Of a stretch of 64,000 nt of DNA, positions 1 to 64,000 are shown piece by piece. Numbering within the stretch: position 1 is the stretch's first letter; each line of letters begins with the position of its first letter. Source of the stretch: Podarcis tiliguerta (Eukaryota); NCBI GenBank assembly GCA_965153285.1, contig OZ229115.1; one strand, given 5' to 3'. Both the position numbers and the translations under genes were made by a program. The notes under the pieces were generated by a model, which searched no databases, had not been told where the DNA came from, and saw only the letters and a list, made by a program, of their open reading frames with translations.

Positions 1-1179
1 ATTTCAGTTTTACCTAGGAATGCAGTTCTTATGTTCTTATCTGAGACTAAACAAAGAATGCAAATTATTCAGTTTTATGAAATGTTTGTATAATTCAACA
101 ATTTAAGAAACAGATGAGTATAATAATAATAATAGTAATAGTAATAATAGTGGTTAGAGGTTTGTCAATACTTAGTAGATTTTCCAGTATCTAGTAATAT
201 TTTTTTGCTTACCAATGAAGATCGCATGGCACCCTTGAGCAGGCACCCTACTTCACAAAATGCCTCATTGGATTCCTTGGAGCACCTTCAGAAAATTGTA
301 GTCAAAGAACAGCCAGAGGACACTGTGTCTGCCATCCCAGTTTTATATTTTCAGGTGTTGAGAAGCTTAACATAAGCTTTCATTTATTGTCTAAGCCAAT
401 ACAGTATTTATAACCTTGTGAGAAAACAAAAGGGAGAGGGACGGTGTCCACATACAGGTGTGTGTAATTAAATTACAGTGGTAATTCCAGTTTTGCAATT
501 GTTTTTAAAGCAAAAGCAGCTTGCAGAGTGAGGGATCTAGAGCAGAGAAGAGCTTACCTCTTCCAAAGCCTGCTGCTTCTCTGCTCCATATCTCTGCTCC
601 CATCCCACTTGTGTTCAACTCTGAAGACTGATTTAGAGCAAAACAGTGGTGGGCAAAGCAACCATCTTTGTTCTAAATTTCCCCCTTCTGAGGTGGCTTT
701 TTTCTTCCAAAAAGTAGCTGTTGGGATTGCAGTATATGCATCTGCATCTAAGTTTAAATTTTTCCCACAGACCTCTACTCAAGCTAATGCCTACTCTTTT
801 GTTTATATATTACTACACTTACAGAATTTCCATATTCATTACTTAAACATTGAAAAGTGGAATCTGAAAGAGATACCTACCTGTAACTGTGTAAATTACA
901 GGTGTAGGTTTGAGGAACATTGTAATTAGTGAATTGTCATACTTCCATATGTGCTTATTTACTGAATGACAATAAAAAGATATAACATTAGAAAAAAATT
1001 AACAAAAACGATTCTGGTGTTAAAAAAACCAAGTCATACATTTCACTGATACAATTATAGTTTTATTTTTTAGAATGATTATGGCTATAGAGTCAAAATC
1101 TTGCCATTTCAAATGGGCTACTGCATGATATGCGCCATAAAAATACACATAGTAACACTTACCTGTAGTGTCAAGGGTC

Positions 1180-1306
1180 TTACGCGCAGTCCACAAGAGA
1201 AAAAGGAGACTCACACAGAGGGTTCCTGTGGGATACAGCACTATGAAATTCTACTTGTTCATTTGGTGCAGTGGCCTTTGCTGAGCATCTCAGCAGAGGA
1301 CTGTCT
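1180..1306 (-). CDS. Paralog A last coding exon (RQSSAEMLSKGHCTK*, stop 1259; or RDSPLLRCSAKATA...DCA*, stop 1180, if the previous exon is skipped)
   Basis: Short pyrimidine-rich intron 1307-1384; homologous to 17574-17697 and 40274-40451; acceptor choice uncertain. Confidence 0.45.
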
Positions 1307-4300
1307 CTGTCTTTTAACATGTATAGGGGTATTCAGGGTCAAAAGAACAAGAAGAAAAAGAAAGAGAAAATAAGCAGAATCTACCCAGTTGCTTTCACTG
1401 ATTGGTCCCTCCTCATGCAGAGATGATGTTGGGTTTGCTTCATCTGTTGTTTCCTTGGTTATATTAATGGGAAGCTCACTAAAACTTACTAGCCTCTCCT
1501 GCTGCCTTCCATTTTCTTTCTGGTGTTCTAGCTCAAATTTTGCCATTGACTCTTCCAAGGTATTTGGCAACAAAATACCTTCTTTGGTTGCTGATCTCTC
1601 TTGCTCTCTCTTTACCATTAGGCTGCTGGGGAATGGAGGTGTCAGGGTAAATCTGATTAAATTTTTTTGGAAAATTCACATGGTACTGAAAAAAAAAATC
1701 ACATGGTACTGAAATTGTATCACTGCATGTGCCAGCTGAGCTCTCATTCCAGAGAAGGCCCTTTCCTCATTATGCACATTTCAGCTGATTGGGAAATGAA
1801 GAAAACTGCCTGTACATAATATATTAGGTATAGACAGGCACATATATAGACAGGATAATCCTTCAGGTACATTGTCCCATGAAGAACAAGCCTAGAAACA
1901 GGCTTGGAGGCACAGGCACTGCAGTTGTTGAAACACTGGTATAATACATAATCCCAGTTAGCAATCCAGCAGCCACATTTTAAATTATTTGAGGTTCTGA
2001 ATTGCCACCATTTTGCATATCGGGAAGCTACTTTATACAACAGTTTCCCTAAAGGTATGCTCTCAGCAAGCTAAATATATGGTTTCACATTTGACAGTGT
2101 ATGCTGATATATCAGTAAGATGCTATGTGTTATATGTGGCCCTTAAGTGTTACTATTTTTTAAAAATACATTTTCTTGATTTTCAATTATAGTGAAACAA
2201 ACCATAATAGAAATATATATATCCTCAAGTACAACAAATAGTAGCATTTTACTATTTGAACACCCATATACCCATATCTCAGATCAGCAACCCAGTCAGG
2301 TCATTCATAGGAAAAACAAAATTTGCACTGTAGTTCAGATGATACAGCATGGAGTGTTTCCTCTAAAAGGTAAAGGTACCCCTGCCCGTACGGGCCAGTC
2401 TTGACAGACTCTAGGGTTGTGCGCTCATCTCACTCTAGAGGCCAGGAGCCAGCGCTGTCCGCAGACACTTCCGGGTCATGTGGCCAGCATGACAAGCTGC
2501 ATCTGGCGAGCCAGCGCAGCACACAGAACGCCGTTTACCTTCCCGCTGGTAAGCGGTCCCTATTTATCTACTTGCACCCAGGGGTGCTTTCAAACCGCTA
2601 GGTTGGCAGGCGCTGGGACCGAACGACGGGAGCGCACCCCGCCGCAGGGATTTGAACCGCCGACCATGCGATCGGCAAGTCCTAGGCGCTGAGGTTTTAC
2701 CCACAGCGCCACCCACGTCCCGTGTTTCCTCTACATGGAGATAATTTCTGTGTAGTTAATGTATAAGGTAGACCTTAGAAATGTAAAAGAAACAGGAAAA
2801 GGGGAGTTTGATATTAAGAAAAAAATTACCTTTCTTGTGAACAACATTTCCTATGAACCATTTTACTTGCCACGACTACTACAGGCATTATGCATGCTAA
2901 AAAAGAAAAAGAACACAAGAAAAAAGGCTCATGAAAGTCCAAGAAAACTGATGTACAATTAAAAACAGCCATTTTGGAAATTTTATCCAGTGTTACCTGA
3001 GGCATAAAGAACAGTACTTCATTATTGAATACTGTTAACAACAATGTGACATTTGGTGATCACTAGACTATTAGTGGCAAAGATTGGTGAGAGGCAGGAC
3101 TTTTATGTGAATCATCCTACCAATGTTAACTCTAAGAAAAATTAATGGGTCATTAATTCATCACTCAGCAGATTTGCTTGCAGAATACTTACAAATCCAG
3201 TCTTCATTGAGCAATTGTTCTGATTTGTTTTTGGAGAAGTTTTGCAAGAATGATCATTTATCCTGATTTGCTTGCGGGGTGTTTAAATGTCTTCCCACTA
3301 GTCATCCATGTATCACACACCTACCTTTCAATGCATTTCCCAGTTACTTTCCAAATAAAAGTCTGATTGTTTTTTAAAGTGTATTTGTTGAGCCGTTTAA
3401 TCCATGTTAACTGCACAAACATACAGTTCCAGTGTGCAGCTGCAGTATTCTGCAAAATCTAGAGTCTAAAGGCATACAACCAGTGCTATTTCTCTAGGAA
3501 GAGAAGTGCCAGAACTCACCATGAGCACCTCCCTTGTTCTCTTAGAATGGCCATGGCACCCACCTGAGAGGTGCCAGGACTGAGTTCTGGTGAGTTCTGG
3601 CTGGGGGAAAAGCCCTCTACACAACTTTATTTGTTCCTGGGGTGTGTGTGTGCAAAATACTAATTTTCTCTCTAAGCAGTTTAAAACTGTAACTCAAAAA
3701 GAAACAAAACAAAACCTACAAGTTACTTGCAGGTTTGTGTTTAGATAATGATGACCAAAGATTTGAGCACTGGTGAAAAACTTCTGAAATGTGGAGGACT
3801 GTGAACACAGCTGGTGATAGTTAAGCATAGGCTTATATCTCTCTTATAAAATAAACTTTAAAATGTGTATTTCTGGCTGGAGAGTGCCACACTTTCTATT
3901 TTGCTATTGTGAAAAAATCTATGAACTGGTATAAAACCTTGGCATGCAAACATTTATAATGAATCTTTTTATTTTCCCCATTCATATTCAATAAATTACA
4001 TACCAGCTATAAGCAATCTGAGGAAAATACCTAGAAAAGAGGAGAGGAAAGACTAATTAGTGACAGGTTACTTATTTAGACTTAGCCACATCAGAAATGA
4101 ATTATAAAAGGAAGTACTGGAGCTCAATATAGATCTCATATCACAAGAGGTGGATTTGAGCACAAGAGCACTCACCCTTCCTGTGGTTTCCAGCATCTGA
4201 TATTCATTTTTTAAAAATAAATTTCATTAGAGTTTATAAAGAGAAATACAAAACCTGATCTCAAATATCTTTTTTGTCCAACATTAAGATAAAAGCATGA

Positions 4301-7300
4301 TAAAAAAGTAAAAAGATAGAGAAATAAGAAAAAATAAATAGAAAAGAGTTTTCAATAGGAAATAGAAAAGATAAAGTTCAGAGATTAAAGAACTTCCCAT
4401 TCTTCATCTGTCCGCTATATATAAACAATAATCACTTCATCTATTCCAATACAACACCAAACAAAACCGCTTTCTATCAACAAACCTTATCTTCAACCCC
4501 CCCATCCATTATTTATTTTTATTTTTCATGCAAAAAGTCTATGAGAGCTTTCCAGTATTTAGTAAATGTCAACAATGACCTTTATCTGATTAAACATGTC
4601 AATTTTGCCATCTCAGCTGGGTCCATTAATTTAGGGTTGCCATATTTCAGAAAGTGACCCAAAAGTTGTTTCTGAAGGCCAAATCCCGGCAATCTGGGAA
4701 ATTCTGGATATATGGCACCCCTAGTTAAATTTTAAAAACCATTCTTCCATTGTTGATAATGATTAATCTTTCCATCTTTGTGCATATAATAGTCTCGCCA
4801 CCAGTAGACCTCTCCTCCATAAATTTGTCTAATCCACTTTTAAAACTATTCAAGTTGGTGGCCATCACCGCCTAGGGGAGTGAATTTCATAGTTTAACTA
4901 AACACTGTGTAAAGAAGTAGGTATTTTCTATTATCTGTCCTGAATCCTCAAGCATTCAGCCTAAGAGTTCTAGGGTTATGAGAGAAATGAGAAAAAACTT
5001 CTCTCTATCCAATTTCTCCATGTCAATTTTTATAAAATTCTACCATGTTGTCTCTTACTTGCCTTCACTCTAAATTAAAAAGTCCCAAAATGTTGCAACC
5101 TTACTTCATAAGGGAGTCGCTCCTTCCACTTGATCATTTTGGTTGCCTTCTTCTGAACCTTTTCCAATTCTACAATATTTTTTGAAGTAAGGTGACTGGA
5201 ACTGTACACAGTATGCCAAATGTGGTTGCACCAAATATTTCTATGTTGCCATTATGATCCTGGTAGTTTTATTTTCAATTCCTTTCCTAATGCTTCCTAG
5301 AATGGAATTAGCCTTTTTTATGGCTGCCACATACTGGGTCCACATCTTCACTGAGCTATTTACTATGACCCCAAGGTTTTGCTCCAGTGACCTCCAGTTC
5401 AGACCCCAAGAGCATATAGGTGAGATTTTTTTTGTCCCAGCAGGCATGACTTTATACTTGTTTACATTGAATTGCATTTGCCATTTTACCACCCAGTTGC
5501 TCAGTTTGAAGAGGTCCTGTTGAAGCTCTTCGCAATCTCTCTTTGTTTTAACAACCCTGAAAAAATTAGTATCACTAGCAAACCTGGTTACCTCACTGCT
5601 CCGTCGTAATGCTAGACCGTTTATGAAGAAGTTTAAAAGCACTGGTTACAATACTGGTCCTTGGGAGACTCTGCGTTTTACCTCTCTCACAGTATGGTTC
5701 CCTCTCTAGAAACCTAATGGATAACCAGTATTGGTTAGAGTGCTGATGTTGTGAGCCTTATTTCCTTATGCTCAGTTAGTATATATGCATAATTAAAAGT
5801 CTCCAGTGACTTTCATTCCAATGAAACCAAACCTGACGTAAGCACTGGCACCCCCAACATCTCTTGGCATTTTCACAAATATTATACTTACTCAGTTTAC
5901 AAACTGGAATATAAGGTGACCATTTACTCCCACCAATGTAAGTAATTGTAGATGGCCCGAACAAAGTATACCCAGCATTACATTGAATAGAAATTTCATC
6001 TCCAGGGGTATAGTATTGTTTCACCCCTTTCGTTATTCTTCCATTATAGATATAGAATTCAGAAGTGTCTGGTGATGTTTTTGCTGAAAACACAAATAAC
6101 TGTTATAAATGATAAAGCAATGCTTTGTTTCTTTGTACAGTGGTACCTTGGTTCTCAAACTTCATCCATTCTGGAAGTCTGTTCCAAAACCAAAGCGTTC
6201 CAAAACAAAAAAAAAAATCATACTTGTGCAACTTGTGCAAGATGCATAATGTTCTACACCAAAAGGTTAAAAAACCTCTCTGATGTATATAGATTTGGAA
6301 TATACTAAGGGTTTAAGCATAAGAGTGTATACAAATATCTTCAAATTTAATAGGAGAGCTGACCTTAGCCTGTCTTGTTCATGATGTAAAATTATTCAAA
6401 CAGGATCCACTCTAGCAGGCACCCTCCTCTATGCTCTCTCCCTTCTCACAGATGTATTCAGACTGTTTTCCCAAAATGGTAGCTTTTAGCAGGGGAAGGA
6501 AGAAGCTTAATTGTTTCCAAGATGACACCAGCCATAATGGCATGTAGGCTTTTGGATCAGCTACTCCAGAAAACATGCTCATAATGCATGGATTTTGCAG
6601 ATTTTCTCACTACTGCATGAGGCAAAAGTTGCAAGGGTAGCTTTGGAAGGTCCCAACATTTTCACCCCTCTAAATTAAAGGTAAAGGACCCCTGACAGTT
6701 AAGTCCAGTCGTGAACGACTCTGGGGTTGCAGAGCTCATCTCGCTTTACTGGCTGAGGGAGCAGACGTTTGTCCACAGACAGTTTTTCACGCTCGTGTGG
6801 CCAGCATAACTAAACCGCTTCTGGCAAAACCAGAGCAGTACACAGAAATATCGTTTACCTTCCTGCTGGAGTGGTAACTATTTATCTACTTGCACTTTGA
6901 TGTGCTTTCGAACTGCTAGGTTGGCAGGAGTTGGGACCGAGCAACGGGAGCTCACCCCATCATGGGGATTCGATCTGCCGACCGTCTGATCGGCAAGCCC
7001 TAGGCTCAGTGAATCCCAAATTTGCTGTCTGAGGCAAGGGACTGAATCTGTTTCATCATCAGAGTGGCCCTCTTGCCTCTTCCTCCTGGGAGGAAGGCCA
7101 TGTTTGAAAAGCTGAGTGTGACGTGTCTTATTAGAAACTTGGGATAGCCAACTTTAAAGCAATATGATTGCACCTTATCTTAACTTCACCCAAAAACCTC
7201 AACAAGGTAGTTATCTAGTAATATACACAGCACTCTGCTTTCCAACATGACCTAAAAAGCCATTGTTCTAGTCCCATTCCAGTCCTGCATTATGAGGAAT

Positions 7301-10300
7301 GAGAGGATTCAGAGACTATAGGTATTTGCCCCAATACGATTATACAAGGGGAAGGGATGTAGCTCACTGCTCAAATCCCAAAGGAAATGTTTACTTGATA
7401 GCAGACTAGGTACTGCATCACTTAAAATAATTATGCTCATTTTATCTACTTTTTTTTTTTTTAAGAACAGCCTCACAGGGCTGTAGATGGGGGTGAAGAT
7501 TGACCATCAGTGATTTACAATAATGGGCAACATCTATCTTGGGTATGGAGCAACTGAGGAAGGAACATATTTGTGTGCTTCTCAAACTGGTTCTATACAT
7601 ACCCAAACACAGTAGTATAGAAGGATCCCACTGATTGTAGCCTTGGCATTGCACACTCATCTTTGTGGTTTCATCAATGAAAGAGTAGTTTTGATTGCAG
7701 TACACATCAATGACATCTCCAACATTGTATTCAGATAGCAATGGATGTACATATCCTTTGGACACTACTGGGGCACCACAAATATGTGGAGTAACTGTAA
7801 CAAGAACAATAAAACTGCAGAAGATAAAAATTATTGTCTGTATAATATTAGCCTTGCTTTTATATAAGTTTGTGGCAAGAGTCAAGTTGTAATCAGAATA
7901 TTATGTATCTGGATTTTTGAGCGCAAAACACAGTTTACTACTGATTCCTTCATGGCCAAACCAAGTAACCTTGTTCCATAGTACGCAAGATAATTTTTCT
8001 GAAAATTCTCTTAAGTGTTTTTTGAGCAGTCATATATGGAGCAGACTTATAAAATAACCACTTGATCAGTTGTGATGATGAGTAAGCAAAGCTCACATGC
8101 AATCAGGTGAAGAAGCGTGATCTTTTCAGACACAAATGAATAACCTACATCTGTGTGACCGCTGAGGCTACATATACTCTCTTTTAAGGTAGACATTTTA
8201 ATAGATTCATGTGCAAGGCTGATTTCAGAATGTGCTCATACTAGGCATGCACATGGGAAGGTTCCAGAACTTTGAAAGAAGGAAACATTCTCATGTCATC
8301 CTCCTTGGCTGTCTAATCCATATTGGCTGGAATTCAAACTGGTGCTAAGGAGTTCACTCTGTCAGCACATTTCTGCTTGCCTGATAATGATAATTTCTGC
8401 TTGCCTGATGAAATTATCTCCCCTCTCCCCACCCCTGTCGCCCCCTGTCCAGGACTCCGACCACTGCACACAAAGCCCCAACATTGCCCTGCTTGAAACC
8501 CGTCCAGGTAATCAGCAGTGACACCAGCACCAGGAGGGCAGTTCCACTCAGTCACATGAACTGCTACTGTCTGTAACCTCACTGACTGAACTTGCAGCTT
8601 TGTTCAGTGACCTTATCTGGAGTTCAAAGGAAATGAAGTAAAACTAATGCAAATATGAAGATTAAAGGTAAATACTGGCTAACAACAGAGAAGATGTAAG
8701 GAAAATAGGTAGAAGGATAAGAGCTGCTGGCTGAAAGTAGAAGTAATGTGGGAGTGAAGATAGCTGACTGCTTCACTACCAGGCAGGAGTGAAAAACTGG
8801 TGCTAGGAGCATCCCACTTCCCTGAAACCTTTTCACTCCTGCCTTGTCCTGGACAAGGGTTATCACCCAACCCAGTGCTTGAATGACACCAGAAATAAAT
8901 GTGTTGAATAAATATTTTTGATTTTGGGCTGCCTCTCCTTCTGCATTAGTGCACCATTTTTACAATACAGTAGTGCCCCGCAAGACGAATGCCTCGGAAG
9001 ACGAACAACTCGCAAGACGAAAGAGTTTTCCATTTTCTGAGGTGCTTCACAAGACGGATTTCCCTATGGGCTTGCTTCACAAGACAAAACGTCTTGCACC
9101 TTTTTTTTTAAACCGCCAATGCATTCCTATGGGAAACCGTCAATACACATTGGTGCTTTGCAAGACGAAAAAACTCGTAGAACGAATTAATTTCGTCTTG
9201 TGGGGCACCACTGTAGTGTTCTCTGAACTTGGCCAAGATCCCTACATGAGACATAATAGAGAAGAATGTCAATATACACACTTCAGCTTAAAACTCTACA
9301 TGATACATTATTTACTCTTTTATAACACAGCATTTCTCCAAGTTTAAACAGCTTCTAATTGTTGAATCATAAAACATAAATGTAAATCCTGTGATTTTTT
9401 TCAAAGTCTTACTTTTTTTGCAGGATGGCACTTTAGGGACCCAAGTACCGTTCTTCTCACAGAGAATGTAATGATTTCCAATCATGAAGTATCCAGTTTT
9501 ACATTCAAGTGTAACACTGTTGCCATAAGTATAGGAATCTCTTAATCCACTTAATTCTATTCCATTTTGAACTCGTGGATTTTCACACATAACCACTGAA
9601 AGTAAGATTAAAAAGCAAAACTCCTTAAAAAATTGAATCTGTGCATTTCTATTTCCTTAAAGATGGGATATTTTCTGATGAAGCTTATTTTTAAAAATAC
9701 TCTCCTGTTTTCCTGTTTGAATAATACTTTTGTAGTGTCTGTGCAGTGAAAATTAGTGGTTGTGAAAATTAGTCCATCTCCTGCCAGGGATCCAGATTAT
9801 TTCCCCCTGTAATTAGCACTTGCACAGCTGAAAAAATACATATTCCCAGCAATCAAACAGTTATAGGGAAAACGAGAAATGTCAATTAATTCTGCTTATG
9901 TGATTGCCGTTGACACCTAACTAGCTAGCATCTCTTTGAATCAGGAGTAATGAGAGAGATACATTGGTGGGCAGCAGGTGAACAGCAATTCCAATGCCCT
10001 ATTAAGAATGTGCATTCTGTTTCCCTCCACCTCTGGTCTACTTGTATATTTGACAATAAACAAATCATCAATGAAAGAAAAACTGCTATAAAAATGACCT
10101 GTGCATTTGGGGGGTTTCCCTCTCCACAGTGCTTTACCATCATTAGCAACAATATCACAAAAAATGGAAGGTGTTCCAATAAGCAAGAAAGTATCATTGC
10201 AATGGTATTGTATCACTATTCCAGTCCTGTTGTGAGATCCACCAAGAATGTCTGGAGGGACTGCACAGGAAATTTATTTTTAAAAATGAACAAGTTAGCA

Positions 10301-13300
10301 AATAAATGAAACTATTACCAGACAACATAGAAAAATCCAAAATATTGTTGTTTAAAGCAACTATTGTTGCTTTAAACACATTAACATTTCTTTTTAAACC
10401 ATACAAATAATTACAATAAAAAACAACACAGCCCCAGACTTTTTATTAAAAGCAGTCAGTTCCCAAAAAGTATTCACCTGCCAAGACAACAAGGAGGGAG
10501 CCAGTCTAGTTTCCCTACAGAAGCAGTTCTGAAGCCTGGGAGCATCCACCAAGAAGCCCCTCGCCTGCATCCCTACCAAGCATGCCTGTGAGGGTGGCAG
10601 GACTGAGAAAGGGCCTCCCCATAAAATTTCAAAACCAGGCGTATTTATATGAGGAAATAAGGTCTTTCAGATAGCTTGGACTTAAGCTGTATAGGGCTTT
10701 ATATGTCATAATCAGCACTATTAATTCTTCCTGGAAACAGAGCAGTAGCCATGCAGCTGTTGTGACAGGGAGTTGAATGCTCTCTATAACCAACCCTGAT
10801 CAACAATCTGGCTGCAGCTCTTTGAGCCAGTTGGAAGTTTCTGAGCACTTTTCAAAGACAGCCCCACGTGGAACATGTTTCGGTAATCCAAATGGGATAT
10901 AACTAAGGTATGTGTCACTGTAGACAAAACAGGCATCTCAAGGAATGGGAGCAACTTACTAGATTCCACAAATAAATTGTGGAATTTTGTGTTCCACACC
11001 AAATGGGAACAACCATAATAAAACAGACTCAAAATTGGCAGCGTTGGGTAATGACCAGAAATTGTGATTCTTTAATAGGTTACATGTGGAGTCATGGATT
11101 TGGGAATATTTGGGAACACAGACTACAGAGCTTCAAGAATGAGGCAGTAAACTTCACTCCATTTTCTCATTTATTTTCCTAGAATGAATTTCCTGGTTCA
11201 GATGTTAATAGGGAACTCTGGCTTATACCAGCCAGGATTGTCACATAGAAGCCTGAAAAATTAGAGTTAGCTTTTAGAAATAACCAGGTTTTTTTAATTA
11301 ATAATTAAGCAGCACATACATTTACATGGCTCTTCCAACTCTGTCCAGGAACCATCACGACAGTAAGTGACGGTGCTTTTACCAGGCAATCTTACAGCAC
11401 CATCTTTGCATTGGTATATTACAGCAAAGCCAATAAGTTCTTCATACACCTCAGAAAATGTAAAGTTTGGTAAGTCATCCATGTTGCAGGCCTCTCCACA
11501 CACTTTAAAAAGACAATAGTTAAAAATGTTACAGAAAACATTGGAACTGAAAATGTTATTCACCACTTTGCTATATTTAATATTTTGTCATGTCAACAAC
11601 AGAACAAATATTGGGGGGGTAATAACTAACAGAAATGAACATGTAACACTTCATAATACCCATATGAAAGTGTTTCAAAATGAGTGCATGAACTACTGTG
11701 TATTAGCAGACACCTTCAGTTTAAACCTCAGTCTCCTTGGACCTCCTCCTGTGTGAACTCCAGCAAAACTAGCACTGATGCTCCCTTATACAATACACAT
11801 TTTCTTCATTTCAAATGAAGAGTTCCTGCTGGAATGTCCCCCAAAGGAGAAGGGCAAAGCAGTCCTAATAGCGGGGAGGAGGAGACATGTGCTGGTGCTA
11901 CCAGGTATGTATATCTGCAATGTGGTAAAACAAACAGCAAAGATTTGGCCATGGACAAGTGAGGCACAGCAAACAAGAGAGAGAAAAAGAGAAGGTCAAA
12001 TATTTAAAGTAAATGAATAGATCATATATGAAAGCAAAAATAAAACCAAAGTCCAAACACAATAAAACTTCCACAAAGTTTTGAACCGAAATGTATCCCA
12101 CCAACCTATTACAAATATAAAACATTTCTGTTTCAACCCATATATGTATGCTGGGAAGTCATGACTAATTACTATTTCCAGCCTCAATGAAACAATGCTA
12201 AACAGATGAGCATGCACTTCTCACATATGTTGCTATACACATTTGATGTAGAAACATCACCATTTACAATGTAGGTCCAAGGCTATAATATCAAAACAGG
12301 GTTCTGTGACCAACAACACAATCCATGTTTACTTTAAAAATAAGCCTCACTCTGTTTCTCTGAAACTTAGTCTAATGTTGCTATGCATAGAATTGTAGTC
12401 CAAGGGAATGTATGGAATATTAGACTGAAAACTAGAAGCCAGCTACATTACATATATCATCCAATCTGAAATTGGATTACTGGACTACTATTGCAAGTAT
12501 TGGTATTGAGATGCAATTCATATCATTTCCACAGAACTTATTTTTTGAATGCACTGATAATCAAACAGACTCCATTCAGATTTAAATAAATAATGAAGAC
12601 ATGGAATATTATTTAGGAATATAATTATATGTGGATTGTAGCAATGCTTCACTGACGAACTGGCATTTCAACATCAAAATAAATAAACAGGATACTGTAG
12701 CTGTGAATGGATACAAAATGAGCAAGGTTAACAAGTACCTTAACCTTAACAAGGCTAGTAATGGGTATAATATTTCCACTATCTGAAGCGTATGGCTCAC
12801 AAAATCACCTGCTGGATATCACCAGCAAAGAGTGTTACTTCACTGTTTTTGAGCTCCCAAAGCTACTGAGCTCCCAAAGCTATTTAGATGGCCACTGAGA
12901 AACCAGAATTGGAAGGGGACTTGTTGTTGTTCAGATGATTTTATATACAACAATATATTTATTTTAAAAAATCAAAGTGGTGTTGCTTAACTCAGCAAAG
13001 CTTTTCTTACACAAGTTTTGCAATCATGCAAAAAATGGTCAACTCCATGTTAAAAGCTACAGGGGTGCCTTGCATACTCGTGACCATTGATGTTCATCAC
13101 ATTTCAACACTGCTTGAGCCTGCAAAGTTTTCAGCCAGTCATAATCTTTCTCTTCTAACCAATATGCATACCTGTAACTTCCTGCTGAAACCCCCTGCCA
13201 CATAGAATCATAGATTGTAGAGTTGGAAGGACCGTGAGGGTCATCTAGTCCAACCCCCTGCACTGCAGGAACCCAACTAGATCATACATGGCAGACAGTT

Positions 13301-14083
13301 GTCCAACCTCTGCTTAAAAGCCTCCAGTTCCACTGTTGAACAGAAACTTATTCCTGATGTTTAGTCGGAATCTCCTTTCTCGTAACTGGAACCCACTGGG
13401 TCGGGTTCTACCCTCTGGATTAGAAGAAAACAAGCTTGCTCCATCTTCCATGTGACAGCCCTTTAGATAGTTGGGGGATGGTTAGCAAATTGGCGAACAT
13501 CAAAGAAATACTTCTTCGGATTGATCCACAGAATAAAGTAGAACAGCCCCACCGCTAATGCACTATTATTGTGTCAATCGCCCTAAAAGACCCCTCTGGG
13601 AGGCACCAAGGTCTTCCCCATGCGTGCTTCCTCGGGAGTAAGAAAGGCCGCCTGGCAGAGAAAGCCCCCGTGCGATGTTGGGCAGGCCAATTGGCTCTGC
13701 CGACGGAGGCAGCTGAGTGGGACGCGGCGGGCGGCGCGCAACGCCTCGCAGCTGAGGAGGACGGACACCTCGGCGCCACCTGGCGGGCTGCGGGGGGACA
13801 TCCGCGTTTACCTCAGGCGCCTCTAAAGACCCGCCCACTCGCGCGCCGCGTTTTGCGAAGCCTCTCTAAGCTCGAGGAGAGAGGGGGGAAGGCGAGCGGG
13901 CGGGAGGCGAAGGGGCAGGTGGCGGGGAGAAAGGGAGACTCAGCGGTCGCTAGAGGCCGCTAGAGGCTCCGTCGTCACTCGCCTGCCTTCCTCGTACTCA
14001 CCCACCAGTCCCTGAGGCAGCAGCAACAGCATCGACAAACCCAAGAGCCGGCGAGTCCGCAGAAGCCCCAACAGCCGCAGCAT
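1259..14083 (-). CDS. Paralog A: multi-exon RCA-family (CD46/CREM-like) sushi-domain type-I membrane protein; ~404 aa if the degenerate 10099-10260 exon is skipped
   Basis: Exons 14002-14083 (signal), 11320-11502, [10099-10260], 9413-9595, 7603-7794, 5892-6083, 4004-4030, 2830-2896, 1385-1625, 1259-1306 join in frame with GT-AG sites; CCP exons are phase 1-1 with the C..C..C..W..C pattern. Confidence 0.88.
1385..1625 (-). CDS. Paralog A cytoplasmic exon (SLMVKREQERSATKEGILLP...SESNW)
   Basis: NAGNAG acceptor CCCCAG|CAG in frame with the phase-2 donor; open frame; homologous to the paralog C tail ([10 protein letters not shown]); GTAGAT donor. Confidence 0.65.
2366..2721 (-). mobile_element. 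Full-length Sauria SINE
   Basis: tRNA-like A/B boxes (TGGCGCTGTGG, GGTTCAAATCC), (ACCTTT)n tail, 12-bp TSD GTGTTTCCTCTA at 2354-2365 and 2722-2733. Confidence 0.92.
2830..2896 (-). CDS. Paralog A TM/juxtamembrane exon (ACIMPVVVVASKMVHRKCCSQE)
   Basis: Polypyrimidine-TAG acceptor, phase-2 GTAATT donor; hydrophobic run then basic stop-transfer residues. Confidence 0.85.
3481..3617. mobile_element. Short non-autonomous DNA transposon (hAT-like MITE); copies at 37686-37820 (inverted) and 45981-46117
   Basis: Three dispersed ~135-bp copies with CAG...CTG-type ends. Confidence 0.6.
4004..4030 (-). CDS. Paralog A 27-nt TM micro-exon (S-IFLRLLIA)
   Basis: CTCTTTTCTAG acceptor, GTATGT donor; conserved at 20225-20251 and 43537-43563. 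Confidence 0.85.
4210..4800 (-). mobile_element. L1/Tx1-like LINE 3' fragment with a nested TAGGGTTGCCA-ended MITE (4632-4723)
   Basis: A-rich 3' tail-like sequence; inverted termini TAGGGTTGCCATAT...ATATGGCACCCCTA. Confidence 0.5.
4805..5690 (-). mobile_element. CR1 LINE fragment (RT C-terminus)
   Basis: ORF 5241-5642: FASDT...LQQDL..L..W...WQMQFNVNK...KKANSILG, typical of CR1 ORF2. Confidence 0.88.
5892..6083 (-). CDS. Paralog A membrane-proximal SCR-like exon with only 2 Cys
   Basis: KTSPD...NGRI...YTPGDEISIQCNAGYTLFG...KWSPYIPVCKL; TTTCAG acceptor, GTAAGT donor, 192 nt. Confidence 0.9.
6676..7010 (-). mobile_element. Sauria SINE, 5'-truncated
   Basis: Colinear similarity to 2366-2721, ACCTTTA tail. 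Confidence 0.85.
7603..7794 (-). CDS. Paralog A CCP exon (TPHICGAPVVSKG...YCNQNYSF...QCQGYNQWDPSILLCL)
   Basis: Four Cys plus Trp, TTACAG acceptor, GTATGT donor, 192 nt. Confidence 0.92.
8968..9213. mobile_element. Tc1/mariner (Tigger-like) MITE
   Basis: TIRs CAGTAGTGCCCCGCAAGACGAA / TTCGTCTTGTGGGGCACCACTG, TA TSD; related copy at 57338-57705. Confidence 0.85.
9413..9595 (-). CDS. Paralog A CCP exon (VMCENPRVQNG...ECKTGYFMIG...CEKNGTWVPKVPSCKK)
   Basis: Canonical sushi consensus, TTCAG acceptor, GTAAGA donor, 183 nt. Confidence 0.92.
10099..10275 (-). pseudogene. Paralog A degenerate CCP exon (equivalent to paralog C 53072-53263)
   Basis: Translates ISCAVPPDILGGSHNRTGIVIQYHC...WRGKPPKCT, but the ancestral acceptor AG reads AT at 10276-10277; the in-frame cryptic acceptor (start 10260) removes Cys1; weak GTCATT donor; internal deletion versus paralogs. 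Confidence 0.75.
10440..10955 (-). mobile_element. L2-type LINE fragment
   Basis: Translates HTLVISHLDY.N...GL...KL, an L2 RT C-terminal motif. Confidence 0.7.
11320..11502 (-). CDS. Paralog A CCP-1 exon (VCGEACNMDDLPNFTF...YQCKDG...YCRDGSWTELEEPCK)
   Basis: TTTTTAAAG acceptor, GTATGT donor, 183 nt, sushi Cys/Trp pattern. Confidence 0.85.
13200..13480 (-). mobile_element. CR1 3' end
   Basis: ATTCTATG terminal repeat on the minus strand plus TTGGACTAGATGACC motif. Confidence 0.8.
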
Positions 14084-14240
14084 AACGCCGAGCTGAGAAA
14101 GCGGCGGCGAAAGCCGAGTACCTCAGCTGCGCATGCGAGGTGGGGAGCGGGGAAGGACGTTGGGAGGGAGCTGCGTGGCCGCAGGGAGGCGCGCGCCGAA
14201 CGCTGCTCCGCTCGTGCTACCGGCATTTCTGCTTGGCGTT
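13555..14240. promoter_or_regulatory. CpG island/promoter spanning paralog A exon 1
   Basis: Abrupt GC- and CpG-rich segment in an AT-rich background; GGGCGG box and CCAATTGG motif. Confidence 0.8.
14002..14083 (-). CDS. Paralog A exon 1, signal peptide MLRLLGLLRTRRLLGLSMLLLLPQGLV-G
   Basis: ATG at 14083, basic then Leu-rich segment, phase-1 donor G|GTGAGT, inside a CpG island. Confidence 0.85.
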
Positions 14241-17200
14241 AGAGAGGAAACAGGCTTCCAGTTCTTGGGTTTTGCCGTGGCTCTGGAAAAAAATAGAAGC
14301 AAAGATTCTCACATTGAAGCATCGTTGTGTGTGGGAAACGTGGTTGTCTTGGTTTTGTTGGTGTGTTTTTTTTACAGAGTTTTGAAACATTTTAAATAAT
14401 TCCTTACCAGTGCAAACACAATGCATAATTTTATCGCGCTGTTTGTGGGGCAGGAGGCAAACCTCTCTGGCTGACAGGCGGCAGGTTATGACAGGACATC
14501 CGAAGTAATCCAAGGTTGTTATTCCAATGTTGCTTCTCCCTAGTGTTGTCTTCTTATCCCGGAATAGTAAAATATATTCCTTGGTCACATTTGCCAGGCT
14601 CCATTCATTTTGGTATTGAGACACTTAGAAACCTTGAGCATTTCAAAATTGAAATTCTATCTCAATTTTGAGATATAATGGAATATCTGTTTTATGAGTG
14701 TCTTAGTTAGGCAGACTGACTATACTGTAACTAGAAAAGCAGGCTATACATATTGTGGGAGAGAGGCTGAGGAAGAATAACGCTTACACCCAGTGTAGGT
14801 TTATTTATTATGTATTTACTAATTTGTTTTTGCAACCATAGCCACACATGTACAACAGGGATTGTTAAAAGTGGTGCCATTTCCCATACCTATTCCGCTG
14901 TGAACTCTTGGATGTATGCTATGAAATTATTTGGTTCATTACAGTTGTTTTCTGTGTAACAGTAGAAGCAACAAGAAATAAGAAGAACATGAAGCAGATG
15001 AATGTAGTTCAATAGATGATTCAACCATACAGGAGCAAGTTACTATAAAGATAGCTATGTGCTACCTCACAGCATACCCCTAAATCTATTACAATCCTGT
15101 GAGCAACATTTGCAGAATTATGGCTGCCTGCACACATATTTGATGCAGTCGCCGATAATTAGTTGCAGACTTCTTTGCTGAGCGCCTGAGGGCCCCAGTC
15201 CTGCCACTCACCACCTGGCCTAGGGTGGGCACTGATGAGCTCTATAAAGGGCTGCTGCCGCCGCTGCTGCTGCTGGGCAGAGAGGGCTCCACTTTGTTTT
15301 GTTTAAATTGCTGTTATTTTTTACCTATGTCATTTTAAACTGTGATACTAATGCTGTATTCTTAGTTTTAGATTTTGATATATGTCGAAATTGTTTTCCA
15401 TTTGGTTGTGTTATTTTTTTGATGTGGTTTATTTATTGTTTATGGCTTTTGTAATTATGTAAATCTTGTCATGTTGTAAGCCGCCTTGAGCATTATTTTT
15501 AACTGTGGAAAGGAGGCATACAAATAAAAAATGATGATGATGATAATTAGTTGTAAAATACATGGCCAAGAGGGGGTCATGTCTGGGCAGCCCTGGACCT
15601 CCATTCACATTGCCCTGGCTTGTGACCAAAGACATTCACAGACTCTCTTGGCAAGGAATTATATTGGTTCTCTGGCCCTCGTCCCTTGCACCTTGGCAAA
15701 TAGATGATGGCCGCCCAGAGCAGCAGAGGAGTGGCCCCAGAAGTGGGTGGGTGGGGAGGCTCCTACCCACTCCGACTCAGAATGAAGAGGCACAGTTTTT
15801 GCACTCTGCTGGGCCTGCGCCCTTCATGGGAGCCAACATAACTAACCCCTAGGTATGCCTTTGCTGGCACCCCAGAGAGGTTACTTTGGTGCTGCTAACG
15901 CAGCAAAAACAATGAGGGAGACATACAGCCACAGCAGGCATGGTAATTCCAATGGTTTGACCTCACCCCTGAAGGCACACTCTTCCATTTTCTCCCTAGA
16001 CAGACAGATGCCAACCACATGGCCATATTTATCATCATACAGTTGCACCAGGGCCCAAGCCTGCAATGGGACCCAAACTCTGAGCTTTCGCTTAAAAAGA
16101 ATAAGTCTCTGGCCCTAACAGGAGGAAAGCTATAAGGCAAAATGTGCAGCAACCCTTCTAAGCCATTTCTTTGAGGTAAACCAGTCTGCACCTGCCTTCC
16201 TGCAATGAGTAAAATCACAGTGAGTGCTAAGTCAAGTCTGAAATGTGATTGTTGAGTGAGTTATTGGACACAAGGCTGGGGTCATAATGAGCTGCTGTTT
16301 TCTCCCCTTTAGTGCTCTTTTCAGCTTCTGCCAGATTTTCTAATAATCCTTAGAATCTCCAAAATACCTACTAGATTCTCCCTTTGCCCTTCCTTTCTTC
16401 CTAACAACCAAGATGTATCTTTCCTCTTGTTTCAAACATGGGGCCACTACAGTGGTTAAGAAGGAGCTGAGGGAAAACAGGGCATACTGTTTGATAAGGT
16501 GAGCTGAAGGGAAATCTCAACTGCATCTCAACTGCAATCAGATCTAGCGAGCATGACCAATCCTCAGGGATTATGGGATTTGCAGTCCCAAAGTATTTGA
16601 GGGGCATGAAGTTAGGGGAACCTATCCTAGAAGGTTCCAAATGCTACCCTATGCAGACACAGAACCCATATGAAGGACTGCACAGAGATCACAAAGAATT
16701 CTTGAGTACAGATACTGTGGACAAAAATGGGAATGGATAAGATCATCATACTATGTTTCTGAGCCAGCTGCTCCTAGAGATAAAATGCTGGAGTTCAGGG
16801 ATCTCAGGAATGCAGTTTTTATGTCCTTATCAGAGACTGTAAGTGAAGAATGCAAATTATTCAGCTTTATGATATATTTGCATGAAGGAATTCCTAAATT
16901 TAAGAAAGAGGTGAATATAAAAAAATGTAGACAATATGTAAACCAAGGGAACTATGTCAGCAACCTCAGCTTTCGATTTGCATAAAAAAAGAGTTAAAGG
17001 GTGCTTAACTTTCCCCAAAGCCTGCTGCTTCTCAGCTTCATATCTGTTCCTATTTCACACGTGTTCACTTTTTAGGCCTGTTTTAAAGAATTAGTGCGCA
17101 AGGGAATCCACTTCTTTCCTTCCTTCTCCTAAAATACCCCTTCTGAAGTAGTCTTTTTCTTTTAAATAATGTTGGTGAGGATTTAACTATGTGCAACTGC

Positions 17201-18009
17201 ATCTAAGTTTCCATAGAATCTGAACCAGGCACTTACCTTTACCTGAGTAAATTAGGTTTAAAAGATACTGTAATTTGTGAACTGTCATACTTCCTTGCAT
17301 GTGTGTTTTTACTAAATGACAAGAATAAGGCACTATTAGCAAAAGATTAAAAAAGTAGGTTTTAAAGAAACAATAGGTGGACACATTTTAAAGGAAGAAA
17401 AGTAGATCAAACTGAACAGTGTTTCACTGATACTGTTATTTTATTTTTAAGGTGATTATTGCCCTAGATTCAAAATCTTGCAATTTCAGAAGGGACTATT
17501 GCATAGTATGTGCCTTTGTTGCTTTCTTCATAAAACTACATGTTGTAGTATATACCTGTCAGGAATATTATGCTCAATCAGCAGGAGAAAGGGGCAGTTC
17601 ACACAAAGGTTTACTGTGGGATGCAGCACTATGAGAGCCTACCTGTACAGTTGGTACAGTGGTTTTTGCTGAGCTCCTCAACAGAGTTCTGACTGTCCTG
17701 TAACATGTAAGTAAAGGGCCAAAAAAGGGGAAGGAAAGATGGGTCAAAAGAAGGAGAAGGAAAAGAAAGAGAATAATAAAATGATTCTACCCAGTTGCCT
17801 CCACTGATTGGCTCTTCATGTTGTGAATATTATGTGAAATCTGCCTCATACACTGTCCCTTGGCTCTGTTACTGAAAACTACCCACTGGAGAAGACTGGT
17901 TTGGTTTTCCTCCAGACGTCTGCTTTCTATCTGGTATTCTTGCTCTGTTTCTGCCTCTCCTTTATTTCCTGCTACTGCCCAAGTGACAACATTAGTGACT
18001 TCTGTGACT

Positions 18010-18043
18010 TCATTCATATGCCACGTTGTTCTCTTTTGGTAGC
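18010..18043 (-). CDS. Paralog B short cytoplasmic end (RLPKENNVAYE*)
   Basis: TTCTCCGACAG acceptor homologous to paralog C 40737; frame shifted relative to A and C; exon runs on to a donor at 17790. Confidence 0.55.
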
Positions 18044-21000
18044 CTGTCGGAGAACAGAAGTGGCAGAGTAAATTTGATTAAGTCTTGGGATTATTATTTT
18101 TTAAATCACCTGGCATCAAAATTATATCAATGAACACGTCAGCTAAGCCTTCATTCTGGAGAAAATCCTTTCTCCAGTATCCATGAGACCTCAGATAGTG
18201 ATGAAACTCAGAAAAACGCCTCCACTTCAGAAATTTGTGTATGGACAGGACCATGTACAGACAGGATCATCCTTTTGTACCTGGTCCCAAGATGTGAACA
18301 AGCTTAAAACAATTTGGAATTGTGTGTAGAAATGGGCTTGGAGGCATTGCAGTTTCTGAAGCACTGTAGGGTGAGAAACTGCTAGCTATTCTAGCTGGGC
18401 CTGATAGGACTTGAAGTCTATAAACATTTGGAGGACCAAAGTTTCCACACTCCAAAGGTGTTATGTACTGAAGTTCTCACCCTGGGCCAGCAGGGGGATA
18501 CTGTAGATAGTTATGCAAATGAAGGATCGAAAGTGACATTCAGTGATTGGATAGTTTGTATGCAAATGAAGGATCGAAAGTGACGTTCAGTGATTGGATA
18601 GTTTTAGAAAATGGCAACAGTTACATTGTTCTGTAGCTCTATATAAGCAGGCTGACTGAGCTCCTCAGTTCAGTTCTGTTCCAGCTTACAAATAAAGAGC
18701 TGCTTTGGAAGAATCGCTGTGTCGTCTGATATGTTTGCCCACAACTTAACAAAAGGAACAACCAGTGACAATGCTGAAACAAGGGGCAACCCCAGCCTGC
18801 AACCAGGAGCCATGTGTCCCATTTCGCCACTTGAGGTGCAATAAGAAGTGCTGCCTGACCTCCTGCCGGTGGAAAAACAGCACCAGCATTGGCACCAATT
18901 GGCTTCACCATGCCTCATGTGTGGGCTGGGCAACCCCATTCAGAACAGAGTGAACACCAATGCCTAGGTAGATGAAGCATTCAGATACTGTAACTTGACC
19001 TTGTCTGGATATTCAGCAAAAAAGGGAAAATTAATACATTTTTGTTAACAATATTTGGTAGCTCTGGTTTAATAAAAAAAGTATATTGCATTTCCTTTAA
19101 AATTTCAAAACAGCCCCCATAGCAAGGTTGTGAGAATATCAATTTATTATCTACAAGGAGAGTATATTTATTTAGATAAAATGTTGGGGACCTTAGAAAT
19201 GCAAAACAGAAAGGAAAATAGGAGTTTGGTGATAAGAAAACTTTTACCTTGATTGTGAACATTTCCTATAAGCCCATTTAAGTGTCAGGATCAATACAGG
19301 TAATATGCTTGCTAAAAAAGAAGAAGAAACACACACCACCATTCTAGTAAAAAACCCCCACAAAAGGTCAATAAAACTGATGCATAATTAAAAACAGCAT
19401 AGAAAATGCTCTGCAAATATTACTAATAAACATTTCACACTTGAATGTACTTAACAATAAAATACGTTAAACTGTCATTTTGGTGGTCACAAGTCATTCT
19501 AAGACCAAACCACTTATTATTAGGGTGTAAAGACGGGTGATTTGTTGTCTTTGTTGTTTTGTTATGGGAACCTATCTGAAATAACTATGATGCCAAAATT
19601 CTAAAATTACAGTTTCACAGACAGGATTATTATGAAAATGATTCTACCTCTTGGAATGTTAAGGTAAAACTTGCCAGCAAATTTATTTGGATTGCTTCCA
19701 TAGGGGGGAAATATGAACTGTACTTGGAAGTAAACTCCACTGAGTTTAAAGATGTATCTCAACCCACAGACAAATGATGAGCAAAGATTTGAGCATTGAT
19801 GCCAAGCTTTGGAAATATGAAAAATTGTGCACACTACTGGTGCTTTGTAAATGTTTGGAATAAAATGTGTGTGTGTTTGTATGTAAACACACACAAACAG
19901 TCCTTGAATAATCCAGAGTCAGTGCAACAAAAAGAAACTCCCATTTAGGAAAAAAAATAGGGAAAACATCTAGAATCATCAACTGACTTTAAGCACTTTT
20001 AAGGCCCAATTTCTTAAATCTCTACAATGAAACTTCAAAATACTTATCTCTGGCTGCATAGTGCCTAGCTTTCTATGACCCCATAATATTATTGCCATTT
20101 TTCACATAGCAATGTTTTATACCATTTCATATTTTTTGCATATTAAATTGTATAAAATATCGGTATGTAAAAAACTATAATGCATCGCCATGTTTCCCCC
20201 ATTCATTTTCAAGAAATTACATACCAGCTATAAGTAGTCTCAGGAAAACACCTAGAAAAGAGGGGGAAATGGTTCTAATAAGCAAACGTCTCAAAATAAT
20301 ACCTTGTAAGACTAATTATAGAAAGGCTGCTCATTCGGACTGGCAGCCACATCTGAAATGGCTTATAAACTGAAGTACTGCAGCTCAAGGTGGATTTTGT
20401 ATCAGAGCTGGTGGATATGTTTACTTAAATCATTTTCACACACACATACACACACACCATATACCGTATTTTTCGCCCTATAGGACGCACTTTTCCCCCT
20501 CCAAAAATGAAGGGGAAATGTGTGTGCGTCCTATGGGGTGAATGCAGGCTTTTGCTTAGGCCTGGAGAGTGAGAGGGGTCAGTGCGCACCGACCCCTCTC
20601 GCTCTCCAGGCTTCAGGAAGCTATCTGCAAGCCTTGGGAGCCTGGGGGAGAGTTCCCGCGGGCTCCCAAGGCTTGCAGATAGCAGCCTGCATCCCGAAGC
20701 CTGGGGCGCACTGAGCAGCACGCCCCAGGCTTCGGGCAGATATCTGCAAGCCTGGGGAGCCTGGCGGGAACTCCCGCTGGGCTCCCCAGGCTTGCGGAGA
20801 GCTCCCCGAAGCCCGGGGTGTGCTCCATCTCAGGATAGCAGCTTGTTCTGAGGGCTGGGGTCGGGGGAAGCTCGGGGGGATTTTTTTCCCCCCTCTTTAT
20901 TCCCCCCCCCCCCAAAAAACCTAGGTGCGCCCTATGGGCCGGTGCACCGTATAGGGCGAAAAATACGGTATACTCGATGGGCACTTCAAAAATTAATACT

Positions 21001-24000
21001 ATATTAAGAAACCACATGGGTTTAAAAGAATAGATGTTGAGTTTACATGACTCAATCTCAAATCATAATTGTTTTTTGCTGTGGTAAGAACTTCCTTTTA
21101 AAATACTAAAGTTGCAAATATCTTTTTAAAATGAAATACTTGAGGATTATGCAAACCATTTAGATTCTCATAAACCGGAAACTTAATTTGTTTTGTTGCC
21201 TGTCAGCTATATCAGACAACTACTTCAGAAGCTTTTGAGAATGTATGTTGGGGTGGGAGAGGAAGTGCAGAAACTCTTGTTTGCTTTGCTGTCTGCCAAT
21301 CACATGGAGCAGTTGGCAGGCAGCTACTTGAGGGACTTCTTGAATATGTGTGCACAGTAGCAGGTTTTTGCCTTCTTAGTAGTGGCACCCATCCTGTGGA
21401 ATGCCCTCCCTTCAGATGTCAAGGAGATGAGTAACTATGTAACTTTTAGAAGACATCTGAATGCAGGCCTGTATAAAGAAGCCTTTTAACGTCTAATGTT
21501 TTATTATGTTTTAATATATGTTGGGAGGCGCCCACAGTAGCAGAGGCAACCCAGTCAGATGGGCGGGGTATAAATATCAAAATTGAAATGTGGAAGTGGG
21601 GTAAGAAGCAGCTGCTTGACATGGGCCTCAGGTGGATTTCTTGCTCTGAAACTGAAGAAAGCAAGGAAGCAGGTTTTGATTGTTGAATGAGGTTGGTTAA
21701 TTTGTATTTGTATGTTGACTCATCATTTTTAAATTTTAATTGTGGGTAGACCCTGGTTAAGAGACAAATGCCCAGTTCCATTTTCTTAAAAGAGCCTTCA
21801 TGAAGGTGTGCTGTGAAGTATAAAGCATTTCTTCAAATATCTGTAAATAGTTGCACCTCAACCGTTACCACTCTGAATGTGTTTTAGTCTGTAAATACCA
21901 TTTCTGATAATTTTATTGGGTCTTGGGGTTTGTGAGTGGACAATTCAGCCACTATCAAGACCCAATTCCACATATAACTGGATATTAAATTGTCATTTAA
22001 ACTAAATATCCATGCATACAAATATACATGTGTCAATACCCTAAAAGCATCAGTTTTAACTGAGTGCAAAATGTGTCACCATGGCTGCTGCATCATTAAT
22101 GAGTAACCATCTGAACACAGAATTTAGCCCAATGCAGTAGACATTCCTGATCTGGCTATCCATGCTGGATGGTAACGGTTGGGACTGTTAGGATATTTCC
22201 GTTCCACCTTAAAAGGGGACAGGCTGTTGTGAGTCACAGCCTGCGTATTTCCTGTTCACAGGAAGTTTCTGTTTTGTATATAGCTGTTGTTTCTCTCTGT
22301 GTGCCTTGACACGCAGGCAATCAGTTAGTCATGTTTTTCTTTGTTCTGACCGACGCTGAATAAAGTTGTAAATAATGCTCTCCTGAGTGCATCTTTCGTT
22401 GTGCGAACTCTGCGAAAGGGCGTGCACCAGTCCTTGGAATGTGGACAGATGTTTCAGAGGCTTGTGTTGCTAATTGTCTGATACTGTGTTTCTACGGGAG
22501 GTTGATGGATCGTCCGGAGTCGACGTGGGAGTATGATGGCCTTTGTCTCCCTGGCAGTATCCCAACAACAGGGACAACACTAGTTTCTATGTCATGTTTC
22601 AAATGACCACGTCAAAATTCTACATTCTGACTAAAGAGATAACACCTTGTGATCCAGCACCAGGAAATTGGGATGCAAAGAGCAGTGCCTGTTCAGAAGT
22701 GCCTAGCGCTGACAATTTACAATATAGCCTTCAGAGAAGGTTGTTTGCCCCTGAATATCACCTTTGGGGTGGGTAAATTCAGCTTGCAAGATCTTCAGAG
22801 AGACTGACTAGGTACTAAACAAATATTACCTGAAAGATGTTATAAAAGTAAGAGGCAGAATAAAAATTCTCAAAGACTTCTGGAAGCTTGACTACCCATG
22901 GACTAGTGGTGCCCAGGATTCATTCCATATCCACATTTTGCTCTAGAGGGTTGCAGTCCAGAGTTCTACAACCAAAAGTACTTCTACAGCATGGTTCTTC
23001 AAGAGGTTGTGAACACCAAGGGCCACTTTATGGATGTCAATGTCTGTGTTGTTGGGAGAAAACATGGTATAGATATCTTCCGGATGTCCTGCCCTTGCTG
23101 ACAAGCCAGAGGCTGGTCCAGTCTTCCCTTGCCTAGTGGTGCTTGTCAGTGATTTTTTCATGTGCCCCCTCAACTTCACCATTCAGGCATTCACCTTTAA
23201 ACTGTAGCTGATGTCTTCCTACAGGTCTACATGGATAGGCATGGACTGTACCTTCAGCTACTACCACAGTTCAGCTTGGCTGCCTGTGAAAAGGCTTTGG
23301 CCATTTAAAGTTAAGGTGGAGGTCCCTCTATACCTTGCTAGATATGGATATCATTGTTGTCTCCTGTATCCTGCTCAAAAGCTGCAAGACGGGGGTCGGT
23401 ATCCTTCTTGAGAAGCACCCTGATATGTCTAAGCTTGGAGATGAGATGGATGCTGTACCCATGGGCAGAGACCAGAATGTTAACACAGTTCCAGTTAACC
23501 GATGACAAGTATGCATGCATGTGTAAATAAAACCATATATGTTTTTGCAGGTACCACCATCTTAGAGGTATGCATTTGCACCCCCAAATCTCTCACCGGT
23601 CAGAGATTTAGCATTTATAACAGTATTTTCAGAAATATCATGCTTACTCAGAGCACAAGTTGGAATATTAGGCAACCATTGCTTCCCACCGATGTAATTA
23701 ATCTTAGGTGATCCGATCAAAATATAGCCAATATCACATTGAATAGTAACTTCATCTCCAATGTTGTAGTATTCTTTCTCCCCATAGATTATTCTTCCAT
23801 TACGGATAGAGAGTTCAGTAGTGTCTGGTGATGTTCTAGCTAAAAACAAAAAAAAACTATTAAAAATAATATAAAGCAGTACTAAACTGCACACAAAATA
23901 GGGGAAAAAATCATACTTGTGCAACTTGATTTTGTAAAATGCAGAATGTTCTATACAAAAAAAGTTAAGAAAACTTCCTGATATTATGTATAATATTGTG

Positions 24001-27000
24001 CTATTTTACATCTGTCAGAAGTGTCTGGGAGCTGCCATTAGGAGATCTGGAGTAAAGTGTCAACAATAAGCAGATGACACCCAGCTCTGTCTCTCTGTTC
24101 TAAGTGAACATTCATTCATAATCCAGGTGGCATTGTTACTTCTTTCTCCAGGGATGGGGCTAAAAGGAAGATTTTTAGGTCATGTTTGCAAAGCTTGGTG
24201 TGATGCATCCTATTAGATATTGATAGCTAGTTTGTAGATCCCTGGAAAAGGTTAAGAGAGGGTGCAATCCAGTTCACAGCCACAGTATTGTACCTTCTCT
24301 TTTACTTCTTCCACTGGTCAACTCTGCAACCCTGGCCTATTTGTCATGGTTCTAACCCCATCCCATTCTTGCATTGTGCAAAATTAAAGGATTCCAAAGT
24401 TGCAGCTTTTGCTCTATCACTCCAATGGATTTTTTCACTAATGATTTGTTTTTATATTAAAAACATTGTACAAGAACTGAGTGGTTTGGAATACTTCAAT
24501 TTCAGGCCTTCTGCAAGCTGATGCTACTGCAGTTATCTCCACCACATTAATTGGAATATGGAAGTTACTGAGCAACTAAGTTTTGTATGAAACAGCACCT
24601 ATTATTACTGCAAAGACTAAAGTTATAGGTATTGGCAAGAAGAAAGCTCATATATGGAAGTTGGGCAATCCCATGGCCAGCCACATTCATGTAAGCCACA
24701 TTCAGCACTAACTTTCATGCAAAGGGACCCAGAACTGAATCTCTAATCAGGGACAGGATATGATGAGGTGCACACAGCAGTTGGCATACCACTAAAATAA
24801 AAATATCAACTGTAATTGGGATTAAAATATATCAATGCAGCCAATGTTCTGAAAAGCAAGTGAAAGCATTCGTGTAAATACACGTGACAGAAGTCTGTCA
24901 AATTGTACTTGGGGCGGGGTGGGGGGTGGGACAAGAACCAGGTTCAAATCCACAGTAAGCCATGAAGCTACCTAGGTGACTTTGGGCCATTTACTGTCTC
25001 TCGGCCTGAACAGCATCCCGCTGCTGATGTGCAGATAAAATTGGGAGACACAGACCTATGTATACCACCCTGATCTCTACGGAAGAGAGGTGGAATATAA
25101 ATGTAATAATGAACAAAAAAAAGTAAACAAAAAACTGATGGAAGAATGAAGCAGCTTCAGAAGATGTCAAGACCACATATAATGGTGTGGGTGTGTCTGC
25201 CCATCTGTAATTTAGATAATGGGGAAATATCTGTTTTGAAGATGGCTTTAAAAGGAACATTTATATATTGATTTATATACATACAGAAACATAGTTGTAT
25301 AGGAGGATCCCACTGATTGTAGCCTTTGCATTTTACAGTCATCTTTGTGGTTTCATCCAAAAAAGAGTGGTTTGGATGGCAGTAAACTGTGATGGTATCT
25401 TCAATTTTGTATTCAGATTGCAATGGATACACGCTCCCTTTGGGCATTACTGGAGCACCACAATTTTCCGGATAAACTATAACGAGAAAAATAAAACTGG
25501 AAGATATAAATGCAAGACTAATAATATACAATCTGTCACAAGATTCAAGATGCTGCCATTGTGTCAGGTACCTGGATTTTTGAGCAGGCCATCTTAACCG
25601 TTGGCGCTAGGGGTACATGGCACCCAGGTGCCGGGCTCTCAGGGGCACCAGGCCAAAAGTCTGGGGCTGAGAGTTGGAGTCCGGGGAAGAGCTGCCGACA
25701 GCCGGACTCTTCCCTGGACTCCAACGCTTGCCCCCGAACTCACTCCGAGCTGCCTGCAACAGAAGAGCCTGCGGCGCTCCGATGGGCTCTGCGCCGCTGA
25801 GCTGTCAGTTCCTGCCCCAGCTGCATGGCAGCTAACTGTTTCAGTGCCACGCCCAGAGTGCCATGTAACATGGCCGCTGCACGACACATCCTATTGCATG
25901 TGCAGAGTTGCAGGTTCCTTTGCTGGCTTTTCCACTGTTGCCACACACTCCCAGCACCGCCCAGCATGAGGTGCCAGTGCAGAACAATGGGGAATGCAAG
26001 TGGCAGCAGAGGAAACATCTCCGGACGCGATCTGCTCCGCGCCGACTGTAGGGATATCGCGGAGCGGGGAGTGTGCTCCCTCCGGACCCCACTCCCCGCT
26101 CCGCAATATCCCTACACCGACGGCAGCAACAAATCCTGATGAATAGGAGCATGCGGATCCCATCCAGAGATCTTTCCTTCACTGCCGCTTGCATTCCCTG
26201 TCGTTCTGCACTGCCCCCCCCCCATGTTGGGAAGCGCTGGGAGCAATCGCAGACAGCGGAAAAGCCAGCAAAGGAATTCACAGCTTGGTGCATGCAATAG
26301 GATGCGCCGTGCAGCGCCCACGTTACACAGTGCTCCAGGTGCTGCATGTGCAGCCAAAACAGCCGCCATGCAACAGAGGAGGGGAGGCAGCAGGCAGACA
26401 GCGTGGTGACTGTGCCACCTGACATTTTGTTTCCCCCAGCATGGAAACCCCCCCCCCCACTTCGTACGCCCCTGTGCGTGGAGTGCTGGCACCCCTGTTG
26501 GTTGGCACTTTGAGTCCCTGCATCCCGCAACCGTTCAAAGGTAAACAACAGAGTTGACAACTCTGGGCAACCTAGGAGCGCCGGGCGGGTCTTTGCACCC
26601 TGGGACTGTATATGCTTAAGACGGCCCTGTTTTTGAGCTCTGTAAGAAGGCACAAAACAATTTAACACCAATTACGTGATGGCCAAGTCATGCAAACCCT
26701 TTTCTTTTGAACACAACAGAAGAAAAGTTAAATTATTCTTAAACTTTTGTTCTTGAAATGTTTTCTGTGCAGTCACACATTGGGCATGCTTGTAAAACAA
26801 ATGCTATTAGGCAAACGGGATAAGAGTTACCCTTTCAAAAACAAATGACTAACATCTATGTGATGAGTGAAGCTACAAAATCTCTGTGTAAGCTAGATTT
26901 CAATGGACTTCTTTAAAATACTGCACTTGGGAAGATGTAGGTCCTAGACCATTTGGGAAGGTATAGGTCCTAGGCCAGGAGTGGGGAATCATCCACTCTC

Positions 27001-30000
27001 CATTTCTCTAAGGAATGTTTATACCTGCTGGGGTGGGTATAAAGCCAAGGTTGGATTCACCAGAATTGGCTGAATGTGAGTTATCAGCAGCCAAGCTGAA
27101 GGTAACCAGCTATATGGCGATAACATAGCATGGTGAGCTAGCATGGTAAAGTGCTAGGGGATCTCTATAAACTTGGGTCTTTACAAGATTTATTTCTAAA
27201 ACCACAAGAACTGAATTATAGTAGATTAGTTCATGATGCAGCAGCATCTCTTAGATTTTATGTAGCTAGTGTGTTTATTTTTGTCTTGTGTCATGAGACA
27301 TTGAACAGTTTGTATAATTTGAATTGAACTGTCCGGGCAAAGAGTTTTCTGAACTGGGAACTCCAGAAAAGGCTGACTACTGGAAAACAAGAAGAACCTG
27401 ACATTCTGCTCGATGACTCTGCTAGAGCCGTGCAGCAGACTCTGTTGATCACACTGCTTGAAGTTTGGTATAGTATCAACAAACGGATGGTGGGCCCACT
27501 ATATCAGGTTATTGGCCAACTGACTTCTATAAGTCTAGCAACAGTTCATGTGATGGGGCGGATGCTGAACACCAGCATCATTCTTGCTTACCTGGCTAGC
27601 ACTAGGGCAGCAGCAAACTCAGAGCTGCACAGGCGCACCAATGAGGCTTTCGCTGCCACTCTAGCAGTCCTACGATTGCGCACACACAGCCCCAACCTTG
27701 CCTTTGCTGCTTGTAACTTGGCTGAGCTGAACTTGCAGCTCCATACAGCAGCCTTTATGCATTCCACCTTTTGATTACCTTCTGCCTTGGATTCCTTAAT
27801 TTTCTCCTCCTAGCACTGGTGAACTCCAGACACTACTTCCTACTATGATTTTACTTTCTGTCCTCCCCACTGGAGTAGACACATGCAAAACTAACAAATG
27901 TGTTTTCAAATTTGGGCTGCCCCTTCTTCTGCATTAGTGAACCATTATTATACTAATGTTTAAGCAATTAAAGCTCAATTGGTTCTCTGAACTTTGTGAG
28001 ATATAACACAAAAATGCACCTTGGTGGCCAACATTCTTTACTCCTTTTTAAACATGCCAGTTCCCTATGTTTAAATGGCTTTTTATTGTGGAATAACAAA
28101 ATTATATTCTAATCCAGTGCTTTTTTCAAAGCCTTACTCTTTTTGCAGGATGGCACTTCAGGGACCCAAGAACCGTTCTCCTCACAGCGAATAAAATAAC
28201 TGCCGATTAAGAAGTATCCAATTTTACATTCAAATGTAATATTGCTGCCATAGGTATAGGAATCTCTAAATCCACTTAATTTTATTCCATCCGGAACTAC
28301 TGGATTGGCACACATAACTGAAAGTGAAAAGTAAAATTAAAAAGCAGAACTCCTTACAAACTAGAATATTTACATTTCTGCTCTCTTGAGAATGGGGTAT
28401 TTTCTGATGAAACTTATTAAAAATTATTCTCTCCTAAATCATTAATCTAGATCAGGAGTGGCCAACCCCTTTTTGGTCCAAGGGCTATGTTTACCATTGG
28501 CTAACCCAATAGCTGGAGTAATATATATTATCATTAAAAAAGAAATGTTTAGACTCACTTTATGTATTGGGTTACTATAATTTGTTCACCATTTATAATT
28601 GTGCAACTTTAGTATAATCACCTAAAGGAACAGCCACTAAGGGTCAAATGCATGTTATGACAAGCACACTTTTCTTTTAAGTGGTCTTAGAACTGGCCAC
28701 TTTCTGCAGGAAAAGCAGTCTCACTAAGCTTCAATTCAGATTAGGATTGCAATGTGGATGAGAGAGTGGAGGTTTAACCCCACACCATTTCCCCAGGCCC
28801 ACCAGCAGCTTGTCTTTGCCCCCTGAATACATTGTTTACTGCATGAAGCACATTTCTGAAGAGGAACAGCTTTTCAGACGAGTGCTTTCCTGTTTGAGGA
28901 ATACTTTTGTAATGGTTGTGCAAGATTATTGGTTGATAAAATAAATCCATCTCCTGTGAGGGTTCAACATTATCTTTCCTTAAATTAGCTTTTGCACTAT
29001 TGGGAAATCAGATTCCTAGCAATCAAACAGTTAATAGGAAAACATGAAGAGTCAAATAATTCTGCTTATGTGATTGTCATTGACAACTAGCTTAGCTAGC
29101 TAGCATCGTTATGAATCAGGAGTGCTGACAGATATCATGGCAGGGGCAGCAATTCCAGTGGCCTGCTATAAGTGCATATTCTGTTTTCCTCCAACATTAT
29201 TCTATTTGTTCTTTTAATGTTTGGCTTATTTTCAAATATACATTTTTCTCCAGTGATTTCTCCTTCAAAAGGAAGACAAACTTGACAAAACACTGGAGCA
29301 CTCAGGGAAGTAGGAAACATACACAACACATGTACTTATAAAATCCTATCACTGATCTGGACATAGCAGCACACAGCTTCCTAGCAAGTCAGTAGGCTTT
29401 TTTAATAGCATCACTGCAGATATAATTGTTATGAAAAGAAAATCAACCTCCACATGTGGGTAGAGGGAATTCCCCTCTCCACTGTGCTTTCCTGTTATTA
29501 GCAACAATATCACAAGAAATGGAAGGTGCTGCAATGACCAATAATGTCTCATTGCAATGGTATTTTATCACTATTTCTTAAGGATAAGTCCCAGTCCCAT
29601 TGTGAGAGCCATCAAGACTACTTGGAGGAACTGCACAAGAAATTCCTAGAAAATTATTGAACAATTTAGCAAACAGGCAAAACTTGGATAGAACTGTTGG
29701 GAGTCTGGTAAATACGCTGCACTGATGTGCAGAGAGAAATAGTCTGGAGTGCATGTTGAGAGCACAAGAAAACCTTAAGGTTTATTACTTATGACAAACA
29801 AAGCCATCTTGAGTACAAATATTCCCCACAAAAAAGGGGTCCTGCAGGCACCAGGCATGAGTTGGCCACCATTTCTGTCACCTGCTGTCTTTGTTGTTGT
29901 TGTTGTTGTTTAGTCGTTTAGTCGTGTCCGACTCTTCGTGACCCCATGAACCAGAGCATGCCAGGCACTTCTGTCTTCCACTGCCTCCTGCAGTTTGGTC

Positions 30001-33000
30001 AAACTCATGCTGGTAGCTTCGAGAACACTGTCCAACCATCTCGTCCACTGTCTTCTCCTTGTGCCCTCAATCTTTCCCAACATCAGGGTCTTTTCCAGGG
30101 AGTCTTCTCTTCTCATGAGGTGGCCAAAGTATTGGAGCCTCAGCTTCACGATCTGTCCTTCCAGTGAGCACTCAGGGCTGATTTCCTTAAGAATGGATAG
30201 GTTTGATCTTCTTGCAGTCCATGGGACTCTCAAGAGCACCATAATTCAAAAGTATCAATTCTTCGGCAATCAGCCTTCTTTATGGTCCAGCTCTCACTTC
30301 CATACATCACTACTGGGAAAACCATAGCTTTAACTATACGGACCTTTGTTGGCAAGGTGATGTCTCTGCTTTTTAAGATGCTATCTAGGTTTGTCATTTC
30401 TTTTCTCCCAAGAAGCAGGCGTCTATTAATTTTGTGACTGCTGTCACCATCTGCAGTGATCATGGAACCCAAGAAAGCAAAATCTCTCACTGCCTCCATT
30501 TCTTCCCCTTCTGTTTGCCAGGAGGTAATGGTACCAGTGGCCATGATCTTAGTTTTGTTGATGTTGAGCTTCAGACATTATTTTGCGCTCTCCTCTTTCA
30601 CCCTCAAAGGGTTCTTTAATTCCTCCTCACTTTCTGCCATCAAGGTTGTGACATCTGCATATCTGAGGTTGTTGATATTTCTTCCAGCAATCTACTTCTT
30701 ATTTCATTAGAGTTTATTTCTAAGTAAGTGTGGGTACGATCACAACCACAAATTAAGAGCAGCTTTATATTTCTTATGTTTAAAGCATTAGAGTAACTTT
30801 TTAGAAATCACCAAAATAAACGAACACGTTTAGAGCAACACATACCATGACAGGGGTCTGACAACGGTGTCCAGGAACCGTTAATACATGTAGTTGTGTT
30901 AGTTTTATCATGCACTCTTACAGCACCTTCTTTGCATCCATATACTGAGATTTGGTCAGATATAAATAAACTGACCTCAGAAAAGGGAAATATTGGTAAA
31001 TCGCCAACATCACAGGTCTCTGGGTTCACATAAAAAGACAAAGATTAATATGACACATAAGCCTTTGGAAGTAAAAATCCTGTTTACAGTTTCACTATAT
31101 TTGTTCTAAAAAACTAAATATGGGATAATTATAACAAACAATAATAAAAGAAGAACACTGACAATGCAGTGAAAGTGTTTTAAGTTGAGTTCATTAAACA
31201 GTGTGTATTAGCAGACACCTTTCACACTGAGGACTCAATATCCTTAATCTTCTCTTCTGCAAGCTCCAGTGAAACTAGCTCTGATGTTCTTACACAGTTC
31301 TTGTTAATTTCAAATAAAATGTTCCTACTGGAATGCCTTTTGAAGGAAATGAGCAGAGCAATCCTTATGGTGGTAGATCTATCACAGTTTCCTAAGCCAG
31401 GCCCATGCAAGGGGGGCAACTGGGCACACTTGCCCCAGGCCTCGGGGGCTAATCAGGCTGGAAGGCCCTGCCAGGGGCCTGCCACACTTACACTGTCATG
31501 TCACAAACATCCCAGGCCTCCCAGCCTATGACAAGCTCTGCAAGGTTTGTGGTGGTGGTCCTAAGCCTTGTTGGTTTGTGCCGTCCTTAGCAACTAGTTT
31601 TTCTGAGGTGGGGTGGGGAGGTTTTCTCCAGTGAGAAGAAATTAATTACCAGCTCTCAGTCTAGCACAGTTTCAGATCTCTTTGGCAGCTTGTCAGTGGA
31701 ATGGAGGAACCCAGGATCCTCATCCTTCCCAAGGAGTCGTCAATCCACCTTTGACACAGATTTTTTTTTTTTTTACATCTGCCGCAGGTCTAGGACAAAA
31801 CCATCTTAATCTGATCCCTTTAAAAAAATGCTCCAGCTAACTCTTTTCAACTGGAGTTTTCCCACAGAAAATAAAGAACATGTCTCTTTACTCTCTATAA
31901 CACTTCTCAAGCTAAAACCTCTGTAGCAGTTGACAAGCAGTAAAATACATACATACAGATCTTGGGCCCTCCTAATAGTAAAATGCAATAACAGGTAGGC
32001 ATGAAGCACATACATACACTATCATAAAAGAATGAACCCATAAATTAGCCAGGAATGAATCCAACATTCTGCCAGGACACAGGCTCGCGCCTTGCATTTA
32101 CCCAGATTAGTGAATGAGGTGTGATACTCTGACAGGGGTCTGAGAGACCTCCTGTCTCCCCCCCCCCCCAAAGGTGGTGGTACTACGTACCATTGTGTAC
32201 CACCAGAAAAAAAGCACCTTTTTAGAGATGACCAGGAAAGGCTCACACACCATTAATCTGAGATTATCTGATTCACTTACAAAATAACAAAGGCTGCAGC
32301 CAGATGCACTTTGGTATCTGTGCCATGTCAAGAATAGAAAGTCTTATTTTAGATGTGATTTAATGGAAACATGAATCTCATTTTTTTGTTGGGGTAGTTT
32401 TATTTCTCATGTTGCCAAATATCCCGTGTAGAATTTATAGGCTTTGCAATTTATGGGCTGCAATCCACAATCACCCTATGCCAGGTTGGTGTGTGTGTAG
32501 ATTGAGTGAAGACATTTCTGGTGGCTCCTTTTGCTGACAGTGTGCCACTTGTGTCACTCTGCCAGCAAAGATCTCCCCCTTTGTCCACTGAATTGTACTG
32601 GCAGGTGGAATGCTACTGGTGGTATTCCCTCCGCCGGAAAGCCCTGAAATCCTGAATTCTGGTGGATCACCAGGTGCTCTCAAAGCGCTTAGCAACTAGG
32701 TATAAAGACCCTGCACAGTTTGTTTTGTCTTGTCCATATGATTTTATGTACTGATAGTAATCTTAGGTTCTTCATTCTACAGCTGCCCCCGCATCAAGTA
32801 AGTAAATAAATAAATAAAAAGTTAACTAACTGACCTATGCNNNNNNNNNNNNNNNNNNNNNNNNNNNNNNNNNNNNNNNNNNNNNNNNNNNNNNNNNNNN
32901 NNNNNNNNNNNNNNNNNNNNNNNNNNNNNNNNNNNNNNNNNNNNNNNNNNNNNNNNNNNNNNNNNNNNNNNNNNNNNNNNNNNNNNNNNNNNNNNNNNNN

Positions 33001-33707
33001 NNNNNNNNNNNNNNNNNNNNNNNNNNNNNNNNNNNNNNNNNNNNNNNNNNNNNNNNNNNNNNNNNNNNNNNNNNNNNNNNNNNNNNNNNNNNNNNNNNNN
33101 NNNNNNNNNNNNNNNNNNNNNNNNNNNNNNNNNNNNNNNNNNNNACCACAGAATAAAGTAGAACAACCCCACCGCTAATGCACTATTATTGTGTCAATCG
33201 CCCTAAAAGACCCCTCTGGGAGGCACCAAGATCTTCCCCATGCGTGCTTCCTCGGGAGTAAGAAAGGCCGCCTGGCAGAGAAAGCCCCCTTGCGATGTTG
33301 GGCAGCCCAATTGGCTCTGCCGACGGAGGCAGCTGAGTGGGACGCGGCGGGCGGCGAGCAACCGCCTCGCGGATGAGGAGGACGGACACCTCGGCGCCAC
33401 CTGGCGGGCTGCGGGGGGACATCCGCGTTTACCTCAGGCGCCTCTAAAGACCCGCCCACTCGCGCGCCGCGTTTTGCGAAGCCTCTCTAAGCTCGAGGAG
33501 AGAGGGGGGAAGGCGAGCGGGCGGGAGGGGAAGGGACAGGTGGCGGGGAGAAAGGGAGGCTCAGCGGTCGCTAGAGGCCGCTAGAGGCTCCGTCATCACT
33601 CGCCTGCCTTCCTCGTACTCACCCACCAGTCCCTGAGGCAGCAGCAACAGCATCGACATCCCCAAGAACCGGCGGGTCAGCAGAAGCCCCCAGGACGGCC
33701 GTTGCAT
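18010..33707 (-). CDS. Paralog B: multi-exon RCA-family sushi membrane protein; ~315 aa if the stop-containing exon 29448-29645 is skipped (otherwise truncated or a pseudogene)
   Basis: Exons 33623-33707, 30846-31019, 28138-28317, 25285-25476, 23648-23839, 20225-20251, 19248-19311, 18010-18043 splice in frame; exon 1 is separated from the gene body by an N gap. Confidence 0.8.
18459..18751 (+). mobile_element. Solo LTR
   Basis: TG...CA ends, 5-bp TSD AAAGG, TATATAA at 18640, AATAAA at 18691, internal 47-bp tandem duplication. Confidence 0.85.
19248..19311 (-). CDS. Paralog B TM/juxtamembrane exon (ASILPVLILTLKWAYRKCSQS)
   Basis: 64 nt, TTTTAG acceptor, GTAAAA donor. Confidence 0.85.
20225..20251 (-). 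CDS. Paralog B 27-nt TM micro-exon (S-VFLRLLIA)
   Basis: TTTTCTAG acceptor, GTATGT donor; conserved across paralogs. Confidence 0.85.
20464..20968. mobile_element. Tc1/mariner-pogo type MITE; related copy at 49591-49964
   Basis: TIRs CCGTATTTTTCGCCCTATA, TA TSD, GC-rich internal palindromic repeats. Confidence 0.85.
21375..21577 (+). mobile_element. L2-type LINE 3' end
   Basis: Matches the reverse complement of 34700-34910; ends GATGGGCGGGGTATAAATA. Confidence 0.7.
22186..22570 (+). mobile_element. Solo LTR
   Basis: TGTTAGGATA...TATCCCAACA(ACA) ends, 5-bp TSD GGGAC, TATATA at 22277, AATAAA at 22359. Confidence 0.8.
22860..23340 (+). mobile_element. Degenerate PIF/Harbinger transposase fragment
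   Basis: 22961-23083 translates EFYNQKYFYSMVLQEVVNTKGHFMDVNVCVVGRKHG, matching the Harbinger YxNRKxxxSxxLQxVxD...F.DV..G..G..HD motif; further degenerate motif near 23250-23320. Confidence 0.72.
23648..23839 (-). CDS. Paralog B 2-Cys SCR-like exon
   Basis: RTSPDTTELSIRNG...QCDIGYILIG...QWLPNIPTCAL, 192 nt, GT-AG. Confidence 0.9.
24940..25110 (+). mobile_element. MIR/CORE-type SINE fragment; similar copy at ~58110-58330
   Basis: GGTTCAAATCC B-box followed by CATGAAGCT...GGTGACTTTGGGCCA core. Confidence 0.6.
25285..25476 (-). CDS. Paralog B CCP exon (YPENCGAPVMPKG...[16 protein letters not shown])
   Basis: Canonical sushi consensus, 192 nt, GT-AG. Confidence 0.92.
25585..26629. mobile_element. 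Non-autonomous hAT transposon with a long internal palindrome
   Basis: TIRs CAGGCCATCTTAA / TTAAGACGGCCCTG, 8-bp TSD TTTTTGAG (25577-25584 and 26630-26637). Confidence 0.85.
28138..28317 (-). CDS. Paralog B CCP exon (MCANPVVPDG...ECKIGYFLIG...CEENGSWVPEVPSCKK)
   Basis: Canonical sushi consensus, 180 nt, GT-AG. Confidence 0.92.
29448..29645 (-). pseudogene. Paralog B CCP exon with an in-frame TAA
   Basis: ISCAVPPSSLDGSHNGTGTYP*EIVIKYHC...; TAA at 29578-29580 where paralog C has Tyr; weak GTTGAT donor. Confidence 0.82.
29892..30692 (-). mobile_element. RTE-BovB LINE, 5'-truncated
   Basis: ORFs 29910-30242 and 30230-30544 (LQYFGHLMRREDSLEKTLMLGKIEG; ITLPTKVRIVKAMVFPVVMYGSESWT), (CAA)n tail. 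Confidence 0.92.
30846..31019 (-). CDS. Paralog B CCP-1 exon (ETCDVGDLPIFPF...YGCKEG...TCINGSWTPLSDPCH)
   Basis: CCCAG acceptor, GTATGT donor, 174 nt, four Cys plus Trp. Confidence 0.85.
32841..33144. other. Assembly gap (304 N)
   Basis: Run of N. Confidence 1.
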
Positions 33708-33870
33708 AACGCTGAGCGGCGACGGCGAAGAGAAGGCAGGCTCACGACTGCGCTGGCGAGTGGCGTCAAAGCGTTCGGTGAAGAGCCGCCTTGCGGGGAG
33801 CGACGCGCGATGGTCGCTGTTCAGCTCGCGTTCCCTGTTTTTCCCCTTTAGCATTTCCCACCTAGAGTGC
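33150..33870. promoter_or_regulatory. CpG island/promoter spanning paralog B exon 1
   Basis: GC- and CpG-rich segment, near-identical to 13525-14037 over its left part. Confidence 0.8.
33623..33707 (-). CDS. Paralog B exon 1, signal peptide MQRPSWGLLLTRRFLGMSMLLLLPQGLV-G
   Basis: ATG at 33707, G|GTGAGT donor, homologous to 14002-14083. Confidence 0.82.
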
Positions 33871-34694
33871 GGGATGGATCCTTTGCAGACTGTACTTTTT
33901 CGCTACGTTTTATTCCTCCCCACCTCAGTGGAAGATGACAGCTTGCTTGCGAAAGACAGCGGGGAAAATCCAGGATTGTATCGCATCTGTGATATGTTGG
34001 TGGACTTTTCCGTTACTTTGAAGAAAGTGTAGAAATCATGCTCTCTCACATCGAAGTATTATTGAGTGGGGAAAATATGGTTCCTGCTGCTTTTTAAGGT
34101 TTTAAAAATCAATTTCTTAAAAAAAAAATCATAGTGCAATGCAGAGTTTTACTACGTCATGTGACAGGCTGAAGAGAGGGTCTAGACGTGGCTGAGAAAA
34201 TGTGGTTTATGATAACTTTATAATGCAGTCCGGTATTATTATCCCAGTATTGTGGGGTGTTGCTTGTGGCTTATGACTAGTCAAATATGTAACTGACAGC
34301 TGTATCCCTTCATATCTGTTGCAGAAATCTGCCAGGACCCATCTTTTGGGGGTGTTTAGGGGGAGACACTTGGGCTACTGGAGAGCCATCTCTATTTGAA
34401 CAAGTATTTGTCTTTTGGTTATTGCTGCTTCGGCTCTTCTATTTGATATATTGAACCTGACATTGTCTTTTGTTTTATCAGTCTTTCAAGGTTGACATTT
34501 TACTGATTTTCAATACAAACTAAATATGTTTTAACCAGATTATTAGGCACTTGGAATATAAATAGAAAGACAGGGTGTAGCTTTGAGAGAGTGGCTGGGG
34601 AGGAATAATTTAGAACCATCCAGTGATGATTTATTAATTTAAAGCATTTGTTAAATAATTAATAATAATAATAATAATAATACAAATAATAAAA

Positions 34695-35150
34695 ATAAAT
34701 TATTTATACCCCACCCATCTGTCTGGGTTTCCCCAGCTACTATGGGCAGCTTCCAACAAAATATTAAAATGCAATAGTCTGTCAAACATTAAAACCTTCC
34801 CTAAACAGGGCTGCCTTCAGATGTTTTCTAAAAGTCTGGTACAGTAGTTGTTTTTCTCTTTGACATCTGGTGGGAGGGTGTTCCACAGGGAGGGTGCCAC
34901 TACCAAGAAGGCCCAGAAACGTACTGGGAGCCAATGTAGGTCTTTCAAGACCGGTGTTATGTGGTCTCGGTAGCTGCTCCCAGTCACCAGTCTAGCTGCC
35001 GCATTCTGGATTAGTTGTAGTTTCCGGGTCATCTTCAAAGGTAGCCCCACATAGAACGCATTGCAGCAGTCCAAACAAGAGATAACTAGAGCATGCACCA
35101 CTCTGGCAACAGTCCATGGGCAGATAGGGTCTCAGCCTGTGTACCAGATT
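34695..35150 (-). mobile_element. L2-type LINE 3' fragment
   Basis: ORF ALVISCLDCCNAFYVGLPLK...LQLIQNAAARLVTG...LHWLPV, followed by a (TAA)n tail. Confidence 0.85.
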
Positions 35151-36252
35151 AGTTAATTTTTTAAATCCATAATTGTTATGTATTGCAACAGAAATCTATT
35201 ACACCATAGCCATATACAACAACCAGGATTGTCAAAGTGCTGCATTTCTCCCATATCCCGCAGAAATAATTTCTCAGATAAATCAACACAAACTGCTTTC
35301 CTCTCTCCCAGCCAAGGCTTTCCTCATTTGAATGTAAGCACAGTTGGAATAAAAAAAGAGACAGTGTGCTGTTAGCCTATGGGATGTTTATGTAGTAGAA
35401 GCAACACAGACTTGACTCAAAGCTTGTTCTCTAGAGAACAGTAGAATCAACAGAAAGTACAGAGTTTGCAGGAAATACAGTTGTACTAGGAGCAGCTGTA
35501 AACAGGACTATGTAACAACAGAAGCAGATGTGGGCTTCTTTAAAGAAAGTCCCTAAATCCATATTACTGTCTTCATAAATATTTGATGCAATGATGAATA
35601 ATTAGTGGCTGGCTGGCTGACTGTTGCTATCCACTTTTAATTACTACCTCTCCCAGATATAACAGGAAATTGTGGCTTTAACAAAGTATGATTTGACAAC
35701 CAAAGTCAGTGTGCAACAAAGCAAAGCTGAAGTAGGGAAGTGTGCAGGTATTATGCACATTCTAAATTTAACAAACTATGATTTATTTAGCTGGGATAGT
35801 TACATCTGAATTTGCCTGAATTTCCCTATATCTGAACCTTTGTTTTCTTCAGCACGCTCAGATTTTGGAGGCTTCCAGGACCTGTCCTTTTTTACTTGTT
35901 ACTCAGTAAAGTATCATAAACATTGATGGTGTTACTTAAATAATAATTTTAAAGTTTCAATTTGAGGATTACGTTTACTATCCAACCAGATGGCAACACA
36001 TGACTTTTAAGCACGTAGCATGGAAGTGTATCTAAGCAACTGCATGCAGGTCTTGATATCCGAACACTATGTTTTCTCATGAATTGTTTGTTAGGCAAGC
36101 ATTTACATGAGTTGACGATTTCCATTGATTGCTATGAGGAAATTGTTAGTGTGTTCCCAACCATGGAAATATGATCCCAAAATGATGAAAAAACCTGGGA
36201 AAACCCTCTGAAACATCGAAAAAGGCAAACAAGGAAGGCAAAAATGCTATTA

Positions 36253-36493
36253 CAGTGGTACTTCGGTTTAAGAACAGCCCTATTCACAAACAATTCGATT
36301 TATAAACTTCACAAAACCAGAAGTAGTGTCCTGGTTTGCGAACTTTACCTCGGTGTAAGAACGGAATCCGAACGGTGGAAGGGCACCGTCGGCGGGAGAC
36401 CTCATTAGGGAAAGCGCACCTCGGTTTAAGAACAGTTTCGGTTTGAGAACGGACTTCCGGAACAGATTAAGTTCATAAACCGAGGTACCACTG
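36253..36493. mobile_element. Tc1/mariner MITE
   Basis: TIRs CAGTGGTAC(T/C)TCGGTTTA, TA TSD. Confidence 0.85.
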
Positions 36494-39400
36494 TATCTAA
36501 TCTCTCCACACACAACCACCCCAATGGTTTCTTGAGAAACAGCTGCCATAGACCGGCCACATGCAAAAACCCCAAAGCTTATTTAAGACTGCTCATTTGT
36601 TAAAAGTAGCACACACAGGTTTAGCTGTTTATATATTGTATCTGAATATGTCTGAATATGTGAGGTTTGGGTACTAATTCTTTTCAAATAACATGTCATG
36701 AATTGGCAGGACAATGGGGAGGAGAAAGAAGATCCTGGCAAGGGGTATTGTTGTGACTGGTACACACCAGGGCAAGCTGGGGGTGGAGGAGAGGTTGGGG
36801 GCATAGAAAGTACTCACGGGGTGACAGAGGTCAGCGATGTGATGGGAGTCACAGCACAGGAACCAGAGGAGCAGAGCCAAAGCAGCCCCCATCTCCATGA
36901 ACATGGTGGGCTCTGAGGCGTAAGGAAGAGGAGCAGGTACACTCCAGGAGGCTGAGACAGACAAGGGCACACAGCTCAGCTCATTAGCTGGCCAGGTGGG
37001 GTGCATTACCTCTGGGAGGAGGTGTGTGATTCCTCAGCAGGAGTAGCTCTTAGGACAGGTGAGGGTCACATGCCCCATCAAGCCCAAATGCAGAATTCAA
37101 TGGTGAGATTGGGGGGCGGGACTAGAAATAGTTGGCTGTGCCTATCATTGGCTCCAACTCCACCTAGTGTTGATTTCCCTGCCTACTGTTCCATGAGTAC
37201 CAGTCGCCACTAGGTACAGAATCTATTTTTAAAAATGAGATTTATGATCTTATATTCATGTATATGCTTTATTTCTTGTAAATTAATATATAATACAAAT
37301 TCAACTTTAAAGTCTTTGATTCATGTAAGTGTATAATTATCTTCAGAAATTTACAATTTATCCCTTGTAGCTTTTAGGAAGTGCTCGTTTAATCAAGTGC
37401 CTGAAAAGAAAAGAAAACCAATCTCAAATACGAAATATCATTATACAGTGACGTTTGTAACTTTCTAAAATGCAAAGTCTTTGAAAGAAGCAGCTGAACA
37501 TCAACAAACCCATTATGATTTACCTGTCATTTAAAACAGCCAGACAACTAAAACATCTGTCTGGGCATACACAGTAAGCCAGCAACTTGTGTGCATTCAG
37601 CTTTACGTGCATGGCAAAAAAAAATTACAAAATTTAAAGGGGGCAGGTTCTGGAGGAGCACTAAGATGTCTCAGATAGTTTAGAGCAGGGGTTTTTATAG
37701 CCAGAACTCAACAGAACTCAGTTCTGGAACCTCTCACGTGGGTGCCATTGCCATTCTAAGAGAACGAGGGAGGTGTTCGTGGTGAATTCCAGCACCGTTT
37801 TTTCTAGAAAAATAGTACTGGTCTAGAGAGATCCTAGAGATGAAATAAAATACAAAATTTGAAAGGGAAAGTACTGTATAGAGAGAAGAGAAAATAAAAC
37901 AGAATAAAGTTTGGTTTTTTATAAAGAGGAATGGGGGAAGGGTGATAAAGTTTCAAAGATGCAACCACTGCAGTGGCCAAGAAGGAACTGAGGGGGATGG
38001 GAGCATACTGCTTGAGAATACATCATGTGGAATGGAGGCAGACATACCAAAATCTTTTTAAGAGCCAAACCTTCCCCCAAACTGGTCTCCTCCTGACTCT
38101 TTGATGCCAACTCTGATCAGCCCTAGCCAGCACAACCAAGGGTCATGGAATAGGGACTTGCAGTCCAAAGCATCTAAAAGGCACCTGCTCTAGAAGGTTC
38201 TTAATACCGCTCTGGGCACAGAACCCACACAATGGACTGTATAGAGACTACGAAGAACTCTAAGTACAGATGCTGAGGACAAGCAATAAGGGATGCCTAC
38301 CATTCTAAAACTGTGGTTGTGAGCTGGCTGCTTCTAATAACAAAATGCCACACTTAATGGATCTCAGTTTGAACCACAAATGAAGTTCTTCTGTCCCTAT
38401 CTAGGACTGTAAGCAAAGAACATAAATTTTTCAATTTTATGAAATATTTTTGTGGAGTTGTTCCTCATTTTAAGTATCAGGTGAATTAAAGTATCAAAAA
38501 ATATTTAATTGAGGTTGGAAGTTTGCCAGGAATTGGTAGATTTTCCAGTATCTAGAAATATTTTCTTGCTTACCAATGAAGATCATTTGGCAGATTTGGG
38601 CAAGCATCTATTTTTCAGCTATCTCCCAGGGCTGTTGCGAGGCCAAGATGGCGAAGTGAGTTCTTTGGAGCAACTTTAACTTCAAAATATAAATACAGTA
38701 AGCACATATGATGTCATTCATAGTAATTTATAGGAGAACTGAAACATAATTTACAGTGAAATCTTATTGTTTTAGATCAGGAGAATCCAACATAGTGCCC
38801 TCCTGATGTTGTTGGACTAGAGCTTCCATAAGTCCCAGGCAGCACAGGCAGTAGTCATAAATAGAGCTGGCCTGCCCATGAGGCAGGGTGAAGTGGCTGT
38901 GTCAGGTGGAAGAAGCACAAGAGGTGGCGTCCCAACACTGGCAGAACAGCCCTTGTCGGGAGTACTCCAGCATGCTGCATTGCAGCTTCTCTCCCCAGTC
39001 CCCAAGCATCAAGCCCTTGCAAACTTGCTCCCACTTTTGCTGAGGTTGGTGAGAGTGGAGGGCATTCTGGTGTGTCGCTTCACTTTTCTTCCTCACCCCT
39101 GGAAAAGAAAAGCGACAAAGCCTTGTGGAATGAGTTCAGCACAAGCGGGGGTGGGGCGGGAGCATTACAGTGTGCAGCAGAAGTGGGGAGGGGGTGGCAA
39201 GGGGCACAGAAAAGCACATTCTGTTTTTGTCCCAGGTGGTGAAATGGGATAGGCCATCCCTGGTCATAAATGACAGTAGTTGTAGTCCAACAATCTGAAG
39301 GGCACCATGTTAGCAACCCATTTCAGCTTTTCAGAGAAGACTGCTTAAGCCTTCTGCTTCTCTGCAACGTATCTCTGGCCCCAGCGCATACTTTGGGGGC

Positions 39401-40540
39401 CATTTTAAATCAGAGCAGCGGTGAGCAAAGGAGCACTCTTCTTGCTTCTCAATAATCCCTTTCTGAAGTAGCCATTAGGACTGTGCTAATAAGCACCTGC
39501 ATATAGGTTTTAGTCTGGCCCATATTCTTCTACTTGAAGCAAATATCTACTCTTTAACTTATAGTTGTGTTTATAGAATTTTCACATTCATTACTAAAAT
39601 GTTGAAAAGTGGAATCTGAAATAGACACTTTCCTGTAACTGTGTATATTATAGGCACAGGTTTGCGGGACATTGCAGTTTACTGTGTGAACTGTCATACC
39701 ACACAAGCATCACCCCATTTATGCACATTTCACTCATGCCCAACCACGTATACATGCAATGCCAGGAAATAATTAAATAAAAAGATTTAAACCACAAAAA
39801 GGGCAGAAACAGCCAGAAAAGAGTGGGAAAAGTGCAAAAATGGTGCAAGAAAGAGTGGGGAGATGGCAAGCAATCCCAGGTGCCTTTGCACCAACCTTTG
39901 AGGCCTGTAGAGAGCTGTAGTTTGAGAAAGGAGGTTAGGAAGGAGCGATTGTGGTGGAGTCTAGAGGGTGTTTACAGGCTTTTTATATGGTGTTCCCCAC
40001 TATACGTCATTTCATATAAACATGTGGTACTCAGGAATGTAACCGGCGAGGTACCTGTATTTCTTTGCACGTTTATTTACTGAATGTGAGTGCAGAAATG
40101 CAGCATTAGCTAAAGATTAGCAAAAAGAATTTTAGCTTTAACACAATTTAAATTCAGACACATGTTAAAAGATGGGAAGTAGATCAGATCACAGATACAA
40201 TTATTATTTGATTTTTAAGATAAATATGGCCCTAAATTCGGTATCTTGCAGTTTTTGAATGTGCTGTTGCATCTTATGTCCCTTTATTGCTTTTTCTCAT
40301 TAATAATATATATGTAGGAGCACATATCTTCCAGAGACCATATGCTGAGTTCATAGAGATGAGGGGATTATGGGATGCAGCACTATGGAAGCCTACTAAT
40401 ACTGATGATGCGGTGGCCTTTGCTGACCACCCTAAACAGAATACTGCCTCTCTCATTTAACACATAAGTAAAGGGTGATAGGGGTATTAAAGGTAAAAGA
40501 AAGGGAAGGAAAAGAAAGGGCAGAAATAAGCTGAGTCTAC

Positions 40541-40736
40541 CTAGTACACTGATTTGCTTCTCAAGCTGCGGGGATGGCCCAATTTTCCTTGTACTGCTAT
40601 CCTCTTGGATGTTTCACGTGAAAGGTCATTGCTGAGTAGGTTAGGACTGGCCACTGCTACTTTACTCTTTGGCAGCAAACTAAGTTCTTTGGTAGCTGTT
40701 GTGCTCTGCTGCATCTCTCTGCTCTCTGTTCTTGCC
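40541..40736 (-). CDS. Paralog C cytoplasmic exon ([11 protein letters not shown]...RSKSVY*)
   Basis: CTCTGACAG acceptor in frame; TAG immediately before a GTAGAC donor. Confidence 0.65.
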
Positions 40737-43063
40737 CTGTCAGAGAATGGAAGTATGGTCAACCCACTCTTTTAGCTCACCAGTCTAGGCCTCTCCACCT
40801 CTCTAGGCTCAATGGAGATCTCCACCTATATACTTGTTCCATGTCTCAGGGTCATCTGTATGGAAGTATATCACTACTGTGAGGTGACCAAAACTGCAGC
40901 AAGGTACCAAACAAGGTGCAAAACCTATATCATTCTATATAAATTGGTGGGAATGGATTGGAACTAAAACCAACCCAATCCACCACACCATAATATAAAA
41001 ACCACAATATCGTTGCAGACAGAATACTATTTTTAATTTTAAAAGATGCTGCATTTATCTTTGAAAAGTAGTTACAGAAAATAGGCTTCCTTCTCCCTCA
41101 TGGAAGTGCTTTGTGGATGCACAAGGCCTTCTTTTCACTGTAACCCCCTGCCCATTTATCTAAGAGCAGGTCCCATTGGACTCAATGGGATTTACTTCTG
41201 AGTAGACATGTACAGGATTGCACAGTTAATCACAATAGCCAGTAGATTGTTTTTTCACTATTAGATCTCAAGACCCAGTGATGGGGCTCTGCTGGAGATG
41301 TTAGCATATGGACAGGCAGACATAATGATGTTTCAGGTATCTGGAGACAACAAGCTTTAACAGAAGCCATGAAAGGCTTTAAAATAAGTACTAGCAATTG
41401 AATCTGGAGGTAATGCAGTTTGTGACCACAACACTTAATCCCAGTTAGCAATTTTGCAGCCCCAGATTGAACTAATTGCTGTTTCTGAATTGGCTTAATC
41501 GTAGTCCAATATATAATGCAGTACACAAGTATAAATCTGGAGCATGACCACATGGGTTGGAAAACATGAAATTGTAATCAAAAGGCAAGTATGGCATCCA
41601 GCATGATGTCTCTTTATGTCAAACCTGTATAGAAGGTGGAACCAGTTCAATATCTATTATTAGATCTTGAAAGCTGCGTCCTTTAAGGAATTGATTGTGT
41701 GTATTGTGTCATAAGAAAAGGTTGTGGGCTTCTAGGAAGGCCACAACATGAGACAGTACAGTATGGGATGGTGGGCTTCCCTTAAAGGCACTGGACTGCT
41801 CCCCAGTCATCTTAGATACACAAGGGTAGCATAGGAGAGATGAACTATCTTCCCTTTTTGGGATTTTCCTGTTGTTATTCTGTCTCTCACAGCTACAAAA
41901 AACCTACCATTAAAATTATGGACTGGTCATTTCTTTGTCAGAGGGCAAATGGGAAAATTTAGCAGGGGATCAAATACTTTCCCCCCTCACTGTAACTCCG
42001 AACAGCTTGATTAAGATGTATAGAGCAGAATCAGATATGTTCTGGAAATGTAAAGAAATGGAGGGAACATTTTTTCATATGTGGTGGACATGTAAAAAGG
42101 TAAAATAATATTGGGAGATGATCTACAGTGAGTTGAAAAAAGGTTTAAAATAACTTTCCCCAAAAAGATCGGAGTCCTTCCTGTTGGGAATAGTTCAGAC
42201 AGAAATTCCTAAGTGCCAGAAAAAATTAATGTATGCAACAATGGCAGCTTAAGTTTTGTTAGCCCCAAAATAGAAAGCGACAGAGGTCCCAGGCAAGGAG
42301 GATTGGCAACTTAAGATGTTAGAATACACAGAACTAGCAGGTTTAACACATAGAGTAAGAGAGCAAGAAGAACATGTATTCAAAGAAGAGTGGAAAATAT
42401 TTATTGAGTATATGGAAGTAATTGTATACAGCTGAAAACACTGGCAACATTAAGATAAATTCAACAGTGTAATGAATATTTGAGTGATTTAAGAGTGGAG
42501 AACTGATTAAAATGGTTAAAGTAAAATATGCAGGAATGATAGACAAGCAAAATGAACCATGGAAGGAGGAGGGAAGTCATTGGAGATAAAATAGTATGAA
42601 AAATTTTGTTTTGAGATGTAAAATTGAAAATTCAATAAAAAATTAGAAACAGAAAACAGAAAATAAAAGAGGAGTTTAGTAATAAGAGATGTTTTACCTT
42701 TTTAAGTAAAAATTCTGATAAACCATTTTGGTTCCAACAATCAATACAGGTAATAGGCACCCTAAAAGGGGGAAAAAACACACACAAGAAAAATACACCA
42801 TACTATCGTATTAAAAAAGGCTCATGAGAGGCCAAGAAAACTCATGCATAAATCAAAACCAGTTTTGAAAATGTCCTTCAAATGTTACTCAAAGCATAAT
42901 AATACCTCTTGAATGTTAACAATAAAATGCAATGATTTGTCATTAGGTGATCATAAGTTACTCCAAGACAAAAAAACACCAATCAGTATGATGGAGTAAA
43001 GGTTGGTGATTCACTGCCTACACTGCTATTTAGTACCAGAAATCATTTTAAATTATTACCAGT

Positions 43064-43104
<41 letters not shown>

Positions 43105-46100
43105 CAATGTACTTGTAGATTTTGGACCCAAGGATGAGATTCATCAATTGATGAGCAAATATTTGAGCACCAGTGCTAAACTGATAAAATGTGGAAAATT
43201 TACAAAGCACCAATGGTGTGCACAATGTTCAGAGTCAATTCAACAAAAAGTAAATCCTGTCTAGCAAAGAAAAATATGGGAGAAACTTCTAGGGGCATGA
43301 GCTGATTTTTAATCCATGCTTAATTTTCCCTTTTGAAAACCAGGGGACTTAATTTAATAAGGAGAATTAAGCATGGACTTAACTCTCTCCAAAAAGTGAA
43401 ACTTCAAAATGCTTATCTCTGACCCAGTATTTTTTGCTATTGGTAAAAAGCATCTGAAATTGTACAAAGCACTGGTATTCAAATATGTTTAATACATCTT
43501 CCTGTTTCTCCCATTCATTTTCAATAAATTACATACCAGCTATAAGTAATCTCAGGAAAATACCTAGAAAAGAAGGGGAAATGGTTCTAATAAGCAAACT
43601 TCTCAGAAAAGAACATTGTAAGACTATTTCTCGAAAGTCTACTCATTCAGACTGGCAGTCTCATAAGAAAGCACTGCAGCTCAAGGTGGATTTCATATCA
43701 CAACTGGTTGATATGCTTCGCTTACTGCACGTACTCTCATATATGACTTGGCCATTTTAAACTTTCTCCTATACTAATCTAGAAACCATACAGGTTTAAA
43801 AGAATAATCATTGACTTTATTTGACTCTTTAATTCCAAATCTCTTTTTTCTTTTTTCCCTTTTTGCTAGGGTTAGAATTTCCTTTTACAATACTAAAGCT
43901 GCAAGTCTGATTTTAAAAATAAGTACTTACAAATCCTCACATTTCATGAAAACAGAGCTATACTCACATCCTCAAGCTGCTTAGAGGAAAGGTAGGAAAG
44001 AAATGTAATAATAAAACAATGGTTTTAAACTCATGATGCACCAAAATACCTTAGTCTGTTTTAAGAAGCTGTGTGGAATTGGTTCTAGAAATGTGAAGGG
44101 GATAGCAACAGATACATATAAAATACTTGATTTTTCAGTTTAAACATGGTAGATAAATCACTCTAGGAATCAGATCTCAACGTGAGTATCACAGAGGGTG
44201 AATGGGCACACACCTCTTTTTAAAACTATTCCCACTAAAATTAAAGAATCAACACTGAAACTTATTCATAGATGGCACTGGACTCCAGTATGCCTACATT
44301 ACACTGACAACTCCATTCCACCTGTATATTGGAGAGGTAACCAAATATTGGAGACCTTAATGCATCTTTGGTGTGAGCGCTCAAAGGTACAAGTTTTTGG
44401 TGATTTGTGTTCATGATCATATCTGAACTGCTACACTAGAAGGTTGAAATGAAAGCGGCTCTTAGATCCATAGAATTAAAGACTTGGAAGGGGCCACAAG
44501 GGTCATCTAGTCCAACCCTCTGCAATGCAGGAATCTTTTTGCCCAATGTGGGGCTCAAATCCGCAATCCTGAGATTAAGAGTCTTACAGTATGTTCTACC
44601 AAATGAGCTATCTCACGGGCATAGCTTTGCTTTCTCTTTTTCAAAGGTGAAACAAATATCTGTTATCTAAGTCACTTGTTTGTAATCTTCTGACTACTGT
44701 GCATGTGTAGAAGGACACAGAAGGCTGTTCATTTCGTAAATGGTGTGACAGAGTGTGGCATCTGGCGCTAATGGACAAGATCATACAAAAGTGTTAGCTA
44801 GCTTGAAGGGAAACTACAAACGCCATGCTTGAAACAGATTGGTTTCAGTTTATTTCTTTTACTAGCTCCCAAACAGAAGTGCTCAAACCTACGGTATCTC
44901 ACAGCTCCTTCTGGAGAGGTTCATTGGCCATCTTCTTCAATACATGTTTATATGATGAAAATATACTTGTATGTAATGGGCCATAAGGATTAAAACCAAT
45001 GACTAATTTTGTTTGTTTTGTTTTGTTTTGTTTGCTTTTCAATAAAAAAAAGTATTACAAAAAAGTAAAAAAGCTAGTTGGGCAGGGACGTGATGGGGTA
45101 GGTTCACCTATGAGGGAATGGTGAAAGAAATGTATTCTCCAGTCTCTCAGAATAAACAACCTTCTTCCTAGATCATTATATCAAGTAGTAGAGGAGACTC
45201 TGAAGTGACCACAAAGAGGGCCAAGCTAATCCTTTAAATTTTGATGCACTATTGTGAGATAAACTGTCTATAGATTCTGTACCTCTATGAAAGCATATAT
45301 TTAAAAGAAGGCAGACTCATATCAATGGAAAAATACTTGGCATGTTACATTTTCACAAGGATTAATACTTACTCAGATAACAACGTGGAATATTAGGCAA
45401 CCATTTTTTTCCACCAATGTATTTAATCCTAGATGATCCTTTCAAAGAATAGCCAGCATAGCACTCAATAATAACTTCATCTCCAGGGTAATAGTATTCT
45501 TTTTTCCCTTGTTTTATTATTCCTTTAGGGATATGGAGTTTAGCAATGTCTGGGGATAATCTAACTGAAAGCAAATAATGATCATAAACAATAAAGTAAC
45601 ACAAAAGTCCACATAGAAATAAGATTATAAAATTGTAGGAGAGCTGACCCCCTACCCCTTTTTGTTGCTTAGATAAAAAGCTGCCAAGCAGGCTCCACTC
45701 AAATTGACCCTCTCCTCCACAATTTCTCCCTTCTGTAAGAGCAGGTCTGTCTGTTTCCCCAAAACTAGTATCTGTGAAAAGGGGCAGGAAGGGGCATAAT
45801 TGTTTCCAGGATGGCAACAGAGGTAATTCCATGCAGAGTTCTTAGGGGAGCTACTCCAGAAAAAAATGAACACAATAGACACCTTGCATAAATCTTACAA
45901 ATTTTCTTTCACGACTGCATGAGGCAAAAGTTACAAGGGTGGCTTTTTTTACTCCTTTGTTATGCATCAATATGCTATCTAGTGCTATTTTTCTAGAAAA
46001 AGAGGTGCCAGAACACACCACAAGCACCTTCTTCGTTCTCTTTGAAAGGCAATGGTGCCCACCTGAGAGGTGCTGGAACTGAGTTCTGGTGAGTTCCGGC

Positions 46101-49100
46101 TGGGGGAAAAAGCCCTGATGCTATCTGAGCCAGGGTGTTGAGATTTTTGATTCATCACCAGATTAGCTGTGTTGCTGCTTCCTCCAGTGGTGTGACTAGA
46201 CTCTTAGGCCATGGTTGCAAAGCTGTGTGTGTGTGATGCATCAAAATATTGATTACAGTGGTACCTCTACTTATGTTCACCTCGGGTTACGTATCCTTCA
46301 GGATACATATGCAATGAACCTGGAAGTATTTTTCCGGGTTTCACCACGCGTGCATGCATGCACAGAAGCAGTCCCTCTGGTTGCAGAAACCTCGGGATCT
46401 GACCGGAGTTCCGGAACGGATCCCATCCGCAACCAGAGGTACCACTGTACTAGTTTGTGGATCCTTAGGAGAGGTAAATGGTTTGGGGGGGGGGGGGAGA
46501 GAGAGAGAGACCCAGCATCGCCCTCTCTTTACTTGTCCCAACAATTCACAAGCTAGCTATTGAGTAAGACACACAGCATTCAGCTTTGCAACCATGGCCT
46601 AAACACCATCATTTTAGCTTCATCCCAATCCTGCATTACAAGGAATGAGAGGATTCATCAGTTACAGTTTATAGTTGACGCTACACTGGGCATTTTGTTA
46701 CTTGAAATAACTATTATTTTTACTTTCTCCCATTGTTTCTAGTCTTTGCTTTGCAAATAAAGTAAAACAATGTACATTTAAATCCATCAATTAGTGCATT
46801 AATGCATTGCCTCTTCCATAAACATTTAGCACAATACTGTCAAATGAAGCAGCACTATGTTAATATTAGTACAGTAGCACTATCATTTATTATTTATTTA
46901 ACAAATTTATAACCCTCCTTTTCTCCTGAAAGGAGCCCAGGTAGTAGCTTCCCTGCAAAGAAACCCAGAAGTGAATGAGATGAGATGCACTCTATATTAG
47001 AGAAAAAGCCTGTGGATTAAAATATATCATTCACTATTTCATTTTATTAAGGAGATAATGTTTTAATATTAGAACATTAGCAGGGGAAAGCAAACTATTA
47101 AATCATTCACTATAATGGGTTGTAGTCAATGCAGCACTAAGGTGAATGTTCCATCAGTGCAAGGATTTATCCTTGTGCAATTGACAGTTCTCCTGTTCCT
47201 CCAAAATCTCTTCAGTGGGTTTCACTATCCCTTTGGAGATATAGGAATGGTGCAAGCCATACATGGGAGGAGATGGGTGAAATCTCTTTACATTAGTATA
47301 AAAACTAGTTGACTACCACCCATTATATTTTCACTGCCCAAAGAATGCTAAATTGGGTGGTATATAAATGTTATGAAAAAATGCATGCATGCATAAACAT
47401 GTATATATACGTAGAATGTAACTGTATACCTAGAAGGAGTAGTTTTTCTCCCTTTTTGATAACACTAGAACTTATAACACTTAGAAGCTGTTCCAGTGAA
47501 GCTGAATGCTGGAGTATTCAGAACCTTATTTATGTAACATATAAACTATGGAACTCGTCTGCCCCCCCCCCCAAGAGGCAGTGCTGACCATCAGCTTGGA
47601 TGGCTTTGAAAGAGATTTAGACAAATTAATGAAAGATAAAATTATCAGCTGCTATTAGCCATGATGGATATGATCTGTCTCCATGGTCAGACTGTATACT
47701 TCTGAATACTAGTTGTTGGAAAGCACACAAGGGGCGGGTGTCCTGGCTTGCATGCTTCCCATAGGCATCTGGTTGGTCACTGTAAGAATATGATGCTGGG
47801 GGGGGTCTTTCACCTGCTCTAGCAGGATGTTCTTATATTTAAGTTTTTTAAAATTCAGCACAACTGATTGATACAGTTATGGTTTTATAAAACCAGTGAA
47901 AATAAACCCTTTCTTCCTTTAGTATGCTATACACACACAAAGCAGAAGCCTGCCAATTTGTTCTCTGACAGCTGGATGTGGGACATCTTTTTCTCAAGCA
48001 ATATAAACAGGAAAAGGATTTTATTCTTCATCAAATAAAATATACTCCTTCTAGTTGTTCTGAAACTACATATTAAGGGGAAGGGATTTAAAGCCCAGGA
48101 AAAAAGAAAGAATGGTGGCGTATAAGAAATGAATAGCTTCAGGAGGTGTTCAGATAAGGTTTGGGTCCAGGTTGCCTATCTCTGATTTAGACAATTGGGA
48201 AATAGTATCTGTCTTGAGCATGGTATTAGAAGCAGAGTATCATCTAACCTACAGTTGCTGTGAAAAGGCAAACTCTGTGATGAGGATTAGAAAAAAGGAT
48301 GAAAAATGAAACTGCCAATTGCATGCCTATGGTGCAACAACACTTTGAATATTGTGTACAGCTCTGCTTACTGCAATGCAAAAAGCAGTATTGTAGAATT
48401 GGAAATGATGCAGAAAAGGAAAAGGAAATTTATGAATGGACTGGAGCAACTCTTTGTGGAAAGGGTATAATATTTAGGGCATTTTGATTAGGAAAAAAAG
48501 ATAAGGGGGGGTCATTATAGAGGTATATAAAGTGATGCATGGTGTGAGGAAAAATGGATAGGGGAATATTTTTCTCCCCTTCTCATAGTATACTAGAGTC
48601 CAAGGTCATCAAATCAATCTGAATAGGAGATTCAGGACTGACAAAACAAAGCTCTTCATGCAACACAGTTAAACTATGTAATTCATTACTACAAAATGTA
48701 GCTATGGAAGCAATTTTGGACAATTGGACAATTGGACAATTTTGAAAAGGGATTGGATAATCTGATGGAGAATAAGGCTATCAAGGTCTATATGATATAG
48801 TCATAATTGTTATATATCAGCGGCAATATGCTTCTCAATACCAATTGCTGGGGGTCATGAATAGGAGAGTGCAATTGCACTATGTGCTGGGTGAGGGCTT
48901 CCCATAGGAATTTGGTAGGCCATTGTGTGAACAGAATGCTGGACTAGATGGGCCTTTGCTGGGCTTATCTAAATTTATTCCCCGGGGGCAGACCCAAGCA
49001 AAGCCCATTGGTTGGTTGCCCCCATCCCTGGGAATCCCTGGGTTCGGCCTGCCAGCCAAAGGCTAATCTGCAGGCAGGCCCACAGTCCTCCCCAGCCGAC

Positions 49101-52100
49101 TGCTGGATCGCTGACCAGGCTGCAATGCTGCCTGACCATCTAAGGTAAGTAAACTTGTCTACCTAGTAGGGTTTTTAAGTTTTTGTCTTCTTTATCAACA
49201 GACGTCAATACCACAGAGCTGGATTTGTACATACAGAAACAAAGTTGTACAGGGGGATCCCACTGATTGTAGCCTTTGCACTGTGCTTTCATCTCCATGG
49301 TTTCATCAGGAAAAGAATACTTTTTATCACACTGCACAGAAATGATACTTCCAAGGTTATAATAAGGTTGTGGTGGATACACACTTCCTTTTAGAATTAC
49401 TGGAGCACCACAAATATCTTGAGAAACTATAACAAGAAAAATAAAACCACAAAATATATAAAATAATGTCTACAAAATTTTAGCCTTGCTTTTATAAGTT
49501 TGTGGTAAGATTCAAGGTATTACCATAATATCACCTACCTGAATTTTGAGTAATCTATGAAAGTAAATCACAAAATGCAGTTTACTACTACTCTATTTTT
49601 CGCTCTATAGGACACACTTTTTCCCCTCCAAAAATGAAGGGGAAATGTGTGTGCGTCCTATGGAGCGAATGCAGGCTTTCGCTGAAGCCTGGAGAGCGAC
49701 AGGGGTCGGTGCGCACCGACCCCTCTCGCTCTCCAGGCAGCTATCCGGGAGTTCCCGCCAGGCTCCGAAGGTTTGCGGACAGCAGCCTGAAGCCTGAAGC
49801 CCAGGGAGCGCAGCGCCAACTCCCGCTGCGCTACCCGGGCTTCAGGCAGCTATCTACAAGCCTTTGGAGCCCAGTATTTCCCCTTTATTGGAGCCTTTAT
49901 TTCCCCCCCTTAAAAACTAGGTGTGCCCTATGGTCCGGTGCGCCCTATGGAGCAAAAAATACGGTAATTGCTTCATGGCCAAGTCATGCAAATCCCATTC
50001 TTGTGATATCACCAAAAGTAACTTCTGTTCTCTGAGCATTTTCTGAGCAGTCACACATTGGGCAAGCTTGTAAAATAGCCACTTGACTGGTTGTGGTAAG
50101 CACAGCTCAGAGGCAACCAGGCTAAGAAACTTTATCAGGCAGCTTCTTTCTTTTTGGGCATAAATGACTAACAAAAATCAAAGGAGAGGGTTCCCAAATA
50201 TATGTAAGAAAAGACAAAGTAACAGATGGGGAACTACCTTCATAGATGACAGCCATAGATCCCCTTTAGTACCTCACTTTTTTTCTATCTTACTTTCATA
50301 AAAACACCGTGCAAAATGTTAACATTTGTTTAATAATATTGTTATAGGTTGCTAGGTGCTATAATTTAATTAAGGCTTGCATGTTAAAACTGTGTATCAG
50401 ACCCCCTAGTGTTAGAATGTAATCAAGAATGTAATCTTAGAACAAGTCTAAGATGTATGTTAGAACCCTTTGAAATGAGCATTTATGAAAAGCTAATTAT
50501 GTCAGGCAAACTTCCTAGATTGTATATTAGACATTTCTAAAGCCTGGGAGATCAACACGTGTCAAGAGCTAATAAAGTCATTTAATTTCTTTTTGAGGTG
50601 TTAGCCTGGGGCACCCTTATATCGTAGACTCAGGTTGTATATTTGTGTAAATAAACCAAATATCATAAAGACACCCTAGGCTCCACTGTGCTTCATTTTC
50701 CAAAAGGAAACACAGACCCTAGATAAGTGTCTGGTACTCCCTGGACTCTGGCACTGCTGTGGTGTTTAACAATGTTATAATATTTACATTTATAAAGTCA
50801 CAATAATATGACATCTCCTTTGTTTCTTCTATAAGCTCTAAACCATTTGGATTCAACCAAATAGTTGAATATTACAAAGGACTGTAATAAAAATGGGATT
50901 CCAATATAAAAAAATGAATTCTGAAAAACTTCCTAAGATAATGGAACCTGAACATTCAAATTCAAAACTGCAATCCAAGAGGGAAGAATTTAGACTCCTG
51001 AGCAAGGAGTAAGTATACCAGTATGTTGCTGCTGGTCAAAATTTGGCTGAGGTCTTACAAAACAGAGGACCATCTATGATTGATTCTCCATTCTGATTTT
51101 GATGAAATATGAAATGAGATTTAATCCTGGAAATCTTGTCAGTTTATAATCTGTATTGTTTGTAGAATTTCTTTGTTTTATAAACAGTGGCCACAGCTTT
51201 GAAAATCTATTTGTATTTTGTAATTTTGTATGCTTTGTACACATATCTACACATGTTCTCATATGTTCAAGTTCTAATAATTATTATTTCTGATATCTTT
51301 CATTTGAGTTCATATGACTTTGGCTTTTGTTACAAATAACTAACATACATCTGTGGGACTAGTGAGGCTAAGTAAGCTCTCTTTAAGCTATCTGTTTCAA
51401 CATACAGTACTTCTTTGCATGCCTACATTTGGGAATGTGCACACCCTAGGCATAAATGCCATTTTAAATGGCTTCTTCTTGTTGAATGCAGAAACATAAA
51501 TGCTAATATTTTTCTTTTTAAAGAATTCTTACCCTTTTTGCAGTATGGCACTTTAGGGATCCAAGTATTGTTCGCCTCACATCGAATGAAATAACTTCCG
51601 ATCATGAAGTATCCAATTTTACATTCAAATGTAATATTGCCGCCAAAGTTATAGGAATCTTTAAACTCACTTATCTTCTTTATTCCATCCTGAAGTACTG
51701 GATCCGCACATATAATCACTGAAAGCAGAAAGTAATATTAAAAATCAAAATCCCTTTGAAAACAGAATCCTTACATTTCTACGTTATTACAAGTTATTTT
51801 TTCTGCTGAACTTTACTAAAAAATAATATATTCCGTCATCAATCTAGATCTTTGAAAATGAGACTATAAATGCTTTTCTGGGAGACTGCATAGAACACAT
51901 GATGAAAAAAAGCTCCTGCTATCTTAAGGCCCCTTCCAACAGGTGTTTTCTGTTTGAGGAATACACATTATTTTAGTAATGGTTGCTGCAAATCAAAGGT
52001 CTCCAAAATTAGTCCCATCTGCTGAACTAATCCTTAGAAGGATCCAAATATATTCCCTCCAATTAGCACTTACACATACAGTATTCCTAGCAATCAAACA

Positions 52101-55100
52101 GTTTATGGGAAAATTATCTCTCCAACAAGCACTGCCATGTAGCTGTGGCTATACCGCAGCATGTGTGTGAATCAAGAGAGATGAAAGACATTATTACACA
52201 ATCCACACAACATTTTCAAACTTTCTTTAAGAAGGAAAATAAAGCCCTCTCTGAAGCACAGCAAATTCCTCTGTGCCATACCAATAGAAGTACATACTGG
52301 TGGAAATTATTCACTTTGTTAATGGGCAAGAGTTATCTTTCCTGCTTTTAGACTAACAGGGACTAAACCATAACCCAATATTAAACAGATAATTAAAAAT
52401 GAAGCATTGTTATGTTTTTAATATGAAGTAGTGCTTTACTGTACTTCTCACTAGTCTATAACCTGACTAAAAGATTCTATCTCAGAAAGTGAGGAGAAAA
52501 AACAGCCTTTTATGAAAAGTGTTATAACATCCTACCTCTATCCAGAGAAGAAAAATCCATGTTAATTTGACCAGTTTACTTTTCTCTAGTGGGAATGCAT
52601 CCAGCCACTGAATGTACAATGATAATTGGGTAGGCTTTACAAATGGGGATGATGTCACCCATTCTGTATGAAAAAACACCTGACTTTATTTTACTGCAAG
52701 GGGTATGTGGAATAGACACACTCCTGTACACTAAAATCCTGGGTAAAATCCTTGTTTTCTGTGATTCAGCAATCACTTTTCTAACAATTAATGAACCAGG
52801 AAGGCTAAATGCTTTAGCCTTTTCCTAAATATCAATAATTGCTATGATTTCATTCATTGGTTAAAACTGTATAAGTCGTGCCAGAAGGCTTTTTACACAC
52901 TAAAAAGTAGACAAAATGAAGTCTGGACATTTTGACTTTTATCTCAAATTCTTAAAAAAATGTAAGATGGGAAAGGGATGCAACAATACAGCAGAACTTC
53001 CTGACAAGTGAACAGGTTTTGTTTTTTATAATCATCATGAAGGAAAAACTGGTATATATATAAAAAATAACCTTGGCATCTCGGGGGTTTACTGCTCCAC
53101 AGTGGTTTATTAGTTTTATCAACATCACAGTATATAATAGGTTCTCCAATGAGTGAGAGAGTCTCCTTGCAGCTGTATTTGAGCGCTGTTCCATAAGGAT
53201 AAAGAGATGCAGTTCCGTTGTGGGATCCACCAGGAATGTCTGGAGGGTCTTTACATACAGCTCCTAAAAGAAAACTGAATAATTCAGCAAAATGATAGAA
53301 CTGTCAACAGTATACTGTTGAAAAATCCAAAACATACCGTGTAACAACTACTATTTTAAATATATTTATTTAGAAGTGATATATTTTAAATGCCTATTGG
53401 ATTTCTCAGTTTAATTTATTTTTTATTTTACCAAAAATGAACAAAATCATAAGAAGAGAGGCTCACATTTTGGCAGCAGGGAATTACCATTGGTTGTGAT
53501 TCTCTGAGTCATTCTCTGGGGAGTTGCACATACAGGAACACATCTGCAGTTCTGTGCAGACAGGAAGACTTATTGGAAGTACTGAAATACACTCAAGATC
53601 CTGGCTTATTTTCCTGTTAGATTAATAGAAAGTAAATCAGAAGTTCCTGCTTCTTATGTTAACAGAGAACTCTGCCTTAATAAAGCCAGGATCTTCATAC
53701 TGAAATTGATGCACAGCCAGGGAAGGAGGAGAAGAGGGAGAGGGGAAGATGCTTGGATCCAGCGCTCCTTCCCAGCTTCATAGAATAATGGTCAGAACTG
53801 CCCCATTAATTTTCTGCAGCTAATGTTCCTTACTGCACAACGCGATGCATAGCCACTTGAAGAGTAAGCTCAAGATAAATGTGCACATTTAAGTGTATTT
53901 AAACCTAACCTTTGTTATTATACCACATTTTAAGTTACACTGATAATCTGCCTTTTATCATCATGGAACTCAAGGTAGCACGAATAGGGTAAGTACATAT
54001 ACTGTCCAAGCACTGAGCAGATTCCAGACCAGTTGAGTTTTCTATATCCAAATACCTGCACATGCAAACATTCTGTTTTATACTTTTTCATGAATGAAGA
54101 ATGCTATTACTGTTGAGGAATATCTATTTAGATCTCTATATGTGACCCTACTAACAATGTACACTAAACTTTACATGCAATCTGAATCTTATTCCTTATG
54201 GAAACACAGGGAAGATACTACGATAACTCATGACACCAGAACCTTGATGGACTGGTGGCTGATGTAAGCCATGATGCATTCTGGAACATAACCTCCTTTG
54301 TGTTCCCTACCCACCAGGCCCCAATCTAATTCTCGTCTCAACCGAATGCTACATGACATGTTGTACATACTCTCAACAAAGTTTTAAGATAACAACGTTA
54401 AGTGTGTCCTTTTTCCTTACACTAGCAACAATAATGGAGCAGGGCCCTTTGTCTTGTCAATCAATCAATCCTATACAGGGGGGTGCCTGTATAGGCCCAA
54501 AAATGTGGACTAAAGAAGAAAGTAATTTGTGGGGCGCTGGAACGTAACCCTTGTGTAGGTGGGGAGTCGTCTGTACAGCCAGCAGCACTTACCTTCTTCA
54601 AATGCCTTCTGTATGCCTTTGGGTGTATCTGTATATATAATCTCACAAAGTTCTCCCTCTTATCTGATTTAACCTATTCTTAGACGTTTTTAGCAAATTC
54701 TTTTGTGAAATTTTCTAGACTGGGATCTGCCATAGCCACTTTGAGAGTTTTTTGTTTTACAATCAAGCTGTGTAAATTTTATGAAATAAAAAAATCGTTA
54801 CCATAGTCTCTGTCAGTTAAACGCTTGTAATGACAAAAGCCATTTACAATTGACGAGACATTATTTCTTTACTCGTGGCTGAATTAACATTACCTAAAGG
54901 TTCGTGTTGTTTAAAATAGCTTAAGAAAGTGCAAACCAGAAAATTATCAACAAGAAGCAGGGCGGGATTCAATGACCTCTGGGTGCTCAACGTTCCGTGT
55001 AATTTAGATATAGGTTGATTAGTCTAAACTTAGAAATCTCATTTAGACATCTACAATAGCATTTTAAATAACAAAACTGTAAACCCTATAACTAACATTT

Positions 55101-56509
55101 TTTATTTTCTTTATTTGTATTTTATGCATAACGTACTACATTTTGAAAATGCTTGAGGAATTCATTCTTTGCAAATTCCAGTTCCTAACTTGCTGGATTC
55201 ACAACTTGCAGACTAATGCAAGGAATCAGAATAAAGTTGTCCTTCAGATTTTGCACTCCAAAATTTCAGATGTGATTTTTGATTAAAAAAAACACATGAA
55301 AACACAACTTTAGGATAAAATATGTTTTGAAATGTATGATTCGTCCCTGTATTTCTCTTCTTTTCTTATCTGTTTAATATGAGCTTTTTATGGATAATCT
55401 ATGTTGTAATTTTATTAAAATTAACAAAAATATAAAAAAACAGAAAAAGTAATGCATCTTTTTGTGAGAATATACATGCTTCAATATGTATTTCCATGTG
55501 GCTATTTTTAATTAGCAGGTTACTATAGAAATGAGACAGAACAGACTTATGAATAGCTGTGAAACAAGCACAGAATAGGAACTAACTAATTTGCTTATTT
55601 TAATGACCATGCTTACTAAATTTTAAGGCAAATTCATAGCCCAATTGTCCCACTGATTTCAATATAGGGCTTTCTCCTAAGGAAGTGTTCATAGGAATGC
55701 AGCCTTCAGGTGCAATCCTCTATATCCTACCTGGGTACAAACCTCCACTGAACACAGTGAAACAGATTCCCAAGAAAACAACTGTGCTGTTAATCACAAA
55801 AAGTATCACTCCAAATTTGTAAATAATTTACGCTACTTACGCACACAAAGTGGAGGTGGATTATCCCAGTGAACATCACTTCCCTTTGCCAGACATCTGT
55901 TCCAACGTCTCCCAATCATTGTGTATCTGAATGCACAAGATAAAAAATCCAACCAAGTGATGCTCAATCCATACAAATCAGAAGTACAGTTGGAAGGCAG
56001 TTCATAGAGCGGTGCTGTTCAGGTCTACTCCAATCTAGACAAGGTCATACTGCCCTTAAAATATCAAGATTGAAGCTGGGAGGTACTGCTCGATCTAGCC
56101 CTGATTCTTCATGTCTTCTATGCTTACGGTAGTTTTTTAATCTCTTGCTAATTATGCTGTTTTAAAAGTGTATTTTATATTGAACTTCTTTTTACTAATG
56201 TTTTCTTCTAAAATGTTTAAGATAAAAAATTGTTAACTTTGCTGTGTTAAATGTGCATTCTGTAGTCAACCTCTTTCATAATGTATTATTTTGAAATTTT
56301 TAGGATTATATTTAAGTTTCCTGTTAATTATGCTGCTTTGAATGTATCCTAGATGTTTTTCAGTAATGTTTTATTCTGTGTGTATGTATGAAACTCTATT
56401 TTCTCCCTTTTTTAATTGTTTTTATTTTTATCTGCAAGCCACCTTGTCCCTTCCCAGGGTAAAAGGCATGGTATACATAATAATGAAATTTATAATGATT
56501 ATGATAATA

Positions 56510-56546
<37 letters not shown>

Positions 56547-59262
56547 TATTTAGATTCTCCTCCTAAACTTAACTGCATCTTCAGTTAAAAAGTACTGCCA
56601 ATTTTACTAGTTTCTGAAAAAACAATTAAGAGCAAAAGTATATTGGAAATGTTATTGGTGGCCTTTAATGGTGTTTCCTTACCCTTGAATACACATATAT
56701 AAAATTCTTGCTCCAAAGGTGTATTCTGAATTAAATGAGAAAATACTTCCATCTTTTACTGGTGTTGGTGGCTCACAAGCTTTTCCTGAAAAGAAACATT
56801 CTTGAATTAAACATACAAAACCAGAAAAAAACAAAGAAACAATATTTTTGACAGGTCTGCCATTAATAAAAGGAGAACAGTTTTGACAAATTGCATTAAA
56901 AACATGAAGGAAAGCAAACTATATCTAAGATAATGCATAAAACAACGTAGTAACATACAAGATCTCTTCTGTCTGCAGTTCACAATCCTAGCAAATATCC
57001 TTTTTAAAACCAAGTATTATTCCGAATATATTTGCCAGGATCATTAACTACACATAAAAAATACTGTAATGTCAATGATCACCATGCGAGAGATCTTCAA
57101 AGTGCCATACTTTGTTATTTTACATTTTCGTTCACATATTTTAACAAAACTGTTCAAACAGCCCCTCACTGCTCTTTGAACCATCAACTGAACTTCAACT
57201 GCTGACGTTCACCATCTTAAAATCTTATGAAAGCATAGATCAGCAAATGCAATGAGTAAACAAACCAATCTCTTGCACATCTTGAATAAGAATTTTGTTT
57301 CTGGATGCCTTTCCAGTGGAAGTGGGCATCACTCATACAGTGGTGCCTCGCAAGACGAAAAGAATCCGTTCTGCGGGTCTTTTCGTCTTGTGGTTTTTTC
57401 GTCTTGCGAAGCAAGCCCATTGACAGATTAGCGCTATTAGCGCTATTGACAATTTCAGGGCTAAAAACGGCTTTTTAAGGCTTGGGGGATTAGCGGTTTT
57501 GCTGCTAAAATGCTTTTAGCAGCTTAGCGCTTCAGGAAAAGGGGTTTTGGAGCGGGAAAAAAAAATCAAAATTTTTCATCATTTTTCGTCTTGCGAAGCA
57601 AGCCCATAGGGAAATTCGTCTTGCGAAGCGCCTCTGCAAACGGAAAACCCTTTCGTCTTGCGGGTTTTCCATCTTGCGAGGCATTTGTCTTGCGGGGCAC
57701 CACTGTATTGATTTAATCTTCCACAGAAGATTAGTACAAATAAAAAAAGTGATAGTACTGCACTATCACCTGGGTGGAGGAGGTGCTGCATGTTGTGAAG
57801 AGGATGCTCTGTGTGAAATATCCTGCCATAGGGTTACAGCATAGTTGTAACAGATGCCACAAAATTACTTAGCGTTAGGTATTTTAAAAACTTTGCATAA
57901 AATCTGGGATGTTTGCTTCTTTCATCTCTACAAGACTGCAACTTGCTATTCTTGACAAATTCAAAATCAAGATATTTATTCTTCTCTTGCCTGGCTGCCT
58001 CATCATGCAAAACTCAGCACAGATTAAGGTGGTTATGTAGTTAGTTTTTTGTCAGAAATAGCACTTGCCTTGTTACTGTAAAAGCAGTTATTTGTATAGC
58101 AAGTGTGCTGTAGGGGTTGGAGTGTTGAGGTAGGAGTAGGCAGGTCAAAGTTCAAATCTCCTTTCAGACATGAAGCTCACTGGGTGACTTAAGGACAGTC
58201 ACTGTCTCTCAGCCTAACCTAAATCTACAGGATTTGTAGGATAAAATAGAAGATGAAGATGAAGAAAACCATGTCTGAAGAAAAATACCTATATGATATT
58301 CTGAGCTCTTTGAAGGAAGGGTTAAATGTAAATGTATCAAGTAAAACAGCTGCAGCATTTACATTCCCTAGCTCAAACATGTTTCAAACTGAGTCATATG
58401 GCTACTTTTTATTTCCCTGTTCACCAAACCACCAATATGTCTTTGTGGCCAAAACCAAAAAACCTTTCATCTTAATAATGTCCAAGGACCTGCATGTTCT
58501 GGGGACTTTATCTTTTTAAAAACAAAGTCCGGTTTTTGTTCATAAATACCTGCAAATCATTACAATAAATCAAAAGCAAAAGAAGGTTTACCTCTACAGA
58601 ACTTTGCAAGCGGTGACCACGTCATATTTTTACCACAGGTAATAGTATTCAAGATACCAGGAACTTGTTCAAATCCTGCCTTACATACATAGTGTACTAC
58701 CATCCCAACAGGAAACAATACTGAAGTTCCAAACTTATCTTTTAGTTTAGCTCTAGTTTGCTTTGGTGGAAAGGGGCAGACTTCTGCAAACAAAAAGCAA
58801 TATAACAACTTATGACACCATGTTAGAAACTAGAATAATACAAACGTCAGAATGTTAGAAGATTCACCACTGTTAACAGACTGCCTACATCCTGCCCGCT
58901 TTCCTGTTTTATCACATGTATATACAGTGGTACCTCGGGATACGAACGGGATCCGTTCCGGAGCCGCGTTTGCATCCTGAACAGAACGTAAGACGCGACT
59001 GCGCGTGTGCGGGTTGCCACTTCTGCGCATGCATGTGACGCCATTTTGACTGTCTGCGCCTGCGCGAGTGGCGAAACCCGGAAGTAACGTGCTCCGTTAC
59101 TTCTGGGTTGCCGCGGAGCGCAACCTGAAAATACTTATCCTGAAGCATATTTATCCTGAAGTATGACTGTACACACACAAAAACCAAGCAGACACAGCAA
59201 TCTTATTGTTATTAGCCACCCTGAGCCCGGCTTCGGCTGGGGAGGGCGGGATATAAATAAAC

Positions 59263-59309
<47 letters not shown>

Positions 59310-62300
59310 CTATGGAGTTCAATGAACTGAAAGATTAAGACCACAATCTATGCATGTTTACCAGCCACAATAGTGGGGTCAGCATGGTGAAAACACCACT
59401 ACAAGCACCAGATTGGTTGTCGGTGCATTTGTAGTGCACCACCCTCCTCCCACTCCTGATTTAGTGCAGCAATGCTGGTGATGGAAGGTCAGGTAACTGC
59501 TGTCACTCTGCCAACTGGTGCTGATATTTACTCAGAAATAAACAGCCAGGTAAGTGCATACAGGAATACAGCTTAAATGTGCAATTTTCTGCTTGAAACT
59601 GGGAAAATCTAGATGACAGAACTGGCATAAGGAAAGTATATTCCATTTATCTTAATGGGGGGGGGGGAAATAGGCTGCAGCTGTTGATCTGACTGCTGTG
59701 GAAAAAAATAGCATGACCATCAGCCAAGTGGCAAGCAATAGGATAGCTCCAATACCTTCATCACTTAGCTCCCTTGCCATGCCATCCCCTCAAGCCCAAA
59801 GCCCTCATCTTGTTTGTTTTTGGTTTTGACTGTCTGAATATACTGCCTTTCTGTCAAGTAATCCAATGCTCTGGCCATTTGTGGAATTTGCCAAGAACAA
59901 TAAACCCATGATCCAGACCACATTCAGCGACCCCTGCTTCATCTTCAGTGCCTACTGCTGGAGGCTTCCTGCCACACCTTTAAGAGGTCCAGAAGAAACT
60001 TATTCAACACTTGAACTGTGCTAACAAAGCCTACAAATGCAGAACAAAATGGCATCAGCAGAACATATCCTGCTGTTTGAGATGAAGTATGAAACTCCAC
60101 ATAACATGTCTGATCCAATTTTTGCTATGCTAGATCATCAATAACAGAAGCTTTCCCAGATGTCTGGGGAAGGAAATGGTGAACTCAGTCAATGGTGAAC
60201 ACCTCCAGTCAACAGCTCGTTGTAATTGTTGATAGCCAAGCTGTAAATCTTGGCAGTCAAATTCGCTCTGGGAAAAGAGAATGAACAAGGGATTAACCTC
60301 AGGTGCTCTGAAAAAGCAGCTTTCCATGCCGGGACCAAGCAGCTTAAATTACGGCTGAGATGTTATCAGTCTGCCATTTGAAATTTACATCTGGATTGTG
60401 AGCTAACTGCTGGCTGAAGAAGAGATGATTACCAAAAGACAGAAAGCAAAACGAAAAGCATGTTTTAATTATTTGCAACTAAGAAAATGTTAGATAGCCA
60501 AATGGTATCCCAATTGCTAGAAATCTTTATTTTATTTTACTTTTTTATTTTAAACTCTCTGTTTGATCAATGGTGCTGACTTCAAACTGAAAAGTATTTT
60601 TTCTATGTCACTGTGGGAAAAGAATACGGCCCAATAAGGAATCCTGTGAAGACGGGAGACTGAAGCTCCTAAGGTAGAGACTGTGGAGATCTTAAGGTAG
60701 AGACTGAGCTGTTAATACAACTAAGACCATTCTGTATGGCAAATGCATTGTTGGACACCCCATTGACTGTTGGCATATTACAGTAATTAGTGGATGAGCA
60801 ATTAAAATAGATCAGAGTTGAGATACATGAAATGATGAATGGAAATGGACCACAGGAGGATGAAATGGAAAATGGAATTAAAGACACAGAAGCTTTGGAG
60901 AACAATACCAATAAAATGTTGCCAGAACAGGAGAGTGAAATGAAAGTTGGAGGCAGTAGATGATGAAATGGAGAAGTCCTTCACAAAAGTGTCTAGAGGG
61001 ATAAAACAGCCAAAAGGCAGAATTATGATGTTGGAGGAGTGGAATGAAGTCATGGATGGAGAGACTAAGAGACATCCTGAGCTGGCAGGGATAGAGTTGA
61101 AGAGAAAGGATTCTACATATGATTTGTAGTGAATTTACAGGGGAAAGCTACCAACTCATGGAGAAAGAATGGAAGAAGTGGAAATTGAAGTTGTGTTTTT
61201 TTTTAAAGGATGGAAAATCATAGCTTGGTGAAGGACCCTGCGAGAGAGAGAGGGAAGGGAAGGTCTCCCAGGCTGAGACTGGGGGAAGAAAGGTAAACTC
61301 CCAGCTCTCACCTTTTTCTGTGTGAGAAAAGGGTTAAGATCTAACTTTGAGAGCTGACTCTGTATTTTCTTTTCTCTTCTTTATCTAGATTAATTTGCTT
61401 TTCATTGTATTTTATTATGAAAAAGTCTTAACAAAATTTTATTAGAAAAAAACAGGGGCCTTTCTTTATTCTGGAACAGATCCAAGCACTTACAAGGTCC
61501 ACCCAGATTTCATGAAATTCGACCTAGTCTTCCTTGTATCCCAGATAAACCATAACTTGCTATTTTTTCTGGTTGCATGCATCAGTCGCCACCAACAGTA
61601 CCTGTGCAGGGTCATGAGGCTTACTGGATTCTAGTAAACATTCTAAAACATCTTCCATGTGACAGCCCTTTAGATATTTGAAGATGTCTGTCCTATCACC
61701 TTCCAGTCTCTTTTCCATACTAAGCCTAACTAACTCCCTCAACCATTCCTCATAAGACTGTGATTCCAGACCCTTGGTCATCTTGGTTGCCTTCAACTGC
61801 ACATGTTCCAGCTTGTAAATATCCTTCTTCAGCTGTGGTGCCCATGACTGAACAAAGTTCTGCAGGTGCGGTCTGACCAAGGCAAAATAGAGTGATACTA
61901 TGACTTCCCTGATCTTGACACTATACTTCTGCAGCCAAGATCAGCATTAGCTTTTTTGCTGATGCATCGCACTGTTGACTCATTAACCCTATGGTCTATT
62001 AATACCCCTAGATCCTTTTCACATGTACTGCTGGCAAGCCAAGTATCCCTCATCTTATATTTGAGCATTATTCCTGGCTAAGTGTAGAACCTTACATATG
62101 TCTCTACTGAAACTCATTTTGTTAGTTTTGGCCCAGATCTCTAATCTGTTAAGTTATTATGGAATTGTGATTCTATCTTCTGTGGTATTAGCTACCTCTC
62201 CCAGTTTGATGTCATCTCCATTTTAGTAGAGCTCACTTCTAGGTAACTATAGTTATAATCACAACCACAAAATAGAAGATGCTCAACTTTTCTTGAGTCT

Positions 62301-62526
62301 ATAATATTACAGCCACTTTATATGAACAACAATAAGAACAACACACCACCACAGGGGTCTTCCAATGGCGTCCAGTTTCCATCAATGCAATAAGTCATAT
62401 TTGGTTTTGAAGGTAATCTTGTAAAACCTTTTTTGCATTCATATACAGCATTACCAGGTACTTCATGGATGATCTCAGAAAAGGAAAACACTGGTAACTC
62501 CTCGATTTTACACCATTTTCGGTCCC
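40541..62526 (-). CDS. Paralog C (5' partial): 6 CCP + SCR-like + TM + tail RCA protein, CD46/CREM-like membrane complement regulator
   Basis: Exons 62347-62526, 58592-58783, 56683-56785, 55841-55926, 53072-53263, 51533-51718, 49235-49426, 45373-45564, 43537-43563, 42698-42761, 40541-40736 form an intact frame of ~536 codons; the split-SCR exon pair is typical of RCA genes; signal exon is beyond the window. Confidence 0.9.
41270..41560 (-). mobile_element. Old L2 fragment
   Basis: QLVQ..AAKLLTG motif in ORF 41230-41553. Confidence 0.55.
41995..42645 (+). mobile_element. L1-clade LINE 3' fragment
   Basis: Cys-rich C-terminus (C..C...[14 protein letters not shown]) followed by AATAAA and an A-rich end. 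Confidence 0.7.
42698..42761 (-). CDS. Paralog C TM/juxtamembrane exon ([21 protein letters not shown])
   Basis: 64 nt, TTTTAG acceptor, GTAAAA donor. Confidence 0.85.
43069..43103. repeat. (GT)n microsatellite
   Basis: Seen directly. Confidence 0.95.
43537..43563 (-). CDS. Paralog C 27-nt TM micro-exon (S-IFLRLLIA)
   Basis: TTTTCTAG acceptor, GTATGT donor. Confidence 0.85.
44468..44612 (-). mobile_element. Short tRNA-head SINE with a CR1-derived 3' end (Squam3-like)
   Basis: GATAGCTCATTTGGTAGAAC A-box on the minus strand, CR1-type TTGGACTAGATGACC tail. Confidence 0.6.
45373..45564 (-). CDS. Paralog C 2-Cys SCR-like exon
   Basis: [14 protein letters not shown]...[10 protein letters not shown]...[11 protein letters not shown], 192 nt. 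Confidence 0.9.
46256..46447. mobile_element. Tc1/mariner MITE
   Basis: CAGTGGTACCTCT...AGAGGTACCACTG, TA TSD. Confidence 0.8.
47460..48960 (+). mobile_element. Degenerate CR1 fragments (47460-47840, 48215-48960)
   Basis: EYCVQ motif and CR1 3' end GCTGGACTAGATGGGCC. Confidence 0.65.
49235..49426 (-). CDS. Paralog C CCP-6
   Basis: [13 protein letters not shown]...[16 protein letters not shown], 192 nt, GT-AG. Confidence 0.92.
49591..49964. mobile_element. pogo/mariner MITE, same family as 20464-20968
   Basis: Shared TIR and internal sequence. Confidence 0.8.
50340..50771 (+). mobile_element. Possible solo LTR
   Basis: TGTTA...TAACA ends, AATAAA motifs; TSD imperfect. Confidence 0.4.
51533..51718 (-). 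CDS. Paralog C CCP-5
   Basis: [11 protein letters not shown]...[10 protein letters not shown]...[16 protein letters not shown], 186 nt, GT-AG. Confidence 0.92.
53072..53263 (-). CDS. Paralog C CCP-4 ([16 protein letters not shown]...[17 protein letters not shown]...WSSKPPRCQ)
   Basis: TTTTAG acceptor, weak GTTATT donor, 192 nt, open frame. Confidence 0.88.
55841..55926 (-). CDS. Paralog C CCP-3 second half ([28 protein letters not shown])
   Basis: 86-nt exon, TTCAG acceptor, GTAAGT donor; completes the split SCR. Confidence 0.9.
56503..56546. repeat. (AAT)n microsatellite
   Basis: Seen directly. Confidence 0.95.
56683..56785 (-). CDS. Paralog C CCP-3 first half ([12 protein letters not shown]...[14 protein letters not shown])
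   Basis: 103-nt exon, TTTCAG acceptor, GTAAGG donor, phase-2 split after the conserved Gly. Confidence 0.9.
57338..57705. mobile_element. Tc1/mariner MITE
   Basis: CAGTGGTGCCTCGCAAGAC / GTCTTGCGGGGCACCACTG, TA TSD. Confidence 0.85.
58592..58783 (-). CDS. Paralog C CCP-2 (EVCPFPP...[15 protein letters not shown]...[16 protein letters not shown])
   Basis: TTTGCAG acceptor, GTAAAC donor, 192 nt. Confidence 0.92.
58925..59169. mobile_element. Tc1/mariner MITE
   Basis: TA-CAGTGGTACCTC...GAAGTATGACTG-TA. Confidence 0.75.
59264..59309. repeat. (TTA)n microsatellite, tail of an L2-like 3' end
   Basis: Seen directly; preceded by GGGCGGGATATAAATAAA. Confidence 0.9.
61650..62220 (-). mobile_element. 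CR1 LINE fragment
   Basis: [31 protein letters not shown]. Confidence 0.85.
62347..62526 (-). CDS. Paralog C CCP-1 ([15 protein letters not shown]...YECKKG...[15 protein letters not shown])
   Basis: TTTTTAAAG acceptor, GTGTGT donor, 180 nt; not in the ORF track in this frame. Confidence 0.85.
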
Positions 62527-63399
62527 CTTTAAAAACACAATAGTTAAAGATGTTAAGTCTTTTGAACTAAAAACATTGTTCACTATTTCACCATATTTGT
62601 TCTGATAGTTAATGTAATAAAACATAAGTAATAAAAGTATCTTTAAAAAAAGCAAATTATTATAACTAAGATATGAAAGAACAATTGAAAATACTCATGT
62701 ACTCTTTGAAATTTAAAACTCAGCCTTCCTGAATCTTCTCTTGTGCAAACTCGTGATACTAGCACTGATGCTATCTTATAAATTCTTATACATTTCCAAG
62801 CTCAAAATTCTGGCCTGAATGCCCCTTAAGGGCAGGGGTAGGGAACCGTATTTAGCTCTAGGGCCACATTCCCTTTTGAAAAACCTTTCAAGAACACATT
62901 CTAGTAGCAGGCAGGGCCAGAGGCAAAACTGGGTGGAGTGACAAATACCAATAAAATCAGATTTCTCCGCTATTGCCCTTGTGCTATGAAATGTTCTTCC
63001 TCCTGTCATACGAGAAGTAGCAACCATCAGATGCTTCAAACATCTTTTAAAGATGTATTTTGCCCAGGCTTTCCCTTACACGGAAGACCAGAGGTTTTTG
63101 CCAAGTTAACTAAGGAGAAGATCTCTATATCTACATTGTGGTAAATCAATGAAGAATATGACTTGACACCAAACTGTATATGTGGAGGGGCAGCAAAGGA
63201 AAGAGAAAAAGGAGGATCAAATAAATCACACAGGAAAACACAAACATAAAGAACAGAAGGCAGTGTTCAACCCATACACTGTATGCATGCTAGAAAACTA
63301 GGTCTAATTACTAGATCCCACCTCATCAAAACAGATTTTTGTGCATTTTTCACACATTTATTTGCTTTTTTAAAAACTGTATTTCCTCCCAAAGCAGCC

Positions 63400-63780
63400 C
63401 AGGGTAGTAAGCATCTAATGCTACAATAGTATGATTAAAAATTAAATAAAAACATCTCTAAAACATTTTAAACCATCTATACACATTTAAAGGGAATCAC
63501 ATGCCATCAGTTAAAATTTCAGTTGCCATGGCCAGCATTGGTGTTATATGCTCAAACCATATTTCCCTGGCGAGCAAACTGGCAGCTGATTCTGCACCAA
63601 ATGAAGTTTCTGAACGGTCTTCAGAGTTAAACCCCATGTACTGTATAATGCAATGCAATAATCTAACCTAGAGGTTACCAGAGCAGGCTATCCCTGTTGA
63701 GATAGGGATACAGCTGGGCCACCAAAGCTGATGGAAGGCACTCCACGCCACCAACACCACCTGAGCCTCAAGCAACTGAC
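63400..63780 (-). mobile_element. L2 fragment
   Basis: LVTSRLDYC-type motif on the minus strand near 63640-63690. Confidence 0.55.
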
Positions 63781-64000
63781 AAGTATAGCAAAAATTGGTC
63801 TTTGTGAAAAGACTCATCTTCTCTTCACATACTATACTGGTCTAAAAAAGGACATCACACAAGGAAAAAGGGCCAGGAAAGGAAGAGGAAAATCAAAATC
63901 AAAACTCAGGGAGAGATGTTCCTATAATCTTTTTAAAATTAGTTTTTCTTAAAGATTTTATTGTGAAAGAAAGAAAGAAAAGTACATACAGTGGTACCTC

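Follow-up and report, generated by a model that had tools for sequence, protein, structure and literature searches.

CD46-family complement regulators are usually treated as self-contained cofactors with short signalling tails of their own. A second group of relevance here is formed by the RDD-type FcR-gamma-coupled receptors, among which GPVI, OSCAR and LILRA are also counted. In CD89 the contact with FcR-gamma is made by an Arg close to the upper end of the transmembrane (TM) segment, as it is in NKp46 and NKp30, and a correctly placed basic residue has been found sufficient for adaptor contact even within a poly-Leu TM (PMC13107469). Exchange of Lys and Arg has been reported to compromise the assembly of TCR, CD3 and NKG2D, RDD-type assemblies being sensitive to such an exchange, and Lys is the residue typical of DAP12 partners (PMC13107469). 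A literature search of partial coverage, hence a weak negative on both counts, returned neither an account of a charged TM residue in the RCA proteins of squamates or birds nor a sushi-domain receptor coupled to DAP12 or FcR-gamma. Here we describe three lizard paralogs of the CD46/CREM type in which a basic TM residue is encoded by a constrained micro-exon.

A tandem cluster of CD46/CREM-like genes

The window, i.e. the whole 64-kb stretch of Podarcis tiliguerta DNA analysed, holds three collinear CD46/CREM-like sushi-domain paralogs (A, B and C) in tandem on the minus strand. The family forms a tandem CCP gene cluster of the RCA type, and its Podarcis orthologs lie on one chromosome-scale contig each; the nearest public protein names are “membrane cofactor protein-like”. 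The features identified upstream of the TM are the following:

14003-14083, minus strand: signal-peptide exon (tblastn)
33624-33707, minus strand: signal-peptide exon of paralog B (tblastn)
30832-31020, minus strand: first CCP exon of paralog B
9414-9596, minus strand: best-conserved CCP exon of paralog A (Pfam Sushi, 50.3 bits; counterparts at 28139-28318 in B and 51534-51719 in C)
7604-7795, minus strand: CCP exon 5' of the SCR-like exon, paralog A (counterparts at 25286-25477 in B and 49236-49427 in C)
5892-6083, minus strand: membrane-proximal SCR-like (sushi) exon of paralog A (Pfam Sushi, 30.8 bits), spliced to the micro-exon
23648-23839, minus strand: SCR-like exon of paralog B
45373-45564, minus strand: SCR-like exon of paralog C
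32841-33144, no strand: assembly gap in intron 1 of paralog B, between the signal-peptide exon and the first CCP exon

As in RCA membrane proteins, the sushi (CCP) modules stand in tandem, one per phase 1-1 exon with AG/GT sites. The cut-off of Pfam PF00084 was reached by four of the five CCP exons of paralog C, while the matches on CCP1 of C, CCP1 of A and the damaged CCP2 of A were partial, absent or below it. One CCP exon has been lost from paralogs A and B, in which the second CCP exon is damaged and is left out of the orthologous models. The topology is that of type I proteins, with signal exons, a C-terminal TM and basic anchors (HRK, YRK or KK). Paralogs A-C are type I membrane proteins of the RCA family (CD46/CREM-like), with four to eight sushi modules of which the last is degenerate. 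This last module is encoded by a 192-nt exon (63 aa), whose copy in paralog A lacks Cys1 and Cys3 and ends in ...PVCKL plus one base that opens a Ser codon. The Ser/Thr/Pro-rich stalk of CD46 proper is missing: the SCR-like exon is spliced directly to the TM micro-exon, and only three residues separate the last Cys of the module from the first hydrophobic residue.

Since the assembly gap lies inside intron 1 of paralog B, it touches no exon and no micro-exon; its left flank did not align to paralog A, so that continuity across the gap was not established in that way. In searches and folds, public orthologous proteins stood in for the spliced products of paralogs A-C. When the 63-aa SCR-like exon served as the query of a profile search, giant multi-CCP proteins dominated the output, and four of the 150 matches listed were useful (P0059, P0146, P0009 and P0057). 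A second profile search, in which other sushi proteins took up the 8000 candidates admitted, added at least three further proteins.

The TM micro-exon and its expression

The TM segment is encoded by two exons, followed by the exon for the cytoplasmic tail:

4004-4030, minus strand: TM micro-exon of paralog A, (S)IFLRLLIA(+G) (sequence, AG/GT sites and RNA joints; orthologous models P0151, P0153, P0198 and P0152)
20225-20251, minus strand: TM micro-exon of paralog B, (S)VFLRLLIA (included in orthologous models P0156, with R, and P0225/P0226, with K)
43537-43563, minus strand: TM micro-exon of paralog C, (S)IFLRLLIA (in orthologous models P0155, P0181 and P0182; skipped in isoforms P0185 and P0187)
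2830-2896, minus strand: second TM exon and basic anchor of paralog A, (A)CIMPVVVVASKMVHRKCCSQE (joints 4004>2896 and 2830>1625)
19248-19311, minus strand: second TM exon of paralog B, (A)SILPVLILTLKWAYRKCSQS
42698-42761, minus strand: second TM exon of paralog C, beginning with (G)
1376-1625 (lower end approximate), minus strand: cytoplasmic tail exon of paralog A, SSLMVKREQER...EGPISESNW (tblastn with P0151; joint 2830>1625)
40544-40747 (ends approximate), minus strand: cytoplasmic tail exon of paralog C, ...RSKSVY (tblastn with P0155)

The coordinates that the initial annotation had given for the three 27-nt exons proved exact, with the genes on the minus strand. All three are in phase 1-1 and are flanked by ttctag and gtatgt (AG/GTATGT sites), and the Ser codon of the encoded peptide is completed from the last base of the preceding 192-nt exon. 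The basic residue is codon 5, in paralog A an AGA at 4017-4019. In the second exon the TM continues as ACIMPVVVVASKMVHRK in paralog A and as ASILPVLILTLKWAYRK in paralog B.

The micro-exon is expressed and spliced as predicted. For paralog A, the joints 5892>4030, 4004>2896 and 2830>1625 (GT..AG, minus strand) were present in contigs of four public RNA-like runs, which come from at least three studies of related species, and RefSeq-type gene models of Podarcis and Zootoca include the micro-exon of all three paralogs. Isoforms skipping exactly this exon occur in public models of C orthologs (P0185, P0187) and of a fourth lacertid paralog, D (P0221, P0166), while no such joint was seen for paralog A among the 15 joints listed out of 39 in the RNA-like contigs.

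Constraint on the encoded peptide

Differences among the three micro-exons are limited to synonymous changes (CTC/CTG, TTG/CTA/TTA) and one ATT/GTT (Ile/Val). By the Nei-Gojobori method, pN among the three paralogs is 0-0.06 and pS 0.15-0.45 in the micro-exon, against a pN of 0.23-0.27 in the SCR-like exon and of 0.27-0.34 in the first 17 codons of the second TM exon, at similar pS. This agrees with the initial annotation, in which nearly all micro-exon differences had been described as synonymous beside divergent neighbours. Fisher's test on nonsynonymous versus synonymous counts gave p=0.002, a rough value because paralog pairs share branches. Seven of the eight micro-exon columns are invariant, whereas in the next exon the share is 14% and elsewhere in the other exons 44%, and only three of 180 eight-codon windows elsewhere reach seven invariant columns. 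In CCP exons dN/dS is 0.4-1.5. Judging from these codon comparisons, the micro-exon peptide, including its basic residue, is under purifying selection, while the ectodomain and the remaining TM diverge at near-neutral rates. Gene conversion was rejected as the cause of the conservation, since synonymous divergence in the micro-exon equals that of the neighbouring exons. As both R and K are found at the same site among homologs, it is the charge rather than the codon that is kept.

Distribution and age of the charge

At the basic position lacertid orthologs have R or K, the amphisbaenian Rhineura has R and five snake genera have K. Even among lacertid orthologs of B the residue alternates (R in P0156, K in P0225/P0226), so that the Arg expected for gamma/zeta partners is not fixed. 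The charge is absent from the fourth lacertid paralog (D) and from the sampled sequences of Anolis sagrei (one), the cordylid Hemicordylus (two cordylid sequences), Falco and Alligator; the comparison covered models that reach the micro-exon, those of Varanus, Candoia, Naja and Rhineura P0157 being truncated. The proposed conservation of the Arg in orthologs therefore held, as a basic residue, for lacertids, Rhineura and snakes, and failed for the others. This mixed presence points to a feature of a squamate paralog lineage and not of CREM/CD46 proteins in general. In the tree, both the C lineage and the A/B lineage have a Rhineura gene as their counterpart (support 83/82 and 99/94), which makes the R-bearing TM older than the lacertid-amphisbaenian split. 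Open reading frames are retained in four lacertid species.

Position of the charge and cytoplasmic tails

In the AlphaFold2 model of the ortholog P0151 the last strand ends at residue 279 and the helix, spanning 281-330, starts at I281, so that R284 comes fourth in the predicted TM helix. The helix begins four residues past the last Cys of the membrane-proximal domain, and the Arg lies seven past it. Within the best 19-residue hydrophobic window, R/K occupies position 4-6 in lacertids, pythons and Crotalus, i.e. the upper half of the TM as in receptors of the FcR-gamma/zeta type, on a predicted helix and an approximate scale; in two Thamnophis paralogs the Lys precedes the best hydrophobic window and is excluded from it. 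On an approximate hydrophobicity scale after Hessa 2005, the best windows sum to about -1.8 to +0.4 kcal/mol in charged forms and -5 to -7.5 in uncharged relatives. Charged forms also carry a Pro nine residues beyond R/K, and between R and a second basic residue at the cytosolic end, K21, the hydrophobic core measures 15 residues. The R/K and the Pro leave the TM anchor only marginally hydrophobic on its own. Whether the Arg is within the bilayer, as initially supposed, is borderline: it is the fourth helix residue and falls inside the best hydrophobic segment, but at the top of the TM, from where it may snorkel to the headgroups.

The tail measures about 19 aa in B, 74 aa in C and about 100 aa in A, and 10-27 aa in snakes. 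A motif scan found neither ITAM nor ITIM in the tail of any charged form, and no Tyr in that of paralog A. The 12-residue tail of the uncharged lacertid D paralog contains SVYAAL or SVYATL, a doubtful ITIM-like motif that may have arisen by chance. Only six residues separate it from the TM, which is unusually near the membrane; the D gene lies outside the 64-kb window.

Possible roles of the charged TM

On our analysis the conserved charge would fit an intramembrane docking site as in FcR-gamma-coupled receptors, and would fit a snorkelling residue at the membrane interface equally well. Tentatively, and with somewhat less than even confidence, we take the charge on the first helical turn of a marginal TM to be most likely an intramembrane polar contact with a putative partner. 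Such a contact would call for a second membrane protein bearing an acidic residue in its own TM, and the depth at which the charge lies makes a dimer of the FcR-gamma/CD3-zeta type the first candidate. Without this partner paralogs A-C would not be stably expressed at the surface, and their signals would pass through it. Members of the uncharged lineage (D in lacertids and the orthologs from Anolis, the cordylid, the bird and the alligator) would be self-sufficient anchors. It seems unlikely that the fuller proposal holds, in which the TM Arg/Lys joins this squamate CD46/CREM-like lineage to an ITAM adaptor (FcR-gamma, CD3-zeta or DAP12), so that its members act as activating immunoreceptors whose uncharged paired counterpart has been kept since before lacertids and amphisbaenians diverged. 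R/K interchange, the long tails of A and C and the Thamnophis windows without Lys speak against a docking site; the first two also count against the activating-receptor reading of the initial annotation, which is supported in part: inclusion of the micro-exon in RNA agrees with it, whereas conservation of the Arg is mixed and its placement borderline.

A partner-free role is a real possibility, if on the doubtful side: the Arg/Lys would reach the phosphates and set the register, tilt or height of the ectodomain, or bind anionic lipids, in otherwise ordinary complement regulators. The Arg follows the last Cys of a folded domain by just seven residues, so it may lie among the headgroups and snorkel there on its own. 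The SCR-like module stands directly on the bilayer, S-I/V-F-L-R (with R fourth in the helix) resembles an interfacial helix start, R and K interchange among orthologs, both R and K21 could snorkel around the 15-residue core, the best Thamnophis window begins after the Lys, and the tails are long and motif-free. However, a plasma-membrane span would be expected to have a core longer than 15 residues, the positive-inside rule speaks against basic residues on the outer flank, and archosaur and other squamate homologs manage without the charge; the co-occurring Pro and the near-frozen micro-exon peptide (7/8 columns) beside a freely changing TM would stay unexplained. It is distinctly improbable that R and Pro serve to keep the TM marginal so that skipping of the micro-exon makes a soluble regulator or tunes intramembrane proteolysis. 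The in-frame 27-nt skip would leave about ten hydrophobic residues and hence a non-anchored isoform (secreted or degraded), sheddases would find no STP stalk to act on, the TM is marginal by its hydrophobicity sum, and skipping isoforms exist for C orthologs and D. But their annotation for the uncharged D leaves the charge unexplained, paralog A showed no skipping among the joints listed, and the strong amino-acid constraint points to a role for the included peptide. Drift of decaying gene copies, with the conserved exon as a chance survivor or conversion product, is highly improbable: the damaged second CCP exon of A and B, absent from orthologous models, and an ectodomain dN/dS close to 1 would suit it, but micro-exon pS matches its neighbours and lacertids, Rhineura and snakes all show the same pattern of constraint. 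Pseudogene decay was rejected on the spliced RNA and the open reading frames kept in relatives.

An adaptor-type membrane charge has been retained since before the lacertid-amphisbaenian split, beside near-neutral ectodomains and a persisting uncharged sister lineage. If the adaptor reading is true, a complement-control-protein ectodomain would here be found on activating immunoreceptors for the first time, and the recognition of complement would be linked to ITAM-type signalling in a family other than the Ig and lectin receptors. These proteins could sense C3b/C4b-coated targets or act as decoys for pathogens exploiting the uncharged regulator, and reptiles would provide a simple case in which the evolution of paired receptors can be tested. 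Should the charge prove only interfacial, there is still a constrained micro-exon setting the membrane register of a stalk-less receptor.

Comparison with known systems

With CD46 (MCP) and avian CREM, paralogs A-C share type I tandem CCPs, phase 1-1 exons, an RCA-type cluster and a basic anchor after the TM. As in the lizard genes, a terminal SCR-like module without Cys1 and Cys3 directly precedes the TM in the falcon “membrane cofactor protein” and the alligator homolog, whereas the R/K and Pro conserved in the lizard TM are missing from these archosaur homologs. Human CD46 has a Ser/Thr/Pro region and a 12-residue juxtamembrane segment (PMC4469999), both of which the lizard genes lack; their tails are unrelated to CD46 CYT-1 and CYT-2, and two of the paralogs have one CCP exon fewer.

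DAP12/DAP10-coupled receptors (KIR2DS, NKG2C, TREM, NKG2D) have a basic TM residue as sole assembly determinant, and snake homologs carry Lys; in those receptors, however, the Lys/Arg is central in the TM, while the squamate R/K is at position 4-6 of about 20. Compared with FcR-gamma-coupled receptors, the lizard ectodomain is sushi and not Ig, the cluster is of the RCA type and not the LRC, tails are long in A and C, and R/K exchange has been tolerated in evolution. On the other hand, the lizard forms, like CD89, NKp46 and NKp30, have a single basic residue in the first one or two TM turns, charged forms without a detected ITAM/ITIM-like motif exist beside uncharged paralogs, and in R-L-L-I-A a small residue follows the Arg by four positions, as in FcR-gamma-coupled receptors of the RDD type.

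Gene cluster

Self-comparison and tblastn with public orthologs revealed three collinear sushi-domain paralogs, of which the second contains an assembly gap.

Paralogs and assembly gap in the window
about 1300-14100, minus strand: paralog A (self-comparison, tblastn)
about 17000-33700, minus strand: paralog B (self-comparison, tblastn)
about 40500 to past 62500, minus strand: paralog C (self-comparison, tblastn)
32841-33144: assembly gap in intron 1 of B, between the signal exon (33624-33707) and the first CCP exon (30832-31020)

The genes are laid out as a signal exon, several CCP exons, an SCR-like exon, a 27-nt micro-exon, a second TM exon and tail exons; no signal exon of C was found within the window. 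The closest public proteins, from Podarcis raffonei, P. lilfordi, P. muralis and Zootoca vivipara, are named "membrane cofactor protein-like", "C4b-binding protein alpha chain-like" or "complement receptor type 1/2-like". These matches point to a lacertid close to Podarcis as the source of the window. A, B and C belong to the RCA family and are CD46/CREM-like; they are already in public annotation as automatic predictions.

Paralog C exceeds A and B by three CCPs; the three CCP-coding exons missing in the latter lie at 55839-58784 (one at 58587-58784, two forming a split CCP at 56682-56795 and 55839-55937). The second CCP exon is intact in C (53073-53261), carries a short in-frame loss in A (about 10090-10273; Pfam Sushi 17.5 bits, under the cut-off) and is truncated by a stop codon in B (29446-29577); public models orthologous to A and B omit it. 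At 1244-1376, some public models of A orthologs (P0153, P0202) ignore the donor that follows ...SNW and gain a second hydrophobic stretch, VDSAYFLFLFLLVLL.... The same read-through meets a stop after ...GHCTK in the window, and it is probably intron retention, not a genuine second TM.

The gap is abutted by no exon, and the exon order over it is that of paralog A and of P0156, the P. lilfordi ortholog; its left flank gave no alignment to paralog A, so that continuity is presumptive. The micro-exons lie far away, and the findings on them are independent of gap continuity. The promoter and signal-exon blocks of A (13526-14093) and B (33146-33717) are 95.6% identical over 572 nt, compared to 65-80% for the remainder of the two genes, and the B block begins exactly at the gap edge. 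This identity could stem from a recent gene conversion that affected the 5' ends, or from faulty assembly around the gap.

Micro-exon anatomy and splicing

The 27-nt stretches described in the initial annotation are present exactly as located there, on the minus strand.

Micro-exons and neighbouring exons, minus strand
A: SCR-like exon 5892-6083; micro-exon 4004-4030; second TM exon ACIMPVVVVASKMVHRK
B: SCR-like exon 23648-23839; micro-exon 20225-20251; second TM exon ASILPVLILTLKWAYRK
C: SCR-like exon 45373-45564; micro-exon 43537-43563; second TM exon 42698-42761 (...KK)

All three share the same splice context (ttctag before and gtatgt after the 27 nt) and phase 1-1: the Ser codon takes one base from the end of the preceding 192-nt exon and two from the start of the micro-exon, the last base of which starts the first codon of the next exon (64-67 nt). 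The latter encodes the remainder of the hydrophobic segment and a basic anchor. The preceding SCR-like exon is a degenerate sushi module (Pfam Sushi) ending in ...C-K/A/Y-L, so that the hydrophobic segment starts three residues past the last Cys and a Ser/Thr/Pro stalk is absent. This module has Y-I-G-G where Y-C is expected, and both Cys1 and Cys3 are missing, as they are in the falcon and alligator homologs, which indicates that the one-disulfide CCP is ancient in sauropsids.

Splicing of paralog A was followed in Logan contigs from four RNA-like runs (three related species, several studies), aligned to 1300-6200 at a likeness of at least 90%. These assembled contigs contain the joints 5892>4030 (given as 4027>5889, ambiguous by 3 bases), 4004>2896 and 2830>1625, all with GT..AG borders in minus-strand orientation. 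On their short side, the first two joints cover 24-30 letters, as expected for a 27-nt exon between two joints. With joints at both of its ends, the micro-exon of A is spliced in, and its inclusion in RNA is thus borne out in relatives; those of B and C are included in public gene models. Among the differences listed, the relatives' change inside the A micro-exon is synonymous (4016 A>G, TTG>CTG). Isoforms skipping exactly the 27-nt exon, in frame, are annotated among public C orthologs (P0185, P0187) and for D (P0221, P0166), a fourth lacertid paralog outside the window; they retain about 10 hydrophobic residues, too few for a membrane span. In the intronic stretches 2284-2775, 3432-3595 and 6056-6200, contig depth in the RNA-like runs climbs into the thousands and up to about 100,000, and numerous contig ends and joins fall there. 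These stretches are probably high-copy interspersed repeats and account for the spurious joints 2721>6127-6143.

Conservation of the micro-exon

Exon-by-exon Nei-Gojobori counting among A, B and C gave a pN of 0-0.06 and a pS of 0.15-0.45 for the micro-exon, compared to a pN of 0.23-0.27 for the SCR-like exon and 0.27-0.34 for the first 17 codons of the second TM exon, in agreement with the earlier observation that differences in the micro-exon are nearly all synonymous while its neighbours diverge. The dN/dS of the SCR-like exon (1.06-1.54) is the highest of all exons among the three paralogs, and the two CCP exons upstream range from 0.41 to 0.94. In the micro-exon, seven of the eight columns are invariant; the share is 44% in the other exons and 14% in the second TM exon. 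Of 180 eight-codon windows outside the micro-exon, only 3 likewise have seven invariant columns, and each of these covers the Cys3..Trp core of a CCP. Fisher's test comparing nonsynonymous with synonymous counts gave p=0.002, and these selection figures are rough because the three paralog pairs share branches. Gene conversion, considered as a cause of the conservation, was ruled out by the normal synonymous divergence.

Distribution and phylogeny of the charge

Micro-exon peptides in sauropsid homologs
Lacertid A (four species): SIFLRLLIA
Lacertid B: SVFLRLLIA (window, P. lilfordi); SVFLKLLIA (P. raffonei, Zootoca)
Lacertid C: SIFLR[LV]LIA
Rhineura floridana (protein model P0009): SFFIRILIV
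Python, Liasis: SAFLKLLIL
Thamnophis: SNFIK[LV]VIC
Crotalus: SIFLKLVIF
Pseudonaja: NFLKLVIF
Lacertid D (outside the window), uncharged: SFVFVLLIA
Hemicordylus, uncharged: SFFFMLLIS, VLFILLIT
Anolis sagrei, uncharged: NFLLVMLII
Falco "membrane cofactor protein", uncharged: SAYIVAIIC
Alligator, uncharged: NVFAIIIIS

Conservation of the charge in orthologs is therefore mixed: R or K is found in lacertid A, B and C, Rhineura and snakes, but is missing in lacertid D, Hemicordylus, Anolis sagrei, Falco and Alligator. A Pro lies nine residues past the charge in all charged forms but Zootoca A and in no uncharged form, a co-occurrence that possibly reflects only one or two evolutionary events and carries no statistical claim.

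A maximum-likelihood tree was built on the last three modules, with TM columns excluded and all 32 rows kept. It joined Rhineura3(R) with lacertid C (support 83/82), Rhineura1 with lacertid A and B (99/94), these two groups with each other (86/91), and Rhineura2 with lacertid D (93/93). Snakes formed a separate clade, archosaur homologs are uncharged, and the tree backbone was without resolution. Counted over rows of known state, the minimum number of state changes is two, and one clade of all charged forms was not rejected (AU p=0.335). The Rhineura pairings place the R-bearing TM in two gene lineages, with an uncharged lineage alongside, earlier than the lacertid-amphisbaenian split.

Placement of the charge in the membrane

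Placement was judged on public orthologs, not on joined window exons, using approximate values of the Hessa 2005 central-position scale. In charged forms the best 19-residue window has R/K at position 4-6, with a sum of about -1.8 to +0.4 kcal/mol, compared to -5 to -7.5 kcal/mol in uncharged relatives on this approximate scale; the highest-ranking window of two Thamnophis paralogs begins after the Lys. An AlphaFold2 model of P0151, a public ortholog, with 22 homologs (mean pLDDT 74; 86-92 over the SCR-like module and helix start) ends its last strand at 279 and runs as a continuous helix from I281, with R284 as the fourth helix residue. On the cytosolic side, a 15-residue core ends at another conserved basic residue, K21 of the segment. 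Helix start, window position and this core place the charge at the top of the predicted TM, either in its first one or two turns or level with the headgroup boundary. The membrane-embedded Arg proposed initially fits the fourth helix position and the best window, but a location at the headgroup boundary fits as well.

Possible roles and comparison with known receptors

By analogy, the charge may be a docking site for a membrane partner, a tentative reading to which we give somewhat less than an even chance; that this partner is FcR-gamma specifically is unlikely. Within the partial coverage of the literature, no paper was found that describes a charged TM in RCA proteins of reptiles or birds, or the coupling of an ITAM adaptor to a sushi-domain receptor. 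Tails of about 99 aa in A and 74 aa in C count against an adaptor, as does the D paralog, in which SVYAAL / SVYATL, the sole ITIM-like motif there, matches the ITIM pattern only six residues from the membrane. In Podarcis and Lacerta (models P0162, P0218, P0223) the D tail comprises 12 residues, PAQSVYAALCSG.

An interfacial residue without a partner is possible if doubtful, and the domain-to-membrane geometry permits such simple snorkelling. A weak anchor combined with an exon switch between anchored and non-anchored products is distinctly improbable; the public isoforms without the 27-nt exon (P0185, P0187, P0221) suggest such switching as a second role, a point that also counts against an adaptor. 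Decay of the gene copies is highly improbable.

As to docking, CD89 binds FcR-gamma via an Arg close to the N-terminus of the CD89 TM, and NKp46 and NKp30 are assumed to bind in the same manner (PMC13107469). Even where the TM is otherwise featureless, one basic residue at the correct position is enough for assembly, while unassembled chains with such residues are kept in the ER or degraded (PMC13107469). The lizard proteins share with CD89-type receptors the charge depth, a small residue at +4 and a marginal TM. A motif scan of the tails found neither ITAM nor ITIM in the charged forms, beside which stands an uncharged sister lineage. However, a Lys/Arg exchange is reported to compromise several such assemblies (PMC13107469), whereas R and K alternate in the lizard and snake forms.
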